Assembly: GCA_041659445.1 (NCBI GenBank)
Contig: JBAZYG010000001.1
Span: forward strand, 270,001 to 302,000
Direction: 5' to 3'
Length of the DNA stretch: 32,000 nt
From: Candidatus Saccharimonadota bacterium
GTDB taxonomy: Archaea; Nanobdellota; Nanobdellia; Pacearchaeales; GW2011-AR1
Shown piece by piece: positions 1 through 32,000 of the stretch. The notes beneath the pieces were generated by a model. The model worked only from the letters and a program-made list of their open reading frames with translations. It did no database searches and had not been told where the DNA came from. Numbering within the stretch: position 1 is the first letter of the stretch; each line of letters opens with the position of its first letter. The position numbers were made by a program, and so were the translations under genes.

Positions 1-147
1 TCCTCCAAAATTAAAATCAAAACCATAAGGAATTAATTCTTTTGCGAAAACTTTTTCTGAACTAGGAATTAATTTATCTCCTTCTTCATTTTTTTGAGCA
101 ACAAAATATTCTCCGAATTTTCCTATTAAAAGAATTTTATTTTTCAT
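1..147 (-). CDS. hypothetical protein, N-terminal 49 codons only (gene runs off the left edge)
   Basis: Reverse-strand ATG at 145-147, then an open frame to position 1 (MKNKILLIGKFGEYFVAQKNEEGDKLIPSSEKVFAKELIPYGFDFNFGG). It is absent from the ORF track because there is no stop inside the window. No family recognised. Confidence 0.35.
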   Translation of the reverse strand, partial: MKNKILLIGKFGEYFVAQKNEEGDKLIPSSEKVFAKELIPYGFDFNFGG

Positions 148-204
148 AAATTTCTTATTAAATTACGCTTTATAAGAATTGTTATCTTCTGAAATATATA
201 TTAA

Positions 205-513
205 TTAATAATCAGGTAATTCATCATCAGAATCTGTCAATGTCTTTTGGGCTTTTGGTTTTGTAAAAGGTTTTTTGTCTTTTATTGCAGAAGGATCGTC
301 TTTCATATCTTCAAGAGTGATTGAATTAATCATTTCTCGAAATTTTAAAAAATCTGGTCCTAAAATTCTAACACCTGCTTTTGTAAATCCTGTGTATCTA
401 TCAGAACTTACAAATTCCCTTATTGTTAAACCCTTTCTTCCGCCAAAGTCATCAACTCTTACGACAATTTCTGTTGTATCGTTTTTATTTATTTTACCAA
501 TGTCTTTTTCCAT
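205..513 (-). CDS. PC4/p15-like single-stranded-DNA-binding protein with acidic C-terminal tail
   Basis: The 102-aa ORF contains EIVVRVDDFGGRKGLTIREFVSSDRYTGFTKAGVRILGPDFLKFREMI. This follows the PC4 C-terminal domain pattern as I remember it: V-R-x-F-x-G-K-x-L-x-D-I-R-E-Y ... K-G-I-x-L ... W/F-x-x-L. The tail is DSDDELPDY. Confidence 0.6.
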   Translation of the reverse strand: MEKDIGKINKNDTTEIVVRVDDFGGRKGLTIREFVSSDRYTGFTKAGVRILGPDFLKFREMINSITLEDMKDDPSAIKDKKPFTKPKAQKTLTDSDDELPDY

Positions 514-590
514 AGATTAATTTAATAAAAATTCTTTATAAATGTTGGGTTTTGGAAAGATTTAAAAATAGATTGACTGAAAGTTATACA

Positions 591-995
591 ATGGTAAAAA
601 GATTAACAAAAGAATTAAAAAAAGAATACGAGGAAATTAATGATTTATGGAAAGAAGTTTTCAAAAACATAGAAAATAAATTTTTTGTTAATGAGACTAA
701 AAAAGAAATAGATCAAAAATTCAATAATTTCATTGCCCAATTTATTAGTTTAAACAACGGGTTTACAAAAGAAATGCAACCAGATTATGACGCATATTGT
801 GGAAATTATTTTTTAAATAAAGGAATATTAGAAGAAAAATTAAGAAATTATGATTTTGCTTTAAGAAATTATAATTTATCTAAAATCTTTAACCCATCTA
901 ATGAAGAGATAAATCCCCATTTAGAAAGAATATTAGGAATAATAAAAAATTTATCACATAATTCCCATAATAAAAATTATGAAAATACTTTATGA
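591..995 (+). CDS. hypothetical protein (helical, Lys/Asn-rich)
   Basis: ORF 552-995 in the track begins at a TTG. The first ATG is at 591 (MVKRLTKELKKEYEE...). No recognisable motif. Confidence 0.4.
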   Translation: MVKRLTKELKKEYEEINDLWKEVFKNIENKFFVNETKKEIDQKFNNFIAQFISLNNGFTKEMQPDYDAYCGNYFLNKGILEEKLRNYDFALRNYNLSKIFNPSNEEINPHLERILGIIKNLSHNSHNKNYENTL

Positions 996-1280
996 ACTTT
1001 TTAATTTTTCTTTTTCTTGGAAAATTAATTCTTTAATTTTCAAATTTGGTAGCTTATCCAAATTTATTATTTGTGATTTTAAAGAATAATAAATTTCCAC
1101 ATCTTGAGGAGTTTTTAATAAGGGTTTTATTTTATCTTCGATATTTTTAAATTTTTTACATTGACCCAGATTTGCATTACAAAAAATTCTTTCATTATTT
1201 GTTTTAGAATCTATTTCTTCTACCATATATGGACAGAATGGAAATTTTTCAGATTCAAATTCACACGGATAGTTTTTCAT
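990..1280 (-). CDS. small Cys-rich protein (4 Cys N-terminal module plus helical tail)
   Basis: The track ORF 990-1301 starts at a TTG; the ATG at 1280 gives MKNYPCEFESEKFPFCPYM...IFCNANLGQCKKF. It is the third of three tandem small Cys-rich ORFs on the same strand downstream of rps10. Confidence 0.4.
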   Translation of the reverse strand: MKNYPCEFESEKFPFCPYMVEEIDSKTNNERIFCNANLGQCKKFKNIEDKIKPLLKTPQDVEIYYSLKSQIINLDKLPNLKIKELIFQEKEKLKSS

Positions 1281-1455
1281 TTTTTTTATCTCTTGTTTCA
1301 AAAATATAATTAAATTCTATTAAAGTTAAACCTTTTTTTAAAATTAATTCTTTTGATTCTAAATAATCTTTTTTCCATTCATCACATTTATTCTTTTTTG
1401 TACATTTAGAATCATAAAAAGGACAGTGGATTTTTTCAATTGAACAAATTTCCAT
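1261..1455 (-). CDS. small Cys-rich protein (C-x6-C-x6-C-x5-C)
   Basis: 64-aa ORF MEICSIEKIHCPFYDSKCTKKNKCDEW... with four regularly spaced Cys and then a helical tail. It overlaps the next ORF by 20 nt. Confidence 0.4.
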   Translation of the reverse strand: MEICSIEKIHCPFYDSKCTKKNKCDEWKKDYLESKELILKKGLTLIEFNYIFETRDKKNEKLSV

Positions 1456-1462
1456 AAAAAAT

Positions 1463-1651
1463 TTAAGATTTTATTTCTTTTAAGGATTGTTGTAGTCTAG
1501 AAATATCTTTTTCTAATTTTGATAAAGGTGTTTTTTCTCCTATTTGCCTTTGAGTTTCACAACCTAATGAAGAACAGCATCCAGAATATTTTCCACCAAT
1601 ATATAAAGCGTATTCACAATTTTGATTTTCTTTTGGACAGTAATTAGCCAT
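1463..1651 (-). CDS. small Cys-rich protein (5 Cys) with coiled-coil-like tail
   Basis: 62-aa ORF MANYCPKENQNCEYALYIGGKYSGCCSSLGCETQ... followed by LSKLEKDISRLQQSLKEIKS. It lies 7 nt upstream of the next Cys-rich ORF. Confidence 0.45.
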   Translation of the reverse strand: MANYCPKENQNCEYALYIGGKYSGCCSSLGCETQRQIGEKTPLSKLEKDISRLQQSLKEIKS

Positions 1652-1706
1652 AAGCTTTTGTTAATAGTTTTGAGTTTATAAAAATTATGGTATTTTAAAA
1701 GTATAA

Positions 1707-2015
1707 TTAATCTTTCATTTCAATTTTTATATTAACAGATTTTGGAACCCTCATTCTCATAATATGATGTAGAATTTTTTCATTTGCAGGCAAGTCAATT
1801 AATCTTCTATGAATTCTCATTTCAAATCTGTCAAATGTAGCTGTTCCGTCTCCGCAAGGAGATTTTCTTGTAGTAACTTTTAATTTCTTTGTTGGTAATG
1901 GGACTGGACCAGAAATCGCAATTCCTGACTTTTGTGCTATGTCTTTAATAGAATTACAAATATCGTTTAGCATTTCAATATCTATTGAATTTAGTTTGAT
2001 TCTTACTTTAGGCAT
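1707..2015 (-). CDS. rps10: 30S ribosomal protein S10 (uS10), archaeal type
   Basis: The 102-aa sequence contains SGPVPLPTKKLKVTTRKSPCGDGTATFDRFEMRIHRRLIDL, the hallmark conserved core of archaeal/eukaryotic uS10. Confidence 0.95.
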   Translation of the reverse strand: MPKVRIKLNSIDIEMLNDICNSIKDIAQKSGIAISGPVPLPTKKLKVTTRKSPCGDGTATFDRFEMRIHRRLIDLPANEKILHHIMRMRVPKSVNIKIEMKD

Positions 2016-2091
2016 ATTATGAATATTAAAAATCGATTTAAAAACCTTTTTATAGTATTTTTATTTATATAATCTATAAAAGAAGGTTGCA

Positions 2092-3810
2092 ATGGTTTCA
2101 ATTTTCATACAATTATCAATAATTTTGTTAGTAGCATTCATTGTTTCATATATCGTACGACTTCTAAATCAGCCAATTATTATAGGTTATATTATTGCAG
2201 GAATAATTTTAAGCCCTTTTTTAATTAATTTGGGTGCTTCAACAGATATGATTGATTCTTTTTCTCAATTTGGTATTGCATTTTTATTATTTATTGTAGG
2301 TTTACATTTAAATCCTAAAGTGATTAAAGACATTGGAGTGGCTTCACTTGTCGTTGGTTTAGGACAAATTATTTTTATTTTTGGAATAACTTTTGCAATT
2401 GCATTTAAATTACTTAATTTTGATTTAATTAGTTCTTTGTTTATTGGTATTGCAATTTCATTTAGTAGTACAATTATTGTAATGAAAATATTATCAGATA
2501 AATCTCAGTTAGATTCTTTATTTGGAAAAATTTCTATAGGTATTTTGATTATTCAGGATTTAGTTGCAATTGCAGTTTTAATTTTTATGTCTTCTATAAC
2601 AAAAGGAAAACAAGTTTTTACACCTGGAATTGAGGGAATTTTGATTGGTGCTGGTTTGGTAATCTTATTATTTTTAATTGGTTATTTTTTATTACCGAGA
2701 ATTACCAAAACTGTTGCAAAATCTCAAGAACTTTTATTTTTATTTTCAATTTGTTGGTGCTTTATTATTGCAGCAATTTTTAGTTATTTAGGATTTTCAA
2801 TGGAAATTGGAGCATTAATTGCAGGTGTAATTTTATCTGTTTCACCTTATTCAGCAGAAATTAGTTCTAAAATACGTCCTTTAAGAGATTTTTTCTTGAT
2901 TATCTTTTTTATAATTTTAGGATTAAAAATACAATTTGCAAATTTTGGAAAAATAATTGTTAATGCTTTAATATTCTCGGGAATTGCATTAATTTTAAAG
3001 CCAATTATTTTAATGTTTTTTATGAAATTTTTCAAATATACAAAAAGAACAAATTTCTTAACAGGTATTGCTCTAGGTCAAATCTCTGAATTTTCAATTA
3101 TTATTTTAGCTTTAGGAGTTTCATTGAATTATGTTTTACCAGAAACACTTAATACAATTATCTTGACATTAATAATCACAATTTTGTTATCCACATATTT
3201 AATAATTTATTCAGAGAAAATTTATCAAAAAACCTCAAGGTTTTTTTCAGTTTTTGAAAGTAAAAAAATAAGAGAAGAAAGAAAAGAACATCATTTGAAA
3301 AAAAATTACGAAGCAATTTTATTTGGTTATAATAGAATTGGTTTTAACATTTTAAACTCACTTAAAAAAATAAATAAAGATTATCTCGTCGTTGATTTTA
3401 ATCCAGATATTATTAAAGATTTGAATCAATTAAAAATCCCAGCACTTTATGGCGATGTTTTTGATTTAGAACTTTTAGAAGATTTACATTTGGATAAAGT
3501 AAAATTAGCAGTTTCTACAATTCCGGATTTGGAGACAAATATGCTTTTAATTGAATTTGTGCGTTCTGTAAATCCCGAAGCAATAGTTATTTTAAGAGCT
3601 CATTCAATTGAAGAAGCAATGCAATTATATAATCAAGGAGCAAGTTATGTTTTAACACCTCACTTTTTAGGTGGAGAATATGTTGCAAAAATGATTGCAC
3701 ATTCAAGAACAGATAAAAGATATTATGAAGAAGAAAAGAAAAAACATATTAAAATGTTAACTGGAATAAAAGAAAAAGGACATAAACATCCTGAAGTTGA
3801 AAAAAATTAA
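2092..3810 (+). CDS. CPA2-family cation/proton antiporter (Kef-type) with C-terminal RCK/TrkA-N domain
   Basis: 572 aa. There are about 12 hydrophobic helices over the first 390 aa, typical of Na+/H+ exchanger-fold Kef/CPA2 proteins. A soluble Rossmann-like domain follows (ILFGYNRIGFNILNSL...VVDFNP...GDVFD). Confidence 0.85.
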   Translation: MVSIFIQLSIILLVAFIVSYIVRLLNQPIIIGYIIAGIILSPFLINLGASTDMIDSFSQFGIAFLLFIVGLHLNPKVIKDIGVASLVVGLGQIIFIFGITFAIAFKLLNFDLISSLFIGIAISFSSTIIVMKILSDKSQLDSLFGKISIGILIIQDLVAIAVLIFMSSITKGKQVFTPGIEGILIGAGLVILLFLIGYFLLPRITKTVAKSQELLFLFSICWCFIIAAIFSYLGFSMEIGALIAGVILSVSPYSAEISSKIRPLRDFFLIIFFIILGLKIQFANFGKIIVNALIFSGIALILKPIILMFFMKFFKYTKRTNFLTGIALGQISEFSIIILALGVSLNYVLPETLNTIILTLIITILLSTYLIIYSEKIYQKTSRFFSVFESKKIREERKEHHLKKNYEAILFGYNRIGFNILNSLKKINKDYLVVDFNPDIIKDLNQLKIPALYGDVFDLELLEDLHLDKVKLAVSTIPDLETNMLLIEFVRSVNPEAIVILRAHSIEEAMQLYNQGASYVLTPHFLGGEYVAKMIAHSRTDKRYYEEEKKKHIKMLTGIKEKGHKHPEVEKN

Positions 3811-3858
3811 TTTTTTATATTTCAATAAATTTAAATAACACCTTTGCTTTTTCACAGC

Positions 3859-5139
3859 ATGATAGATATAAATCTAATAAGGGAAAATCCTACTTTAGTT
3901 AAAAATAATATTAAGAAAAAATTTCAGGACGAAAAATTGGTTATTGTTGATGAAATTAAGGAACTTGATGAAAAGTGGAAAAAATTAAAATTTGACGAAG
4001 ATCAATTAAGAGCAGAAAGAAACAAGGTTTCTAAAGCAATTAGTGAATTAAAGAAATCTGGAAAAACAGCTAAAAAAGAATTGGATAGGGCAAAGAAAAT
4101 TCCTGATGAAATTGAAAAAATTGAAGTTAAAAGAAAAAAAATTGAAGAAGATATCGAATATTTATTAATGCAAATTCCAAATATTATGCATGAAAGCGTT
4201 CCTAAAGGAAAAAATTCAGATGAAAATGTTGAAATCAGAAGAATTGGTTCTCCAAAAATTTTTAGTTTTCCTGTAAAAAATTCTGCTGAAATTGCTGAAA
4301 AGATTAATGGAGTTGATTTTGATTCTGCAAGAGAAGTTTCTGGAAATGGTTTTTATTATTTAGAAGGCGATTTAGCTTTACTTCATTCTGCAATTTTAAG
4401 TTTTGCAAGAGATTATATGGTTAAAAATGGTTTTACATATGTAATACCTCCTTTTATGATAAGAGAAAAAATTGTAGGGGGGGTTATGAGTTTTGAAGAA
4501 AAAGATAATATGATGTATAAAATTAACAATGAAGATTTATATTTAATTGGGACAAGTGAACATTCCATGATTGGAAGATTTATTGAAAAAATAATTTCAG
4601 GGAAAAAATTACCTTTTTTATTAACAAGTTATTCTCCTTGTTTTAGAAAAGAAATTGGAGCTCATGGAATGAATGAAAAAGGACTTTATAGGTTACATCA
4701 ATTTGAAAAACAAGAAATGATTGTTATTTGCGAGCCTGAAGATTCTTATAAATGGTATGATAAGATGATTCAATTAAGTTTGGATATTTTTAAGGAATTA
4801 GAAATCCCTGTAAGGGTTTTTGAATCTTGTTCAGGAGATTTAGGAGATTTAAAATCAAAAGGAGCAGATATTGAAGCTTGGAGTCCTATTCAGAAAAAAT
4901 ATTATGAAATTGGAAGTTGTAGTAATTTAACAGATGCTCAAGCAAGAAGATTAAATATTAGAGTTGATAATAAAGGAAAATTATACTTTGCTCACACATT
5001 AAATAATACTGTTGTTGCTTCTCCTAGAATTTTAATTGCTCTTTTGGAAAATCATCAGAATAAAGATGGAAGTATAAATATTCCAAAAGTTCTTCAATCA
5101 TATATGCAGAATAAAAAAAAGATTGAATTCAAAAATTAA
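3859..5139 (+). CDS. serS: seryl-tRNA synthetase
   Basis: MIDINLIRENP... N-terminal coiled-coil arm followed by a class II core (GTSEHSMIG, FRKEIGAHG...GLYRLHQFEKQEM, NNTVVASPRILIALLENHQ). The track ORF starts at a TTG (3844), but the ATG at 3859 gives the canonical SerRS N-terminus. Confidence 0.95.
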   Translation: MIDINLIRENPTLVKNNIKKKFQDEKLVIVDEIKELDEKWKKLKFDEDQLRAERNKVSKAISELKKSGKTAKKELDRAKKIPDEIEKIEVKRKKIEEDIEYLLMQIPNIMHESVPKGKNSDENVEIRRIGSPKIFSFPVKNSAEIAEKINGVDFDSAREVSGNGFYYLEGDLALLHSAILSFARDYMVKNGFTYVIPPFMIREKIVGGVMSFEEKDNMMYKINNEDLYLIGTSEHSMIGRFIEKIISGKKLPFLLTSYSPCFRKEIGAHGMNEKGLYRLHQFEKQEMIVICEPEDSYKWYDKMIQLSLDIFKELEIPVRVFESCSGDLGDLKSKGADIEAWSPIQKKYYEIGSCSNLTDAQARRLNIRVDNKGKLYFAHTLNNTVVASPRILIALLENHQNKDGSINIPKVLQSYMQNKKKIEFKN

Positions 5140-5268
5140 ATTTTTGAGAATTCAACCATAAAAAGAATTAAGTTAATTTTTCATTTCTGAAATTGTTTTG
5201 TTAAATCTGCCATAATTTAATTATTTTGTTATCATAATGTTTATAAACAAGATTTAGGAGTTATTTTT

Positions 5269-5814
5269 ATGATAATTCGACAAGCAGAAGAAAAAGACAT
5301 TAATGAAATTCTTGGCTTATTTGAAAAATTACAAATAAATTTAAATTATTCTGATAATAAACCAGGTTTTTTTAAATATTCAAAGTCTTATGAAGAATTA
5401 AAGAATTTTTTAAACCCTTATTTTTTTGTTGCAGAAAATCAAGGAAAAGTAAAAGGATTTAATCTTGCATGCAGTGTAAGTTTTCTTAAAAACAATTTTT
5501 CAAATACTTCTAGTTTAGAAAAAAAATTTATTTTAAAAAATGTTCAAGGAAATTATGTTTATGTGGATTCATTTGCAGTTGAAGATTATTCAAAGTTAAT
5601 TTCTGGAAGAGTTGCTGAAAAGTTATTTAATAATTTAATGAATTTGTCAAAGAAAAGAAATGTATCAAAATTAATTGGATGTGTTTGTCATGAACCTTAC
5701 TATAACTCAAGATCTGCAAATTGTCTTGTAAATAATGGTTTTAAGTTGACTAATGAAATAAAAATTGAAGATAATATTTTATTAGGTTTATACCAGAAAT
5801 TTTTAAAGAAATAA
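5269..5814 (+). CDS. GNAT-family N-acetyltransferase (putative)
   Basis: 181 aa. The MIIRQAEEKDINEILGLFEKL start is typical of GNATs. YVYVDSFAVEDY...GRVAEKLFNNLMNLSKKRNVSKL fits the beta4-alphaC acetyl-CoA region, though without a textbook Q/RxxGxG/A. AGGAG lies 8 nt upstream. Confidence 0.5.
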   Translation: MIIRQAEEKDINEILGLFEKLQINLNYSDNKPGFFKYSKSYEELKNFLNPYFFVAENQGKVKGFNLACSVSFLKNNFSNTSSLEKKFILKNVQGNYVYVDSFAVEDYSKLISGRVAEKLFNNLMNLSKKRNVSKLIGCVCHEPYYNSRSANCLVNNGFKLTNEIKIEDNILLGLYQKFLKK

Positions 5815-5872
5815 TTTAATATATACTTTCAATCAAAATAATGCTTATAAAAGCATTTTTCCTTGTTCTTTT

Positions 5873-6124
5873 ATGAGAGTTAGAACCAAAAAACAATATG
5901 GAAGAAATGTTTTAAGGCTTGAAACTTCTGGAAAAATTCAGGAAGTCATTTTGAATGAAGATTTTTTAAAACCAAAAAATGCATCTGTTTCTGTTTGTTT
6001 TAGAGGAGAGAAGAGTGCAGGAATTGTGGATTTAAGTGTTGATGAAATTGAAAATTTATACAAAGAAGTTTCATCTAAAATGAAAGGTATTAAAAAAATT
6101 AAAGTTATGAAGTTCAAGAAATAG
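5873..6124 (+). CDS. hypothetical protein
   Basis: 83-aa ORF in an otherwise empty intergenic slot; no motif recognised. Confidence 0.35.
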   Translation: MRVRTKKQYGRNVLRLETSGKIQEVILNEDFLKPKNASVSVCFRGEKSAGIVDLSVDEIENLYKEVSSKMKGIKKIKVMKFKK

Positions 6125-6164
6125 CTATAACAAGATTTTTAAAATAAATTTTATTTTTTATTAT

Positions 6165-7295
6165 ATGTATTTACATTTAAAGACCTTTTTCAAAGTTTCT
6201 TGGTTTATGCTTTTTTACAAAAAGTTTAGTTTCAGAAGATTTTTCTTTTTTTTGGGATTTTTATTCTTCTTTTGGTTGATATGGTTATCTTTAGTTTTTT
6301 TTAGATTTTTAGATAATCTTTTTTATAGAAAATATAAAAAACAAGAAATCAAACAACCAATTTTTATTATTGGAAATCCAAGAAGTGGGACAACTTTTTT
6401 GTATGATTTAATTGCACAGGACAAAAAAAGATTTGCACAGCCTTTTCTTTATCAATCTTTATTTTGTTCAATTACTTTGTATAAAATGATAAAATTTTTC
6501 TCTAGTAAAAGTAAAAAAATTAAAAAATTTCTTGGAAATAGAATTTCTTTTGCAAATAGGTTTTTTAGTAAATTCAAGAGTATTCATGAAATAAAATTAG
6601 ATAAATCTGAAGAAGATGAAGCAATTTTCTTTTTGAATTTTTTATCTCCAAGTGTTTATTTTATTTGTCCATTTGTGGAGAAAATTCCAGAATTAACAAT
6701 TATCGATAATTTAAATTCAAAAACAAGAAAAAAATTAATGAATCATTACAAAAGTTGCATTAAAAGATTTCTTTATGAATTTGGAAATAATCGAACATAT
6801 CTTTGCAAAAATGTAATGTCGACTGGAAAAATAAAAACATTAATTGAAGCATTTCCTGATGCTAAAATTATTTATCCTCTTAGACATCCATATAAAACAA
6901 TTCCTTCTATGGTTAAATTTTATCACTCTGCATGGAAACTGCATTCCCCCGAAATATTAAAGAATTCAAAATCCAAAGAAACAAAAGATTTAGCAAAATC
7001 AATGATGGAATTTTATAAGCATGTTTTAAAAAATAAAGAATCATTAAACAAAAATCTTTTTATTGTCAAATTTGAAGATTTAATTTCAAATCCTGAAAAA
7101 ACAATTAAAGAAGTTTATAAGAAACTTGGGATTAAAATGACTTCTGAATATTTGAATTTAATTAGGAATTTTATCAAAAAACAAAAAAGATATCAAAGTA
7201 AGAATAATTATAATTTTGAAGAATTGGGAATTTCAGAAGAATTTATTTATGAAAATCTGAAGGATGTTTTTAAAGAATATAATTTCAAAAAATAA
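6165..7295 (+). CDS. membrane-anchored sulfotransferase-family protein
   Basis: Hydrophobic N-terminus (FFFFLGFLFFFWLIWLSLVFF). IFIIGNPRSGTTFLYDLI follows, matching the 5'-PSB PAPS-binding loop PxSGTT. A later RHPYKTIPSM matches the 3'-PB motif RxPxxxxxS. Confidence 0.7.
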   Translation: MYLHLKTFFKVSWFMLFYKKFSFRRFFFFLGFLFFFWLIWLSLVFFRFLDNLFYRKYKKQEIKQPIFIIGNPRSGTTFLYDLIAQDKKRFAQPFLYQSLFCSITLYKMIKFFSSKSKKIKKFLGNRISFANRFFSKFKSIHEIKLDKSEEDEAIFFLNFLSPSVYFICPFVEKIPELTIIDNLNSKTRKKLMNHYKSCIKRFLYEFGNNRTYLCKNVMSTGKIKTLIEAFPDAKIIYPLRHPYKTIPSMVKFYHSAWKLHSPEILKNSKSKETKDLAKSMMEFYKHVLKNKESLNKNLFIVKFEDLISNPEKTIKEVYKKLGIKMTSEYLNLIRNFIKKQKRYQSKNNYNFEELGISEEFIYENLKDVFKEYNFKK

Positions 7296-7604
7296 TTATT
7301 TTTTGATTTTGCTTTTGAAATGAGAATAATATAAAATATCTGTGAATTTTAGTTTTGAACTTTCATTTATTTTGAGACTTTTTTTTATTAAATCTCTATC
7401 ATATGTTCTTCTTATTTCATTTTCTTCGTTTAAAAGTAACCGTGTAAGCCCTTTATCTTTGATTCTTTGAATTAAATGATTTTCATTATGTCCTGTTTTA
7501 ATAATTTTAATGTAAGAATTCTCTTTAGAATTATTTATTTCAATCAAATGATAAGTCTGCTTTTGTGTGTTCGCCTCTATTTCGATTACTGGAATGTAAA
7601 TCAT
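7296..7604 (-). CDS. hypothetical protein
   Basis: 102-aa ORF convergent with the sulfotransferase gene; no motif recognised. Confidence 0.35.
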   Translation of the reverse strand: MIYIPVIEIEANTQKQTYHLIEINNSKENSYIKIIKTGHNENHLIQRIKDKGLTRLLLNEENEIRRTYDRDLIKKSLKINESSKLKFTDILYYSHFKSKIKK

Positions 7605-7668
7605 TTAGGGATTATTTCAAATTTCTATTTAAACGTTTAGTTATTAGTAAAAAGTGAAGACTAGTAAG

Positions 7669-7678
7669 TTTTAAAAAT
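7669..7678 (+). promoter_or_regulatory. TATA-like box of the tRNA-Asp promoter
   Basis: TTTTAAAAAT is centred about 28 nt upstream of tRNA position 1 (7701), the expected archaeal TATA-to-start distance. Confidence 0.35.
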
Positions 7679-7700
7679 CAATAAAATCTGTTTTAATTAT

Positions 7701-7772
7701 GCCTCGGTAGTATAATGGCTAGTACACGAGCCTGTCGCGCTTGAGACCCGGGTTCGATTCCCGGTCGGGGCG
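7701..7772 (+). tRNA. tRNA-Asp (anticodon GUC), no encoded CCA
   Basis: Hand-folded cloverleaf:
- acceptor GCCTCGG / TCGGGGC, with two G-T pairs
- D stem GTAT / GTAC
- anticodon stem CGAGC / GCTTG with loop CTGTCGC, giving anticodon GTC
- T arm CCGGG-TTCGATT-CCCGG
- discriminator G at 7772
It is a GC-rich island in AT-rich DNA. Confidence 0.9.
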
Positions 7773-7773
7773 T
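7762..7773 (+). repeat. attL core: CGGTCGGGGCGT (last 11 nt of tRNA-Asp plus 1)
   Basis: Exact 12-nt copy of 26154-26165 in the same orientation. A nearby TTGGAATTTT (7783-7792) also recurs at 26179-26188. Confidence 0.6.
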
Positions 7774-7857
7774 CTGGTCTTTTTGGAATTTTACAGGGTG
7801 TCTATATGTTCAAAATTTGTCCAAATCCTATTTAATTAAATTAGCCGTGGGGGTTGT

Positions 7858-9012
7858 ATGAAAATAGACCCCTATGATCATAAGAAAAAGTATCTTTCAT
7901 GGAAATCATCAATTAATGGCAAAATTCCTGAAATTTCTGAACAGAATTCTCAAATCATTCTTGATTATGTTTTTGATATGGAACATGGACTTAATGTTTC
8001 AAACGTAAGCAAAAAAGGAGCAAGAGGCTATCCAAGAATGAATAATCTCAAGCAAAGAATAATTTTTTTAGTAAAATTATTTGAAGAAAAATATGATTTA
8101 AAAGATATTACTCAAGTTTCTGAAAGAACTCTCCATGATTTTTTTACAAAAATGAGAAATGGAGATATAAGAAGATTAGATGGACAAGTTTATCAATCTT
8201 CAGGAGATTATGTAAAAGTATTCAAAGCTTTTTGGCACTGGTATCAAAAATCAAGTAGAAAAAAAGGCATTGAAGTTTTTGATCTTACTATCGATTTGGA
8301 TGCAAGTAAAGAAAAGCCAAAATGGGTTTATTTAACAGAAGATCAAGTCAAAAGATTAGTAGATAATGCAAAATTTGATTATAAAGTTCTTATAATGTTT
8401 CTTTATGATTCTGGAATTCGATCCCCTACAGAATTAATGAATGTTAAAGTATCAGATTTTTATAACAATTTCAAGGAATTAAATATAAGAGATGAAATAA
8501 GTAAAACTTTTGGAAGAAGAATTAAACTAATGCTTTGTCCCGACTTAATAAAGAGGTATGTTGAAGAAAAAAAATTAAAAGAAGAAGATTATCTTTTTAC
8601 AACTCTTCATTCAAATATGAATAAATATCTTAAAAGATTATCTACAAGAATATTTGGAGATGCTATGAGCCCTGCTGGTCAGAGATATTCTGAGTTAACC
8701 TTGTATGACTTTAGACATTGCTCATGCTGTTATTGGCTTCCAAGATATAAATCAGAATCTGCATTGAAATTTAGATTCGGATGGAAAAAATCAGATAAAA
8801 TACATTATTATTCAGAAATGCTTGGGATGAGAGATACAATTAGTGATGAAGATTTGTTAGTAGATCTTACTAAAACAGAAATTGAAAAAAGATTGCTTAA
8901 ATCTGAAAATGAAAAAAATGTTTTACAAGAAAGAGTTGATGTTTTAGAAAAACAAATGAAAATTATAGCTGAATTAGTTAAAAAAGGTGTCTGGGTTGTG
9001 AGTGATGATTAA
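7858..9012 (+). CDS. tyrosine recombinase / integrase
   Basis: 384 aa. DSGIRSPTELMNVKVSDF is the Arg-I box. LYDFRHCSCCYW is the H-x-x-R box. WKKSDKIHYYSEMLG holds the candidate catalytic Tyr. The gene starts 86 nt after the tRNA. Confidence 0.85.
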   Translation: MKIDPYDHKKKYLSWKSSINGKIPEISEQNSQIILDYVFDMEHGLNVSNVSKKGARGYPRMNNLKQRIIFLVKLFEEKYDLKDITQVSERTLHDFFTKMRNGDIRRLDGQVYQSSGDYVKVFKAFWHWYQKSSRKKGIEVFDLTIDLDASKEKPKWVYLTEDQVKRLVDNAKFDYKVLIMFLYDSGIRSPTELMNVKVSDFYNNFKELNIRDEISKTFGRRIKLMLCPDLIKRYVEEKKLKEEDYLFTTLHSNMNKYLKRLSTRIFGDAMSPAGQRYSELTLYDFRHCSCCYWLPRYKSESALKFRFGWKKSDKIHYYSEMLGMRDTISDEDLLVDLTKTEIEKRLLKSENEKNVLQERVDVLEKQMKIIAELVKKGVWVVSDD

Positions 9013-9039
9013 ACTTTAAAATTATCAATATTAAATTTG

Positions 9040-9171
9040 TTAATCTCTTCCTTCATCAGCACCATCTTCAAAACCATCTTCGTAGATTTTATTCAAAACA
9101 GTTTCAACTTCTTCATCTGTTTTTGAATTCTTGATGGCTTTTTTGAATTTTTCAAGATATTTGTCGGTCAT
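9040..9171 (-). CDS. small acidic protein (43 aa), hypothetical
   Basis: Below the ORF-track cut-off. The ATG at 9171 is preceded by GGAGGT with a 5-nt spacer. Sequence: MTDKYLEKFKKAIKNSKTDEEVETVLNKIYEDGFEDGADEGRD. It overlaps the methyltransferase stop by 20 nt, suggesting translational coupling. Confidence 0.35.
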   Translation of the reverse strand: MTDKYLEKFKKAIKNSKTDEEVETVLNKIYEDGFEDGADEGRD

Positions 9172-9811
9172 TTTTACCTCCTGTTTTATTTAATTGATCA
9201 ATCCATCTTTTATCTAATTCTATTCCAATCCATTTTCTATTATTTTCTTTACAAGCAATACACGTAGATCCTGTTCCACAAAAAGGATCTAAAATTAAGT
9301 CTCCTTCTTTTGAACTATGAAGTATCATTTTTGTGATTAAATCAATTGGTTTTTCATGAGGGTGATTTTCTTTATTATGATTAATATGACTGCAAGTTTG
9401 AACATCTGAAAAATCTTTTAAATTATATTTTGGATTTCCTTTTTCTAAAACCAAAATTAATTCATATTGGTGTCTAAATGCCCAACCCAACCCAAAATTA
9501 TGTTTTTTCCAAACAATTAAATGTCTAATTTTAAAATTAGTATATCTTAAGATAAATTCAGTTAAAAAAGGATAATGTTTCCAATTTGTGAATAAGTAAA
9601 GAGAAGAATTTTTCTTTAAAACTCTATAACATTCAACTAACGCAGAGCAATTAATTAATGGGTTCTCGTTATTTTTAATTATTTTATTATTCCAACCATA
9701 AGCAACATTATCCCCATAAGGAGGATCTGTAATAATTAAATTAATAGAATTATTTGGAAATTTTTTTAAAATTTCTATGCAATCTCCATGGATAATTTTA
9801 TTTTCTTCCAT
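9152..9811 (-). CDS. DNA methyltransferase, beta-class (N6-adenine or N4-cytosine), no cognate endonuclease nearby
   Basis: Motif IV IITDPPYG is near the N-terminus and motif I LDPFCGTGSTCIA is near the C-terminus. This circular permutation is typical of beta-class amino-methyltransferases. Confidence 0.9.
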   Translation of the reverse strand: MEENKIIHGDCIEILKKFPNNSINLIITDPPYGDNVAYGWNNKIIKNNENPLINCSALVECYRVLKKNSSLYLFTNWKHYPFLTEFILRYTNFKIRHLIVWKKHNFGLGWAFRHQYELILVLEKGNPKYNLKDFSDVQTCSHINHNKENHPHEKPIDLITKMILHSSKEGDLILDPFCGTGSTCIACKENNRKWIGIELDKRWIDQLNKTGGKNDRQIS

Positions 9812-9980
9812 CTTTTAAAAGGGTGTCCAATTTTTGTTCAATTTTGTCTAATTGAATATTTTCCTGGAGTTTTAATCTGCAATATTCTGAAACAGTTATC
9901 ATTTTCTTTTTTGCATTTAGTTTAAGCTTTTCGAGAAATTCTGTTGTTATTACAATATGCAGATGTGCATTCATTGCCAT
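9798..9980 (-). CDS. ribbon-helix-helix (CopG-like) DNA-binding protein, putative controller of the methyltransferase
   Basis: 60 aa. HLHIVITTEFLEKLKLNAKKKMITVSEYCRLKL fits a strand-helix-helix layout. The ORF overlaps the methyltransferase start by 14 nt. Confidence 0.45.
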   Translation of the reverse strand: MAMNAHLHIVITTEFLEKLKLNAKKKMITVSEYCRLKLQENIQLDKIEQKLDTLLKDGRK

Positions 9981-10191
9981 TTTTATTTATTCTTTTTTCT
10001 AAAATTAAAATCAATTCTTTTAATTTTGAAATTATTTCTTCTCCAAGATCTTCAGAAACTTTTTCTTTCATAAAAAAATTATACAATTAAAATTTATAAT
10101 TAATAAGAAAAAAGTTGGTTATTTTTCACACTATTTTATGGTTACTTATTTTTTTCTGATTTAATTTATAACCAAGACATCTAGAAAAATC

Positions 10192-10353
10192 ATGGATAAA
10201 AGATGCATAATCTGCAATACTTTGATTGAAGAAGATGAAGATTTTTGTAAAACTTGTGTTGCAGTTTTGAGAAAAAAATATCCAAATAAGAAAAAATTGG
10301 AGGAAATCCTAAAATGGCACAAAAGCCAAGCAGAATTAAACAAAGAAGACTGA
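10192..10353 (+). CDS. small zinc-ribbon protein (53 aa), first gene of the transfer operon
   Basis: Below the track cut-off. ATG at 10192. MDKRCIICNTLIEEDEDFCKTCVAVLRKKY... carries CxxC-x12-CxxC. The ORF ends inside the next gene, whose ATG (10314) has a GGAGG upstream. Confidence 0.4.
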   Translation: MDKRCIICNTLIEEDEDFCKTCVAVLRKKYPNKKKLEEILKWHKSQAELNKED

Positions 10354-10655
10354 GAATAATTCCATTGTTAATTGTTTTAGCTTTAATGGTTATGCAAATA
10401 GGAATGGTTATTGCTGCAGACGAAGCTGATTTTGAGCAAGTTTTGCATCCTTTGACAACAATTTACAACTTAGTGAAATATGCAGCAACAATTATTGCAG
10501 GATTAGTCTTGCTTTTTTCAGGAATTACTTACATCACTAGTGGTTCAGATCCAGGAAAGCGTGAGAAAGCTAAGAATATGGCTATGTATGTTATAATCGG
10601 TCTTATTGTGATTTGGGCAGCACCTTTTGTGGTGGATTTAATTTTAGGAAACTAA
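10314..10655 (+). CDS. VirB2/TrbC/CedA1-like pilin candidate
   Basis: 113 aa. A basic leader plus hydrophobic segment ends in VIAAD, a signal-peptidase-like site. Two hydrophobic helices follow, joined by a short charged loop (TSGSDPGKREKAKN). This is the architecture of T4SS pilins. Confidence 0.5.
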   Translation: MAQKPSRIKQRRLRIIPLLIVLALMVMQIGMVIAADEADFEQVLHPLTTIYNLVKYAATIIAGLVLLFSGITYITSGSDPGKREKAKNMAMYVIIGLIVIWAAPFVVDLILGN

Positions 10656-10656
10656 A

Positions 10657-11040
10657 ATGAAAGGAAAGATTTTGTTTAATTTTTTATTTGCAGTTGCTTT
10701 TATTTTACCATTAGCAACTGCTTTTAATTGTACTGCATTAAATGGAGAGGAGCATAATTCTTGTATTTATATTGAAAATACAGATTGGTCTCAATCAGAC
10801 AAAGATTTAGTTATTCAAAATATTCTTGATTCAGGAGGGGTTTCACTTAATGGAGATTTTGAATCCATTTTTGATAAAGAAATAAATGATTCTATTAAAT
10901 TAAATAATATTGAGGAATCTGAATTAAAAATTGATAAAGAGAATAAGATATTTTTAATGAATTTTTCTTTAATTTCTTTGTTTGGATATTCTCTTTTCTC
11001 TTTTCTTAAAGGGTTTTATCTTAGATTCAAAAGAAAATGA
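10657..11040 (+). CDS. secreted/C-terminally anchored protein of the transfer module, hypothetical
   Basis: 127 aa. It has an N-terminal signal peptide (FLFAVAFILPLATAFN), an acidic Cys-containing ectodomain and a C-terminal TM helix. It starts 2 nt after the pilin stop and overlaps the next gene by 4 nt. Confidence 0.5.
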   Translation: MKGKILFNFLFAVAFILPLATAFNCTALNGEEHNSCIYIENTDWSQSDKDLVIQNILDSGGVSLNGDFESIFDKEINDSIKLNNIEESELKIDKENKIFLMNFSLISLFGYSLFSFLKGFYLRFKRK

Positions 11041-11858
11041 CTACTTGTGGAATTACTAATTTAGGTTCATGCTTAGTTGAAAAATTTTTTGAATTTATTG
11101 TTAATATATTAAACATGCCTGTTTCTCCTCTATTAAAATTAATAAACAATTTCATGATTGAACCTGTGAACATTAATCTTTTTGCAAGTACTTGGTCAAT
11201 AATTATTTACATTTTATCTTTATTTTATGGGATTTTTCTTTTAATTGTTGGATTTAAATTTTTAATTTCAGGACATTCTCCTGAAAAAAGAGAAGATGCT
11301 AAGAAAAATCTAGCCAACATTATAATAATGATGGTTTTAGTTCAAGCAAGTTTTTTTCTTTATGCTTTATGTTTAGATGTTGTTGCTTCAATGACTTCTG
11401 TGATTTTTAATTTAATTCCATCAGATTTCTTTTTAATTGCAACAGGAGGAATGGGAAATATTGGTTTAGATTTGGCTTTATTATTTCCTTATATTTTTAC
11501 CTTGTTAGCAACATTAATTTTTTTAGCATTAAGATATATTTGTGTTGGAGTTGGAGTTATTTTCTTTGCAATTGGAATTTTTCTTTATTTTTCAGGTTAT
11601 TTTAAATCATTTGGAAAATTAATTTTAAATTATTTAGGAGTTTTAATTTCTCTGCCTTTTATTTATTCAATTATTTTATTAGCATCATCTAAATTTTTAG
11701 AAATTAACACCTTTTCAGATGTTAAAATATTAGTTATGATTGGAGGATTTGGTCTTATTAATTTATTGACTATGTTTTTACTTTTATTTGTAATAGTTAA
11801 GGCTGCAAATTCAAAACCAGTAAATCAAATTGTAACGCTTGTAAAAGCAGTAGCATAA
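11037..11858 (+). CDS. polytopic membrane protein, VirB6/TrbL/CedA-like candidate
   Basis: 273 aa with about 6 TM helices. The position between the pilin and the VirB4 ATPase is typical for VirB6-type channel subunits. The first helical hairpin repeats the pilin loop motif (ISGHSPEKREDAKKN). Confidence 0.45.
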   Translation: MTTCGITNLGSCLVEKFFEFIVNILNMPVSPLLKLINNFMIEPVNINLFASTWSIIIYILSLFYGIFLLIVGFKFLISGHSPEKREDAKKNLANIIIMMVLVQASFFLYALCLDVVASMTSVIFNLIPSDFFLIATGGMGNIGLDLALLFPYIFTLLATLIFLALRYICVGVGVIFFAIGIFLYFSGYFKSFGKLILNYLGVLISLPFIYSIILLASSKFLEINTFSDVKILVMIGGFGLINLLTMFLLLFVIVKAANSKPVNQIVTLVKAVA

Positions 11859-11859
11859 A

Positions 11860-14778
11860 ATGTATGAAATACCGCAACAATTAGAATATAAAGAAAAAAT
11901 AGTCTTTGGATTAACTTTTCCACAATTAGCTTATGCTTTTGTATTTTTTCCTTTTGTATTTTCATTTTTGTTTAAAATAAATGCTAATATTTACACAAGA
12001 ATATTTTTAGCATTAATTCCAACACTTTTAGCTGTAGGATTTATGTTTTTTGATTTAAGTCAACATCTTAAAAATTGGTATTTTTGGTTAAAAACTCGAA
12101 AACTTAAAGAAGATAAATTAAAGAAAGTGTTAGAAATTGGAGAAATTAAAGATAATTTAATTCATTATAATAAAAAGAAAATTGCTGTTTTAAGAGTAGA
12201 ATCTTTAAATTTTTCAATAAAATCTCAAGGTGAACAAGAAGCAATAATGTTTTCATTTCAAAAATTCTTAAATTCAATTGACTTTCCAATACAAATTCTA
12301 ATGACTACTGAAACTTTGGATTTAGATATTTATCTTAAAAGTTTAGAGAAGAAATCATTAAATGAAAGAAATAAAGAAATTTTTAATTCTTATAAAGAGC
12401 ATATGCAGGATTTAATCAAACAAAATAGTGCAATGAATAGAAATTTTTATTTAGTAATTCCAGAATCTACAGATTTAAATATTCAAGTTAAACTTTGTGA
12501 AGAAAGGCTTCATAGTCTTAATCTTAAAACTTTTAGATTAAATGATGCTCAATTAAAAAGTATTTTTATTAAGATATTTAATGAAAATTCTAAGAATTTT
12601 CTTCCAAAAGAAATTAATAATTTTCCTGATTTTTTAGAGGTTGATAAAAAATTTCATAAAATAATTTATGCTCATGGATATCCTAGATCTGTTGAAAAAG
12701 GATTCTTAGATAAATTAATTAGTTGCTCTGGAAATTTTGATTTTTCTCTGCATATTATTCCTCAACCAATTGAAAAAACAATGATTTTATTAAATAGAGA
12801 GTTAAAAAAACAAAGAGCAGATCTTTATGCATCTAAACTAAAAAATCAATTTAATCCAAGTCTTGAAATAAAATATAAAGATACTAAAAATATTCTTGAA
12901 GATTTACAAAAAGGAAATGAAAAGCTGTTTAATATGGGTTTTTACATTAATTGTAGAGCAGATAGTTTAGATGAACTTAGATTATTAGTTAGAAAGATTG
13001 AATCAGAATTAAATTCTCTTTTAATTATTCCAAAGCAACCTAATTTTCAAATGATTCAAGGATTTAAATCATGCTTGCCTTTAGCTAAAGATTTTTTAAA
13101 AGTAACTAGAAATATAACAACCTCTGCTTTGTCTGCATTTTTTCCTTTTACTTCTTCTTTTTTTAAATTTGATGAAACAGGCATTTGGTTAGGATTAAAT
13201 AAAAACAATATTCCAATAATTAGAGATATTTTTAAATTATCAAATTCAAATGGAATTTGCTTAGCAAGTTCTGGAGCTGGAAAATCGTATATGGCTAAAT
13301 TGTTCATTACAAGGCATTTGTTAAACAATACAAAAGTTATGATTATTGATCCTCAAAGTGAATATAAAAATATAGTTTCAAAGTTTAATGGTCAAAGAAT
13401 TAATTTATCAAGAACTTCTGAAACAATGATTAATCCTCTTGATTTAATGGGGCATGATTATTCTGAAAAAAGGCTTTCTTTAATGGATTTAATGCCTGTA
13501 ATGTTAGGGCAATTAACAGAACCTCAAAAATCTTTTATTGATCAAGCTTTAACAGAAGCTTATGAAAGAAAAGGAATCTATATGAATGATAGGGCAAGTT
13601 GGGCAAATGAGCCCCCAATTTTGGGAGATGTCTTAAAAATCCTAGAAAAGATAGAGAAAAAAGCAATTAGCCTAGAAAAAACCACAATAAGGAGTTTAAT
13701 AAATCGTTTAAGATTATATGTTGATGGAGTTTTTTCTTTTTTAAACAGACATACAAATATTGATTTTAAAAATAATTTTGTATGCTTTGATATTGGAAAT
13801 ATGCCTAAACAAGTTAAGCCTACAATTATGTTTCTTGTTTTAGATTATGTTTATATGAAAATGAAAAGAGATCTTGAGAGAAAATTGCTGGTTATTGACG
13901 AAGCATGGACTTTACTTTCAAGAGCGGAAGAAGCATCTTATATTTTTGAAATTGTTAAGACTTGTAGAAAATTTAATATGGGGTTATTTTTAATTAATCA
14001 AGAAGTTGAAGGAATGCTAAATTCAGAAGCAGGAAGATCTGCTTTAGCAAATTCTTCATATACCATTTTGTTAAGGCAAAAACCTGCTGTAATTGAAAGT
14101 GTTCAAAAAGTATTTCATTTAAGTAATGTTGAAAGAATTGCTCTTTTAACTGCAGGAGTTGGAGAAGGAATTCTTTTAATGGAAGATGAGCATTCTGAAT
14201 TAAAAATAATTGCTTCAAAAGAAGAGCATAAGCAAATTACTACAAATGCTGACGAATTACTTGAAGCAGAATATGAAGAAAATTCGAAAAGTCAAAAGGT
14301 AAATATTAATGTTGATGAATTTCAGAGAGTTCATAAATCTAAAGATTTAACAAAAGAAGATAAAAAGTATTTATTAAAAAAAGGATTTAAAGAAGAATCT
14401 TTCAAAAGTCTTTCTTTAAATAAAAATGAAAATTATTTTGTTAAACCTAGATTTAATGAAACTTCTAAACATTTATTTGTGGTTTATGATATTAAAAATT
14501 ATTTTGAGAAAAAAGGGATTTCAGTAGAACTTTATGCAACAAAAAAACCAGATATTGTTTTTAATATTAAAAATAAAAAATTTGCAATTGAAGTTGAAAC
14601 TGGATCAATGTTAAATCAAAAGAAATTTTTTAAAGAAAAATTAAATTTACTAAATAAGAATTATGATAAATGGTTTTTTGTTGTAACAGACAGAAATAAA
14701 ACTAAATCTTATAAAAAATATGGAGAGTCAGTAGATTTAAGATATTTGAAACAGAGACTTTCTAAAATCCGTCGATAA
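11860..14778 (+). CDS. VirB4/TrbE-family conjugation ATPase with N-terminal VirB3/PrgI-like membrane segment and C-terminal PD-(D/E)xK-like domain
   Basis: 972 aa.
- N-terminus: KEKIVFGLTFPQLAY plus two TM helices, which is PrgI/VirB3-like.
- Walker A: GICLASSGAGKSYMAKL.
- Other ATPase-core segments: VMIIDPQSEY and GLFLINQ.
- Walker B: LLVIDEAWTLL.
- C-terminal ~120 aa: KKPDIVFNIKNKKFAIEVETGS. Confidence 0.85.
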   Translation: MYEIPQQLEYKEKIVFGLTFPQLAYAFVFFPFVFSFLFKINANIYTRIFLALIPTLLAVGFMFFDLSQHLKNWYFWLKTRKLKEDKLKKVLEIGEIKDNLIHYNKKKIAVLRVESLNFSIKSQGEQEAIMFSFQKFLNSIDFPIQILMTTETLDLDIYLKSLEKKSLNERNKEIFNSYKEHMQDLIKQNSAMNRNFYLVIPESTDLNIQVKLCEERLHSLNLKTFRLNDAQLKSIFIKIFNENSKNFLPKEINNFPDFLEVDKKFHKIIYAHGYPRSVEKGFLDKLISCSGNFDFSLHIIPQPIEKTMILLNRELKKQRADLYASKLKNQFNPSLEIKYKDTKNILEDLQKGNEKLFNMGFYINCRADSLDELRLLVRKIESELNSLLIIPKQPNFQMIQGFKSCLPLAKDFLKVTRNITTSALSAFFPFTSSFFKFDETGIWLGLNKNNIPIIRDIFKLSNSNGICLASSGAGKSYMAKLFITRHLLNNTKVMIIDPQSEYKNIVSKFNGQRINLSRTSETMINPLDLMGHDYSEKRLSLMDLMPVMLGQLTEPQKSFIDQALTEAYERKGIYMNDRASWANEPPILGDVLKILEKIEKKAISLEKTTIRSLINRLRLYVDGVFSFLNRHTNIDFKNNFVCFDIGNMPKQVKPTIMFLVLDYVYMKMKRDLERKLLVIDEAWTLLSRAEEASYIFEIVKTCRKFNMGLFLINQEVEGMLNSEAGRSALANSSYTILLRQKPAVIESVQKVFHLSNVERIALLTAGVGEGILLMEDEHSELKIIASKEEHKQITTNADELLEAEYEENSKSQKVNINVDEFQRVHKSKDLTKEDKKYLLKKGFKEESFKSLSLNKNENYFVKPRFNETSKHLFVVYDIKNYFEKKGISVELYATKKPDIVFNIKNKKFAIEVETGSMLNQKKFFKEKLNLLNKNYDKWFFVVTDRNKTKSYKKYGESVDLRYLKQRLSKIRR

Positions 14779-14831
14779 ACTTTAAACAGTCAGTTGATAT
14801 AATAGATTATTCTTAAAAGTGGTTAATTTAT

Positions 14832-16283
14832 CTAAATAATCTTTTCTAATTTTTCAAATTCAGATAATAATTCTTTAACTTCTTTCTTTGCTTCTTCAAT
14901 AATAACTTTGCTCTGTCTGTGATCAACTTCTTTTTCCTTTTCTTTTTTATATCTGTTAATTGAAAGATCCCAGTCTTTTTCTTTAATTTCTTCAATTGGA
15001 ACAAAGAAATGTTTCTCAAATCTGCTTTTATTGTCTTCCTTATTTCTTTTTTCAAATCTTTCTAAAATATCTGGAATATCATTTTTATCTGGTTGTTCGG
15101 TTCTCTTATCATCTAAACTAAATCCGTCCGCTTCCATATTGTAAAACCAGACTTTTTCTGTTGGCTCTCCTTTTGTAAAGTAAAGAACTGCAGTTGATAC
15201 TCCTGCGTAGGGTTTGAATATTCCAGAAGGCATAGAAATAATAGCATCAAGACGGCACTTTTCTAATAAAATTTTTTTAATTGATTTGTGAGCATTTGAA
15301 TTACCAAATAAAACACCTTCTGGAACTATTACTGTACATCTTCCCCCAACTGAAAGAGAATTATACATAAGTTCTAAGAAAAGTAATTCTGTTTTACTTG
15401 TACTTATTGTAAGTTCATCTGATTTCTCACTTTCATTTATAGAGCCTTTGAAAGGAGGATTTGCTAAAACTAAATCGTAAACCCCATTTTCATTATATCT
15501 TTTTGATAGAGTATCTTCTCCAGTAATCTTAGGGTTTGTTATTCCATGCATCATCAAATTCATTACTGCAATTCTAACCATAGTTCTGTCAATATCATAC
15601 CCATAAAGAGACTCTTCATCAAGAATTTTCTTTTTTTCTGGAGTTAATGTGCTTACATTATTTTTTTGATTTGTTTTTAAAATATATTCGTAAGCATTTA
15701 CTAAGAACCCTGCTGTTCCACAAGCTGGATCTAAAATTCTATCTCCAAATTCTGGTCTTGCCAAATCAACCATCATCTTAATTATATGTCTTGGGGTTCG
15801 AAATTGTCCATTTTTTCCTGCAGTTTGAAGTTCAGAAAGAAGATATTCATAAATGTCTCCTTGAGTATCCTGGTTTTGTTCTTTAATATGTAAGTCATTA
15901 ATTATATTGACTGCTTCAATTAAAAGAGAGGCTGTTGGAAGAGAAAAACTTGCATCCTTCATATATCTGGCATAAGAGGAGTTTTCTTCACCCAAATTTC
16001 TCATAAAAGGAAAGACAACATCTCGAACATGAGCTAAAATTTTATCAGAGGAATATTCGCTCCAAACAGACCATTTACAATTTTCATGACCTTCAAAAAT
16101 AGATTTGTATTTAGTCCCCTTAAGGACTGCGTTTTGTTCTTCTAAAACATCCTTGTCCTCTAATTTTCTCATAAAAATTAAATAAGATATTTGTTCAATT
16201 GCTTGAAGAGGATTACTAATTCCTCCGCTCCAAAATTTATCCCATAACTTTCTTATTTTTGATTTAAATTCTGCATGTAACAT
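14832..16283 (-). CDS. hsdM: type I restriction-modification system methyltransferase subunit
   Basis: 483 aa. HsdM_N-like N-terminus (LWDKFWSGGISNPLQAIEQISYLIFMRKLED), motif I ILDPACGTAGFL and motif IV LANPPFKGS. Confidence 0.92.
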   Translation of the reverse strand: MLHAEFKSKIRKLWDKFWSGGISNPLQAIEQISYLIFMRKLEDKDVLEEQNAVLKGTKYKSIFEGHENCKWSVWSEYSSDKILAHVRDVVFPFMRNLGEENSSYARYMKDASFSLPTASLLIEAVNIINDLHIKEQNQDTQGDIYEYLLSELQTAGKNGQFRTPRHIIKMMVDLARPEFGDRILDPACGTAGFLVNAYEYILKTNQKNNVSTLTPEKKKILDEESLYGYDIDRTMVRIAVMNLMMHGITNPKITGEDTLSKRYNENGVYDLVLANPPFKGSINESEKSDELTISTSKTELLFLELMYNSLSVGGRCTVIVPEGVLFGNSNAHKSIKKILLEKCRLDAIISMPSGIFKPYAGVSTAVLYFTKGEPTEKVWFYNMEADGFSLDDKRTEQPDKNDIPDILERFEKRNKEDNKSRFEKHFFVPIEEIKEKDWDLSINRYKKEKEKEVDHRQSKVIIEEAKKEVKELLSEFEKLEKII

Positions 16284-16285
16284 AT

Positions 16286-17371
16286 TTATTGTTTTTCGTT
16301 ATCCAAGGGTTTATTTTTAATATTATTAGCTATTAAATCTACTTGTTTTTGAGAAAGATAATGAGATTTATAAAACAGCTTATGGCTATCGGTCATCAAA
16401 TTTAATTTATAATGATCTTCTGGGTGAATTAATCCAAAAATATGACCTATCTCATGAGCCAAATTTCTTCCTGTTAAATCCCTAAAAGTTAAATTAAGAT
16501 AAGATATTTTGTCATGCCTAAATATTGCGAAAGAGTGTCCACACAAACTACCTCTACCTGCGTTCTCACCACCACTAACAAAGATTATACTTTCATTAGG
16601 ACTATTATTTGTTATCCTATTTATTAAATCCATATACCCTTCTTCCCAGCATTCTGTTTCATTGTTTCCTTTGGAATATAAGATTGCTCTCTCTTTGTCA
16701 CTTAAATTAATATTCACATAATAAGTTTTATTGATTAAAACAGAGATATTATATTTGTTCCAAATTTTATCTGCTTCAAAGACATATTTATCTAAATCCT
16801 GCTTATTTATTTCATTATTTATAACATAAAAATTAAATTTTGTATCAAGATGATCTAAATTTATTCCCTTAGGTTCAGAAGGTAATGAGATATAAATGAC
16901 TAAACCAATCATAACTAGGGTTACTAAAACTAAAAATAATGAAATTGTATTAATATTTTCTTTTGGACTTTTTTGCAACATAAATAATATAAAAATAATT
17001 AGTGAACTAAATAAAACTCCTAATATTGTGATCAGGGGGTGTAATAATTTAAATGAATTTAACAATAATGAAATAAGTGAGAAGATTATTATAGAAAGGA
17101 AAAACAAATAACAGCTTACCAACAATTTTGGATCAAATTTTCTAAAGTTTATTTTTTTAAAAAATCCAATAAAATTCTTATTCCAATTATATCTTTTACC
17201 TGCCCAAACAAAAAAAGTATAAATCAAGACTAAAAACAATCCTAATAAAAAGATATATAACGCTGAACGCAAACCACTTTTAATTTCCAATCCATAATAT
17301 AAAACTATTCCCGCGATTATTCCTATAATCAAATTATCCCAATATTTTTCAAATATTTCTGTGAACTTCAT
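16286..17371 (-). CDS. membrane-anchored metzincin-type zinc metalloprotease (putative)
   Basis: 361 aa. There are about 5 N-terminal TM helices and then a soluble domain ending in LAHEIGHIFGLIHPEDHYKLNLM. That is HExxHxxGxxH plus a possible Met-turn. The gene is wedged between hsdS (1-nt gap) and hsdM (2-nt gap). Confidence 0.6.
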   Translation of the reverse strand: MKFTEIFEKYWDNLIIGIIAGIVLYYGLEIKSGLRSALYIFLLGLFLVLIYTFFVWAGKRYNWNKNFIGFFKKINFRKFDPKLLVSCYLFFLSIIIFSLISLLLNSFKLLHPLITILGVLFSSLIIFILFMLQKSPKENINTISLFLVLVTLVMIGLVIYISLPSEPKGINLDHLDTKFNFYVINNEINKQDLDKYVFEADKIWNKYNISVLINKTYYVNINLSDKERAILYSKGNNETECWEEGYMDLINRITNNSPNESIIFVSGGENAGRGSLCGHSFAIFRHDKISYLNLTFRDLTGRNLAHEIGHIFGLIHPEDHYKLNLMTDSHKLFYKSHYLSQKQVDLIANNIKNKPLDNEKQ

Positions 17372-17372
17372 T

Positions 17373-18524
17373 TTACAAATCCCCCTTAAATCCTTTACTC
17401 ACAAGAGAATTAAATAATTCTTCGGAGTTTTGTTTAGTTTTGTTTAGTTTTTTTTTCATTTTTTCAATTTGTTCAACTATCTTTGCAAATTTTTGCTGAA
17501 GGAAGATAGGCGGAATAGGGATCTCAAAATTTCCTAAATCTCGTGGACTTAGTCTTGGGAGATTTGCACCAACACATAAAGAATTTGCTCGGTTTATATA
17601 AGTCTCTCGTCTTAGTAAATGAGCAATATAATATTTATTTGATTTACCTTTTTCTGGTCTGAGAGGAATTATATCTGTACTACAAACACCATTAAAATTA
17701 GGCAAAGCAATTTTATTTAGATAGGGTCTCAGTTTACCATAAAGGATACATTCATCATCAAAAAGAAATTTTGTACTCTTTAATTTTTGAGCTTGTGCAT
17801 CCAACTTTTCCAATATTCTTCCAGTTTGAGATTCTATATGTTCTAAACCAAGATAAAAATAATCTTTATTTATTTTTTCTGGAGAGATAATTTTTCTGAA
17901 TAGTGGACAGACTTCTTTTAATTTTATAATCTTAAATTTATTTTTTTCTTTCAAAAACATTTCATAAAAAAGAGTATTTAAGTATTCATCAAATAAGTCC
18001 TCAATTTTTTCTCCTCTCTGATTCAATTCCCAAGAATCATCTAAAATATTAACAACTCTTTCTTGTTCTTTTATGTCTAATTTTCCATTAGAGAATGGAA
18101 CAAAAATTTTTCTTTTTTGATATACAGAAAGATAATATCGTTTGTGAGTTGAAAAATTCAATTGGATACCTTTCATCATTAGAAAAACAAATTTTATATT
18201 TACATCTTTAGATTTTGGTGTTAATAATTTCATTGCACTTGATTTTACTTTAAATTTAAAATCAACAAATTTAGTGTCTGTGGTGAAATCATCAAAAAGA
18301 ATTACTGGAGGTTTTTCATAAATTCCATTTTTCTCTTCAGTATATCCTAAAATAAATGATTTGTTTGCAGTTAAAACTGGAACTGAAATTTTTGTTTTCT
18401 CTTTAAGTATTTCGCTTTGAACAATATAGTCTCCTGGTTGCTCATAATCCAAAAGTTCTCCTATTTCAATTTCTTTCCATTCAATTTGGTTAGTTTGTGT
18501 TTGTTTCATTTTAATTTTTTTCAA
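17373..18524 (-). CDS. hsdS: type I restriction-modification system specificity subunit
   Basis: 383 aa. It has two target-recognition halves, each followed by a helical conserved region (…EERVVNILDDSWELNQRGEKIEDLFDEYLNTLFYEMF… and …QQKFAKIVEQIEKMKKKLNKTKQNSEELFNSLVSKGF). The gene sits within the hsd operon. Confidence 0.85.
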   Translation of the reverse strand: MKKIKMKQTQTNQIEWKEIEIGELLDYEQPGDYIVQSEILKEKTKISVPVLTANKSFILGYTEEKNGIYEKPPVILFDDFTTDTKFVDFKFKVKSSAMKLLTPKSKDVNIKFVFLMMKGIQLNFSTHKRYYLSVYQKRKIFVPFSNGKLDIKEQERVVNILDDSWELNQRGEKIEDLFDEYLNTLFYEMFLKEKNKFKIIKLKEVCPLFRKIISPEKINKDYFYLGLEHIESQTGRILEKLDAQAQKLKSTKFLFDDECILYGKLRPYLNKIALPNFNGVCSTDIIPLRPEKGKSNKYYIAHLLRRETYINRANSLCVGANLPRLSPRDLGNFEIPIPPIFLQQKFAKIVEQIEKMKKKLNKTKQNSEELFNSLVSKGFKGDL

Positions 18525-20688
18525 ATATGATCTCCTTTAATTTTTTAACTTCTTCTTCATTAGGCTGATTTACTGCATAGGGGTTTAATATAATGTCTCC
18601 AACAAGGATGAATTTAATTTTTCCTTGAGGATCTTTTATTAATTGTCTTTTAAAATAAATTAATCCAGAAACTACTTTTTTATTTTTAACCAAAGGGTTA
18701 GGTTGTCTTATCCATTCCCCTTCAGTAGTTTCCCCAGTTTTGTTATTTCTATAAAATTGATAAGCTAATGTTCCAAAAAAACTATCTGCAATCATATATT
18801 TGTCTATAACCGAAGAACTTATATCTACAACAATAAAAAATAAATCTTTTCTCGTTCCTTTTTCCATTTCTTCAAAGGTCTTTGTAGAATAAAATTGACC
18901 TGATTTATTACTAAGAATATTATTGAGTTTATTTTTTATCGTAACTGCTCCATTATCTAAATGTAAACTTCTATCTCCATCTGAATTTTTAACCTCAAAG
19001 AATATATCCTTTTTATTTAATTTAATAGATAAATCCGCATAATTAATTTTATTTGGGATTTGTGGCTCTAAAATCATTTCAAAATATTGTTTTTGGGGCA
19101 AGAATCTATTTGAAAAAATAACCTCGCTAAAATTATCCCAAAATCTTTCTTCATATTCAAGAGAATCGAGTAATGTTTTGGTGTTATCATCATTATTTCT
19201 TTTATTTAAAATATCTTTTGAATTTTTTAAAAAATCTTCAAATTCATTCAGATAAGATTCTTTTAATTCTTTATCTCTTTTCCAATTACCCAACCAAAAT
19301 AAAGGACTATATCTTTTTTTGTCATATAACTCTTTTAATTTATGTTTAATTATCTTGTCTAATTCTGGAAATTCATTTAAAGACTTATTAATTTCATCAA
19401 AATTCAGCTCGGCTATTACATGATTTCGATATATTAATTGTTCTAATAATTCATCAGTGTAATCAATTAATTTGTAAAAATTCTTATTTCCTACAAAGTC
19501 ATTAAAAGAAGATTTATTTTCATTGATAAAATCTTTCGTTTCAGCTATACTTTCTATTTTTTGAGCTAAAGGTAAAAATAAATCAAATGCCTTATTATTA
19601 TCTGAATCTTTGTAAATTATTCCAATAATTTTACTAACAAGTTCGTAATAGAGTTTAGGATCCTTGTCAAAAATCTTTTTTTCCATTAATTCTCTTGAAG
19701 CAGATTCAACATTTTGAGAAGCCATTTTTTCAAAAATCCTTGGAAAGTTTTCAGTTTTTACTTTTTCAAAATTATCTAAAAAGTAATCTATAAACTTCTC
19801 ATTCTTTTTTACCAACTCTTGAATAGCCCAATCAAAATGCTGAACTTTGAATTCTAAATCTTTATTTATCCAATAGATAAATAGCTTGGATATTTTTTCA
19901 ATTTCGTCAGGGTAATCTATTAACGGATACATCATATCTCTAACAATCTCCCCATCAGAATCTTTACATAATTCTATTAATTCTAAAATATGTTCTTTTT
20001 CTAATTTAATTCCCACAGTCATCCAAAACAGTAATCTATTTACAGAGGAAATCTTTCGCTTAGCAAGTAATTTTATTTTATTATAGAAATAATATTTTTC
20101 ATTTTTATATAAGCATAAATAAAGCCCCATAAGCTCTGTCAATATTCTTTCATCAGAGAATAATTCTGTTTTATCTAAATAACTTTTAATTTCGAGGGGC
20201 AAAATTTCTTTTTCATATCTAACTAAAATTGCTTTTAATATTGTATTTCTCATTGGATAATCTGAATCTTTTTTAATTAATTCTTTTAAAGAGGTTTCAT
20301 CATGGAAAGCGTATCCTCCTAAAATTCTTCCAGAGATTATTTTAAGATCTATGTTGTCTGATTTATCCCGTATTAGATCATATAATCTTATTGCTATTTC
20401 TTGCTTTTCTTTTCCCACTTTTATTAACATCTCAAAAAAAGGTCCACTTGCCATGTCTCCTTTTATTTTTAAAAAGACTTTTTCTAAATAACTCAAATAT
20501 TTTTCATCGTCTGAAACCAAATCAAACAATACCTCAACAGATAACTGGAAATAATTCCAAATAGATTCTTGATTTATCTCATCTAATAAGACATATTTTT
20601 CTTCTTTAGTTATATCATCCTTTATCTTAAAATATTCTTCTTTTTGTTTATCAAATTCAAATCTAAATTGTTTAAATTTTTCAATCAT
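18511..20688 (-). CDS. large uncharacterised protein: ~540-aa all-helical repeat region plus C-terminal PD-(D/E)xK-like domain
   Basis: 725 aa with no Walker motifs. The C-terminal part has YADLSIKLNKKDIFFEVKN, with D552 and E565-x-K567 at classic PD-(D/E)xK spacing, followed by alternating strand/helix-like segments. It overlaps hsdS by 14 nt and the upstream gene by 8 nt. Confidence 0.5.
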   Translation of the reverse strand: MIEKFKQFRFEFDKQKEEYFKIKDDITKEEKYVLLDEINQESIWNYFQLSVEVLFDLVSDDEKYLSYLEKVFLKIKGDMASGPFFEMLIKVGKEKQEIAIRLYDLIRDKSDNIDLKIISGRILGGYAFHDETSLKELIKKDSDYPMRNTILKAILVRYEKEILPLEIKSYLDKTELFSDERILTELMGLYLCLYKNEKYYFYNKIKLLAKRKISSVNRLLFWMTVGIKLEKEHILELIELCKDSDGEIVRDMMYPLIDYPDEIEKISKLFIYWINKDLEFKVQHFDWAIQELVKKNEKFIDYFLDNFEKVKTENFPRIFEKMASQNVESASRELMEKKIFDKDPKLYYELVSKIIGIIYKDSDNNKAFDLFLPLAQKIESIAETKDFINENKSSFNDFVGNKNFYKLIDYTDELLEQLIYRNHVIAELNFDEINKSLNEFPELDKIIKHKLKELYDKKRYSPLFWLGNWKRDKELKESYLNEFEDFLKNSKDILNKRNNDDNTKTLLDSLEYEERFWDNFSEVIFSNRFLPQKQYFEMILEPQIPNKINYADLSIKLNKKDIFFEVKNSDGDRSLHLDNGAVTIKNKLNNILSNKSGQFYSTKTFEEMEKGTRKDLFFIVVDISSSVIDKYMIADSFFGTLAYQFYRNNKTGETTEGEWIRQPNPLVKNKKVVSGLIYFKRQLIKDPQGKIKFILVGDIILNPYAVNQPNEEEVKKLKEIIFEKN

Positions 20689-21349
20689 CTTCTTTTACCT
20701 CCTCAGTATAGCTATATTTTCTTTCAGGTTTCGCTGAAATCTTTTTTATTTTTTCTTTTGAAATAATCCAAATATCAGAACCATGAACTAATGGGTGACC
20801 TACGCAATATAAATTATCCACTGCAATATTCCCTAAACACCTGTTGCAAAAATCATAAAATCTTTCTCCCATATCCGAAAATTTAAGATTGTTTATATTA
20901 GTTAATTCTTCTTTTATTTCTCCAAGACGAGTATTCTCATTAAATGTTCCAATAAAATTTTTACAATTAACCGAATTTTTTATCTCCTTTGTTTCAAATT
21001 TATTATTTTTGTCTTTCCTTATCTGAAATCCTTTTTGAGAAGATTTGTCTATAACTAAAAATTGTTCATCTGTAATCGTGAGAAAAATATTTTTTAGTTT
21101 AATCTCAAGATATTTTTTAAAATCCTCAAAGTTGAGATATTGTTTTGCATCATCAATTATATCGCTTAAAATTTTTTCATCTCCAGAACCAACAAAAAAT
21201 AAATTATGATTAATTCCTTTTATTTTTTCAATACTATCTGAAAATACTGAGATATCGCTTTGAGATTCTGCTTTAAATTTAGAAACAGCTTTTTTGTCTG
21301 CAACTATAACCCAAGCGTCTTTTATTGGAAATGTAAATGCGAGAGTCAT
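20681..21349 (-). CDS. proteasome-beta/HslV-like Ntn-hydrolase candidate (Thr directly after Met)
   Basis: 222 aa. MTLAFTFPIKDAWVIVADKKAV...IEKIKGINHNLFFVGSGDEKI parallels the proteasome-beta/HslV N-terminus: T1, Asp/Glu17 and K-I-x-x-I...[AS]-G-x-x-x-D. Asp falls at mature position 17. This is a motif-level resemblance only. Confidence 0.4.
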   Translation of the reverse strand: MTLAFTFPIKDAWVIVADKKAVSKFKAESQSDISVFSDSIEKIKGINHNLFFVGSGDEKILSDIIDDAKQYLNFEDFKKYLEIKLKNIFLTITDEQFLVIDKSSQKGFQIRKDKNNKFETKEIKNSVNCKNFIGTFNENTRLGEIKEELTNINNLKFSDMGERFYDFCNRCLGNIAVDNLYCVGHPLVHGSDIWIISKEKIKKISAKPERKYSYTEEVKEDD

Positions 21350-21813
21350 TTTTTCTTCCTCTTTGATTTAGATAATAAATTGAAATTATGATTAATCATT
21401 AAATCCAAGAATATAAAATAAATTATCATAAAAATATGAACCCCAAATAAAATCTTTGAATAATTGTATGATATAACTGTTGAATAAATAAATTCTACAA
21501 TAAAAATAATACTTATAACTGCAAAAAATTTCCATGAATAAATATAATCAAATTCTTTTCCAGCATCATTTATTTGGTCTTTCCAATTTCTTAACAAAGG
21601 TTTGTTTTTATCTTTCTGTTTAAGTCTATTTTTCATCATTACCTTTATCTTTCCTTCTAAATCTGTTTTGTAAACTTCCATAATAGCAAGAATTGCTAAT
21701 CCTGCAAAGAATAACCACATAGGACTTTTTGTCAAATAAAAAGTAATCAACGGCAAAATAAATAATGCCTGATGAATCTTTTTCTTATCTGTGAAAAAAT
21801 CAATTATTTTCAT
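21346..21813 (-). CDS. small integral membrane protein (~4 TM), hypothetical
   Basis: 155 aa. Two hydrophobic hairpins are separated by a basic loop (MMKNRLKQKDKNKPLLRNWKDQ). ATGA overlaps occur at both ends. Confidence 0.5.
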   Translation of the reverse strand: MKIIDFFTDKKKIHQALFILPLITFYLTKSPMWLFFAGLAILAIMEVYKTDLEGKIKVMMKNRLKQKDKNKPLLRNWKDQINDAGKEFDYIYSWKFFAVISIIFIVEFIYSTVISYNYSKILFGVHIFMIIYFIFLDLMINHNFNLLSKSKRKKK

Positions 21814-21983
21814 TCTTCCTCCCCCAATCCAGTTTCTTTTCTGATCATCTCTCGGAGTTTTGTATTTATCTTTTTGCCTTCCTGGTCACAAAGTTTTTTG
21901 AAAAAAAGGAATTCACTCTTATACAATCTTGTAGAAACAATTTTCCTCTCTTCCCCGCTTAAATCATGATTTTTTAAAACCAT
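21810..21983 (-). CDS. ribbon-helix-helix (CopG-like) regulator, first gene of the cassette-hsdS-hsdM operon
   Basis: Below the track cut-off (57 aa): MVLKNHDLSGEERKIVSTRLYKSEFLFFKKLCDQEGKKINTKLREMIRKETGLGEEE. It has a strand-helix-helix layout. Its TGA overlaps the ATG of the next gene (ATGA). Confidence 0.5.
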   Translation of the reverse strand: MVLKNHDLSGEERKIVSTRLYKSEFLFFKKLCDQEGKKINTKLREMIRKETGLGEEE

Positions 21984-22004
21984 GAAAAAGATAGAACTAA
22001 AGAC

Positions 22005-22031
22005 TATTTAAAGATTTAGGTGTATACACCT
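22005..22031 (-). promoter_or_regulatory. promoter/operator: TATA-like box (TTTAAATA on the minus strand, 22005-22012) plus perfect 14-bp palindrome AGGTGTATACACCT (22018-22031)
   Basis: The palindrome is self-complementary by inspection. It ends 34 nt upstream of the RHH ATG (21983). The TATA-like box is centred about 25 nt upstream of that ATG, which suggests a leaderless transcript. Confidence 0.4.
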
Positions 22032-22060
22032 TTTTGTTCATGAATTGTATAATTTGTGAA

Positions 22061-24811
22061 CTATTTCCACTTTAAGCTATTACACTTTTGGACTAATTTC
22101 TCTAATTGTTCTTTACTAAACGCATCTAAAGGTCTTCCTTCTGCTAAGGGATGTTCTGCAAAATTCTTTAATTCAACATGCTTAGCTCTCACAAAAACCT
22201 GTTCCAATAATCTTAAAAATTTTAATTGCTGAGAATTATAATGCTCATTTTTATCCATCACAAATTTATCAAATTCCCATTTAATCATCTCTTGGGGGTC
22301 AGGCAATCCCTTGACTTCTAATAAATCTCTTAAAAATAAAATAAAGTCTTTACTTTGTTGAATATTGTCAATTGTCAACATAGGATTTAATTCTCTTAGT
22401 TTCTTTTCAATAACTAAAAGTTCTTTTGATGTAACCCCTTCACCATCTTTAATTTTTTGCATTAAAGAATTATTACTTAAGAAAGTCTTGAAATCTTCAT
22501 CTTCTTTAAGTTCCATTGCTTCTTTCTCAACTTTCAGAACTACATCGGGAGCATTAACTCTTATCATTCCTTTTCTTTCCTCTTCATAAAAAATCATTAA
22601 AGGAGAAATTTCTCTAACTAAAAAATCAACATCTTCAAAAGTAATATCCTCCCAGAAAGGTTCTTTTTGAATTCTTATAAGATCGTCTCTTTTTTGTTTT
22701 ATTGCATCTAAATTTTTATCCCAAATTGCTTCTGCTCTTGTAACAACAAATTCTTCAATCTTAGCAATTTTGTTTTTATTTCCTGTTTTAATGCAATCAA
22801 AGAGTTTAACACATTGAGAGATAAAACCATAAACTTTTGAATTCTCCGACGGAGTATAAATTAAAAGAGGGGCTATTTCATTTCTTAATTCTTCAATATG
22901 TTCCTTTAAATCAAATTTGGAAGAGATGACTTTTTTAATTATGTTTTTCTTTTCAATAACCAAAGGAGATTCAATATCAATTTCCTTAATTGTGTCTATG
23001 ATTTGTTTCTCTACTACTTTTCTTTCTTTTTCACTTAGATTCTTTTCTAAAGTATCAACTTGTTCTAAAAAGATTCTTGTCTTAGCATCTGTTCCAGAGG
23101 ATTTTTGCTTTATAGCGTTCAATTTATGAACCAATATATTTGAGTAATCTCCAAACTTAAAGTCTAATATTAAAAAATCTTCTTTTATGTGCTGTCCATC
23201 TTTATCTGTTGGCAACCATTCTTTATTTTCACAAGCAGATAAACTTCTTGTTCCTCTTCCTAACATTTGCCAGAATCTGATAGAAGACATTACGGGTTTA
23301 ACAAAAACTAAGTTCATTACTTCAGGAACATCAACCCCAGTATCTAAAACTCCAACAGATAAAGCAATTCTTGGGCTATCTCTTTTTTCAAATCTCTTAA
23401 CTTCATCCATATAACGAGATTTGTCCGAAGTAATAACTTTTACATCCTTTGCCAAAGAAGGATAAAGTCTTTGGAATAATTTTTCCAAAGATTCTGCATG
23501 TTTTATACTTGCACAGAAGAATATACTTTTGCAGGGTCTATTATCATCTGATTTATAACACCGATCTACAAATTCTCGGATAATTAATTCATTAGTCTTT
23601 TCATCTGTAAAAAATCTTTCAAATTTAGAACCTGGTGTTTGAAATTTCTCTGGATCTTCTTCTTGTTGCTTTAATGCTTGTTGTAATTCTTTATTCAATT
23701 TTTTCCCTTCAATTCCTAATGAAAGAACACTTGTCTCAATAATTTCTGCTACATAAGGAGCTAATATCTTATCTCTTACTGCTGAATCATAGTCATACTT
23801 GAATGTGGGTTTTTCATTATTACAATTAAATAAATCAAAAGTATTTCTTGTTTCCTCTGAAGAAGGTGTTGCAGTTAGTCCAACTTTTAACGCATCAAAA
23901 TATTTGAAAATATCATTATTTTTATCATAGTAAGAACGGTGTGCTTCATCAAAGATAATTAAGTCAAATGCTCCTGGACCAAATTTTTCATAAAACTTTC
24001 CTCTTGGTTTTTGAGGAGACATTAAAGTTTGAATTGTGGAAACATAAAATCTTGCACTGCTTGAATAACCTTCCTCATTTAATTCACAAACCGGTGTTTC
24101 TGGAAAAAATTTCTTAAATCCTTTTTCTTTAGCTTGATTCCCTAAAGAAATTCTATCAACAACAAATAAAACTTTTTGAGCATATTCTGATTTTATTAAA
24201 CAATCTATTAAAGCCATTGCAACTCTTGTTTTTCCTGTTCCTGTAGCCATATTAATTAAAGCCTCTCGATGTCCCTTAGAAAAGTGTTCTAATACTATCT
24301 TAACTGCTTCAACACATGTTTTTCTATTTAAAATAGTAGAACTTACCTTAACATTTACAGGATCCTTTCTTTTTTTCATCAAACTGATTATCCTATGTAA
24401 ATCTTTTTGTGAAAATGGTAAGAGAACTTTTCTTCTCCTATCTAAGTCATCAACATAATACCAATTTGTTCCATTAGTTAAGAAAATAGGAATTTTGATT
24501 TTAATTTGTTTTTCAATATCTTCTCTATAAGTCCTTGCCTGAATTTCTCCTTTTTCAACGCTCACTGAAGTTTTTTTTGCTTCTACAATTGCGAGAGGGC
24601 TTCTATCTTCATCTAATAATAAATAGTCTATAAATCGGTCAACATTTTTTTCTATTCCAACCTCAAGACCTACATATTCTTTAGTTAAAAAATTAGATTT
24701 AACTGGATTAATCTCTTCCTTGACATAATGTCCTTTAACTTTCCATCCTGTTCTTTCTAAAATTGGATCTATCAATTCTTTTCTCGTTTCTTTCTCAGAG
24801 AGATTTGTCAT
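22061..24811 (-). CDS. hsdR: type I restriction enzyme endonuclease/translocase subunit
   Basis: 916 aa.
- N-terminal HSDR_N nuclease: RKELIDPILERTGW and DYLLLD...AIVEAKK.
- SF2 motif I: NMATGTGKTRVA.
- SF2 motif II: LIIFDEAHRS.
- Later helicase motifs: GLTATP and QMLGRGTR.
- C-terminal EcoEI_R_C-like helical tail. Confidence 0.92.
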   Translation of the reverse strand: MTNLSEKETRKELIDPILERTGWKVKGHYVKEEINPVKSNFLTKEYVGLEVGIEKNVDRFIDYLLLDEDRSPLAIVEAKKTSVSVEKGEIQARTYREDIEKQIKIKIPIFLTNGTNWYYVDDLDRRRKVLLPFSQKDLHRIISLMKKRKDPVNVKVSSTILNRKTCVEAVKIVLEHFSKGHREALINMATGTGKTRVAMALIDCLIKSEYAQKVLFVVDRISLGNQAKEKGFKKFFPETPVCELNEEGYSSSARFYVSTIQTLMSPQKPRGKFYEKFGPGAFDLIIFDEAHRSYYDKNNDIFKYFDALKVGLTATPSSEETRNTFDLFNCNNEKPTFKYDYDSAVRDKILAPYVAEIIETSVLSLGIEGKKLNKELQQALKQQEEDPEKFQTPGSKFERFFTDEKTNELIIREFVDRCYKSDDNRPCKSIFFCASIKHAESLEKLFQRLYPSLAKDVKVITSDKSRYMDEVKRFEKRDSPRIALSVGVLDTGVDVPEVMNLVFVKPVMSSIRFWQMLGRGTRSLSACENKEWLPTDKDGQHIKEDFLILDFKFGDYSNILVHKLNAIKQKSSGTDAKTRIFLEQVDTLEKNLSEKERKVVEKQIIDTIKEIDIESPLVIEKKNIIKKVISSKFDLKEHIEELRNEIAPLLIYTPSENSKVYGFISQCVKLFDCIKTGNKNKIAKIEEFVVTRAEAIWDKNLDAIKQKRDDLIRIQKEPFWEDITFEDVDFLVREISPLMIFYEEERKGMIRVNAPDVVLKVEKEAMELKEDEDFKTFLSNNSLMQKIKDGEGVTSKELLVIEKKLRELNPMLTIDNIQQSKDFILFLRDLLEVKGLPDPQEMIKWEFDKFVMDKNEHYNSQQLKFLRLLEQVFVRAKHVELKNFAEHPLAEGRPLDAFSKEQLEKLVQKCNSLKWK

Positions 24812-24885
24812 AATTTTTTTAGGATTTATATAGATTTAAGGTTTTCTGAAATTAATTATTCTAATAAAATGGAAAAAAGGGTTTT

Positions 24886-25098
24886 TTACAAATAATCCTC
24901 GTCTTTTTTCAAATATCCTTTATTTTTCAAACCTTCGACAACAGAAGTTCTAATTGCATCTTGGATGGTGTATCTTGGAAATTTCTTTCTTTTATCTTTA
25001 ACTCTTTTTTCTAAAGCTATTTCTACAGTTTTAGGAAGTCTAACTCCTAAGGGTTTTCCATAGGTTGGTTTTTTAGATAGTGTCATCTTTGTGGACAC
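24886..25098 (-). CDS. ribbon-helix-helix-like small protein upstream of hsdR (putative regulator)
   Basis: The 70-aa ORF has a GTG start at 25098; an ATG alternative is at 25086. KPLGVRLPKTVEIALEKRVK...YTIQDAIRTSVVEGL fits a strand-helix-helix layout. It lies 74 nt upstream of hsdR on the same strand. Confidence 0.4.
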   Translation of the reverse strand: MSTKMTLSKKPTYGKPLGVRLPKTVEIALEKRVKDKRKKFPRYTIQDAIRTSVVEGLKNKGYLKKDEDYL

Positions 25099-25228
25099 GT
25101 ATAAGGTGATAGGAAGTATATAAATCTTTTGTTAACAACAAATAACATTAAATTACATATAAAAACATTTATAATACCAAAAACCTAAAAGATTTTAGAT
25201 TAGGGGTGTGAGGTGATAAAAACCACCT

Positions 25229-25504
25229 ATGGGAAAGGAATCTTCAAGACCCCTTATACCACGAAAGATAATCAGTGTAAAAGGAAAAGTACATTATAGC
25301 GAAAGCAATCAGGCTTGGAATATTATTAAGCTAAAATCAGAATTCTTAAATGAATTTCAACAATTAAAAGAAAAAAGGTCTAAATTCTCTTATGAAATGA
25401 TCTTTGGACGAACAGAAGCAGAAATGATTGAAGCAATAAAGAAAATTATAAATGATAAGAATTTAATGCCTATTTTGATGTTTTTGTATAAAGAGGGAGA
25501 ATGA
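25229..25504 (+). CDS. hypothetical protein
   Basis: 91-aa ORF with GAGGTGAT upstream; no motif recognised. Confidence 0.4.
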   Translation: MGKESSRPLIPRKIISVKGKVHYSESNQAWNIIKLKSEFLNEFQQLKEKRSKFSYEMIFGRTEAEMIEAIKKIINDKNLMPILMFLYKEGE

Positions 25505-25511
25505 AAAGCAT

Positions 25512-25976
25512 TTAATTTAAACTAAAATGTCCAGTTTCCCAATTTGTTTTTCCACTTTTTTTAATTACCCCATGTGTATGGGTTATAATCACCTCAAATC
25601 TTATTAACCCTTTATTATCAAATAATTTTTTAAATTCTTCATCAGTAAAATCTAATGTACACTCAAATGTTCTTGAATTATGTCCTAATATTTCAGTTTC
25701 AATAAAAAAAGGTGCTTCTTGGAAAATGTTTCCCGTTCCAATAAGAATTTCTTCAATAGTAGTAGGATTATTTGAAAGATTTCTTAATCTTATTTTAACC
25801 CCTATCTGTTCTAAACACCTAGCTGTAGTCACACCAAACCCATGTCTTTGAAAATAAGCACTTTCTAATTTTAATTTTGGTTTATTTTTTATTATATGCC
25901 AAATCAAACTTATTATTCCTGTAAAAGATCCAATTATCCCTGTAATTAAACTTATAATTGTTATTAAGTTTTCCAT
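25512..25976 (-). CDS. N-terminally membrane-anchored hypothetical protein
   Basis: 154 aa. One TM helix (LITIISLITGIIGSFTGIISLIWHII) followed by a probably beta-rich domain. It is the last gene before attR. Confidence 0.45.
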   Translation of the reverse strand: MENLITIISLITGIIGSFTGIISLIWHIIKNKPKLKLESAYFQRHGFGVTTARCLEQIGVKIRLRNLSNNPTTIEEILIGTGNIFQEAPFFIETEILGHNSRTFECTLDFTDEEFKKLFDNKGLIRFEVIITHTHGVIKKSGKTNWETGHFSLN

Positions 25977-26153
25977 TCTAATTATATTGAAGGGTCAATT
26001 TTAATATTTTACTCTTTTTAGTTACTTATTATCCATATACTCCATCTCGACAAGATTTATAAATCATCGAGAGCACACAACAGCGATGGAAAAAATAAAT
26101 AATTATCTCGATAAAAACAGATTCTCACTAATTTCCCACAATCGTCCATTATA

Positions 26154-26165
26154 CGGTCGGGGCGT
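26154..26165 (+). repeat. attR core: CGGTCGGGGCGT (copy of the tRNA-Asp 3' end)
   Basis: Exact 12-nt match to 7762-7773 in the same orientation. It is the only other GC-rich stretch of this kind that I could find in the window, and it lies in a non-coding gap. Confidence 0.6.
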
Positions 26166-26269
26166 TTTTTGGTAATGCTTGGAATTTTGAGGATGGAAAA
26201 GATAATTATTCTCTTATTGCAACGGCTTCTTTACCATTAGAAATTATTCTTACTTTGTCCTCTAAAGAT

Positions 26270-26584
26270 ATGTTGAATGAATCTTCAAGTTGGATGATTC
26301 TTATTTTGCTTATAATTTTAGTTGTTTTAGTGTGTCAAAGATATGTTAGAAAAAAAGTAAGGAATGAAAAAGGAATTATTAATAAAAATTTACATAATTA
26401 TAATATGCTTTTAAGTGTAGCTATAGGATTACAGGTTGCTTTTATTTTAGAAGTATTTAATATTATTCGAAAATTTCTTATGGAAGGAAATATTTACAAG
26501 GTAGATATAGTAATAATCTTATTATTGGGGGTTCTTTGGATAAGTCAAGATATTTTTTTAAATTCAAAATTTGTTAAAAAATGA
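26270..26584 (+). CDS. small membrane protein, hypothetical
   Basis: The track ORF begins at a TTG (26255); the ATG at 26270 gives MLNESSSWMILILLIILVVLV. About 3 TM helices. Confidence 0.45.
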   Translation: MLNESSSWMILILLIILVVLVCQRYVRKKVRNEKGIINKNLHNYNMLLSVAIGLQVAFILEVFNIIRKFLMEGNIYKVDIVIILLLGVLWISQDIFLNSKFVKK

Positions 26585-26644
26585 ATAATTAAAAATCAGC
26601 AATTTAATAATAATCTTTTTATAATCTGTTTCTCTTTTATTTTA

Positions 26645-27379
26645 ATGATAAACAATCTCTCAAAAGATTTACTTTATTTATTGGAATCTATTTATGAGGA
26701 AATTCCAAATGAAATATATATAAAAGACTTAAAAAAATTGGTTTTAAAAAAGAAAAAAACATTTCAAAAGATATTAAATTTTGCTAAAGACAAAAAATAT
26801 ATTCTTATTAAGAAAGACTTAATTTGTTTAACAAGTAAAGGTAAAAATCATTTATTAGAATTAAGAGCATATTTTAATAAAACAAATCAAAAGTATGTTG
26901 TTTGGATTGCTGTGTCATCTTTAGTTATTTCTTTTTTATCTTTAGTATTATTTGCTTTGCCTTCTGCTCCAGATGTTTATTGGTCGGCAGGCACTTGCCC
27001 TAGTGAATTGAATCAGGATGTGGAATTTTTTCAATTAATTTTGAATAATTATGGTGCAGTAACTTCTTATATTAAAATAAATGGAAAAGGAGATGGAATT
27101 AATATTCGAACAAATTACTATGAAAATTCATCCACTCTTTTTTATAGTGATCAATTTGCACTTCCTCCAGCTCAAATGGGCGCATATAATGAAAATTTTA
27201 TTTTAAAGACAATTAATAACACACTTGAAAGTATTTCATTTAGTCTTGAGTATAAATATACTACTTATATTTTTAAAATTATTCCCTCAAGAGCATTTTA
27301 TGTAGATGGAAAAACATTTGAATGCTGTTATAATAAGACAGATGATTATACTTATAAACTTGTAAACTGCCCGAAATAA
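26645..27379 (+). CDS. membrane-tethered protein with N-terminal winged-helix-like domain and Cys-containing ectodomain, hypothetical
   Basis: 244 aa. The N-terminal ~75 aa resembles a wHTH (LLYLLESIYEE...ILNFAKDKKYILIKKDLICLTSKGKNHL). One TM helix follows (VVWIAVSSLVISFLSLVLFAL), then about 140 aa containing 5 Cys. Confidence 0.45.
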   Translation: MINNLSKDLLYLLESIYEEIPNEIYIKDLKKLVLKKKKTFQKILNFAKDKKYILIKKDLICLTSKGKNHLLELRAYFNKTNQKYVVWIAVSSLVISFLSLVLFALPSAPDVYWSAGTCPSELNQDVEFFQLILNNYGAVTSYIKINGKGDGINIRTNYYENSSTLFYSDQFALPPAQMGAYNENFILKTINNTLESISFSLEYKYTTYIFKIIPSRAFYVDGKTFECCYNKTDDYTYKLVNCPK

Positions 27380-27437
27380 CTTCTCTTAATTCTTTCCCAC
27401 ACATAAAATTTATAAACTAAGTATATTCAGTCTTAAG

Positions 27438-27827
27438 ATGACTTTGAGTAAATATGTTTTTGGAGAAAAAGGGATAGAATTAGAGGGAATTAAATTAAAT
27501 CTTGTATTAAGTTATCTCGGAATTGATATTGAAAAATATATTCCCGAAGGTTTTTCAAGGCATCCAAACCTTGTAAAGTTTGTAGGTTATTTAAGTAATT
27601 CAGAGGATATTTTATCTGATTCAGAATATAAATTTAATTTGTATCGAATTTTAGCTGAAGAATTAAATAATGAAAATTTAGATTCTTCACAAATTATTCC
27701 TTTTTATAAATTGAATAAGATATTAACTCCACAATTTAATATCCCTAAAAATACTCTTCTTTCTTTTGGTATAAGACTAAATGGAAAAACAGAAACAAAA
27801 AAGAATTATACTAATTGTTATATATAA
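27438..27827 (+). CDS. hypothetical protein
   Basis: 129-aa ORF; no motif recognised. Confidence 0.4.
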   Translation: MTLSKYVFGEKGIELEGIKLNLVLSYLGIDIEKYIPEGFSRHPNLVKFVGYLSNSEDILSDSEYKFNLYRILAEELNNENLDSSQIIPFYKLNKILTPQFNIPKNTLLSFGIRLNGKTETKKNYTNCYI

Positions 27828-27859
27828 AAGTTTATAAATTCTTTTAAGAATAAATAATT

Positions 27860-28372
27860 ATGGTAAATGAAGTTGTACTTGATTATGAAGACCCTTATTT
27901 TGAAAAGGATTCTCAAAAATTTAAAGAGAAAAGAGATAATGAATACAAAAAATATTCTTCAAAGAGAAGAGGATATTCATCTCTTTTTGAAACTTATTCC
28001 AAATTTGGTGGGGCTTTTACAAAAGAGTATTTTCAAAAAATGAAAAAATTTCGACGAGAATTAGGATTAAATAACTTATCTTGCATTTTAGGATTTAACA
28101 AAAGAACAAAAAGTCTTGATGAATTTCTTGAAATACTAGAAAAAAATAGTTTTTCAAAAGATGATTCAGAAGGAGAAAAAATACTAAATAATTTTTGTGA
28201 AAATATAATTTTATATGGATTTGGATTCCAAATTTTGGAATTCACAAGATATTCTGAGAAAGGTCAAGAAAAAGTAAAAATTACTGATAAAAACCCTTTG
28301 AATTTATTTAATGGATTAAAGAAAAAACTATTTATTGGATTTGATGATTTTTTTAGCTATTCTGCTTCTTAA
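27860..28372 (+). CDS. hypothetical protein
   Basis: 170-aa ORF; no motif recognised. Confidence 0.4.
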   Translation: MVNEVVLDYEDPYFEKDSQKFKEKRDNEYKKYSSKRRGYSSLFETYSKFGGAFTKEYFQKMKKFRRELGLNNLSCILGFNKRTKSLDEFLEILEKNSFSKDDSEGEKILNNFCENIILYGFGFQILEFTRYSEKGQEKVKITDKNPLNLFNGLKKKLFIGFDDFFSYSAS

Positions 28373-28544
28373 TTCTTAATAACTCTCTTTGGTTTAAAAT
28401 CATGCAAATAACTGCTCCAATTATAAATAACCAATCTACTAAGAGTGTTAAAACAAGAAATCCAAGACCCAATGTTGAAAAAATAATCACTTTTGGATTT
28501 TTTATTTTCATAATTAAAATAAGATATTTTACTTTATAAACCAA
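28353..28544 (-). CDS. small membrane protein, hypothetical
   Basis: 63 aa with 2 TM helices. It overlaps the stop of the upstream wHTH gene. The start is uncertain; an alternative Met lies 11 codons in. Confidence 0.35.
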   Translation of the reverse strand: MVYKVKYLILIMKIKNPKVIIFSTLGLGFLVLTLLVDWLFIIGAVICMILNQRELLRIKKQNS

Positions 28545-28806
28545 ACTCTTCGATAAAACTAATGATTGAGTTAAATTTCTCTATATACTTAAATCCTTTT
28601 TCTGTTAATTTTATTGTTTTCTTTCCTTTTTTATCAGAAATTTCTTGAATAAAATCTTTTTCTAGAATTTCATTAAAGTATTCTGTAAATCTTTGTGAAG
28701 ATAAATTAGATTTTCTTATTAAAGGAGTTATTTTTATTGAATTATGATTTTCTTGAATTATCTTTAAAACATCTCGGATTATTTCTAATTTATTTCTTTT
28801 TTGCAT
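28534..28806 (-). CDS. winged-helix DNA-binding protein (archaeal HTH_45-like)
   Basis: 90 aa. MQKRNKLEIIRDVLKIIQEN...ITPLIRKSNLSSQRFTEYFNEILEKDFIQE...IKLTEKGFKYIEKF matches the small archaeal wHTH family pattern: RsrleIi..iL..., N-L-s, and L-T-e-K-G. Confidence 0.65.
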   Translation of the reverse strand: MQKRNKLEIIRDVLKIIQENHNSIKITPLIRKSNLSSQRFTEYFNEILEKDFIQEISDKKGKKTIKLTEKGFKYIEKFNSIISFIEEFGL

Positions 28807-28807
28807 T

Positions 28808-29533
28808 TTAGTTTATTCCGGCTTTTCTTAAAACCTTGTATAATATCAAGGAAAAAACAAGTATTGAAAGTAAATATATTAATAATTGAAATGGTTGAAA
28901 GACACTTGGAACTAAAATATCAACCATATTTAAAACCCAGAAAGCAGATAGTAAAAAATAAATCATATAAAGAAAGTTGTTGATTTTTCCAAATCTTTTT
29001 TTTCTAGTTATATAAATTAAAATTCCACCTACGATTAAAATTAATAAATTGAGAATTATGTAAACCCAAACATTATTTGTTAAAAGAGTAATTACTGCGA
29101 TAAGTAATGCAGAAATATGTGCAAAATATTCTCTGTTTAATTTAGATTTCCATTTATCCCAAACCAAACTATATGCTAAATAAAATAATGCTAATGAACT
29201 GAAATACATAAATAATAAGGCAGTAGCTGTCACAAAACCTTTTTCAGTAAATTCAAATACAATTGCTTGATTGTTGAAAAAAATTAATAAAAATTTAATT
29301 ATTGACCTGAAAAATAATGCAATTGCAAAAAACAAAAATGAAAATCTGAAATATTTTATTCCTCTATGTTCGCTTAAATTGTAGAGTTCTCGAGTTCCAA
29401 AATAAATAATTAAACATAATAAAATAATAATAAATGAGTACATCACTTCTGTTCCAAGACCTAATGATGCAAAAGATGATTGAAGAGGTTTAAATTGTGG
29501 TGGCATTTTATTCTTTTTATAAGCTTGAAACAT
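28808..29533 (-). CDS. polytopic membrane protein (~7 TM), hypothetical
   Basis: 241 aa, strongly hydrophobic throughout. Its stop lies 1 nt from the wHTH start, so the two are probably one operon. Confidence 0.55.
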   Translation of the reverse strand: MFQAYKKNKMPPQFKPLQSSFASLGLGTEVMYSFIIILLCLIIYFGTRELYNLSEHRGIKYFRFSFLFFAIALFFRSIIKFLLIFFNNQAIVFEFTEKGFVTATALLFMYFSSLALFYLAYSLVWDKWKSKLNREYFAHISALLIAVITLLTNNVWVYIILNLLILIVGGILIYITRKKRFGKINNFLYMIYFLLSAFWVLNMVDILVPSVFQPFQLLIYLLSILVFSLILYKVLRKAGIN

Positions 29534-29556
29534 ATTTAAACATTTATAAATTAAGA

Positions 29557-29586
29557 GGATTTTAAATCCATTAATTCAATGGATTT
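29557..29586. promoter_or_regulatory. dyad motif GGATTTTAAATCCA (29557-29570) overlapping a 9-bp-stem hairpin AAATCCATT-AATTC-AATGGATTT (29564-29586)
   Basis: Read directly from the sequence. It lies in the divergent intergenic region between 28808-29533 (-) and 29720-30193 (+). The motif recurs at 30214 and 30971. Confidence 0.45.
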
Positions 29587-29719
29587 TTAGTGTACATTTT
29601 CGTTTCTTCTTGCTTATAAATAATTTTTATTTAGTTTTTTAGATTTAAAGAGTTGAAACTGAAAATTAAAAATTTTCGTTTATAATTTTATTTAATAAAA
29701 ATGAAAGGAGGTAACAAAA

Positions 29720-30193
29720 ATGGAAAAACAAAAAAATAAAAGCAAAAGAAAAATTGCAACTGCTGTTGCTTTAGGATTAATAGCTTTTGGAGGAGGTGCT
29801 TTAGCAATTCCTTATAATTATGAGAATTTGCAAGGAAATCATTTGCAAAATTCTGTTTCTTCTCTTTCTGAATACCCCTCACGATTTTTAGAGACAGAAA
29901 ATTTGGGTTTAAAGGATAATTTTTTAAATTCTTTCGATAATGAAAAACAAGTTTATTCTGTAAATGAGGGAGCTGTTTTAGAAGCATTAAATAACGAAAA
30001 TTATGTTGGTTGGAAAAATGCAATAGAAAATTTAGAAGGATTCCCTCAAGATATTGAAGTTATGTCAGAAGAGGATTTTAGTATTTTAGTTAGTTTAAAA
30101 AAAGCTAGTGAAGAAGGAGATATAGAAATGCAAAAACAGCTCAAACAAGAATTAGGTTATGAAAAAGATTATCCTGAAGTGGATTATATTTAA
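29720..30193 (+). CDS. N-terminally anchored/secreted acidic protein, hypothetical
   Basis: 157 aa. GGAGGT lies 7 nt upstream of the ATG. The N-terminus is basic plus hydrophobic (KIATAVALGLIAFGGGALAI). Confidence 0.55.
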   Translation: MEKQKNKSKRKIATAVALGLIAFGGGALAIPYNYENLQGNHLQNSVSSLSEYPSRFLETENLGLKDNFLNSFDNEKQVYSVNEGAVLEALNNENYVGWKNAIENLEGFPQDIEVMSEEDFSILVSLKKASEEGDIEMQKQLKQELGYEKDYPEVDYI

Positions 30194-30213
30194 TTTAAAA
30201 TTTTTTGAATTAA

Positions 30214-30227
30214 GGATTTTAAGTCCA
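30214..30227. promoter_or_regulatory. dyad motif GGATTTTAAGTCCA, 34 nt upstream of the ABC ATPase start codon
   Basis: It shares 13 of 14 positions with 29557-29570. TATTTATAAG (TATA-like) follows immediately, and the ATG is at 30262. Confidence 0.45.
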
Positions 30228-30261
30228 TGTTATTTATAAGTAAGTTTTTTTTAAGACTAAA

Positions 30262-31029
30262 ATGAAAAAGGAAAATCAATTAATACAAATAATTGATGTC
30301 TGGAAAAAATACGATATGGGAAAGAATAATTCACTTATTGTGTTAAGAGATATTAATCTAAGCATTTATGAAAAAGATTTTGTCGCAATTACAGGACCTT
30401 CTGGTTCTGGTAAATCAACAATGGTTAATATTGTCGGAGCTTTGGATAAACCCTCTTGGGGTAAATTAATATTAAAAGAAAAAAATGTTTCAAAAATGGA
30501 TGAATCTTCTTTAGCATTCTTAAGAGGAAAAACAATTGGATTTATCTTTCAGCAATTTAATTTAATTCCTACATTAAGTGCATTGCAAAACGTTATGCTT
30601 CCTATGGAAATTTTAGATATAAATGAAAAAGAAGCAAAAAAAAGAGCAGAAGAACTATTAATAATGCTTGGACTTGGAGAAAGATTAAACCATAAACCAA
30701 ATGAATTATCTGGAGGACAACAACAACGTGTAGCTATTGCAAGATCTCTTTCAAATGACCCAGAAATTATAATTGCAGACGAACCCACTGGGAATTTAGA
30801 TAGTAAGACTGGAGAATTTGTAATGGATTTTTTAGGAAAAATGAACGAAAAAGGAAAAACCATAATCTTAATAACGCATGATTTAAATTTAGTTCATTAT
30901 GCTAAAAAGATAGTATACCTTAAGGATGGAAAAATTGAAAAAATAATTACAAATAAAAGAAATAAATTGTGGACATCAAGTCCACTCCCTTTAAAAAGAA
31001 AATATTTTTTTAATAAAAATGAAAAATAA
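30262..31029 (+). CDS. ABC transporter ATP-binding protein (MacB/LolD/FtsE-like subfamily)
   Basis: Walker A GPSGSGKST, Q-loop FQQFNL, signature LSGGQQQRVAIARS, Walker B IIIADEPTGNLD and H-loop ITHD. The last ~25 aa (KLWTSSPLPLKRKYFFNKNEK) look like read-through of intergenic sequence. Confidence 0.9.
   Translation: MKKENQLIQIIDVWKKYDMGKNNSLIVLRDINLSIYEKDFVAITGPSGSGKSTMVNIVGALDKPSWGKLILKEKNVSKMDESSLAFLRGKTIGFIFQQFNLIPTLSALQNVMLPMEILDINEKEAKKRAEELLIMLGLGERLNHKPNELSGGQQQRVAIARSLSNDPEIIIADEPTGNLDSKTGEFVMDFLGKMNEKGKTIILITHDLNLVHYAKKIVYLKDGKIEKIITNKRNKLWTSSPLPLKRKYFFNKNEK
30971..30984. promoter_or_regulatory. dyad motif GGACATCAAGTCCA, 34 nt upstream of the next start codon (31019)
   Basis: It has the same GGA-N8-TCCA frame and exactly the same 34-nt distance to the ATG as the 30214 site. 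A TATA-like TTTAAAAA follows. Confidence 0.4.
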
Positions 31030-32000
31030 AAAAAATATTTTTTTGTTATTATTTTTAATTAGTTTGGCTTTAATTCAAATTCAATTTATTTCTTCAGAAG
31101 AAGTCAATTATTCTATAAATTATTTATACGATGGCATTCAAATTTCTTCATTAAAATATGAACCCTATCCTGTAAACCCCGGAGAATATTTTGATGTATG
31201 GATACAAGTAGAATTAGGTTCTTCTGTAAATTATGCTAAATTTGAATTAATAGAAGAATTTCCTTTTAGTTTAGATGAGAATGAAAATGCAACAAGAGAA
31301 TATGAAGATTTTTCTGGGGCTGTAATAATTCATTATAAAGTAAGGGTATCTAAAGATGCAGTAGAATCTGAAAATTCTTTAAAAATTGGAATTAGTTCAA
31401 ATAAATATACTACTGGAGATGTTATTTATGAACTTCCAATAAGTATTGAGAATGCACAAACAGATTTTGATTTAGTAGTTCAAGACTCAACAACTTCTGA
31501 GATTTCTTTAGCAATTGCAAATATTGGAAAAAACACTGCAAACTCTATGATTGTTAGAATTCCAAACCAAGAATATTATCGAGTTACTGGAACAAATGGA
31601 CAAATGGTAGGAAATTTGGAATCTGGAGATTATACCATAGTAAGTTTTAGCTTGACTTCAATTGGGAAAAATTCAGAAAATCCTTTAATAGTTCAAATAG
31701 ATTACACAGATAGTATTGGAGAAAGAAGAAGTTCACAGAAAGAAGTATATATTAATTCTTTATATTCTAATATAAATGAATCTCAAAATTCAGAAATTCC
31801 TGAAAATTTTCCTGGAAACTTTTCACAAGATTTCCCAATTAGGAAAAAAATAAAGGTTTGGCCATATGTTCTTGCAGGAGTTTTGATAATAATTTTAATT
31901 GGATTTTTGATTTATTCCAAATTTCTAAAGAAAAAAAAATCTAAAATTAAAAAATTAAGTGAAATGAAAAATGTGAAAACTAATGAGATTCCTGATTGGA
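31019..32000 (+). CDS. COG1361/CARDB-like cell-surface protein with C-terminal TM anchor (partial; continues past the window end)
   Basis: I translated this by hand with no stop through position 32000. It has a signal peptide (IFLLLFLISLALIQIQF). Two repeat-like beta domains follow (LKYEPYPVNPGEYFDVWIQVE..., ...SLAIANIGKNTANSMIVRIPN...GNLESGDYTIVSF). A TM helix follows (VWPYVLAGVLIIILIGFLIY). Such proteins typically accompany MacB-type ABC systems in archaea. Confidence 0.6.
   Translation, partial: MKNKKNIFLLLFLISLALIQIQFISSEEVNYSINYLYDGIQISSLKYEPYPVNPGEYFDVWIQVELGSSVNYAKFELIEEFPFSLDENENATREYEDFSGAVIIHYKVRVSKDAVESENSLKIGISSNKYTTGDVIYELPISIENAQTDFDLVVQDSTTSEISLAIANIGKNTANSMIVRIPNQEYYRVTGTNGQMVGNLESGDYTIVSFSLTSIGKNSENPLIVQIDYTDSIGERRSSQKEVYINSLYSNINESQNSEIPENFPGNFSQDFPIRKKIKVWPYVLAGVLIIILIGFLIYSKFLKKKKSKIKKLSEMKNVKTNEIPDW

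What the first reader, a model, noticed from the sequence alone, without database searches (positions are those of the whole stretch)
7701..26165. ~18.4-kb integrated element at tRNA-Asp, bounded by a 12-nt direct repeat
CGGTCGGGGCGT occurs at 7762-7773 (the tRNA 3' end) and again at 26154-26165 in a non-coding gap. A 12-mer with nine G/C bases is very unlikely to recur by chance in DNA this AT-rich. A second shared 10-mer, TTGGAATTTT, lies 10 and 14 nt downstream of the two copies. An intact tyrosine integrase starts 86 nt after the tRNA. Everything between the repeats is accessory: a methyltransferase, DNA-transfer genes and R-M. This fits the pNOB8-type mode of archaeal integration, in which the int gene stays intact and the tRNA is reconstituted. 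Conjugative-type integrated elements in small AT-rich (possibly DPANN) archaea are poorly documented.
Basis: partly seen in the sequence, partly recalled or inferred. Interest (0 to 1): 0.7.

Follow-up and report, generated by a model that had tools for sequence, protein, structure and literature searches.

The report
Integrated mobile element in DPANN archaeon
An 18.4-kb mobile DNA element sits at the end of a tRNA-Asp gene in a tiny Pacearchaeota-type (DPANN) archaeon; it belongs to a large, apparently undescribed family of such elements that carry their own integrase, a DNA methylase and a stripped-down DNA-transfer machine.

Summary
CGGTCGGGGCGT occurs only at 7762-7773 (last 11 nt of tRNA-Asp plus 1) and at 26154-26165, with 0 matches in 100 shuffles. 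The second 10-mer is not above chance on its own.

The host is a DPANN archaeon. The integrase has more than 2,000 homologs (top 120 at 63-79% identity). In 41 of 70 informative loci it lies at a fixed distance from a same-strand tRNA or tRNA T-arm: ARAGORN tRNAs there, most with an ~82-90 nt gap to the integrase.

Three other elements have their own 13-16-nt repeat of the same part of their tRNA. One 965-kb contig carries a tandem pair separated by core copies. The order int, methylase, pilin, VirB6-like, VirB4 recurs in many loci. A 91-aa gene and a promoter-like block recur at the attR end. Two related genomes keep the left-flank synteny with an unoccupied tRNA-Asp.

No strict empty site or circular form was found, and the right flank is ORFan. 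The transfer module is minimal: VirB3-VirB4 fused to a PD-(D/E)xK nuclease, with no coupling protein or relaxase. Conjugation is therefore inferred, not shown. I rate it a new variant of a known kind, interest about 0.6.

The parts
7701..7772 (+). tRNA-Asp(GTC), the integration target; intact and full length
   Evidence: ARAGORN; Rfam RF00005, 59.6 bits, model positions 1-71/71
7762..7773 (+). attL core, CGGTCGGGGCGT: last 11 nt of the tRNA plus 1 nt
   Evidence: Exact 12-mer with 2 copies in the window and 0 in 100 shuffles. L105, L124 and L151 repeat the same part of their tRNA.
7774..7802 (+). Element-side arm next to the core (CTGGTCTTTTTGGAATTTTACAGGGTGTC). It matches a family-wide pattern, TTTTGGCA/TTTTGTGA ... 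AGGG(C/T)GT. Inferred to be an integrase-binding site.
   Evidence: Upstream regions of 70 integrase loci read side by side. The function is inferred.
7830..7841 (+). TATA-like box (ATTTAATTAAAT) 17-28 nt before the integrase ATG; inferred proximal int promoter
   Evidence: Sequence. An A/T-rich box sits at the same place in relatives. Inferred.
7858..9012 (+). Tyrosine integrase, 384 aa, intact
   Evidence: Pfam Phage_integrase 30.2 bits, above the 27.1 cut-off. PHROG integrase 4e-16. PDB XerA/XerC-like E ~3e-4. Invariant R188, K216/K223, Y283-x-x-R286, W309, Y317 across 20 homologs. 2,381 homologs.
9152..9811 (-). Orphan N4/N6 DNA methyltransferase; a backbone gene of the family
   Evidence: Pfam N6_N4_Mtase 1e-36. 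Found in 27 of 80 integrase loci; the 14 best matches are 77-83% identical.
9798..9980 (-). 60-aa small ORF, ribbon-helix-helix-like by eye
   Evidence: Translation. No family hit. Weak.
10314..10655 (+). VirB2/TrbC-like T4SS pilin, 113 aa
   Evidence: Pfam T4SS_pilin 1e-15 and TrbC 2e-9. Found in 15 related loci.
10657..11040 (+). 127-aa secreted/membrane protein of the transfer module, function unknown
   Evidence: Conserved position in 8 related loci. No family hit.
11037..11858 (+). 273-aa polytopic membrane protein with a pilin-like N-terminus; VirB6-like by topology
   Evidence: Pfam T4SS_pilin 6e-7. NCBIfam Mbov_0395 pilin-like, weak. Multi-TM sequence. Found in 11 related loci.
11860..14778 (+). 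VirB3-VirB4 ATPase fused to a C-terminal PD-(D/E)xK nuclease domain, 972 aa
   Evidence: NCBIfam CD1110-family VirB4 316 bits and Mycoplasma ICE VirB4 298 bits over aa 4-793. Pfam PrgI at the N-terminus, TraG P-loop, DUF87. L112 is 81% identical.
14335..14775 (+). Nuclease domain of the VirB4 fusion (aa 826-972)
   Evidence: Invariant E42, H46, P72-D73, E86, E88. AF2 pLDDT 93.5. Foldseek hits are almost all PD-(D/E)xK nucleases, best E 3.5e-3. Stand-alone homologs exist, some next to integrases.
14832..16283 (-). Type I R-M methylase HsdM (cargo)
   Evidence: Pfam N6_Mtase 1e-65 and HsdM_N. 83% identical in the tRNA-Gly element L095.
16286..17371 (-). 361-aa membrane-anchored metzincin-like protease (HEIGHIFGLIH) embedded in the R-M operon
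   Evidence: Sequence motif. Weak PDB matches to myroilysin and fragilysin.
17373..18524 (-). Type I R-M specificity subunit HsdS
   Evidence: Pfam Methylase_S 3e-12
18511..21813 (-). Three unknown cargo ORFs (725, 222 and 155 aa) between hsdS and hsdR. The 725-aa protein has a C-terminal D...FEVK nuclease-like motif.
   Evidence: No hit in Pfam, PADLOC, NCBIfam, PHROGs or PDB. Motif read by eye. Absent from the 80 related loci.
22061..24811 (-). Type I R-M restriction subunit HsdR
   Evidence: Pfam ResIII 1e-36, HSDR_N, EcoEI_R_C. 96% identical over 411 aa in the tRNA-Glu element L090.
24886..25098 (-). 70-aa ribbon-helix-helix-like small protein (by eye)
   Evidence: Translation. No family hit.
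25229..25504 (+). 91-aa conserved right-end protein of the element family, function unknown
   Evidence: Homologs in 13 loci. It lies just inside attR in L105 and L124, and before the second core copy in L137. No PDB match. AF2 model unusable.
25512..25976 (-). 154-aa membrane-anchored protein, function unknown
   Evidence: Translation. Weak PHROG hits of unknown function.
26036..26088 (+). Conserved BRE/TATA-like promoter block (…CTCGACAAGATTTATAAAT…CACACA…CGATG) pointing at the attR core. After excision it would lie upstream of the core and int.
   Evidence: Unique in the window. The same block lies ~115 nt before the attR core in L124. It sits directly at the int ATG in the tRNA-less class. 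The function is inferred.
26154..26165 (+). attR core, CGGTCGGGGCGT, with no tRNA body upstream
   Evidence: no similarity to the tRNA upstream of the core

Best explanation
**What it is.** Positions 7762-26165 hold an integrated mobile element: 18,392 bp counting one core copy. It belongs to a large DPANN-specific family.

**How it integrated (shown in part).** The element's tyrosine integrase (7858-9012) recombined a 12-nt core on the circular element with the identical last 11 nt (+1) of the chromosomal tRNA-Asp gene. The element supplies the same 3' end, so the tRNA stays intact. The displaced copy of the core is left at 26154-26165. The integrase gene is not split. The repeat, the geometry and their recurrence across the family are shown.

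**Element structure.**
- Backbone: core and arm site, int, an orphan N4/N6 methylase, and at the far end a 91-aa protein and a promoter-like block aimed at the core.
- Transfer module: VirB2-like pilin, a 127-aa protein, a VirB6-like membrane protein, and a VirB3-VirB4 ATPase fused to a PD-(D/E)xK nuclease.
- Exchangeable cargo: a type I R-M system with four extra genes.

**What is inferred.**
- Excision by the same integrase would rejoin the promoter block upstream of int.
- The pilin/VirB6/VirB4 set most likely moves the excised element between cells, ICE-like. I put this at about 0.45, against about 0.35 for DNA import or host interaction.
- The fused nuclease may process the DNA in place of a relaxase.
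- The methylase may protect incoming DNA from restriction.
For: **Repeat and tRNA:**

**Integrase:** intact, with invariant catalytic-type residues.

**Host:** DPANN.

**Family geometry:**
- 41 of 70 loci with at least 130 nt upstream have a tRNA or T-arm at a fixed distance from int. In most of the 30 ARAGORN-called cases the tRNA-int gap is ~82-90 nt.
- Targets are Asp, Glu, Gln, Gly and Tyr.
- Many contigs break 60-370 nt before int.

**Independent complete elements:** L105 (16-nt repeat, 7.1 kb), L124 (14 nt, 5.3 kb) and L151 (13 nt, 8 kb) each repeat the same part of their own tRNA.

**Tandem pair:** two T4SS-bearing elements on one contig are separated by core copies 24.5 kb apart.

**Gene order:** int, MTase, pilin, 127 aa, 273 aa, VirB4 recurs in up to 27 loci.

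**Right end:** the 91-aa gene and the promoter block recur just inside attR.

**Occupied and unoccupied sites:**
- Left-flank synteny with an unoccupied tRNA-Asp in L005 and L007.
- The same site is occupied by a related element in L160.

**Cargo exchange:** the R-M cassette is 96% and 81-83% identical in elements at other tRNAs whose integrases are only 66-71% identical.

**T4SS assignments:**

**Nuclease domain:**
Against: - No empty-site allele and no attP junction was found. The attR/empty-site 25-mer is absent from JGI metagenomes. All public contigs with the exact proteins carry the element. None of the related contigs is circular.
- The right flank cannot be compared. Its first solid gene is an ORFan, and no right-flank gene has a homolog near tRNA-Asp in relatives.
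- The core is short, at 12 nt.
- The int-T4SS half has the same 4-mer composition as the host.
- No coupling protein (VirD4/TraG/FtsK-like) or relaxase was detected in any ORF. Self-transfer is therefore not established.
- Structural matches for the nuclease are weak (best E 3.5e-3, TM at most 0.47).
Confidence: 0.82

Rival explanations
1. The element is integrated as described, but its pilin/VirB6/VirB4-nuclease module is cargo that serves the cell. It would act either as a Ced/Ted-like DNA-import apparatus or as a contact/secretion device of a DPANN symbiont towards its host, not as a machine that transfers the element itself.
For: - The gene set (VirB2-like pilin, VirB6-like, VirB4; no coupling protein, no relaxase) equals the minimal set described for the archaeal Ced/Ted import systems (PMC9905601).
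- VirB4-like proteins in Nanohaloarchaeota have been proposed to act on host cells (PMC10266531).
- In Patescibacteria, similar reduced MPF-FATA-derived systems are nearly universal and not obviously conjugative (PMC12102498).
- Smaller family members move without any T4SS genes (L105, L124, L151).
Against: - The module is tightly linked to the integrase in a conserved order across many loci and hosts. This is what is expected of a backbone function of a mobile element.
- An orphan methylase that is more conserved than the integrase sits beside it, as in transmissible elements.
- Archaeal conjugative plasmids and thaumarchaeal ICEs also lack relaxases (PMC6563490).
Confidence: 0.35
2. The island is a fixed, no longer mobile remnant. 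The repeat records an old integration, and the element is now inherited vertically as part of the chromosome.
For: - All public contigs of this population carry it, and no empty site or circle was found.
- The int-T4SS half is compositionally indistinguishable from the host.
- No replication, coupling or relaxase genes are present.
Against: - The two core copies are still identical.
- The integrase is full length with all family-invariant residues.
- All backbone ORFs are intact.
- Relatives sit at five different tRNA species, in tandem, and are absent from the same site in related genomes.
- An HsdR 96% identical in another element shows recent exchange.
Confidence: 0.2
3. The true island is larger or composite. 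The 18.4-kb element inserted in front of an older, integrase-less element or remnant, so the mobile region extends beyond 26165 into the ORFan block (26255 to about 29533).
For: - The sequence just right of the attR core (TTTTTGG…CTTGGAATTTTGAGGATGG) resembles the element-side arm that follows the core at attL and in relatives.
- The right-flank genes are ORFans, or at least absent near tRNA-Asp in relatives.
- Remnant or tandem att copies are seen in relatives: L088, L104, L134, and L126/L137.
Against: - No third core copy exists in the window, even with 3 mismatches in 13.
- The arm similarity is only marginally above chance (p = 0.025; 8% of random pairs). It could also reflect ordinary core-flanking integrase sites shared by attB and attP.
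- The right flank matches the left flank in GC.
Confidence: 0.3
4. The 12-mer recurrence is a coincidence, and the integrase happens to lie next to a tRNA.
For: The repeat is short, and no extended similarity flanks it.
Against: - 0 of 100 shuffles give any second copy.
- The same tRNA-int geometry recurs in 41 of 70 informative loci.
- Three other elements have matching repeats.
- The attR end shares a conserved gene and block with those elements.
Confidence: 0.01

Closest known systems
pNOB8-type (intact-int) archaeal integration at tRNA genes, e.g. integrated Sulfolobus plasmids
   Same: A tyrosine recombinase. The attP core is identical to the 3' end of a tRNA gene. The int gene stays whole after integration, the tRNA is reconstituted, and short direct repeats bound the element.
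   Different: - No sequence relationship to known integrases could be shown. There was no hit in the plasmid, phage or IMG/VR collections, and the best PDB match is XerA at E ~3e-4.
- The core is very short (12-16 nt).
- The host is DPANN, not Sulfolobales.
Thaumarchaeal integrative-conjugative elements (Krupovic 2019, PMC6563490) and Sulfolobus conjugative plasmids
   Same: Archaeal elements integrated at tRNA genes. They carry VirB4, VirB6/VirB3-like proteins and pilins, and have no detectable relaxase.
   Different: - Those elements are much larger (median 64 kb).
- They carry a VirB4 + VirD4/TraG pair, plus TFIIB and ParB.
- Here the element is 18.4 kb, has no VirD4-like coupling protein, and its VirB4 is fused to a nuclease.
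MPF-FATA type IV secretion systems of Firmicutes/Mollicutes ICEs (CD1110-family and Mycoplasma Mbov_0397 VirB4) and the derived Patescibacteria T4SS (PMC12102498)
   Same: - The best family matches of the VirB4 are CD1110 (316 bits) and Mbov_0397 (298 bits, full length including the VirB3-like N-terminus).
- The pilin-like protein matches Mbov_0395.
- The T4SS_pilin domain is present.
   Different: - Identity to plasmid VirB4s is only 24-32%, and both NCBIfam scores fall below their cut-offs.
- There is an extra C-terminal PD-(D/E)xK domain.
- No VirB8-like protein, hydrolase, coupling protein or relaxase is present.
Ced/Ted DNA-import systems of Crenarchaeota (PMC9905601)
   Same: A minimal set of VirB2-like pilin, VirB6-like membrane protein and VirB4-like ATPase, without a coupling protein or relaxase.
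   Different: Ced/Ted are described there as DNA-import systems of the cell, not as parts of a mobile element. Here the module sits inside an integrase-bounded mobile element. Sequence-level relatedness to CedB/TedB was not tested.
SSV-type archaeal integration (fuselloviruses)
   Same: Integration at the 3' part of a tRNA gene by a tyrosine recombinase.
   Different: In the SSV type the int gene is split by integration. Here it is whole. Only a promoter-like block, not an int fragment, is separated to the far end.

Membership tests
tRNA-targeting integrative element with intact-int (pNOB8-type) integration mode | Encodes a tyrosine recombinase with the catalytic residues | tested here: met
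   Pfam above cut-off. PHROG integrase 4e-16. R188, K216/K223, Y283-x-x-R286, W309 and Y317 are invariant in 20 homologs.
tRNA-targeting integrative element with intact-int (pNOB8-type) integration mode | Element bounded by direct repeats that duplicate the 3' end of an intact tRNA gene | tested here: met
   The same is seen in L105, L124 and L151.
tRNA-targeting integrative element with intact-int (pNOB8-type) integration mode | The integrase gene is not partitioned by integration (attP lies outside int) | tested here: met
   A full-length 384-aa ORF that aligns from residue 1 with ~384-aa homologs. The core lies 84 nt upstream of the ATG.
tRNA-targeting integrative element with intact-int (pNOB8-type) integration mode | Integrase sequence belongs to the pNOB8 integrase clade | not testable with these tools
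   No pNOB8 sequence was at hand. There were no hits in the plasmid or phage collections.
tRNA-targeting integrative element with intact-int (pNOB8-type) integration mode | An empty site and/or an excised circular form exists | tested here: inconclusive
   No exact empty site or attR in JGI metagenomes. The right flank is ORFan. No circular relatives were found. tRNA-Asp is unoccupied in the related genomes L005 and L007, but with a different downstream flank.
SSV-type integrase elements | The int gene is split into N- and C-terminal parts at the two ends of the integrated element | tested here: not met
   int is whole. The small ORF at attR (26086-26175) shares only a promoter block with int genes of relatives, plus marginal N-terminal similarity.
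Integrative and conjugative element (ICE) | Integration/excision module | tested here: met
   Integrase plus att sites
Integrative and conjugative element (ICE) | VirB4-family ATPase with mating-pore components | tested here: met
   VirB4, VirB2-like pilin, and a polytopic VirB6-like protein
Integrative and conjugative element (ICE) | Type IV coupling protein (VirD4/TraG/FtsK-like) | tested here: not met
   No such domain in any of the 16 element ORFs of 70 aa or more
Integrative and conjugative element (ICE) | Relaxase / oriT | tested here: not met
   No relaxase domain. Known archaeal conjugative elements also lack one.
Integrative and conjugative element (ICE) | Demonstrated cell-to-cell self-transfer | not testable with these tools
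   Requires experiments
MPF-FATA class T4SS | VirB4 groups with the CD1110/Tn916-like/Mollicutes VirB4 families | tested here: inconclusive
   The best NCBIfam hits are CD1110 (316 bits against a cut-off of 325) and Mbov_0397 (298 against 590). The best plasmid hits are the Firmicutes CD1110 family at 24-32% identity. No phylogeny was made.
Ced/Ted archaeal DNA-import systems | VirB4-like CedB/TedB with VirB6-like and VirB2-like partners, and no coupling protein | tested here: inconclusive
   The gene content matches. Sequence relatedness to CedB/TedB and the direction of transport were not tested.
Type I restriction-modification system | HsdR, HsdM and HsdS subunits encoded together | tested here: met
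   The operon is interrupted by four unrelated ORFs.

The most novel reading that the evidence does not exclude
This is one member of a DPANN-wide family of small self-transmissible elements that move DNA between cells with a radically reduced conjugation machine: pilin, a VirB6-like channel, and a VirB3-VirB4 motor fused to a PD-(D/E)xK nuclease. In this reading the nuclease replaces both relaxase and coupling protein, for example by cutting or resolving double-stranded element DNA at the pore. A promoter that is rejoined to the integrase gene only in the excised circle would act as an excision-state switch. Such elements could also be the vehicle for gene flow between DPANN symbionts and their hosts.
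Probability: 0.2. Interest if true: 0.85.

Novelty: new variant of a known kind. Interest (0 to 1): 0.6.

Why it matters
Mobile elements of DPANN archaea are hardly documented. Archaeal conjugation is known in detail only from Sulfolobales plasmids, and by inference from thaumarchaeal ICEs.

This locus anchors a very large integrase family: more than 2,000 homologs, with the top 120 at 63-79% identity. The family has a fixed tRNA-int geometry, defined ends and a recurrent minimal T4SS module. That gives a concrete, delimitable model for three questions:
- how ultra-small symbiotic archaea exchange DNA;
- how defence cassettes (here a type I R-M, nearly identical in an element at another tRNA) are shuffled between elements;
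- whether a VirB4-nuclease fusion can substitute for the missing relaxase and coupling protein.

The att sites, the promoter block and the nuclease domain are all directly testable in vitro.

Tried and rejected
**Searches that led nowhere**
- Exact attR/empty-site 25-mer in JGI metagenomes: no hit.
- Empty-site search from the right flank: the 244-aa gene is an ORFan and the 109-aa gene is not on record.
- Exact-protein contig look-ups: only the same strain, with the element.
- Circular relatives by terminal overlap: none.
- IMG/VR scans with the integrase and with VirB4: nothing.
- Integrase against the phage and plasmid collections: nothing.
- PADLOC, PHROGs, NCBIfam and PDB sequence searches for the 725-, 361-, 222-, 155-, 154-, 91- and 70-aa ORFs: nothing useful, except a weak metzincin signal for the 361-aa protein.
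- Profile searches of PDB with the integrase, nuclease-domain and 91-aa alignments: no hits.
- Single-sequence AF2 model of the 91-aa protein: pLDDT 52, unusable.

**Ideas considered and rejected**
- A bacterial (CPR) host. The T4SS_pilin domain and the Firmicutes-like SerRS suggested it. Archaeal MAG neighbours and synteny rejected it.
- SSV-type split integrase. A promoter and ATG at attR suggested it. It was rejected because int is full length and the fragment's coding similarity is marginal.
- tRNA-less relatives as a refutation of tRNA targeting. Rejected because they carry the reverse-complemented tRNA-Asp core 0.45-2.3 kb upstream of int and occur in tandem between core copies.
- The shared 10-mer as independent statistical evidence. 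Rejected.

Full report
**1. Observation**

The window contains one tRNA gene. ARAGORN calls tRNA-Asp(GTC) at 7700-7774. Rfam places a full-length tRNA at 7701-7772 with 59.6 bits.

CGGTCGGGGCGT is exact at 7762-7773 and 26154-26165. It has no other copy on either strand, even with one mismatch, and no match in 100 dinucleotide-preserving shuffles. A 13-mer search with up to 3 mismatches finds only these two sites. The repeat covers the last 11 nt of the tRNA plus one base.

Upstream of the second copy there is no similarity to the tRNA body.

The downstream flanks align no better than 2.5% of shuffles or 8% of random window pairs. It is not independent statistical support.

GC is 0.268 inside against 0.240 and 0.247 outside. 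By 4-mer distance, the int-T4SS half (0.149) equals the host null (0.154 ± 0.016). Only 19.8-25.8 kb (0.215) exceeds the null maximum of 0.189.

**2. Host**

The flanking seryl-tRNA synthetase is closest (62-68% identity) to Woesearchaeota/Nanoarchaeota MAGs, followed at about 61% by Firmicutes. The left-flank genes (two 102-aa ORFs, a Na+/H+ exchanger, SerRS) are syntenic in those archaeal MAGs. NCBI names the exact integrase and a right-flank protein as Candidatus Pacearchaeota archaeon, on a contig of 486 kb. The guess of a small AT-rich DPANN archaeon is correct.

**3. Gene content between the repeats**

- A 384-aa tyrosine integrase.
- An N4/N6 DNA methyltransferase.
- A VirB2/TrbC-like pilin (T4SS_pilin 1e-15).
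- A 127-aa secreted/membrane protein.
- A 273-aa polytopic protein with a pilin-like N-terminus (VirB6-like).
- A 972-aa VirB4. Its aa 4-793 match the full length of the Mycoplasma ICE VirB4 model (298 bits) and the CD1110 family (316 bits), and it has a VirB3/PrgI-like N-terminus.
- A type I R-M system (HsdR, HsdS, HsdM) interrupted by four ORFs:
  - a membrane-anchored metzincin-like protein with HEIGHIFGLIH;
  - a 725-aa protein with a C-terminal D...FEVK motif;
  - a 222-aa ORF;
  - a 155-aa ORF.
- Small genes at the right end: a 70-aa RHH-like protein, a 91-aa protein and a 154-aa protein.

No ORF has a coupling-protein (VirD4/TraG/FtsK) or relaxase domain.

**4. The family gives the decisive support**

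*Size and conservation.* The integrase has 2,381 homologs at E ≤ 1e-5. The top 120 are 63-79% identical, about 384 aa long, and carry only archaeal, mostly DPANN, source labels where named (one is labelled Methanococcoides sp. SA1).

*Fixed tRNA-int geometry.* Eighty metagenome loci were fetched.
- ARAGORN finds a same-strand tRNA within 500 nt upstream of the integrase in 30 of them, in most with a gap of ~82-90 nt. Asp-GTC is the majority; Glu-TTC, Gln-CTG, Gly-GCC and Tyr-GTA also occur.
- Counting tRNA T-arms that ARAGORN missed, 41 of 70 loci with at least 130 nt of upstream sequence show the same geometry.
- Many contigs end 60-370 nt before the integrase, as expected at a variable junction.

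*Independently delimited elements.* Three loci with enough downstream sequence carry their own far-end repeat of the same part of their own tRNA:

| Locus | tRNA | Repeat | Element size |
|---|---|---|---|
| L105 | Asp | 16 nt | 7.1 kb |
| L124 | Gln | 14 nt | 5.3 kb |
| L151 | Glu | 13 nt | 8 kb |

*Conserved backbone.* tblastn of the window's proteins against these loci shows that the order int, MTase, pilin, 127 aa, 273 aa, VirB4 is conserved.
- The MTase occurs in 27 loci; its 14 best matches are 77-83% identical.
- VirB4 is 81% identical in L112, 73% in L126 and L137, and 64% in L160.
- The 91-aa gene (25229-25504) occurs in 13 loci. It lies just inside attR in L105 and L124.

*Right-end block.* A promoter-like block (…CTCGACAAGATTTATAAAT…) sits about 115 nt before the attR core in both the window and L124.

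*Occupied and unoccupied sites.* L160 shares the window's left-flank synteny and has a related element at the same tRNA-Asp. L005 and L007 share the synteny and have tRNA-Asp with no integrase or element gene within about 9 kb.

*Cargo varies.* L105, L124 and L151 carry an aminotransferase-methyltransferase fusion, tandem wHTH regulators, or a 1,712-aa beta-helix surface protein. The R-M cassette is shared at 96% (HsdR, L090, a tRNA-Glu element) and 81-83% (L095, a tRNA-Gly element). The integrases of those elements are only 66-71% identical. So the cassette moves between elements.

**5. A possible refutation, resolved**

Several T4SS-bearing relatives (L114/L116, L121, L123/L126, L137) have no tRNA next to int. 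Instead they have the promoter block directly at the ATG. Homology between these loci stops about 80 nt upstream of int.

However, 0.45-2.3 kb upstream lies a conserved ACGCCCCAACCG(CCGTGAC). This is the reverse complement of the tRNA-Asp core CGGTTGGGGCGT. L126 and L137 are on one 965-kb contig. The 19-mer occurs there at 216,361 and 240,832, 24.5 kb apart, with the 91-aa gene just before the second copy.

These are tandem elements that use the same kind of core in the opposite orientation. They are not integrations at non-tRNA sites.

**6. Integrase**

Twenty homologs share invariant R188, K216/K223, Y283-x-x-R286-H287, W309 and H316-Y317-Y318. This fits the tyrosine-recombinase catalytic set.

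The protein is very divergent:
- Pfam scores 30 bits.
- The best PDB matches are XerA and XerC-like proteins at E ~3e-4.
- There are no hits in the phage, plasmid or IMG/VR collections.

The gene is whole after integration, so the mode is intact-int (pNOB8-like) and not SSV-like.

A 29-codon ORF starts at 26086 behind the block and runs through the attR core. In the predicted attP it becomes 55 codons and ends in an ATGA overlap with the int start. It is not conserved in L124, and I give it no weight.

**7. VirB4 C-terminal domain**

Residues 826-972 lie beyond all VirB4 models.
- They have 50 homologs, mostly stand-alone proteins of 140-260 aa. A few are annotated CoiA_nuc, Vsr or Holliday junction resolvase.
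- Stand-alone copies lie beside integrases in L089 and L151.
- Invariant residues are E42, H46, P72-D73, E86 and E88.
- The AF2 model has pLDDT 93.5.
- Its Foldseek matches are almost all PD-(D/E)xK nucleases: Cdn1, YaeQ, the R2 endonuclease, OkrAI, Hjc, PspGI, EcoRV and RecU. The scores are weak, with best E 3.5e-3 and TM at most 0.47.

I take the fold assignment as likely and the function as unknown.

**8. Mechanism**

*Shown:*
- a tRNA-3'-end core duplicated at both ends;
- an intact integrase at a family-fixed distance from the core;
- conserved left and right ends;
- occupancy of different tRNAs, tandem arrays and unoccupied sites in relatives.

*Inferred:*
- integrase-mediated attP x attB recombination within the 12-nt core, and the reverse reaction for excision;
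- the arm motif as an integrase-binding site;
- the far-end block as a promoter that is rejoined to int only in the circle;
- the methylase as protection of transferred DNA;
- the pilin/VirB6/VirB4-nuclease set as the transfer apparatus (about 0.45), rather than a Ced/Ted-like importer or a host-contact device (about 0.35).

**9. Comparison with what is known**

Archaeal conjugative or integrated conjugative elements are documented for Sulfolobales plasmids and for thaumarchaeal ICEs. The latter have a median size of 64 kb, a VirB4 + VirD4 pair and no relaxase (PMC6563490).

Reduced VirB2/VirB6/VirB4 systems are known as Ced/Ted importers (PMC9905601) and as the MPF-FATA-derived system of Patescibacteria (PMC12102498). 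VirB4-like domains in Nanohaloarchaeota giant proteins have been proposed to act on hosts (PMC10266531).

Six full-text searches found no description of integrase-bounded T4SS elements in Pacearchaeota or Woesearchaeota. A library search cannot prove absence.

I therefore rate this as a new variant of a known kind. The integration logic is ordinary. The host group, the size of the family, the missing coupling protein and the VirB4-nuclease fusion are not.

**10. Limits**

- No strict empty site or excised form was found.
- The right flank is unique to this genome. It carries an arm-like motif that may mark an older remnant.
- No phylogenies were made.
- All functional statements beyond integration are inference.

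Noticed in passing
window 3844-5139: The seryl-tRNA synthetase of this archaeon is bacterial-like. After four to six Woesearchaeota/Nanoarchaeota MAGs (59-68% identity), the next best matches are dozens of Firmicutes at 57-61%. This suggests an old bacteria-to-DPANN transfer of a core translation gene.
   Followed up: no
window 5269-7604: Four genes lie between SerRS and tRNA-Asp: a 181-aa ORF, an 83-aa ORF, a 376-aa sulfotransferase and a 102-aa ORF. They have no counterpart in related genomes, where the tRNA follows SerRS within 0.55-0.95 kb. This may be a second variable insertion on the other side of the tRNA.
   Followed up: partly
window 26166-29533: The right flank consists of genes with no Pfam match apart from a precomputed HTH_45 hit on the 90-aa ORF. 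The 244-aa protein's only database hit is itself. The flank starts with a sequence resembling the element-side arm of attL (TTTTTGG…CTTGGAATTTTGAGGATGG). It may be the remnant of an older element, but no third core copy was found.
   Followed up: partly
window 16286-21813: The type I R-M operon is interrupted by four unrelated ORFs: a multi-TM protein with a metzincin HEIGHIFGLIH motif, a 725-aa helical protein with a C-terminal D...FEVK nuclease-like motif, a 222-aa protein beginning MT-LAF (Ntn-hydrolase-like by eye), and a 155-aa membrane protein. None matches PADLOC, Pfam, PHROGs or PDB, and none occurs in the 80 related loci. This could be an unrecognised defence add-on.
   Followed up: partly
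L090 2513-3745; L095 11179-20472: HsdR is 96% identical to the window's in L090, directly behind a tRNA-Glu integrase that is only 71% identical. HsdM and HsdR are 81-83% identical in the tRNA-Gly element L095. The R-M cassette is exchanged between elements faster than the backbones diverge.
   Followed up: partly
L126 and L137 (contig Ga0208977_1000003, 216-254 kb): Two related T4SS-bearing elements lie in tandem. They are separated by copies of ACGCCCCAACCGCCGTGAC (the reverse-complemented tRNA-Asp core) 24.5 kb apart. The integrase points away from the nearer core, the opposite arrangement to the window.
   Followed up: partly
L086, L089, L098, L101, L112, L118 (about 110 nt upstream of int): A T-arm plus acceptor 3' end is present, preceded by odd sequence, and ARAGORN calls no tRNA. 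These may be intron-containing or split archaeal tRNAs, or tRNA genes disrupted at the junction.
   Followed up: no
L088 54-572; L104 5128-5361; L134, L131 and L163 upstream of int: Two successive core-plus-arm copies occur in front of one integrase, with no gene between them. They look like scars of earlier integrations or deletions at the same tRNA.
   Followed up: no
window 26086-26175: A 29-codon ORF (MEKINNYLDKNRF…) starts right after the promoter block and reads through the attR core. In the predicted excised circle it would extend to 55 codons and end in an ATGA overlap with the integrase start. It is not conserved in L124.
   Followed up: partly
window 8850-9012 (integrase aa ~330-384): The integrase family has a conserved C-terminal extension of about 55 aa that looks like a coiled coil (…TKTEIEKRL…QERV…LEKQMK…), beyond the catalytic tyrosine. 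This is unusual for tyrosine recombinases.
   Followed up: no
L123, L126, L137 (VirB4 region): In these relatives the VirB3-like N-terminus (aa 1-107) and the VirB4 body (from about aa 86-105) match as separate, overlapping tblastn segments. VirB3 and VirB4 may be separate genes there and fused in the window, or there is a frameshift.
   Followed up: no

What the first reader, a model, noticed from the sequence alone, without database searches (positions are those of the whole stretch)
10192..14778. Minimal T4SS / Ced-like DNA-transfer module without a recognisable relaxase or coupling protein
Five tightly packed genes encode:
- a CxxC-CxxC zinc ribbon
- a VirB2/CedA1-like two-helix pilin with a cleavable leader
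- a secreted, anchored protein
- a VirB6/CedA-like polytopic protein
- a VirB3-VirB4 fusion ATPase

This composition parallels the crenarchaeal Ced DNA-import system and the minimal Gram-positive conjugation core. I see no VirD4/TraG-type coupling ATPase, no relaxase and no replication protein anywhere in the element. It is therefore an open question how DNA is processed and recruited, and whether the system exports or imports DNA.
Basis: partly seen in the sequence, partly recalled or inferred. Interest (0 to 1): 0.75.

Follow-up and report, generated by a model that had tools for sequence, protein, structure and literature searches.

The report
Conjugation-like DNA-transfer island in tiny archaeon
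An 18.4-kb mobile island inserted next to a tRNA gene of a DPANN archaeon carries a stripped-down conjugation-type secretion machine, and its motor ATPase is fused to a nuclease-like domain that may replace the missing DNA-nicking and DNA-recruiting proteins.

Summary
Window 10192-14778 encodes five tightly packed genes:
- a CxxC-CxxC zinc ribbon;
- a VirB2/TrbC-type pilin (Pfam T4SS_pilin 1.4e-15);
- a signal-peptide protein with a C-terminal anchor;
- a protein with about 5-6 transmembrane segments whose N-terminus is itself pilin-like;
- a 972-aa VirB4 ATPase with a two-helix VirB3/PrgI-like N-terminus.

The ATPase is a genuine VirB4. Its best matches are the Gram-positive and Mycoplasma conjugation families, and nothing resembles HerA or FtsK.

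The module lies in an integrative element of about 18.4 kb (7762-26165). A 12-nt repeat of the tRNA-Asp 3' end bounds it, and a tyrosine integrase sits at one end. The host is a Pacearchaeota (DPANN) archaeon. Seventy-three related loci in Pace-, Woese- and Nanoarchaeota genomes keep the order pilin, polytopic protein, VirB4, often with the integrase, a methylase, ribbon-helix-helix proteins and variable defence cargo.

No coupling protein or relaxase was found in the window or in any related locus.

The last ~155 residues of VirB4 form a conserved PD-(D/E)xK nuclease-like domain (E867, D898, E911, E913). It is present in 70 of the 73 related loci and was not covered in any plasmid VirB4 match.

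Best reading: an archaeal integrative conjugative element with a minimal T4SS and a motor-fused nuclease. This is a new variant of a known kind. A specific kinship to Ced is unsupported.

The parts
7700..7774 (+). tRNA-Asp (GTC), the integration target. Its last 12 nt (7762-7773, CGGTCGGGGCGT) form the attL core.
   Evidence: ARAGORN and Rfam tRNA at 59.6 bits. The 12-mer occurs exactly twice in the window, against 0 expected.
7858..9012 (+). Tyrosine recombinase/integrase (384 aa) at the left end of the element.
   Evidence: Pfam Phage_integrase 30.2 bits, cut-off 27.1. Homologues at 63-68% identity occupy the same position in L001, L003, L005, L010 and L012, next to tRNA-Asp in four of them.
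9152..9811 (-). Orphan N6/N4 DNA methyltransferase, a conserved core gene of the element.
   Evidence: Pfam N6_N4_Mtase 1.2e-36 and PADLOC MTase_II. Present in 20 related loci at about 76-83% identity in the closest ones.
9798..9980 (-). 60-aa ribbon-helix-helix protein, weakly NikA-like.
   Evidence: Pfam NikA-like E 6.9e-4 (20.2 bits, below the cut-off of 27), plus RHH_3 and CopG. Conserved in 16 loci.
9922..10086 (-). 54-aa conserved small ORF of unknown function.
   Evidence: blastp hits in 10 loci; alignment.
10192..10353 (+). 53-aa CxxC-CxxC zinc-ribbon protein, the first gene of the transfer operon.
   Evidence: Sequence. Weak DZR_2 and DUF2116 hits. Found in 15 loci, and in L001 fused to the C-terminus of a DNA methylase.
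10314..10655 (+). VirB2/TrbC-type pilin precursor (113 aa): leader plus two hydrophobic helices joined by a basic loop.
   Evidence: Pfam T4SS_pilin 1.4e-15 and TrbC 2e-9, both above cut-off. NCBIfam Mbov_0395 pilin-like 1.6e-5. Hydropathy. Found in 48 loci.
10657..11040 (+). 127-aa exported protein anchored at its C-terminus. This is the short form of a family that is 440-470 aa in many related loci, and in distant loci is fused to the polytopic protein.
   Evidence: Signal-like N-terminus and C-terminal TM segment. Long and fused variants are seen. No family hit.
11037..11858 (+). 273-aa polytopic membrane protein in the position of VirB6. Its N-terminal hairpin is homologous to the pilin.
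   Evidence: About 5-6 TM segments. T4SS_pilin 5.7e-7 at residues 55-102. blastp of the pilin against this family gives 1e-8 to 1e-11. Found in 52 loci. No VirB6/TrbL match.
11860..14310 (+). VirB3-like two-TM N-terminus (residues ~1-67) fused to the VirB4 N-domain and ATPase (residues ~100-800).
   Evidence: Pfam P-loop_TraG, DUF87, AAA_10, TraC_F_IV and PrgI. NCBIfam CD1110 and Mycoplasma-ICE VirB4. PDB 4AG5 8.5e-34. TM segments at 20-40 and 48-66.
14311..14778 (+). C-terminal ~155-residue domain of the same protein: a small beta-alpha-beta-beta lobe plus a PD-(D/E)xK (restriction-endonuclease-fold) core with conserved E867, H871, D898, E911, E913 and K927.
   Evidence: Pfam CoiA_nuc 23.8 bits (cut-off 20.3) when scanned alone. 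Of 34 members, 15 hit CoiA_nuc and 3 hit AHJR-like. AF2 model pLDDT 94.8 with an alpha-beta-beta-beta-alpha-beta core. Foldseek hits are Cdn1, Hjc, YaeQ, the R2 endonuclease domain, Bax1, OkrAI, PspGI and XPF/Mus81. Invariant residues. Present in 70 of the 73 related loci.
14832..24811 (-). Variable cargo: a type I restriction-modification system (hsdM, hsdS, hsdR) interrupted by unrelated genes. These are a 361-aa TM+HExxH protein, a 725-aa protein, and 222-, 155- and 57-aa ORFs.
   Evidence: Pfam N6_Mtase, HsdM_N, Methylase_S, ResIII, HSDR_N and EcoEI_R_C. The inserted genes have no homologues in the related loci.
24886..25098 (-). 70-aa ORF whose sequence looks ribbon-helix-helix-like, conserved near the right end.
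   Evidence: Alignment with L003, L014 and L032. The RHH assignment is by eye only; the only family scan run on it (PHROGs) found nothing.
25229..25504 (+). 91-aa conserved protein of unknown function marking the right end of the element. After excision it would lie just upstream of the integrase, across the att junction.
   Evidence: Found in 14 loci at the distal end. It has 166 homologues and no Pfam hit. The AF2 model is unusable at pLDDT 56.8.
26154..26165 (+). attR core: the second copy of CGGTCGGGGCGT, followed by a diverged copy of the sequence downstream of the tRNA.
   Evidence: The analogous element in L003 has a 15-nt repeat of its own tRNA-Asp 3' end.

Best explanation
The five genes are the transfer module of an ~18.4-kb integrative conjugative-type element (window ~7762-26165) inserted at the 3' end of tRNA-Asp in a Pacearchaeota (DPANN) genome. 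The element belongs to a family spread across Pace-, Woese- and Nanoarchaeota.

Shown:
- The element has direct-repeat att sites, a tyrosine integrase, a conserved core and swappable defence cargo.
- The core is integrase, methylase, RHH, zinc ribbon, pilin, exported protein, polytopic protein, VirB3-VirB4 and p91.
- The ATPase is a VirB4 closest to the monoderm (MPF_FATA-type) conjugation families.
- The pilin is VirB2/TrbC-type.
- VirB4 carries a conserved C-terminal PD-(D/E)xK-fold domain with an acidic E...D...ExE constellation.

Inferred mechanism:
1. The integrase excises the element as a circle.
2. The pilin is processed by signal peptidase and assembled, by the membrane-anchored VirB3-VirB4 hexamer together with the polytopic protein, into a pilus or channel. 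The exported anchored protein acts as an envelope or adhesion component.
3. Because there is no coupling ATPase and no relaxase, the cytoplasmic nuclease-like domain at the VirB4 C-terminus binds and nicks or cuts the element DNA at the channel entrance, possibly guided by the RHH and zinc-ribbon proteins. VirB4 then drives the DNA out to a neighbouring cell.
4. The orphan methylase protects the incoming DNA.
For: Identity of the parts: VirB4, pilin, PrgI-like N-terminus; topologies.

Mobile-element context:
- The 12-nt tRNA-end repeat occurs exactly twice, with 0 expected.
- L003 has the same architecture with its own 15-nt repeat.
- tRNA-Asp lies next to the integrase in L003, L005, L010 and L012.
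- Two to four or more copies per genome, and tandem arrays (L061/L007).
- Variable RM and defence cargo.
- Element genes are more conserved than host SerRS between the window and L012: 60-76% against 48%.
- No virion genes.

Synteny: of 47 loci with at least 3 kb upstream of VirB4, 41 have the polytopic gene upstream, 37 have the pilin, and 36 show the order pilin, polytopic protein, VirB4.

No T4CP or relaxase. In one search, phmmer with Enterococcus VirD4, relaxase, MobC and PcfB gave no hits, while the VirB4 control gave 74.

Nuclease-like domain. No plasmid VirB4 alignment extends past about residue 817.

Published context: archaeal conjugative plasmids and ICEs have no recognisable relaxase (PMC9905601; PMC6563490).
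Against: - No transfer, excision or pilus has been observed. No empty attB site or circular junction was found; the two other contigs of the same strain both carry the element.
- Nuclease activity is inferred only from fold and conserved residues. Foldseek E-values are weak (2.5e-3 at best) and the canonical lysine of (D/E)xK is a glutamate. From my own knowledge, that arrangement occurs in BamHI-type enzymes, but it is also compatible with an inactive DNA-binding module.
- A T4CP or relaxase could be encoded elsewhere in the 486-kb contig, outside the window.
- In the analogous ultrasmall bacteria (Patescibacteria), a relaxase-less MPF_FATA-type T4SS is thought to have been co-opted for host interaction rather than conjugation (PMC12102498).
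- VirB6 homology of the polytopic protein was not demonstrated.
Confidence: 0.55

Rival explanations
1. The module is a host-interaction or uptake apparatus rather than a conjugation machine. The DPANN episymbiont uses the pilus and channel to attach to, or draw macromolecules from, its host cell, including DNA that the VirB4-fused nuclease would cut or degrade for recombination or nucleotide salvage. This would work like Ced or ComB import. The mobile element merely carries it as an adaptive trait.
For: - There is no coupling protein and no relaxase, as in the Patescibacteria T4SS, which is proposed to serve epibiotic growth rather than conjugation (PMC12102498).
- T4SS-like tubes have been seen at a Patescibacteria-host interface and linked to macromolecule uptake (bioRxiv 10.64898/2026.06.21.733656).
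- The best Pfam match of the C-terminal domain is the nuclease domain of the competence protein CoiA.
- The Ced and Ted systems import DNA with VirB2-like pili (PMC9905601).
- The exported protein is highly variable in size (127 to ~470 aa), as expected for a host-contact component.
Against: - In the window and in L003 the module lies inside att-bounded elements, and an integrase was seen in 19 of the 47 loci that have upstream flank, together with multi-copy and tandem arrangements. That is the signature of self-transmissible elements rather than of a core symbiosis system.
- The Patescibacteria system, by contrast, is chromosomal and close to single-copy (2,474 VirB4 homologues in 2,417 genomes).
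- No sequence-level link to Ced/Ted pilins was found.
Confidence: 0.25
2. The element is a decaying or defective remnant of a conjugative element that has lost its coupling protein and relaxase. Alternatively it is an element mobilised in trans by functions encoded elsewhere. In either case the present five-gene set is not sufficient for transfer.
For: - No att repeat was found for L005 or L010 within the 1.5 kb searched.
- Some loci show a split VirB4 ORF (L006, L007, L068).
- Only 32 kb of the 486-kb contig was inspected for trans-acting genes.
Against: - The same reduced gene set, with intact full-length ORFs, recurs at 45-81% identity in 73 loci from many species. Hundreds of further homologues exist (844, 383 and 166 for VirB4, the polytopic protein and p91). 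This indicates purifying selection on exactly this composition.
- None of the related loci carries a T4CP or a relaxase either.
Confidence: 0.1
3. The island is a provirus or other non-conjugative element, and the VirB4-like protein is a HerA/FtsK-type packaging or pumping ATPase.
For: NCBI annotates the protein only as 'DUF87 domain-containing', and DUF87 is the HerA central domain.
Against: - The only significant PDB match is VirB4.
- The best NCBIfam matches are conjugal VirB4 families over nearly the full length.
- A VirB2-type pilin lies next to it.
- There are no capsid, terminase or other PHROG hits.
Confidence: 0.02

Closest known systems
MPF_FATA-type conjugative T4SS of monoderm bacteria (C. 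difficile CTn/CD1110-family elements, pCF10/pIP501-like plasmids, Mycoplasma ICEs)
   Same: - VirB4 scores best against conju_CD1110 (3.8e-94) and against the Mycoplasma-ICE VirB4 (1.1e-88, including the N-terminal membrane part).
- The pilin, and the N-terminus of the polytopic protein, hit the Mycoplasma Mbov_0395 pilin-like family.
- The best plasmid relatives are Firmicute CD1110-family VirB4s.
- A Pontibacillus plasmid has the same order: pilin-like, small protein, large hypothetical protein, VirB4.
   Different: - It lacks the VirD4-like coupling protein, the relaxase and accessory proteins, the PrgI as a separate gene, and the cell-wall hydrolase seen in, for example, pEfmO_03.
- VirB3 is fused to VirB4.
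- VirB4 carries a C-terminal PD-(D/E)xK-like domain that no plasmid alignment covered.
- The host is an archaeon, and integration is by a tyrosine recombinase at a tRNA gene.
Patescibacteria (CPR) chromosomal T4SS (PMC12102498)
   Same: - It occurs in an ultrasmall episymbiont lineage.
- VirB4 has MPF_FATA affinity.
- It has VirB2-like pilins of Pfam family PF18895.
- Relaxase is generally absent.
   Different: - The CPR system is chromosomal and close to single-copy (2,474 homologues in 2,417 genomes), sometimes near dnaA, and no VirB3-VirB4 fusions were found.
- Here the module lies within integrase/att-bounded, multi-copy elements, VirB3 is fused, and a nuclease-like domain is appended.
Crenarchaeal Ced and Ted DNA-import systems (PMC9905601)
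   Same: - It is an archaeal, minimal set: a small two-helix VirB2-like pilin, a polytopic membrane protein and a VirB4-family ATPase.
- It has no relaxase and no VirD4.
   Different: - No sequence evidence of a specific relationship was obtainable: no Ced profiles or sequences were on hand, and the pilin does not match the solved CedA1 or TedC chains.
- Ced is a chromosomal, UV-induced cellular system, not a tRNA-integrating element with an integrase.
- I know of no nuclease fusion in CedB; this rests on my own knowledge and was not tested.
Archaeal conjugative plasmids of Sulfolobus and thaumarchaeal ICEs (PMC6563490)
   Same: - These are archaeal integrative or conjugative elements without a recognisable relaxase.
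- They have VirB4, VirB6-like and VirB3-like components.
- A TFIIB homologue lies next to the T4SS genes, as seen here in the more distant loci L038-L040, L055, L056 and L062.
   Different: - Those elements carry a VirD4/TraG partner ATPase, and often TadC, FlaI and PilT components, and they are larger.
- The DPANN family has VirB4 only, plus the fused nuclease-like domain.

Membership tests
VirB4/TraC/TrbE family of T4SS ATPases | VirB4-type C-terminal P-loop ATPase domain, distinct from HerA, FtsK and VirD4 | tested here: met
   PDB 4AG5 VirB4 at 8.5e-34 is the only significant hit. Pfam P-loop_TraG 1.2e-24. NCBIfam VirB4 families score up to 3.8e-94.
VirB4/TraC/TrbE family of T4SS ATPases | VirB4-type N-terminal domain preceding the ATPase | tested here: met
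   conju_CD1110 aligns residues 241-775 and the Mycoplasma VirB4 profile aligns residues 4-793. The TraC_F_IV hit at 295-409 is weak. The full-protein NCBIfam scores are just below (316 vs 325) or well below the equivalog cut-offs, so the protein is a family member but not an equivalog of either.
VirB2/TrbC conjugative pilins | Profile match above the curated threshold, with a leader plus two hydrophobic helices separated by a short basic loop | tested here: met
   T4SS_pilin 57.6 bits against 26.6, and TrbC 38.0 against 27.9. Hydropathy.
VirB2/TrbC conjugative pilins | Assembles into a lipid-bound helical filament | not testable with these tools
   No multimer modelling was available, and there is no sequence match to solved pilus subunits.
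VirB3/PrgI | Small two-TM protein, or N-terminal fusion to VirB4, matching VirB3/PrgI profiles | tested here: inconclusive
   PrgI E 1.7e-4, 22.5 bits, below the cut-off of 27. PF12666 is precomputed on many homologues. There are two TM segments at residues 20-66. The Mycoplasma VirB4 profile covers the region from residue 4.
VirB6/TrbL/PrgH polytopic channel proteins | Sequence or profile homology to VirB6/TrbL/PrgH | tested here: not met
   No TrbL/VirB6 hit in Pfam or NCBIfam. The PF19590 label precomputed on 6 of the 120 listed homologues was not reproduced. hhalign against the Pontibacillus neighbour gave 0.1% probability.
VirB6/TrbL/PrgH polytopic channel proteins | Polytopic protein (5 or more TM segments) encoded next to VirB4 in the T4SS operon | tested here: met
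   About 5-6 TM segments. It lies upstream of VirB4 on the same strand (within 6 kb) in 41 of 47 loci.
Integrative and conjugative elements (ICE) | Integrase plus flanking direct repeats (att sites) at a specific target | tested here: met
   Integrase. The 12-nt repeat of the tRNA-Asp 3' end lies at 7762 and 26154. Related elements sit at tRNA-Asp.
Integrative and conjugative elements (ICE) | Complete conjugation set: T4SS, type IV coupling protein and relaxase/oriT | tested here: not met
   The T4SS core is present. T4CP and relaxase are absent from the window and from 73 related loci. This matches what is reported for other archaeal conjugative elements regarding the relaxase.
Integrative and conjugative elements (ICE) | Demonstrated excision and intercellular transfer | not testable with these tools
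   No empty site or circular junction was found.
Ced/Ted archaeal DNA-import systems | Orthology of the ATPase to CedB, and of the membrane proteins to CedA, CedA1, CedA2 or TedC | not testable with these tools
   No Ced/Ted profiles or sequences are in the available libraries. The pilin gives no hit to solved CedA1 or TedC chains.
Ced/Ted archaeal DNA-import systems | Chromosomal cellular system not linked to a mobile element | tested here: not met
   The module lies inside an integrase- and att-bounded element and is multi-copy in some genomes.
PD-(D/E)xK nuclease superfamily (C-terminal domain of VirB4) | alpha-beta-beta-beta-alpha-beta core with acidic residues on alpha1, at the start of beta2 and on beta3 | tested here: met
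   AF2 model at pLDDT 94.8: H52-67, E72-74, E82-86, E89-96, H104-117, E120-125. Invariant E50, D81, E94 and E96, which are E867, D898, E911 and E913 in the full protein. Foldseek hits are almost all PD-(D/E)xK enzymes. CoiA_nuc scores above the gathering score.
PD-(D/E)xK nuclease superfamily (C-terminal domain of VirB4) | Canonical (D/E)xK lysine, and demonstrated nuclease activity | tested here: inconclusive
   The motif is ExE, not ExK. A nearly invariant K927 lies on the next helix. Activity cannot be tested here.

The most novel reading that the evidence does not exclude
In this DPANN element family the T4SS motor does the DNA processing itself. The PD-(D/E)xK domain fused to the C-terminus of VirB4 nicks or linearises the excised element at the mouth of the channel and hands it to the ATPase. 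One polypeptide would thus replace both the relaxase and the type IV coupling protein. This would be a relaxase-independent conjugation mechanism, and a concrete answer to how archaeal conjugative elements without relaxases mobilise DNA.
Probability: 0.25. Interest if true: 0.85.

Novelty: new variant of a known kind. Interest (0 to 1): 0.62.

Why it matters
How archaeal conjugative elements prepare and recruit DNA is an open question, because no archaeal relaxase is known (PMC9905601, PMC6563490). This family offers an unusually small and testable system: four membrane or exported proteins and one ATPase, with a candidate nuclease physically attached to the motor and no coupling protein.

The family is abundant in DPANN archaea. 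There are hundreds of homologues, and some genomes carry several copies. These organisms have tiny genomes and live attached to other cells. The element could therefore be a main route of gene flow, notably of restriction-modification and other defence cargo, among them or between them and their hosts.

The family also gives an archaeal counterpart to the relaxase-less T4SS of Patescibacteria. That makes it possible to ask whether such systems move DNA, feed the symbiont, or do both.

Tried and rejected
- HerA/FtsK or viral packaging ATPase: rejected. The only significant PDB hit is VirB4 and there are no PHROG hits.
- Longer tRNA-derived att repeat: a 27-nt probe with up to 3 mismatches and a repeat search with seed 12 and minimum length 16 found nothing. 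A targeted 10-mer comparison of the two ends then found the 12-nt core, which was confirmed.
I rebuilt it from database proteins.
- A profile of the C-terminal domain against PDB sequences gave only chance hits such as ubiquitin and YhcN. The fold search was what proved informative.
- p91 (91 aa, right end): no Pfam, NCBIfam, PADLOC or PHROG hit. The AF2 model has pLDDT 56.8, so I did not search with it. Its function stays unknown.
- VirB6 homology of the 273-aa protein: there is no profile hit. The precomputed PF19590 label on a few homologues was not reproduced at E<=0.1. hhalign against the 779-aa Pontibacillus neighbour was negative.
- Pilin against solved pilins by sequence: nothing.
- Empty integration site: the two other contigs encoding the identical sulfotransferase also carry the element.
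- Relaxase or T4CP candidates among recurrent neighbour families (f8-f14, f20, f21, f28, f31, f56, f59, f62, f80-f82, f88, f99). By inspection these look like regulators (Lrp/AsnC-like, TFIIB-like), a reverse transcriptase, Fic, Cas4-like and DUF2779-like nucleases, radical SAM, OLD/UvrD/SNF2-type defence proteins and MoxR/vWA. They were read by eye only, not scanned. phmmer with Enterococcus VirD4, relaxase, MobC and PcfB found none.
- Literature: I found no paper in the searchable library that describes this DPANN element family or a VirB4-nuclease fusion. Subscription-only papers were not searchable.

Full report
**Origin and layout of the window**

The sequence has about 25% G+C. The VirB4-like protein is identical to a protein of a 'Candidatus Pacearchaeota archaeon' MAG on a 486-kb contig.

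Housekeeping genes occupy the left part: ribosomal protein S10, a Na+/H+ exchanger, SerRS and a sulfotransferase. A tRNA-Asp lies at 7700-7774 and is followed directly by a tyrosine integrase at 7858-9012. After the integrase come:

| Coordinates | Strand | Gene |
|---|---|---|
| 9152-9811 | - | N6/N4 DNA methylase |
| 9798-9980 | - | 60-aa ribbon-helix-helix protein, weakly NikA-like (E 6.9e-4) |
| 9922-10086 | - | 54-aa ORF |
| 10192-14778 | + | the five genes of the finding |
| 14832-24811 | - | type I restriction-modification system interrupted by unrelated genes |
| 24886-25098 | - | 70-aa ORF (RHH-like by eye) |
| 25229-25504 | + | conserved 91-aa gene |
| 25512-25976 | - | 154-aa ORF |

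**Check of the observation**

All five ORFs are real and tightly packed.

- The 53-aa protein has two CxxC pairs and weak zinc-ribbon hits.
- The 113-aa protein matches Pfam T4SS_pilin (57.6 bits against a cut-off of 26.6) and TrbC/VirB2 (38.0 against 27.9). It also matches the Mycoplasma-ICE pilin-like family. Hydropathy shows a leader and two hydrophobic helices.
- The 127-aa protein has a signal-like N-terminus and a C-terminal anchor, and matches no family.
- The 273-aa protein has about 5-6 TM segments. Its only significant similarity is a pilin-like hairpin at residues 55-102 (blastp of the pilin against this family gives 1e-8 to 1e-11). No VirB6/TrbL homology was found.
- The 972-aa protein is a VirB4. 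Pfam gives P-loop_TraG, DUF87 and AAA_10. The only significant PDB sequence match is the Thermoanaerobacter VirB4 4AG5 (8.5e-34). The best NCBIfam matches are conju_CD1110 (3.8e-94) and the Mycoplasma-ICE VirB4 (1.1e-88, aligned from residue 4). F-type TraC, VirB4/CagE, Bacteroidetes TraG and TrbE follow at a distance.
- The two N-terminal TM segments of VirB4 and a sub-threshold PrgI hit (PF12666 is precomputed on many homologues) support a VirB3-like fusion.

**The module is part of a bounded mobile element**

The last 12 nt of the tRNA-Asp plus one base (CGGTCGGGGCGT, 7762-7773) recur at 26154-26165 in direct orientation. These are the only two copies in 32 kb, against none in 100 shuffles. 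The sequences that follow the two copies are also similar. This sets the element at about 7762-26165, or 18.4 kb.

A related element in L003 has a 15-nt repeat of its own tRNA-Asp 3' end on both sides of the same gene set. tRNA-Asp also precedes the integrase in L005, L010 and L012.

**A family of such elements**

A scan of one genome per species returned 73 loci. By record title they come from Pace-, Woese- and Nanoarchaeota or unclassified archaeal MAGs, apart from eleven records titled 'uncultured Methanosarcinales' and one titled 'Bacteroides'.

My ORF calling and clustering show a recurrent order: integrase, optional cargo, methylase, RHH, zinc ribbon, pilin, exported protein (either ~125 aa or ~460 aa), polytopic protein, VirB4, variable cargo, p91.

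Among the 47 loci with at least 3 kb upstream of VirB4:
- 41 have the polytopic gene upstream;
- 37 have the pilin;
- 36 show the full order;
- 19 include an integrase within the fetched stretch.

Some genomes hold two to four or more copies, including tandem arrays in which p91 of one element abuts the integrase of the next (L061/L007).

The cargo differs from element to element. It includes type I RM systems and, by inspection, reverse transcriptase, Fic, OLD/UvrD/SNF2-type proteins and radical-SAM genes.

Between the window and L012 the host SerRS is 48% identical. VirB4, the integrase and the methylase are 60%, 63% and 76% identical. That fits horizontal spread.

No virion-type genes were detected.

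**Missing and present DNA-processing functions**

No coupling ATPase, relaxase or replication initiator was found in any ORF of the element by the family scans run on them. The four smallest ORFs (43-70 aa) had at most a PHROGs scan and are too small to be either protein.

As a direct control I took the VirD4-like protein, the relaxase, MobC and PcfB from the Enterococcus faecium plasmid pEfmO_03. I searched them with phmmer against all 4,635 six-frame ORFs of the window and the 73 loci. None hit below 1e-3, while the plasmid's VirB4 hit 74 ORFs.

What the element does have:
- the integrase and its att sites;
- the RHH protein, the RHH-like 70-aa ORF and the zinc ribbon;

**The nuclease-like domain on VirB4**

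Residues ~818-972 of VirB4 lie beyond the region that aligns to bacterial VirB4s. The 4AG5 alignment ends at residue 794, and no plasmid match extends past about 817.

This tail is present in 70 of the 73 related loci, including those only ~45% identical overall. It also occurs as a separate 115-aa ORF in L072.

Scanned alone, it matches Pfam CoiA_nuc above the gathering score (23.8 against 20.3). Of 34 family members, 15 hit CoiA_nuc and 3 hit the AHJR-like REase family. Scattered weaker hits go to other restriction-endonuclease-fold families.

An AlphaFold2 model built on 34 sequences is confident (pLDDT 94.8). It shows a small beta-alpha-beta-beta lobe followed by the alpha-beta-beta-beta-alpha-beta core typical of PD-(D/E)xK enzymes.

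Foldseek against the PDB returns, with weak E-values (2.5e-3 to 0.1) but high probabilities, almost only PD-(D/E)xK nucleases. These are Cdn1, archaeal Hjc, YaeQ, the R2 endonuclease domain, Bax1, OkrAI, PspGI and XPF/Mus81.

The conserved residues fall where the catalytic residues of that fold lie:
- E867 and H871 on helix 1;
- P897-D898 at the start of strand 2;
- E911-x-E913 on strand 3;
- K927 on the next helix.

From my own knowledge, an ExE motif in place of ExK is found in BamHI-type enzymes; OkrAI, a BamHI isoschizomer, is among the structural hits. That comparison was not tested here.

A profile search of 1.84 billion representative proteins found 705 clusters with this domain. The best 150 look like VirB4 C-termini, gene fragments or short stand-alone forms.

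**Interpretation**

The firm part is that this is the T4SS module of a tRNA-integrating mobile element family of DPANN archaea. Its VirB4 and pilin are nearest to the monoderm (MPF_FATA-type) conjugation systems.

The mechanism is inferred. The integrase excises the element. The VirB3-VirB4 motor, the polytopic protein and the exported protein assemble the pilus or channel. The cytoplasmic nuclease-like domain on VirB4, perhaps guided by the RHH and zinc-ribbon proteins, processes and recruits the DNA, taking over the roles of relaxase and coupling protein.

In the excised circle, p91 would sit just upstream of the integrase across the att junction. This follows from the gene order. The function of p91 remains unknown, because its model was unusable.

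The main rival reading is that the apparatus serves host contact or nucleic-acid uptake. That is what has been proposed for the relaxase-less T4SS of Patescibacteria and shown for Ced DNA import. The element context argues against this as the sole role but does not exclude it.

**Comparison with the literature**

Published archaeal conjugative plasmids and thaumarchaeal ICEs also lack relaxases, but they retain a VirD4/TraG partner. The Patescibacteria survey found no VirB3-VirB4 fusions.

In the searchable library I found no description of this DPANN element family or of a VirB4-nuclease fusion.

I therefore rate it a new variant of a known kind: an archaeal ICE with a minimal MPF_FATA-like T4SS. 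Its potentially important twist is the motor-fused nuclease, and that remains to be tested.

Noticed in passing
window 14832-24811 (- strand): The type I RM operon (hsdM, hsdS, hsdR) is interrupted by five genes with no homologues in the 73 related loci. They are a 361-aa protein with ~5 TM segments and a C-terminal HEIGH metalloprotease motif, a 725-aa protein whose C-terminus has a D...EVK motif that looks like PD-(D/E)xK, and 222-, 155- and 57-aa ORFs. None matched Pfam, PADLOC, NCBIfam or PHROGs. This may be an uncharacterised defence add-on.
   Followed up: partly
L061 and L007 (same contig JAGVXH010000003, ~22 kb apart); also L017/L066, JAUYGA010000x (3 loci), JAHJDQ010000x (4 or more loci): Several DPANN genomes carry multiple copies of the element. 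In L061 the right-end genes (f8, p91) of one copy are followed directly by two integrase genes and the next copy. That suggests tandem accretion at one att site.
   Followed up: partly
L001 7401-8489 (+): In this close relative the zinc-ribbon sequence is the C-terminal tail of a 362-aa N6/N4-type DNA methylase rather than a free-standing 53-aa protein. This hints that the ribbon is a DNA- or methylase-associated module.
   Followed up: no
L038, L039, L040, L055, L056, L062 (genes just downstream of VirB4): More distant members of the family encode a TFIIB-like protein (zinc ribbon plus cyclin-like repeats, ~260 aa) and an ~87-aa partner right after VirB4. The closer members instead have an Lrp/AsnC-like tandem-HTH protein next to p91. 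TFIIB next to archaeal T4SS genes has been noted before (PMC6563490).
   Followed up: no
L002-L073, gene between pilin and polytopic protein; L038, L040, L050, L054, L056, L062, L063, L071: The exported protein comes in a ~125-aa and a ~440-470-aa form with the same N-terminal Cys motif and C-terminal anchor. In distant loci the long form is fused to the polytopic protein (677-704 aa). This points to a functional unit with a variable surface-exposed domain.
   Followed up: partly
L019, L039, L040, L043, L048, L050, L054, L057, L059, L070, L071; P0019: Records titled 'uncultured Bacteroides sp.', 'uncultured Methanosarcinales archaeon' and 'Methanococcoides sp. SA1' carry this DPANN-type VirB4 at 45-71% identity. 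These may be mis-binned or mislabelled DPANN contigs, or possibly transfers into host lineages.
   Followed up: no
L003 12933-14045, plus L020, L027, L032, L036, L048, L071: A reverse transcriptase (retron/group II-like, ~370-550 aa) recurs as cargo near VirB4 in several elements.
   Followed up: no
L006, L007, L037, L041, L043, L046, L048, L061: In these loci the VirB3-like N-terminus (~100-140 aa) is a separate ORF overlapping the start of the rest of VirB4. This is either a real split gene or a frameshift in the assemblies.
   Followed up: no
window 9040-9171 (-): A 43-aa ORF between the integrase and the methylase is conserved in four related loci (75% identical in L003).
   Followed up: no
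L076 (Pontibacillus sp. plasmid NZ_CP062975, 351801-358115): The best plasmid relative of the VirB4 sits in a cluster with the same order (Mbov_0395-type pilin, small protein, 779-aa hypothetical protein, VirB4, peptidoglycan endopeptidase). The cluster lies beside flagellar genes on a replicon typed non-mobilizable, and no relaxase or T4CP is annotated within 9 kb.
   Followed up: no

What the first reader, a model, noticed from the sequence alone, without database searches (positions are those of the whole stretch)
14832..24811. Type I R-M operon interrupted by a translationally coupled cassette of uncharacterised genes: candidate new defence module
On the minus strand the gene order is:
1. 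hsdR (24811-22061)
2. a 77-nt promoter gap
3. RHH (57 aa)
4. 4-TM protein (155 aa)
5. proteasome-like Thr1 protein (222 aa)
6. 725-aa helical-repeat protein with a PD-(D/E)xK-like C-terminus
7. hsdS
8. membrane metzincin (361 aa)
9. hsdM

The junctions are ATGA, ATGA, 8-nt and 14-nt overlaps, then 1-nt and 2-nt gaps. All seven genes after hsdR therefore look like one translationally coupled unit, and hsdS/hsdM cannot be expressed without the inserted genes.

There is precedent for defence genes embedded in type I hsd loci: PrrC in the E. coli prr locus. There is also precedent for proteases inside methylation-based systems: BrxL in BREX. I do not recognise this particular combination as any described system. 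It comprises a membrane protein, a putative threonine peptidase, a nuclease-like giant protein and a membrane metalloprotease.
Basis: partly seen in the sequence, partly recalled or inferred. Interest (0 to 1): 0.85.

Follow-up and report, generated by a model that had tools for sequence, protein, structure and literature searches.

The report
Olokun-like defence pair inside archaeal R-M
A DNA-restriction operon of a tiny DPANN archaeon carries a conserved, tightly coupled pair of uncharacterised genes: a proteasome-like threonine peptidase and a large helical-repeat protein distantly related to the bacterial Olokun anti-phage system. The pair is probably a second, untested immune module, while the other two "inserted" genes are just variable cargo.

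Summary
All nine minus-strand ORFs, the 77-nt gap and the junctions are as described, and hsdR, hsdS and hsdM are a genuine type I (EcoAI-like) R-M system in a Candidatus Pacearchaeota contig.

Across 31 distinct related loci, only two inserted genes travel together: the 222-aa protein and the 725-aa protein.
- The 222-aa protein has a proteasome-β fold, with invariant Thr1 and near-invariant Asp17 and Lys33.
- The 725-aa protein is an ARM/HEAT solenoid followed by an α/β domain.
- The 222-aa gene lies directly upstream in 26 of 26 evaluable loci, translationally coupled through a conserved SD-plus-ATG overlap.
- The pair docks co-directionally into type I, type III and type IIG R-M loci (22 of 26 informative loci). 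It also occurs alone in integrase/defence islands, for example in Nitrosotalea.
- The 4-TM gene is confined to the window and one near-identical locus group. The metzincin gene is unique to the window. Both are slot cargo. The RHH plus a palindromic operator/TATA form the conserved promoter of the S/M operon.

The 725-aa family is broad in archaea (274 clusters). Fifteen of 32 diverse members hit PADLOC's OloA model (Olokun), to E = 1.5e-14. The C-terminal domain is endonuclease-like on weak evidence only, and its canonical Lys is not conserved.

Best reading: an archaeal, fused Olokun-like module with an added proteasome-like subunit. Function is untested.

The parts
22061..24811 (-). hsdR, type I restriction subunit (916 aa, EcoAI/type IB-like)
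   Evidence: ResIII 1.2e-36, HSDR_N, Helicase_C and EcoEI_R_C; PADLOC REase_I 3.9e-91; NCBIfam EcoAI/FtnUII family 3.9e-70, below its cut-off. It is 86.5% nt identical to the AR13 locus.
22005..22030 (-). Conserved promoter/operator of the downstream operon: the perfect palindrome GGTGTATACACC (22019-22030) and the archaeal TATA-like TTTAAATA (22005-22012), about 21 nt before the RHH ATG (near-leaderless)
   Evidence: Read from the sequence. Both elements are conserved in 7 diverged loci while the spacer to the ATG is not (alignment A6). Function as an operator or TATA box is inferred.
21810..21983 (-). 57-aa putative RHH-type regulator, first gene of the S/M operon
   Evidence: 96% identical in AR13. 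Found directly after hsdR and before the Ntn gene in L009, L021, L022, L031 and, fused to a longer ORF, L024. No significant HMM or PDB hit, so the RHH fold is inferred from the sequence pattern only.
21346..21813 (-). 155-aa 4-TM protein; variable cargo, not part of the conserved module
   Evidence: No family hits. A homologue appears only in the near-identical L019/L020 group. The AR13 slot holds unrelated 170-aa and 56-aa genes.
20681..21349 (-). 222-aa proteasome-beta/HslV-like Ntn hydrolase (Thr1 after Met removal), without a propeptide
   Evidence: AF2 pLDDT 72, pTM 0.72. Foldseek PDB gives 489 hits at E<=1e-3 and all top hits are 20S subunits. M1-T2 is invariant; D18, K42 and G54/G56 are near-invariant. 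No Pfam Proteasome hit. It lies directly upstream of the 725-aa gene in 26 of 26 evaluable loci.
20681..20705 (-). Translational-coupling junction: SD-like GAGGT inside the last Ntn codons, then ATGATTGA (ATG of the 725-aa gene overlapping the Ntn stop; 8-nt overlap)
   Evidence: The junction sequences of 29 loci were aligned by eye. GAGGT lies 8-10 nt upstream of the ATG in most, and the ATG overlaps or abuts the stop codon.
19099..20688 (-). 725-aa protein, residues 1 to about 530: ARM/HEAT (adaptin-like) alpha-solenoid, OloA-related
   Evidence: AF2 pLDDT 88.7, all helical. Best PDB folds are importin-alpha and other solenoids. Fifteen of 32 diverse family members hit PADLOC OloA, best E = 1.5e-14, over this region. 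The window protein itself does not hit.
18511..19098 (-). 725-aa protein, residues about 531-725: conserved alpha/beta domain, candidate restriction-endonuclease-like (NERD/DUF2726-like) fold
   Evidence: Secondary-structure order is alpha-beta-beta-beta-alpha-beta, with E522 invariant and D552 and E/D565 near-invariant. Position 567 is K here but I/T/Y/V in most of the family. There are local Foldseek matches to DUF2726 proteins (prob 0.99 and 0.80) and to an 'Endonuclease', and a hit to HEC-02B (a NERD nuclease) at E = 0.008. There is no PDB, Pfam or OloB sequence hit.
17373..18524 (-). hsdS, specificity subunit (383 aa with the TTG start; the alternative ATG is at 18509)
   Evidence: Methylase_S 3e-12 in two stretches; Specificity_I 3.7e-45. 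Only the conserved central and C-terminal parts align to AR13, as expected for variable TRDs.
16286..17371 (-). 361-aa multi-TM metzincin-like Zn protease; variable cargo unique to this locus
   Evidence: HEIGHIFGLIH fits HExxHxxGxxH. Weak hits: Reprolysin_3/4 and Peptidase_M10 at E 0.03-0.09, fragilysin/serralysin/archaemetzincin, myroilysin 0.007. No homologue in any of the other 44 DPANN-type loci screened. The AR13 slot holds 132-aa, 92-aa and 470-aa SLFN/AlbA_2-like genes instead.
14832..16283 (-). hsdM, type I methyltransferase (483 aa)
   Evidence: N6_Mtase 1.3e-65 and HsdM_N 5e-12; MTase_I 1.1e-171.

Best explanation
The locus is a functional-looking type I R-M system of a Pacearchaeota (DPANN) archaeon. 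Its hsdS/hsdM operon is driven by a conserved, probably RHH-autoregulated archaeal promoter, and it acts as a landing pad for cargo genes.

The one conserved cargo is a two-gene module:
(a) a proteasome-beta-like N-terminal-threonine hydrolase, and
(b) a 725-aa protein made of an OloA-like (adaptin/ARM) alpha-solenoid fused to a restriction-endonuclease-like alpha/beta domain.

I propose that this pair is an autonomous second-line antiviral module, related to the bacterial Olokun system (OloA solenoid plus OloB nuclease) but single-chain and with an extra protease subunit. The two proteins are made in fixed ratio by translational coupling and probably form a complex. The solenoid would be the scaffold or sensor, and the C-terminal domain would bind or cut invader DNA. 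The Thr1 peptidase would then either switch the complex on or off by cleavage, or degrade a captured viral protein.

Shown:
- the gene structure, the folds and the conserved residues;
- the synteny and the defence-island association;
- the remote OloA homology of the family.

Inferred:
- complex formation;
- nuclease and peptidase activity;
- antiviral function;
- co-transcription with hsdS/hsdM.

The 4-TM protein and the membrane metzincin are separate, locus-specific cargo of unknown role.
For: - Synteny: the Ntn gene is directly upstream of the 725-aa gene in 26 of 26 evaluable distinct loci. This also holds in Nitrosotalea (sequence) and in L053. The SD-like GAGGT and the ATG/stop overlap are conserved.
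- Context: the pair is co-directional and adjacent to R-M genes in 22 of 26 informative loci. It sits in different positions and in type I, type III and type IIG/Eco57I-like systems.
- Neighbours elsewhere include Shedu SduA_C, PDDEXK_1, DUF2779, SLFN/AlbA_2 and NYN; HEPN_AbiV; Thoeris TIR, McrBC and a MazG-like gene; Mrr; and BREX-5 PglZ. Integrases are frequent.
- Ntn fold and Thr1/Asp17/Lys33 pattern.
- Solenoid. OloA hits in 15 of 32 family members, to E = 1.5e-14.
- Olokun biochemistry (adaptin-like OloA plus PD-(D/E)xK OloB in a 2:2 complex that cleaves phage DNA): bioRxiv 10.1101/2025.07.10.664194.
- Endonuclease-like C-terminus.
- Embedding as a predictor of defence function: Payne et al. 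2024.
- Mosaic backbone and cargo structure.
Against: - There is no experimental evidence of any kind.
- The window protein itself does not hit OloA. The link runs through family members found by the profile search.
- No OloB similarity was found for the C-terminal domain.
- The canonical PD-(D/E)xK lysine is not conserved across the family: position 567 is I12 T8 Y4 K3 V3. Nuclease activity is therefore doubtful, or the active site is non-canonical.
- Profile searches against PDB, Pfam and the neighbouring Cas4-like nuclease found nothing.
- Olokun has no protease, so the Ntn role has no precedent.
- One Ntn-plus-solenoid pair (L053) lies among housekeeping genes and lacks the C-terminal domain.
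- Alpha-solenoid HMM matches can be inflated by repeat composition.
Confidence: 0.55

Rival explanations
1. R-M accessory for restriction control. The pair is not an independent defence system. It would be a dedicated proteolytic regulator of the neighbouring restriction enzyme, comparable to ClpXP-dependent restriction alleviation of type IA/IB HsdR in E. coli. The solenoid/DNA-binding protein would recruit stalled or unwanted R subunits, and the Thr1 peptidase would degrade them. This would protect unmodified host DNA after horizontal transfer or DNA damage.
For: - The pair is co-directional and embedded in R-M operons of several types in 22 of 26 informative loci.
- It shares an operon with hsdS/hsdM under one conserved promoter.
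- The HsdR is EcoAI/type IB-like. From established knowledge (Makovets, Doronina and Murray, 1999), that family is subject to ClpXP-dependent alleviation in E. coli.
- Archaea lack ClpXP (general knowledge).
- The active-site triad of the peptidase is conserved.
Against: - Stand-alone pairs occur without any R-M gene in reach: L012, L018, L030 and L034, Nitrosotalea and L053.
- Solo 700-aa homologues sit in non-R-M defence islands.
- The family is homologous to OloA of an autonomous defence system.
- The pair is also associated with single-chain type IIG enzymes, which have no separate R subunit.
Confidence: 0.15
2. Counter-anti-restriction module. The solenoid would capture viral anti-restriction proteins (for example DNA mimics), and the peptidase would destroy them. 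This would restore R-M activity rather than attack viral DNA.
For: - The pair is adjacent to mechanistically different R-M types.
- Ntn alleles diverge fast or are swapped relative to the backbone. The window and AR13 show about 25% Ntn identity against 74% for the 725-aa protein and 90% for HsdR and HsdM.
- The solenoid has variable stretches.
- The non-conserved catalytic Lys argues against a nuclease effector.
Against: - There is no direct evidence, and no anti-restriction protein of DPANN viruses is known.
- Stand-alone and solo family members argue against it.
- Acidic residues are conserved in the C-terminal domain: E522 in 32 of 32 sequences, plus D552, E/D565 and D622. This suggests the domain does something catalytic or metal-dependent.
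Confidence: 0.12
3. Non-defence cargo. The pair would be an accessory proteostasis or mobile-element maintenance function that merely hitch-hikes in R-M loci, because those loci tolerate insertions ('genomic sink').
For: - DPANN R-M loci are stuffed with many unrelated small genes.
- One pair lies among housekeeping genes.
- Integrases, T4SS genes and plasmids occur nearby.
- Fuchs et al. 2021 found no functional context for 22 new proteasome-homologue families.
Against: - The pairing and coupling are strictly conserved over deep divergence.
- The pair recurs next to known defence genes in independent lineages.
- The family is homologous to OloA.
- Payne et al. report that most genes embedded in such systems are defence-related, and 7 of the 9 candidates they tested were validated.
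Confidence: 0.13

Closest known systems
Olokun anti-phage system (OloA + OloB; Millman et al. 2022, from memory; biochemistry in bioRxiv 10.1101/2025.07.10.664194)
   Same: - Both have an adaptin/HEAT-like alpha-solenoid protein. The PADLOC OloA model hits 15 of 32 diverse members of the 725-aa family, to E = 1.5e-14.
- In both, the solenoid is combined with a restriction-endonuclease-type domain.
- Neither has an NTPase motif.
- Both are found in defence islands.
   Different: - Here the solenoid and the nuclease-like domain are one polypeptide.
- No OloB sequence similarity was found.
- The canonical Lys is not conserved.
- A translationally coupled proteasome-like Thr1 hydrolase is added in the DPANN and Nitrosotalea branches, and Olokun has no counterpart to it.
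- The family is archaeal and is usually embedded in R-M operons.
- The window protein itself is too diverged to hit OloA.
Defence genes embedded in type I R-M, BREX, DISARM and Hma loci ('guilt-by-embedding', Payne et al. 2024; PrrC in EcoprrI; rlo genes of Campylobacter hsd loci, from memory)
   Same: The genes are co-directional and nested between hsd genes. The cargo varies from locus to locus, and the backbone is conserved.
   Different: - The protein families differ from PrrC, which is an ABC ATPase plus an anticodon nuclease.
- Neither the window proteins nor the Ntn family hit any of the 5027 PADLOC models, including the PDC and HEC candidates.
- The pair also docks into type III and type IIG systems.
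Proteasome-like Ntn hydrolases without an AAA+ partner (HslV, Anbu, BPH, connectase, and the 22 families of Fuchs, Alva and Lupas 2021)
   Same: The fold is the same, and so is the Thr1/Asp17/Lys33 constellation. As in HslV, there is no propeptide, so Thr is exposed by Met removal.
   Different: - There is no Pfam Proteasome hit.
- The obligate partner is a solenoid protein, not an unfoldase.
- There is a clear genomic context, whereas Fuchs et al. report none for their families.
- Whether this family equals one of theirs (for example ACC, WPH or PMI) could not be tested.
Single-chain solenoid-sensor/enzyme-effector defence proteins (for example DSR2: SIR2 plus a HEAT-like domain; from memory)
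   Same: A large alpha-solenoid is fused to a small enzymatic domain in one protein, located in defence islands. Solo 700-aa family members fit this pattern.
   Different: The effector domain is different, the domain order is reversed, and no homology has been shown. This is an analogy only.

Membership tests
Type I restriction-modification system | HsdR with an N-terminal nuclease domain and SF2 helicase/translocase domains | tested here: met
   HSDR_N 2.3e-9, ResIII 1.2e-36, Helicase_C and EcoEI_R_C; REase_I 3.9e-91
Type I restriction-modification system | HsdM (N6-adenine MTase with the HsdM_N domain) and HsdS with two target-recognition domains | tested here: met
   N6_Mtase 1.3e-65 and HsdM_N 5e-12; Methylase_S in two stretches; MTase_I 1.1e-171 and Specificity_I 3.7e-45
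Proteasome-like Ntn hydrolase family (proteasome beta / HslV) | Proteasome-subunit alpha-beta-beta-alpha sandwich fold | tested here: met
   AF2 model with pTM 0.72. Foldseek against PDB gives 489 hits at E<=1e-3, and the top 50 are all 20S subunits with TM about 0.5-0.6.
Proteasome-like Ntn hydrolase family (proteasome beta / HslV) | N-terminal Thr nucleophile plus Asp17 and Lys33 | tested here: met
   M1-T2 is invariant in 16 of 16 sequences, and D18 and K42 are present in at least 90%. The same pattern is seen in Nitrosotalea and L053.
Proteasome-like Ntn hydrolase family (proteasome beta / HslV) | Sequence-profile membership (Pfam Proteasome, PF00227) | tested here: not met
   No Pfam hit at E<=0.1, and no PDB hit with a family profile.
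Proteasome-like Ntn hydrolase family (proteasome beta / HslV) | Ring/barrel assembly and peptidase activity | not testable with these tools
   No multimer prediction or biochemistry was available.
Olokun (OloA/OloB) | OloA adaptin-like solenoid protein | tested here: inconclusive
   Fifteen of 32 diverse family members hit PADLOC OloA, best E = 1.5e-14. The window protein has no hit at E<=0.1. It is linked only through the family profile search.
Olokun (OloA/OloB) | A separate OloB gene (helical N-terminal domain plus PD-(D/E)xK nuclease) next to oloA | tested here: not met
   There is no OloB hit for the full-length proteins or for 20 C-terminal domains at E<=10. The nuclease-like domain is fused, and the adjacent coupled gene is an Ntn hydrolase.
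Olokun (OloA/OloB) | Anti-phage activity | not testable with these tools
   This needs a virus challenge experiment.
PD-(D/E)xK (restriction-endonuclease-like) nucleases | Alpha-beta-beta-beta-alpha-beta core fold | tested here: inconclusive
   The secondary-structure order fits. There are local Foldseek matches to DUF2726 proteins (prob 0.99 and 0.80) and to an 'Endonuclease' (prob 0.77), but with E values of 0.08-0.5. HEC-02B, a NERD nuclease, hits at E = 0.008. The whole-model search is dominated by the solenoid, and the domain could not be searched alone.
PD-(D/E)xK (restriction-endonuclease-like) nucleases | Conserved catalytic D...(D/E)xK | tested here: not met
   D552 is 27 D plus 3 E, and E565 is 28 E plus 4 D, so both are conserved. 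Position 567 is I12 T8 Y4 K3 V3 across 32 diverse members. It is K in the window protein, and it varies even within the close clade.
Metzincin zinc metalloproteases (361-aa protein) | HExxHxxGxxH zinc site; HMM above threshold | tested here: inconclusive
   The motif HEIGHIFGLIH is present in the sequence. All HMM and PDB hits are sub-threshold and confined to the motif: E 0.03-0.09 and myroilysin 0.007.
PrrC-type embedded anticodon nuclease | ABC-ATPase N-domain plus a C-terminal anticodon nuclease, between hsd genes | tested here: not met
   No PADLOC, Pfam or NCBIfam hit of that kind for any inserted gene.
Ribbon-helix-helix regulators (57-aa protein) | RHH fold / family HMM | tested here: inconclusive
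   No Pfam hit. The NCBIfam hits are E = 0.045-0.086 and far below cut-off, and there is no PDB hit. Its position behind a conserved palindrome and TATA box supports a regulator role.

The most novel reading that the evidence does not exclude
A proteasome-family threonine peptidase is an integral, stoichiometric subunit of an archaeal solenoid-nuclease immune complex (an Olokun relative). In that complex, regulated proteolysis either arms the nuclease or destroys captured viral proteins. This would be the first proteasome homologue with an antiviral role in prokaryotes. It would also be the first functional context for the many orphan proteasome-like families.
Probability: 0.3. Interest if true: 0.8.

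Novelty: new variant of a known kind. Interest (0 to 1): 0.6.

Why it matters
- Archaeal immunity beyond CRISPR and R-M is poorly charted. The 2026 NAR survey (PMC12988326) finds nearly a third of archaeal genomes with nothing else detected.
- This pair is a concrete multi-gene candidate that current tools miss, and relatives occur across DPANN, Thaumarchaeota and haloarchaea.
- It links Olokun, whose mechanism is still unclear, to a fused archaeal form. The fusion tells which parts must work together.
- It gives a proteasome-like family a strict partner and a context, which the 2021 catalogue of proteasome homologues lacked (PMC8665760).
- Homologues in cultured organisms make it testable. 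Nitrosotalea devaniterrae has the full pair. Halorubrum ezzemoulense and other haloarchaea have the solo protein.
- It also shows DPANN type I R-M operons acting as modular cargo racks under one conserved promoter.

Tried and rejected
- Pfam, NCBIfam, PADLOC and PHROGs scans of the window's five inserted proteins found nothing significant.
- Family-profile searches of the Ntn family, the 725-aa family and its C-terminal domain against PDB sequences gave no meaningful hit.
- Pfam on 13 C-terminal domains gave only noise; PDDEXK_9 reached E = 0.053 in a single member.
- hhalign of the C-terminal domain against the neighbouring Cas4-like PDDEXK_1 proteins gave a probability of 0.4%. A simple duplication or relationship is rejected.
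- OloB was sought in the C-terminal domains at E<=10 and was absent.
- Whole-model Foldseek of the 725-aa protein was dominated by solenoid matches.
- A viral-contig scan with the wide alignment failed because it had no conserved stretch to search with.
- I searched for an att repeat of the tRNA-Asp/integrase element inside the window and found none.
- I considered the D-x-S-x-S-E-I-D motif after strand 616-622 as a vWA MIDAS site. I rejected it because the preceding secondary structure does not fit a vWA fold (reasoning, with no direct test).
- I rejected the one-module reading of all the inserted genes because.
- Literature searches for a proteasome homologue in a defence island returned nothing.

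Full report
**1. Observation.**

| Gene | Coordinates | Length |
|---|---|---|
| hsdR | 22061-24811 | 916 aa |
| 57-aa gene | 21810-21983 | 57 aa |
| 155-aa gene | 21346-21813 | 155 aa |
| 222-aa gene | 20681-21349 | 222 aa |
| 725-aa gene | 18511-20688 | 725 aa |
| hsdS | 17373-18524 | 383 aa |
| 361-aa gene | 16286-17371 | 361 aa |
| hsdM | 14832-16283 | 483 aa |

- Junctions, in order: a 77-nt gap after hsdR, two ATGA overlaps, an 8-nt overlap, a 14-nt overlap, then 1-nt and 2-nt gaps. If hsdS starts at the ATG at 18509 rather than the TTG, the 14-nt overlap becomes a 1-nt gap.
- HMMs confirm a complete type I system. HsdR has HSDR_N, ResIII and EcoEI_R_C, and its best NCBIfam match is EcoAI-like. 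HsdS has two Methylase_S stretches. HsdM has HsdM_N and N6_Mtase.
- None of the five inserted proteins has a significant hit in Pfam, NCBIfam, PADLOC or PHROGs.
- The window is about 25% GC. It comes from a 486-kb contig of a Candidatus Pacearchaeota (DPANN) archaeon.

**2. What the inserted proteins are.**

The 222-aa protein:
- It begins M-T. In an alignment of 16 relatives spanning 20-86% identity, M1 and T2 are invariant. D18, K42 and a GxG motif are near-invariant. After Met removal this is the Thr1/Asp17/Lys33 pattern of proteasome beta subunits and HslV.
- Its AlphaFold model (pTM 0.72) retrieves 489 PDB chains at E<=1e-3, and all the top ones are 20S proteasome subunits.

The 725-aa protein:
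- It models with high confidence (pLDDT 88.7). Residues 1 to about 530 are an all-helical solenoid whose best fold matches are importin-alpha and other ARM/HEAT proteins. An alpha/beta domain follows.

The 361-aa protein:
- It has a multi-TM N-terminus and an exact HExxHxxGxxH motif. Only sub-threshold metzincin hits support the assignment.

The 57-aa protein:
- The RHH label has no tool support.

**3. Comparative genomics separates a conserved pair from variable cargo.**

- Homologues of the 725-aa protein (38 clusters) and of the 222-aa protein (13 clusters) were traced to their contigs. Two collection scans added more. This gave 45 loci, of which 31 are distinct at 95% identity. All are from Pace-, Woese- or Nanoarchaeota.
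- A seed-based phmmer survey and de-duplication show the Ntn gene directly upstream of the 725-aa gene in all 26 evaluable loci. Twenty-five were found by phmmer. One, L041, was found by eye; it begins MTTIFS...GDR.
- The junction carries a conserved SD-like GAGGT 8-10 nt before an ATG that overlaps or abuts the Ntn stop, typically as GATGATTGA. This also explains the conserved 'YEVKxDD' tail of the Ntn protein.
- R-M genes are adjacent and co-directional in 22 of 26 loci with informative flanks, but the R-M type and the docking position vary:
  - between hsdR and hsdS (window, L001, L007, L021, L022, L024, L031);
  - between hsdM and hsdS (L013);
  - between hsdS and hsdR of a different type I family (L008);
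  - after type III Mod/Res (L003, L014);
  - after MmeI/Eco57I-like type IIG enzymes (L005, L016, L033, L036, L040, L045).
- Four loci carry the pair with no R-M gene in reach (L012, L018, L030, L034).
- By contrast, the 4-TM gene occurs only in the window and in the near-identical L019/L020 group. The metzincin occurs nowhere else.
- A blastn comparison with the AR13 locus shows the mosaic directly.

| Segment | Window vs AR13 (nt identity) |
|---|---|
| hsdR | 86.5% |
| promoter plus RHH | 88% |
| 725-aa gene | 80% |
| conserved parts of hsdS | 77-80% |
| hsdM | 84.5% |

  - The slots between these segments hold unrelated genes. AR13 has DUF3800; 170-aa and 56-aa genes plus a different Ntn allele; 180-aa, 49-aa and 162-aa genes; and 132-aa, 92-aa and SLFN-like 470-aa genes.
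  - The window and AR13 Ntn proteins are only about 25% identical, although their partners are 74% identical.

**4. The operon promoter.**

- Upstream of the 57-aa gene lie a perfect 12-bp palindrome (GGTGTATACACC, 22019-22030) and a TTTAAATA box (22005-22012). The box ends about 21 nt before the ATG.
- Both are conserved in seven diverged loci while the spacer is not. This fits an archaeal TATA promoter with a near-leaderless transcript and an operator for the small regulator.
- The RHH, Ntn, 725-aa, hsdS and hsdM genes are therefore plausibly one transcription unit. Co-transcription is inferred, not shown.

**5. Wider family and the Olokun link.**

- An exhaustive profile search found 274 clusters (at 50% identity) at E<=1e-3, and 191 at E<=1e-10. 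Most are full-length proteins of 690-760 aa.
- Named members are all 'hypothetical'. They come from Nitrosotalea devaniterrae and from cultured haloarchaea: Halorubrum ezzemoulense, Halobaculum, Halorientalis, Salarchaeum and Halarchaeum. Three haloarchaeal plasmids also carry a copy.
- Contexts of these remote members:
  - Nitrosotalea keeps the pair: a 230-aa gene beginning (M)TLLIF...SDRKQ...TKC, overlapping a 749-aa gene by 4 nt. It lies in an integrase/HEPN-AbiV island without R-M.
  - Other members are solo, next to Mrr; next to Thoeris TIR, McrBC and a MazG-like gene; near integrases; or beside BREX-5 PglZ.
  - One archaeal contig has an Ntn gene (MTLVIYF...SDKQ...SGSGD) coupled to a 549-aa solenoid-only relative.
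- Scanning these remote members against PADLOC gave the key lead. The OloA model of the Olokun system hits Nitrosotalea (4.7e-14), P0083, P0095 and the Halorubrum plasmid copy. Overall it hits 15 of 32 diverse members, best E = 1.5e-14.
- The window protein is too diverged to hit directly.
- According to bioRxiv 10.1101/2025.07.10.664194:
  - Olokun is a 2:2 complex of the adaptin-like OloA with OloB, which has a helical N-domain and a PD-(D/E)xK nuclease.
  - The complex degrades some phage DNAs but not E. coli DNA in vitro.

**6. The C-terminal domain.**

- Its secondary-structure order (helix 513-526; strands 537-540, 553-557 and 560-568; helix 580-599; strand 616-622) matches the restriction-endonuclease core. 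The placement of E522, D552 and E565-x-K567 fits the same core.
- Across 32 diverse members, E522 is invariant. D552 (27 D plus 3 E), E/D565, D622, N586, R/K587, R661 and N702 are nearly invariant.
- The 'K' position is mostly hydrophobic: I12 T8 Y4 K3 V3.
- Support for the fold is weak but comes from three independent directions:
  - the topology and motif positions;
  - local Foldseek matches to DUF2726 proteins (prob 0.99 and 0.80) and to an 'Endonuclease';
  - an E = 0.008 hit of exactly this segment to HEC-02B, a NERD-type PD-(D/E)xK nuclease.
- Sequence and profile searches against PDB, Pfam, OloB and the neighbouring Cas4-like nuclease are negative.
- I therefore call it endonuclease-like, with catalytic competence uncertain.

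**7. Mechanism.**

- The best-supported reading (confidence about 0.55) is an autonomous, Olokun-related second-line defence module.
  - The solenoid would be the scaffold or sensor.
  - The fused endonuclease-like domain would engage DNA.
  - The translationally coupled Thr1 peptidase would be a regulatory or effector subunit.
  - The whole would be co-expressed with the R-M methylase and specificity genes from one regulated promoter.
- Shown: the anatomy, the folds, the conserved residues, the coupling signals, the synteny, the defence-island association and the family-level OloA homology.
- Inferred: complex formation, the enzymatic activities, the antiviral role and co-transcription.
- Rivals:
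  - a dedicated restriction-alleviation protease for the neighbouring R-M enzyme (0.15);
  - a counter-anti-restriction device (0.12);
  - non-defence hitch-hiking cargo (0.13).
- The stand-alone and solo occurrences and the Olokun homology weigh against the first two rivals. The deep conservation of the coupling and the repeated defence contexts weigh against the third.

**8. Comparison and novelty.**

- Embedding of defence genes in type I R-M, BREX and DISARM loci is a published principle. Payne et al. 2024 report 96.7% same orientation and describe PrrC as almost exclusively embedded. The phenomenon is therefore known.
- The specific pair is absent from PADLOC 2.0, including its PDC and HEC candidates.
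- Literature searches for a proteasome homologue in a defence island found nothing.
- The 2021 catalogue of 22 new proteasome homologues reports no informative genomic context or partner.
- I classify the pair as a new variant of a known kind. It is Olokun-like, but fused, archaeal, R-M-embedded and equipped with a proteasome-like subunit.
- It is not a member of Olokun as defined, because it has no OloB gene.

**9. Verdict.**

  - an R-M backbone with its own regulator;
  - one conserved two-gene candidate system;
  - a 4-TM cargo gene;
  - a metzincin cargo gene.
- Interest is 0.6. It is a well-delimited, testable archaeal defence candidate with an unexpected proteasome-family component and a link to a poorly understood bacterial system. 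It remains purely computational, and one of its two presumed catalytic sites is doubtful.

Noticed in passing
window 7700-14778: A tRNA-Asp (7700-7774) is followed at once by a tyrosine integrase (7858-9012). Next come an orphan N6_N4 DNA methylase (9152-9811, minus strand), a T4SS-pilin-like gene (11037-11858) and a 972-aa PrgI/VirB4/TraG-like ATPase (11860-14778). This is an ICE-like integrated element abutting the R-M locus. No att repeat was found inside the window.
   Followed up: partly
window 24886-25098 (-): A 70-aa ORF lies 74 nt upstream of hsdR and looks RHH/CopG-like by eye (KPLGVRLPKTVEIALEKRV). If so, both R-M transcription units may start with a small regulator. It has no HMM or PDB support.
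   Followed up: partly
window 11860-14778 (+), C-terminal ~170 aa: The VirB4/TraG-like ATPase carries an extra C-terminal region with a PD...ExE/K-like pattern (KPDIVF...AIEVETG). This suggests a fused restriction-endonuclease-like domain. It was seen by eye only.
   Followed up: no
L001 9340-10008 vs window 20681-21349: The Ntn alleles of two loci with 80-88% identical backbones are only about 25% identical. Nucleotide homology resumes about 20 nt before the 725-aa start. This looks like allelic replacement or cassette shuffling of the peptidase gene.
   Followed up: partly
L003, L005, L006, L013, L022 (DUF2779); L014, L016, L033, L035 (220-aa PDDEXK_1, 'SPSSL..CPRCFWL'): A Cas4-like PD-(D/E)xK nuclease recurs next to the pair, mostly in the type III, type IIG and fused M-S contexts. 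It is either a full-length DUF2779 protein or a 220-aa form with four Cys. It may be a third, facultative component.
   Followed up: partly
L053 6449-9650 (also L054): A 233-aa multi-TM protein precedes an Ntn gene and a solenoid-only (549-aa) relative in an archaeal chromosome region with housekeeping genes. This echoes the window's order of TM protein, Ntn and solenoid, although the TM proteins look unrelated by eye (no comparison was run).
   Followed up: partly
L001, L007, L008, L013, L022: DPANN type I loci repeatedly carry SLFN/AlbA_2-like (about 440-470 aa), NYN, DUF3800 and DUF4145-like genes in the same inter-hsd slots. These R-M operons thus act as general cargo racks.
   Followed up: no
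725-aa protein residues 616-630 (window ~18799-18843): A strand ending in D-x-S-x-S-E-I-D (D622 in 30 of 32 sequences, S626 in 23 of 32) resembles a MIDAS-type metal site. Its meaning is unexplained.
   Followed up: no
L050 1958-8001: There is a 6-kb stretch without called genes or long ORFs upstream of the Halobaculum homologue. It may be an rRNA operon. This was not checked.
   Followed up: no

What the first reader, a model, noticed from the sequence alone, without database searches (positions are those of the whole stretch)
20681..21349. Proteasome-beta/HslV-like protein with an unprocessed Thr1 inside a restriction operon
The ORF has only one possible ATG near its 5' end, and Thr follows it immediately (MTLAFTFPIKDAWVIVADKKAV). 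After Met removal this exposes Thr1 and places Asp at mature position 17. A later K-I-K-G-I-x7-V-G-S-G-D-E segment follows. This mirrors the T1 / D(E)17 / K33 ... G-x-x-x-D layout of proteasome beta subunits and HslV, which also starts at Thr without a propeptide. No unfoldase ATPase partner is present. A threonine peptidase as a component of an R-M-linked module would be unusual.
Basis: inference. Interest (0 to 1): 0.7.

Follow-up and report, generated by a model that had tools for sequence, protein, structure and literature searches.

The report
Proteasome-like enzyme in restriction operons
A small gene inside a DNA-restriction operon of a tiny archaeon encodes a very divergent relative of the proteasome's catalytic subunit, always paired with a large unknown protein and usually found next to restriction-modification genes, which suggests an unstudied protein-cutting module linked to anti-virus defence.

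Summary
The ORF is real: 20681-21349, minus strand, 222 aa, starting MTLAFTF. No sequence library recognises it (Pfam, NCBIfam, PADLOC, PHROGs, PDB). An AlphaFold2 model built on 22 homologues is confident (pLDDT 86, pTM 0.87). Foldseek returns about 900 PDB hits, and the top 50 are all 20S proteasome subunits. Across 29 homologues, down to 18% identity, the only invariant residues are Met1, Thr2, Asp18, Lys42 and Gly134. Profile alignment places these on proteasome Thr1, Asp/Glu17, Lys33 and the G-S-G loop. All 24 homologues examined start with an initiator codon followed directly by Thr.

New here: the gene is always followed, usually with a 4-20 nt overlap, by an orphan protein of about 730 aa. 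In 21 of 26 informative loci, all from DPANN archaea, the pair sits inside or directly next to R-M genes of types I, II, IIG or III-like. In otherwise orthologous operons (HsdR and HsdM 89% identical, partner 74%) the Thr1 gene is swapped for a subfamily only 27% identical.

The most likely function is an R-M-embedded accessory defence module that uses a Thr1 peptidase. This function is inferred, not shown. The partner's fold and the oligomeric state were not determined.

The parts
20681..21349 (-). Proteasome-beta/HslV-like Ntn (Thr1) hydrolase homologue, 222 aa, subfamily A (MTLAFTF...ADKK). Catalytic-candidate codons: Thr2 21346-21344, Asp18 21298-21296, Lys42 21226-21224, Gly56 21184-21182, Gly134 20950-20948.
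   Evidence: ORF. AF2 pLDDT 86 / pTM 0.87. Foldseek PDB top 50 are all 20S proteasome subunits. Invariant M1/T2/D18/K42/G134 in 29 sequences. hhalign register with T1/D17/K33/G47.
18511..20688 (-). Obligate partner, 725 aa, an orphan family. Its start overlaps the Thr1 gene's end by 8 nt. The C-terminal ~250 aa carry many invariant polar residues: S521-E522, D552, E565, R573, Q598, D622-x-S-x-S626, R661, K680.
   Evidence: No hit in Pfam, NCBIfam, PADLOC, PHROGs or PDB. A family of ~40 proteins of 720-760 aa. Alignment A5. Always directly downstream of a Thr1 homologue.
21346..21813 (-). 155-aa hydrophobic (membrane-like) ORF directly upstream, with an ATGA overlap to the Thr1 gene. It is variable cargo and is not conserved in other loci. 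It lies inside the segment that is swapped relative to the orthologous operon L016.
   Evidence: sequence. No family hits. DNA homology to L016 breaks at 21796 and resumes at 20709.
22061..24811 (-). Type I restriction subunit HsdR (916 aa), first gene of the operon, followed by a 247-nt gap.
   Evidence: Pfam HSDR_N, ResIII, SWI2_SNF2, Helicase_C, EcoEI_R_C. 89.5% identical to the L016 HsdR.
17373..18524 (-). Type I specificity subunit HsdS (383 aa). It overlaps the partner's end by 14 nt.
   Evidence: Pfam Methylase_S, two stretches.
16286..17371 (-). 361-aa membrane protein with a metzincin-type HEIGHIFGLIH motif, embedded between hsdS and hsdM. Variable cargo, not part of the conserved pair.
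   Evidence: Sequence. Only sub-threshold Reprolysin/Peptidase_M10/archaemetzincin hits, E 0.03-0.2.
14832..16283 (-). Type I methyltransferase HsdM (483 aa), last gene of the operon.
   Evidence: Pfam N6_Mtase E=1e-65, HsdM_N.

Best explanation
The ORF encodes a highly divergent member of the proteasome-beta/HslV-like branch of Ntn hydrolases. It has no propeptide. Removal of the initiator Met would expose Thr1, which sits with Asp17, a Lys equivalent to Lys33, and a Gly equivalent to Gly47. It is therefore most likely an active threonine peptidase, or possibly a transpeptidase. It is not a free-standing gene. It is the first gene of a two-gene cassette that appears translationally coupled to an orphan ~730-aa protein, and the cassette is found only in DPANN archaea (Pacearchaeota, Woesearchaeota, 'Nanoarchaeota'). 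The cassette behaves as mobile cargo that is nearly always inserted in, or attached to the end of, R-M operons of unrelated types, on the same strand. The proposed mechanism is inferred. The large partner binds the Thr1 enzyme in place of an AAA+ unfoldase and acts as scaffold, sensor or substrate-delivery subunit. On a trigger such as infection or inhibition of the neighbouring R-M system, Thr1-dependent proteolysis either activates the partner's conserved C-terminal enzymatic domain or destroys a target protein. This would give a second line of defence, as other R-M-embedded systems do (PrrC, TgvAB). Shown here: the fold, the conserved catalytic residues, the obligate pairing, the R-M linkage and the cassette swapping. 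Inferred: catalysis, complex formation, the defence role and its trigger.
For: Fold: AF2 pLDDT 86, pTM 0.87, with residues 1-20 at pLDDT 94-96. Foldseek PDB gives 904 hits at E<=1e-3, and the top 50 are all proteasome subunits. BFVD hits include phage 'Proteasome beta type-2' and HslV.

Catalytic residues: only M1/T2/D18/K42/G134 are invariant in 29 sequences, and G54/G56 are nearly invariant. hhalign places them on T1/D17/K33/G47. In subfamily B, G-S falls on G128-S129 and T-G-H on S169-G-G. Subfamily B is homologous to subfamily A at prob 98.7%. The best, sub-threshold, sequence hits are proteasome subunits: PF00227 at E=0.008 for the L018 protein, PDB alpha6 and beta7, and the PHROG HslV family at E=0.1.

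Thr1 exposure: 24 of 24 homologues have an initiator codon followed by Thr.

Pairing: a Thr1 gene lies directly upstream of the partner in every locus that holds that DNA. 12 of 15 pairs overlap by 4-20 nt.

R-M linkage: 21 of 26 informative distinct loci. These comprise type I in several gene orders, MmeI-like IIG, N6_N4 MTase plus Res, and DpnII/Dam.

Other defence-type cargo shares these operons: SLFN_AlbA_2, NYN, DUF3800 and DUF2779/Cas4-like genes.

Diversification: window and L016 have HsdR 89.5%, HsdM 89% and partner 74% identical, but Thr1 protein 27% and HsdS 34%. Six locus pairs have partner >=65% and Thr1 <=27% identical.

Precedent for embedded defence genes: Payne et al. 2024 (10.1101/2024.01.29.577857) and TgvAB (PMC11411939).
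Against: No sequence-profile method reaches significance against proteasome/HslV. hhalign prob is 3-24%. The window protein has no Pfam, NCBIfam or PDB sequence hit. Homology therefore rests on a predicted structure from a 22-sequence alignment plus residue conservation.

Equivalents of proteasome Asp166 and Ser169 were not identified with confidence. Active-site distances could not be measured.

The partner's fold is unknown. Its E565-x-K motif has a variable Lys, and no nuclease or vWA profile matches it.

No PADLOC model hits either protein, so there is no link to any tested defence system. Five loci have no R-M gene in the available flank. No experimental data exist. Proteasome-type enzymes are usually active only as rings, and ring formation was not assessed.
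Confidence: 0.55

Rival explanations
1. An R-M housekeeping protease for restriction alleviation. The Thr1 peptidase, with its partner as adaptor, would degrade restriction subunits when the host chromosome is at risk. This would play the role ClpXP plays for HsdR of EcoKI in E. coli (established knowledge: Makovets, Doronina and Murray 1999), in organisms that lack Clp.
For: The cassette is co-oriented and tightly packed with hsd genes, between hsdR and hsdS or hsdM. It is probably co-transcribed with hsdS and hsdM in the window, given overlapping or abutting ORFs from 21813 to 14832.
Against: The associated R-M systems share no common restriction subunit: HsdR, MmeI-like fusion, type III-like Res, DpnII. 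A substrate-specific regulator would therefore need many specificities. Five loci have the pair without R-M genes. Most type I operons lack the pair. Swapping of the Thr1 gene between operons with 89% identical HsdR argues against co-evolution with HsdR.
Confidence: 0.12
2. A sequence-specific transpeptidase or ligase, like connectase, rather than a protease. A monomeric Thr1 enzyme would modify or join its partner, or a target, instead of degrading proteins.
For: There is no unfoldase and no propeptide. Helices H1 and H2 are short (11 and 14 residues in the model). Subfamily A has an extended S3/S4 hairpin at the site where connectase carries its specificity insertion (Fuchs et al. 2021, PMC8665760). 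The one-to-one pairing with a single large protein resembles an enzyme-substrate pair.
Against: There is no similarity to DUF2121/connectase. H1 and H2 are present, whereas connectase lacks them. The S3/S4 extension is a beta-hairpin, not two helices, and it is absent in subfamily B. Nothing here distinguishes hydrolysis from transpeptidation.
Confidence: 0.1
3. A selfish or neutral mobile two-gene cassette with a non-defence function. It would accumulate in R-M operons only because these loci tolerate insertions (a 'genomic sink').
For: The window's R-M operon lies in an integrated element: tRNA-Asp, integrase, T4SS pilins and a VirB4/TraG-like ATPase. L023 has an integrase nearby. Insertion points within operons vary.
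Against: No recombinase or transposase travels with the pair. Orientation always matches the R-M genes. The partner was not found in 2.9 million viral contigs. Both proteins show strong purifying selection on catalytic-type residues.
Confidence: 0.1
4. Not a functional Ntn hydrolase. The fold prediction would be an artefact of a shallow alignment, or the protein would be a catalytically dead scaffold like proteasome alpha subunits.
For: Sequence-profile scores are insignificant. The single-sequence AF2 model was poor, with pLDDT 37.
Against: Five AF2 models agree, with pLDDT 83.9-86.0. Foldseek prob is 1.00 for hundreds of proteasome chains. The only invariant residues coincide with the catalytic set. 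Dead homologues such as alpha subunits lose Thr1 and carry N-terminal extensions, whereas here Thr follows the initiator in 24 of 24 cases.
Confidence: 0.05

Closest known systems
HslV (ClpQ), bacterial proteasome-like peptidase
   Same: It is of similar size (176 aa against 222 aa). In E. coli, Thr follows the initiator Met directly (from my own knowledge). Both have the T1...D17...K33...G motif layout. Phage HslV-like models are among the Foldseek hits.
   Different: No HslU or other AAA+ gene accompanies it. It matches no HslV profile, apart from a PHROG HslV hit at E=0.1 for one homologue. It has an extra C-terminal strand S12 and a longer S3/S4 hairpin. It is archaeal (DPANN), whereas HslV is bacterial.
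20S proteasome beta subunits (Pfam PF00227, MEROPS T1)
   Same: They are the best structural matches (TM 0.5-0.63, prob 1.0). The order of strands and helices is the same. The catalytic Thr1/Asp17/Lys33/Gly47 equivalents are conserved.
   Different: Sequence identity is 9-18%. The window protein has no PF00227 hit. It has no propeptide and no alpha-subunit partner. H1 and H2 are shorter. It is encoded in an R-M operon with a 730-aa partner. A canonical PF00227 gene exists separately on the L003 contig.
The 22 'new proteasome homologs' of Fuchs, Alva and Lupas 2021 (WPH, PHI, ACC, PMI and others; PMC8665760), plus Anbu, BPH and connectase
   Same: It is the same kind of object: a very divergent prokaryotic proteasome-like protein with a conserved T1/D17/K33/G47 and no propeptide, detectable only by structure or HMM methods.
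   Different: That study reported no informative genomic context and no conserved partner for any of its families. This family has both. The described archaeal families differ from the model: WPH and ACC have coiled-coil C-termini, and PHI has a helical insertion. DPANN taxa are not mentioned in that paper. Identity with one of those families could not be excluded, because their profiles are not available here.
PrrC/EcoprrI, TgvAB and other 'embedded' defence genes (Payne et al. 2024)
   Same: The cassette is nested between hsd genes of a type I R-M operon, in the same orientation. It is a two-gene module like TgvAB.
   Different: The proteins are unrelated. There is no ABC ATPase, anticodon nuclease or GmrSD domain, and no PADLOC model hits. 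The cassette also attaches to type II, IIG and III-like systems. A defence activity is untested.

Membership tests
Proteasome-like Ntn hydrolases (proteasome beta / HslV / Anbu / BPH superfamily) | Four-layer alpha-beta-beta-alpha Ntn sandwich with the proteasome order of strands S1-S10/11 and helices H1-H4 | tested here: met
   The AF2 model (pLDDT 86, pTM 0.87) has elements E4-9, E12-18, E20-26, E32-39, E44-46, E50-55, H58-68, H74-87, E96-101, E106-112, E118-123, H142-151, H162-179, E191-196, E200-207 and E213-220. The Foldseek PDB top 50 are all proteasome subunits, prob 1.00.
Proteasome-like Ntn hydrolases (proteasome beta / HslV / Anbu / BPH superfamily) | N-terminal nucleophile: Thr (or Ser) as the first residue of the mature chain | tested here: met
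   Thr2 follows the only possible start codon. It is invariant in 29 sequences. An initiator codon followed by Thr is seen in 24 of 24 loci. Actual Met removal is inferred from methionine aminopeptidase specificity and is not shown.
Proteasome-like Ntn hydrolases (proteasome beta / HslV / Anbu / BPH superfamily) | Asp/Glu17 and Lys33 completing the catalytic triad, and Gly47 forming the oxyanion hole | tested here: met
   D18 and K42 are invariant and G56 is nearly invariant. hhalign aligns them to D/E17, K33 and G47. They sit at the end of S2, the start of S4 and the S5/H1 junction in the model. Three-dimensional distances were not measurable.
Proteasome-like Ntn hydrolases (proteasome beta / HslV / Anbu / BPH superfamily) | Supporting residues Ser129, Asp166 and Ser169 (G-S-G loop and D-x-x-S-G-G loop) | tested here: inconclusive
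   An invariant G134 is followed by T/C/S/G. In subfamily B, G-S aligns with G128-S129 and T-G-H with S169-G-G. No clearly conserved Asp166 equivalent was found.
Proteasome-like Ntn hydrolases (proteasome beta / HslV / Anbu / BPH superfamily) | Significant sequence-profile match to PF00227 or an HslV model | tested here: not met
   The window protein has no Pfam or NCBIfam hit. The best results are PF00227 at E=0.008, below cut-off, for the L018 homologue and hhalign prob 3-24%. The published divergent families also miss these models, so this failure lowers sequence-level support without excluding membership.
Proteasome-like Ntn hydrolases (proteasome beta / HslV / Anbu / BPH superfamily) | Self-compartmentalising ring assembly (hexameric or heptameric double rings) and peptidase activity | not testable with these tools
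   No multimer prediction is available and no model coordinates are exposed. Connectase shows that the family also contains monomers.
HslVU system | Adjacent or co-occurring HslU AAA+ unfoldase | tested here: not met
   No AAA+ gene lies next to the pair in any of about 26 informative loci. The neighbour is always the ~730-aa orphan protein.
Connectase (DUF2121) | Two-helix insertion between S3 and S4, loss of H1/H2, restriction to methanogens, DUF2121 profile match | tested here: not met
   H1 and H2 are present. The S3/S4 region is a beta-hairpin. There is no DUF2121 hit. The taxa are DPANN.
R-M-embedded accessory defence systems (PrrC-like / 'guilt by embedding') | Gene cassette nested between, or co-oriented with, the genes of a known defence system | tested here: met
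   In the window the order is HsdR-[155]-Thr1-partner-HsdS-[361]-HsdM. 21 of 26 informative loci are R-M-linked.
R-M-embedded accessory defence systems (PrrC-like / 'guilt by embedding') | Demonstrated protection against viruses or plasmids, or activation by anti-restriction factors | not testable with these tools
   This needs experiments. No PADLOC model matches.

The most novel reading that the evidence does not exclude
A proteasome-fold threonine peptidase is the catalytic core of a previously unrecognised, DPANN-specific immune (or R-M-guarding) system. It works with a dedicated ~730-aa sensor/effector partner instead of an AAA+ unfoldase. The Thr1 subunit is exchanged as a cassette, as the HsdS specificity subunit is, under an arms race with viruses. 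This would be the first defence system built on the proteasome fold and the first proteasome homologue outside HslV, Anbu and connectase with a function-revealing genomic context.
Probability: 0.35. Interest if true: 0.8.

Novelty: new variant of a known kind. Interest (0 to 1): 0.64.

Why it matters
Fuchs, Alva and Lupas (2021) catalogued 22 divergent proteasome homologues. They stressed that none had a genomic context hinting at function and that none had an identifiable partner. This family has both. It has an obligate partner whose gene usually overlaps its own, and it is strongly linked to R-M systems of four different types.

If the inference holds, it would do three things. It would add a new catalytic fold to the set of protease-based immune effectors. 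It would give a concrete, testable function to an orphan branch of the proteasome family. It would show how genome-reduced DPANN archaea, which depend heavily on R-M systems, add further defences inside those operons.

The swap of the Thr1 gene between otherwise orthologous operons is a sign of diversifying selection and is worth following up. The enzyme may also have biotechnological interest, as connectase, a proteasome homologue, became a ligation tool.

Tried and rejected
1. Direct sequence annotation of the 222-aa protein gave nothing significant. I tried Pfam, NCBIfam, PADLOC, PHROGs, and PDB by phmmer and hmmsearch.

2. The single-sequence AF2 model was unusable, with pLDDT 37. This used one of the two structure jobs, so the partner could not be modelled.

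The register was correct but the probabilities were only 3%, 24% and 11%. I report this as consistent, not as proof.

4. For the partner, Pfam on all 25 family members, a PDB profile search, NCBIfam, PADLOC and PHROGs gave nothing.

5. I considered a PD-(D/E)xK reading of S521-E522/D552/E565-x-K. I did not adopt it, because the Lys is replaced by T, A or V in many members and because hhalign against the window's own HsdR nuclease domain and the CoiA-like domain showed nothing.

6. I noticed a vWA/MIDAS-like D622-x-S-x-S626 motif. No VWA profile hits it, and the spacing to the next conserved Thr/Ser does not fit.

7. I looked for an att repeat that would delimit the tRNA-Asp/integrase element and found none within the window.

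8. A scan of viral contigs for the partner found none.

9. Literature searches found no paper linking proteasome homologues to R-M or anti-phage defence. The supplements of the Fuchs paper contain no DPANN entries or these N-terminal sequences.

10. I considered whether the 972-aa Walker-A protein (11860-14778) could be the missing unfoldase and rejected it. It is a VirB4/TraG-type conjugation ATPase on the opposite strand and is absent from other loci.


Full report
OBSERVATION. The ORF exists as described: window 20681-21349, minus strand, 222 aa, beginning MTLAFTFPIKDAWVIVADKKAV. It begins at the first possible start codon after the upstream stop, so no N-terminal extension is possible. The next Met is residue 160. 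I read the key codons from the DNA: ATG 21349-21347, Thr2 21346-21344, Asp18 21298-21296, Lys42 21226-21224, Gly56 21184-21182, Gly134 20950-20948. The start codon overlaps the stop of a 155-aa hydrophobic ORF (ATGA). The stop lies 8 nt inside the next ORF (725 aa, 18511-20688). Pfam confirms a type I R-M operon around it: HsdR 22061-24811, HsdS 17373-18524, HsdM 14832-16283. From 21813 down to 14832 the six ORFs overlap or abut, so they probably form one transcription unit.

WHAT THE PROTEIN IS. No sequence library recognises it: Pfam, PADLOC, NCBIfam, PHROGs, or PDB by phmmer and profile search. Homologues are few. There were 13 in the 5.8-billion-protein index, 10 in the exhaustive 1.84-billion representative search, and 19 with a profile. 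All are 183-235 aa (most 216-235), and the named ones come from Pacearchaeota-type MAGs.

A single-sequence AlphaFold2 model was useless, with pLDDT 37. With the 22-sequence alignment A3 the model is confident: pLDDT 86, pTM 0.87, five models at 83.9-86.0, and residues 1-20 at 94-96. Foldseek against PDB gave 904 matches at E<=1e-3. The top 50 are all 20S proteasome subunits, mostly beta, with prob 1.00 and TM 0.5-0.63. Against BFVD the best matches include phage proteins named 'Proteasome beta type-2' and 'HslV'.

The order of elements in the model is S1, S2, S3, S4, S5, H1, H2, S6-S9, H3, H4, S10-S12. This is the proteasome-beta order. H1 and H2 are shortened, the S3/S4 hairpin is extended, and there is no H5.

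CATALYTIC RESIDUES. I widened the family by taking the small ORFs found upstream of partner homologues. This revealed a second subfamily, B (MTSIILF...GDTQH...). It is clearly homologous to the window's subfamily A (hhalign prob 98.7%, E 4e-16). Two more divergent groups also appeared.

In the 29-sequence alignment, which goes down to 18% identity, the only invariant columns are M1, T2, D18, K42 and G134. F52, G54, G56 and P186 are nearly invariant.

Profile-profile alignment to a small proteasome-beta/HslV alignment puts T2 on T1, D18 on D/E17, K42 on K33 and G56 on G47. For subfamily B, a 163-column alignment also puts G-S on G128-S129 and T-G-H on S169-G-G.

These alignments are not statistically significant (prob 3%, 24% and 11%). 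The best raw sequence hits are sub-threshold proteasome matches: PF00227 at E=0.008 for the L018 protein and PDB alpha6 and beta7. The case therefore rests on a predicted fold, on the fact that the only invariant residues are exactly the catalytic set, and on their placement at the expected secondary-structure junctions.

In all 24 loci checked, the residue after the initiator codon is Thr. One locus uses TTG as initiator. Thr is a good penultimate residue for methionine aminopeptidase (established knowledge), so exposure of Thr1 without autoprocessing is plausible. It is not shown.

CONTEXT. The downstream 725-aa protein is an orphan family of about 40 members of 720-760 aa. It has no hit in any library. 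It is 55-66% identical between the window, L001 and L003.

I gathered 41 loci from three sources: the look-up of encoding contigs, GTDB genomes and JGI metagenomes. I annotated them with phmmer, using R-M proteins whose Pfam assignment was known, plus Pfam spot checks.

Every locus that contains the DNA upstream of the partner has a Thr1 homologue there, on the same strand. 12 of 15 pairs examined overlap by 4-20 nt.

The distinct informative loci break down as follows:
- 14 are inside or at the edge of type I R-M operons, in several gene orders (R-T-P-S-M, M-S-T-P-R, M-T-P-S, and R-MS fusion-T-P).
- 2 follow an MmeI-like type IIG enzyme.
- 2 follow an N6_N4 methylase plus Res helicase-endonuclease pair (type III-like).
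- 3 sit beside DpnII/Dam/N4-N6 methylase genes.
- 5 have no R-M gene in the available flank. Their neighbours are glycosyltransferases; an integrase plus Fic; a DACNV-DAC protein; or a PDDEXK_1 nuclease.

The taxa are Pacearchaeota, Woesearchaeota and 'Nanoarchaeota', that is, DPANN. The partner was not found in IMG/VR viral contigs. On the L003 contig a normal PF00227 proteasome gene lies 10 kb away, so the cassette protein is additional to the housekeeping proteasome.

CASSETTE SWAPPING. The window operon and L016 are orthologous. HsdR is 89.5% identical, HsdM 89% and the partner 74%, and blastn homology covers all three. In contrast the Thr1 proteins are 27% identical (subfamily A against B) and HsdS is 34% identical. 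DNA homology stops at window 21796 and resumes at 20709, which is 28 nt before the Thr1 stop codon. The replaced segment therefore holds the upstream small ORF plus the Thr1 gene.

Across all loci, six pairs combine a partner identity of 65-81% with a Thr1 identity of 20-27%. The Thr1 subunit thus diversifies, or is exchanged, much faster than its partner, in the same way as the specificity subunit HsdS.

HOW IT MOST LIKELY WORKS. The following are shown here:
- the proteasome-like fold;
- the conserved Thr1/Asp17/Lys/Gly set;
- the absence of a propeptide;
- the absence of an AAA+ neighbour;
- obligate gene pairing, usually with overlapping ORFs, with a 730-aa protein;
- the strong R-M linkage across unrelated R-M types;
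- the cassette exchange.

The following are inferred. The protein is an active Thr1 peptidase. It forms a complex with the partner, which replaces an unfoldase as scaffold, sensor or substrate-delivery subunit. The pair is an accessory immune module of the 'embedded' kind described by Payne et al. 2024, of which PrrC in EcoprrI and TgvAB in the V. cholerae type I operon are examples.

Two observations argue against a regulator tuned to one restriction subunit. The pair attaches to R-M systems that share no common subunit, and it sometimes occurs without any. They favour an autonomous module, or a guard that responds to something common to R-M failure such as anti-restriction DNA mimics.

The partner's C-terminal ~250 residues carry a dense set of invariant polar residues: S521-E522, D552, E565, R573, Q598, D622-x-S-x-S626, D629-E630, R661 and K680. 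This suggests an enzymatic or metal-binding domain. Its fold is untested. A PD-(D/E)xK reading is weakened by a variable Lys, and a MIDAS reading by wrong spacing and no profile support.

The rivals are restriction alleviation (analogous to ClpXP acting on HsdR), a connectase-like transpeptidase, a selfish cassette in a genomic sink, and a dead scaffold or model artefact. Each is listed with evidence and refutation tests.

COMPARISON WITH WHAT IS KNOWN. The protein works like, and most probably belongs to, the proteasome-like Ntn-hydrolase superfamily. It is not a canonical proteasome beta subunit: there is no PF00227 match, no propeptide and no alpha partner. It is not HslV: there is no HslU and it is archaeal. 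It is not connectase: H1 and H2 are present and there is no DUF2121 match.

It resembles in kind the 22 divergent families of Fuchs, Alva and Lupas 2021. Their archaeal families (WPH, ACC, PHI) are described with coiled-coil C-termini or helical insertions that this model lacks. That paper mentions no DPANN taxa, no R-M context and no partner. Formal exclusion would need their HMMs, which are not available here.

I found no paper linking a proteasome homologue to R-M or anti-phage defence. PADLOC-DB v2 has no model for either protein.

VERDICT. The finding is best classed as a new variant of a known kind: a new, very divergent proteasome-like family with an unprecedented obligate partner and R-M-embedded context. 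Confidence that it is a proteasome-fold Ntn hydrolase with an intact catalytic set is about 0.85-0.9. Confidence in the defence-module mechanism is about 0.35-0.45. Interest is 0.64.

Noticed in passing
window 20709-21796, compared with L016 6564-7980: In two otherwise orthologous type I operons (HsdR 89.5%, HsdM 89% and partner 74% identical) the segment holding a small upstream ORF plus the Thr1 gene is replaced by an unrelated small ORF plus a Thr1 gene of another subfamily (27% identical). Homology resumes 28 nt before the Thr1 stop codon.
   Followed up: partly
window 16286-17371 (-): A 361-aa protein with several hydrophobic segments and a metzincin-type HEIGHIFGLIH motif sits between hsdS and hsdM. 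It has only sub-threshold Reprolysin/Peptidase_M10/archaemetzincin hits (E 0.03-0.2). This is a second putative protease embedded in the same R-M operon. It is not conserved in other loci.
   Followed up: partly
window 7700-14778: tRNA-Asp (7700-7774) is followed by a tyrosine integrase (7858-9012), an orphan N6_N4 DNA methylase (9152-9811, -), two T4SS pilin-like genes (10314-10655 and 11037-11858) and a 972-aa VirB4/TraG-type ATPase with a C-terminal CoiA-like nuclease domain (11860-14778). It looks like an integrated conjugative-type element in a Pacearchaeota genome, and it probably includes the R-M operon. No att repeat was found inside the window.
   Followed up: partly
L001 5630-7141, L011 10290-11753, L012 10295-11755, L019 4409-5899, L029 1-1518, L040 948-1628: A DUF2779 gene, or in L040 a Cas4-like PDDEXK_1 nuclease gene, recurs beside or within a few kb of the Thr1+partner pair in six loci, on either strand. 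It may be a third, facultative component.
   Followed up: no
L003 7381-8712, L005 3858-4667, L016 13180-14592, L019 11335-12687: Schlafen/AlbA_2 genes, three of the four with an HATPase_c_4 domain (L016 also has HTH domains), are repeatedly embedded in the same DPANN type I operons. NYN (L001, L003) and DUF3800 (L016) genes are embedded too. These operons are hot spots for variable cargo.
   Followed up: no
window 18511-20688 (-), residues 480-725 of the partner: The partner has a dense cluster of invariant polar residues: S521-E522, D552, E565-x-(K/T/A), R573, Q598, a MIDAS-like D622-x-S-x-S626, D629-E630, R661 and K680. No profile supports a nuclease or vWA assignment.
   Followed up: partly
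L023 3253-3903; L015 573-1172: One Thr1 homologue (L023) uses a TTG initiator directly before Thr. Another (L015) is only 199 aa, has a divergent C-terminus and lies 69 nt before the partner gene, so it may be decaying.
   Followed up: no
L003 1-174 (-): A canonical PF00227 proteasome subunit gene lies about 10 kb from the cassette on the same DPANN contig. The cassette enzyme is therefore an extra paralogue-like protein, not the housekeeping proteasome.
   Followed up: no
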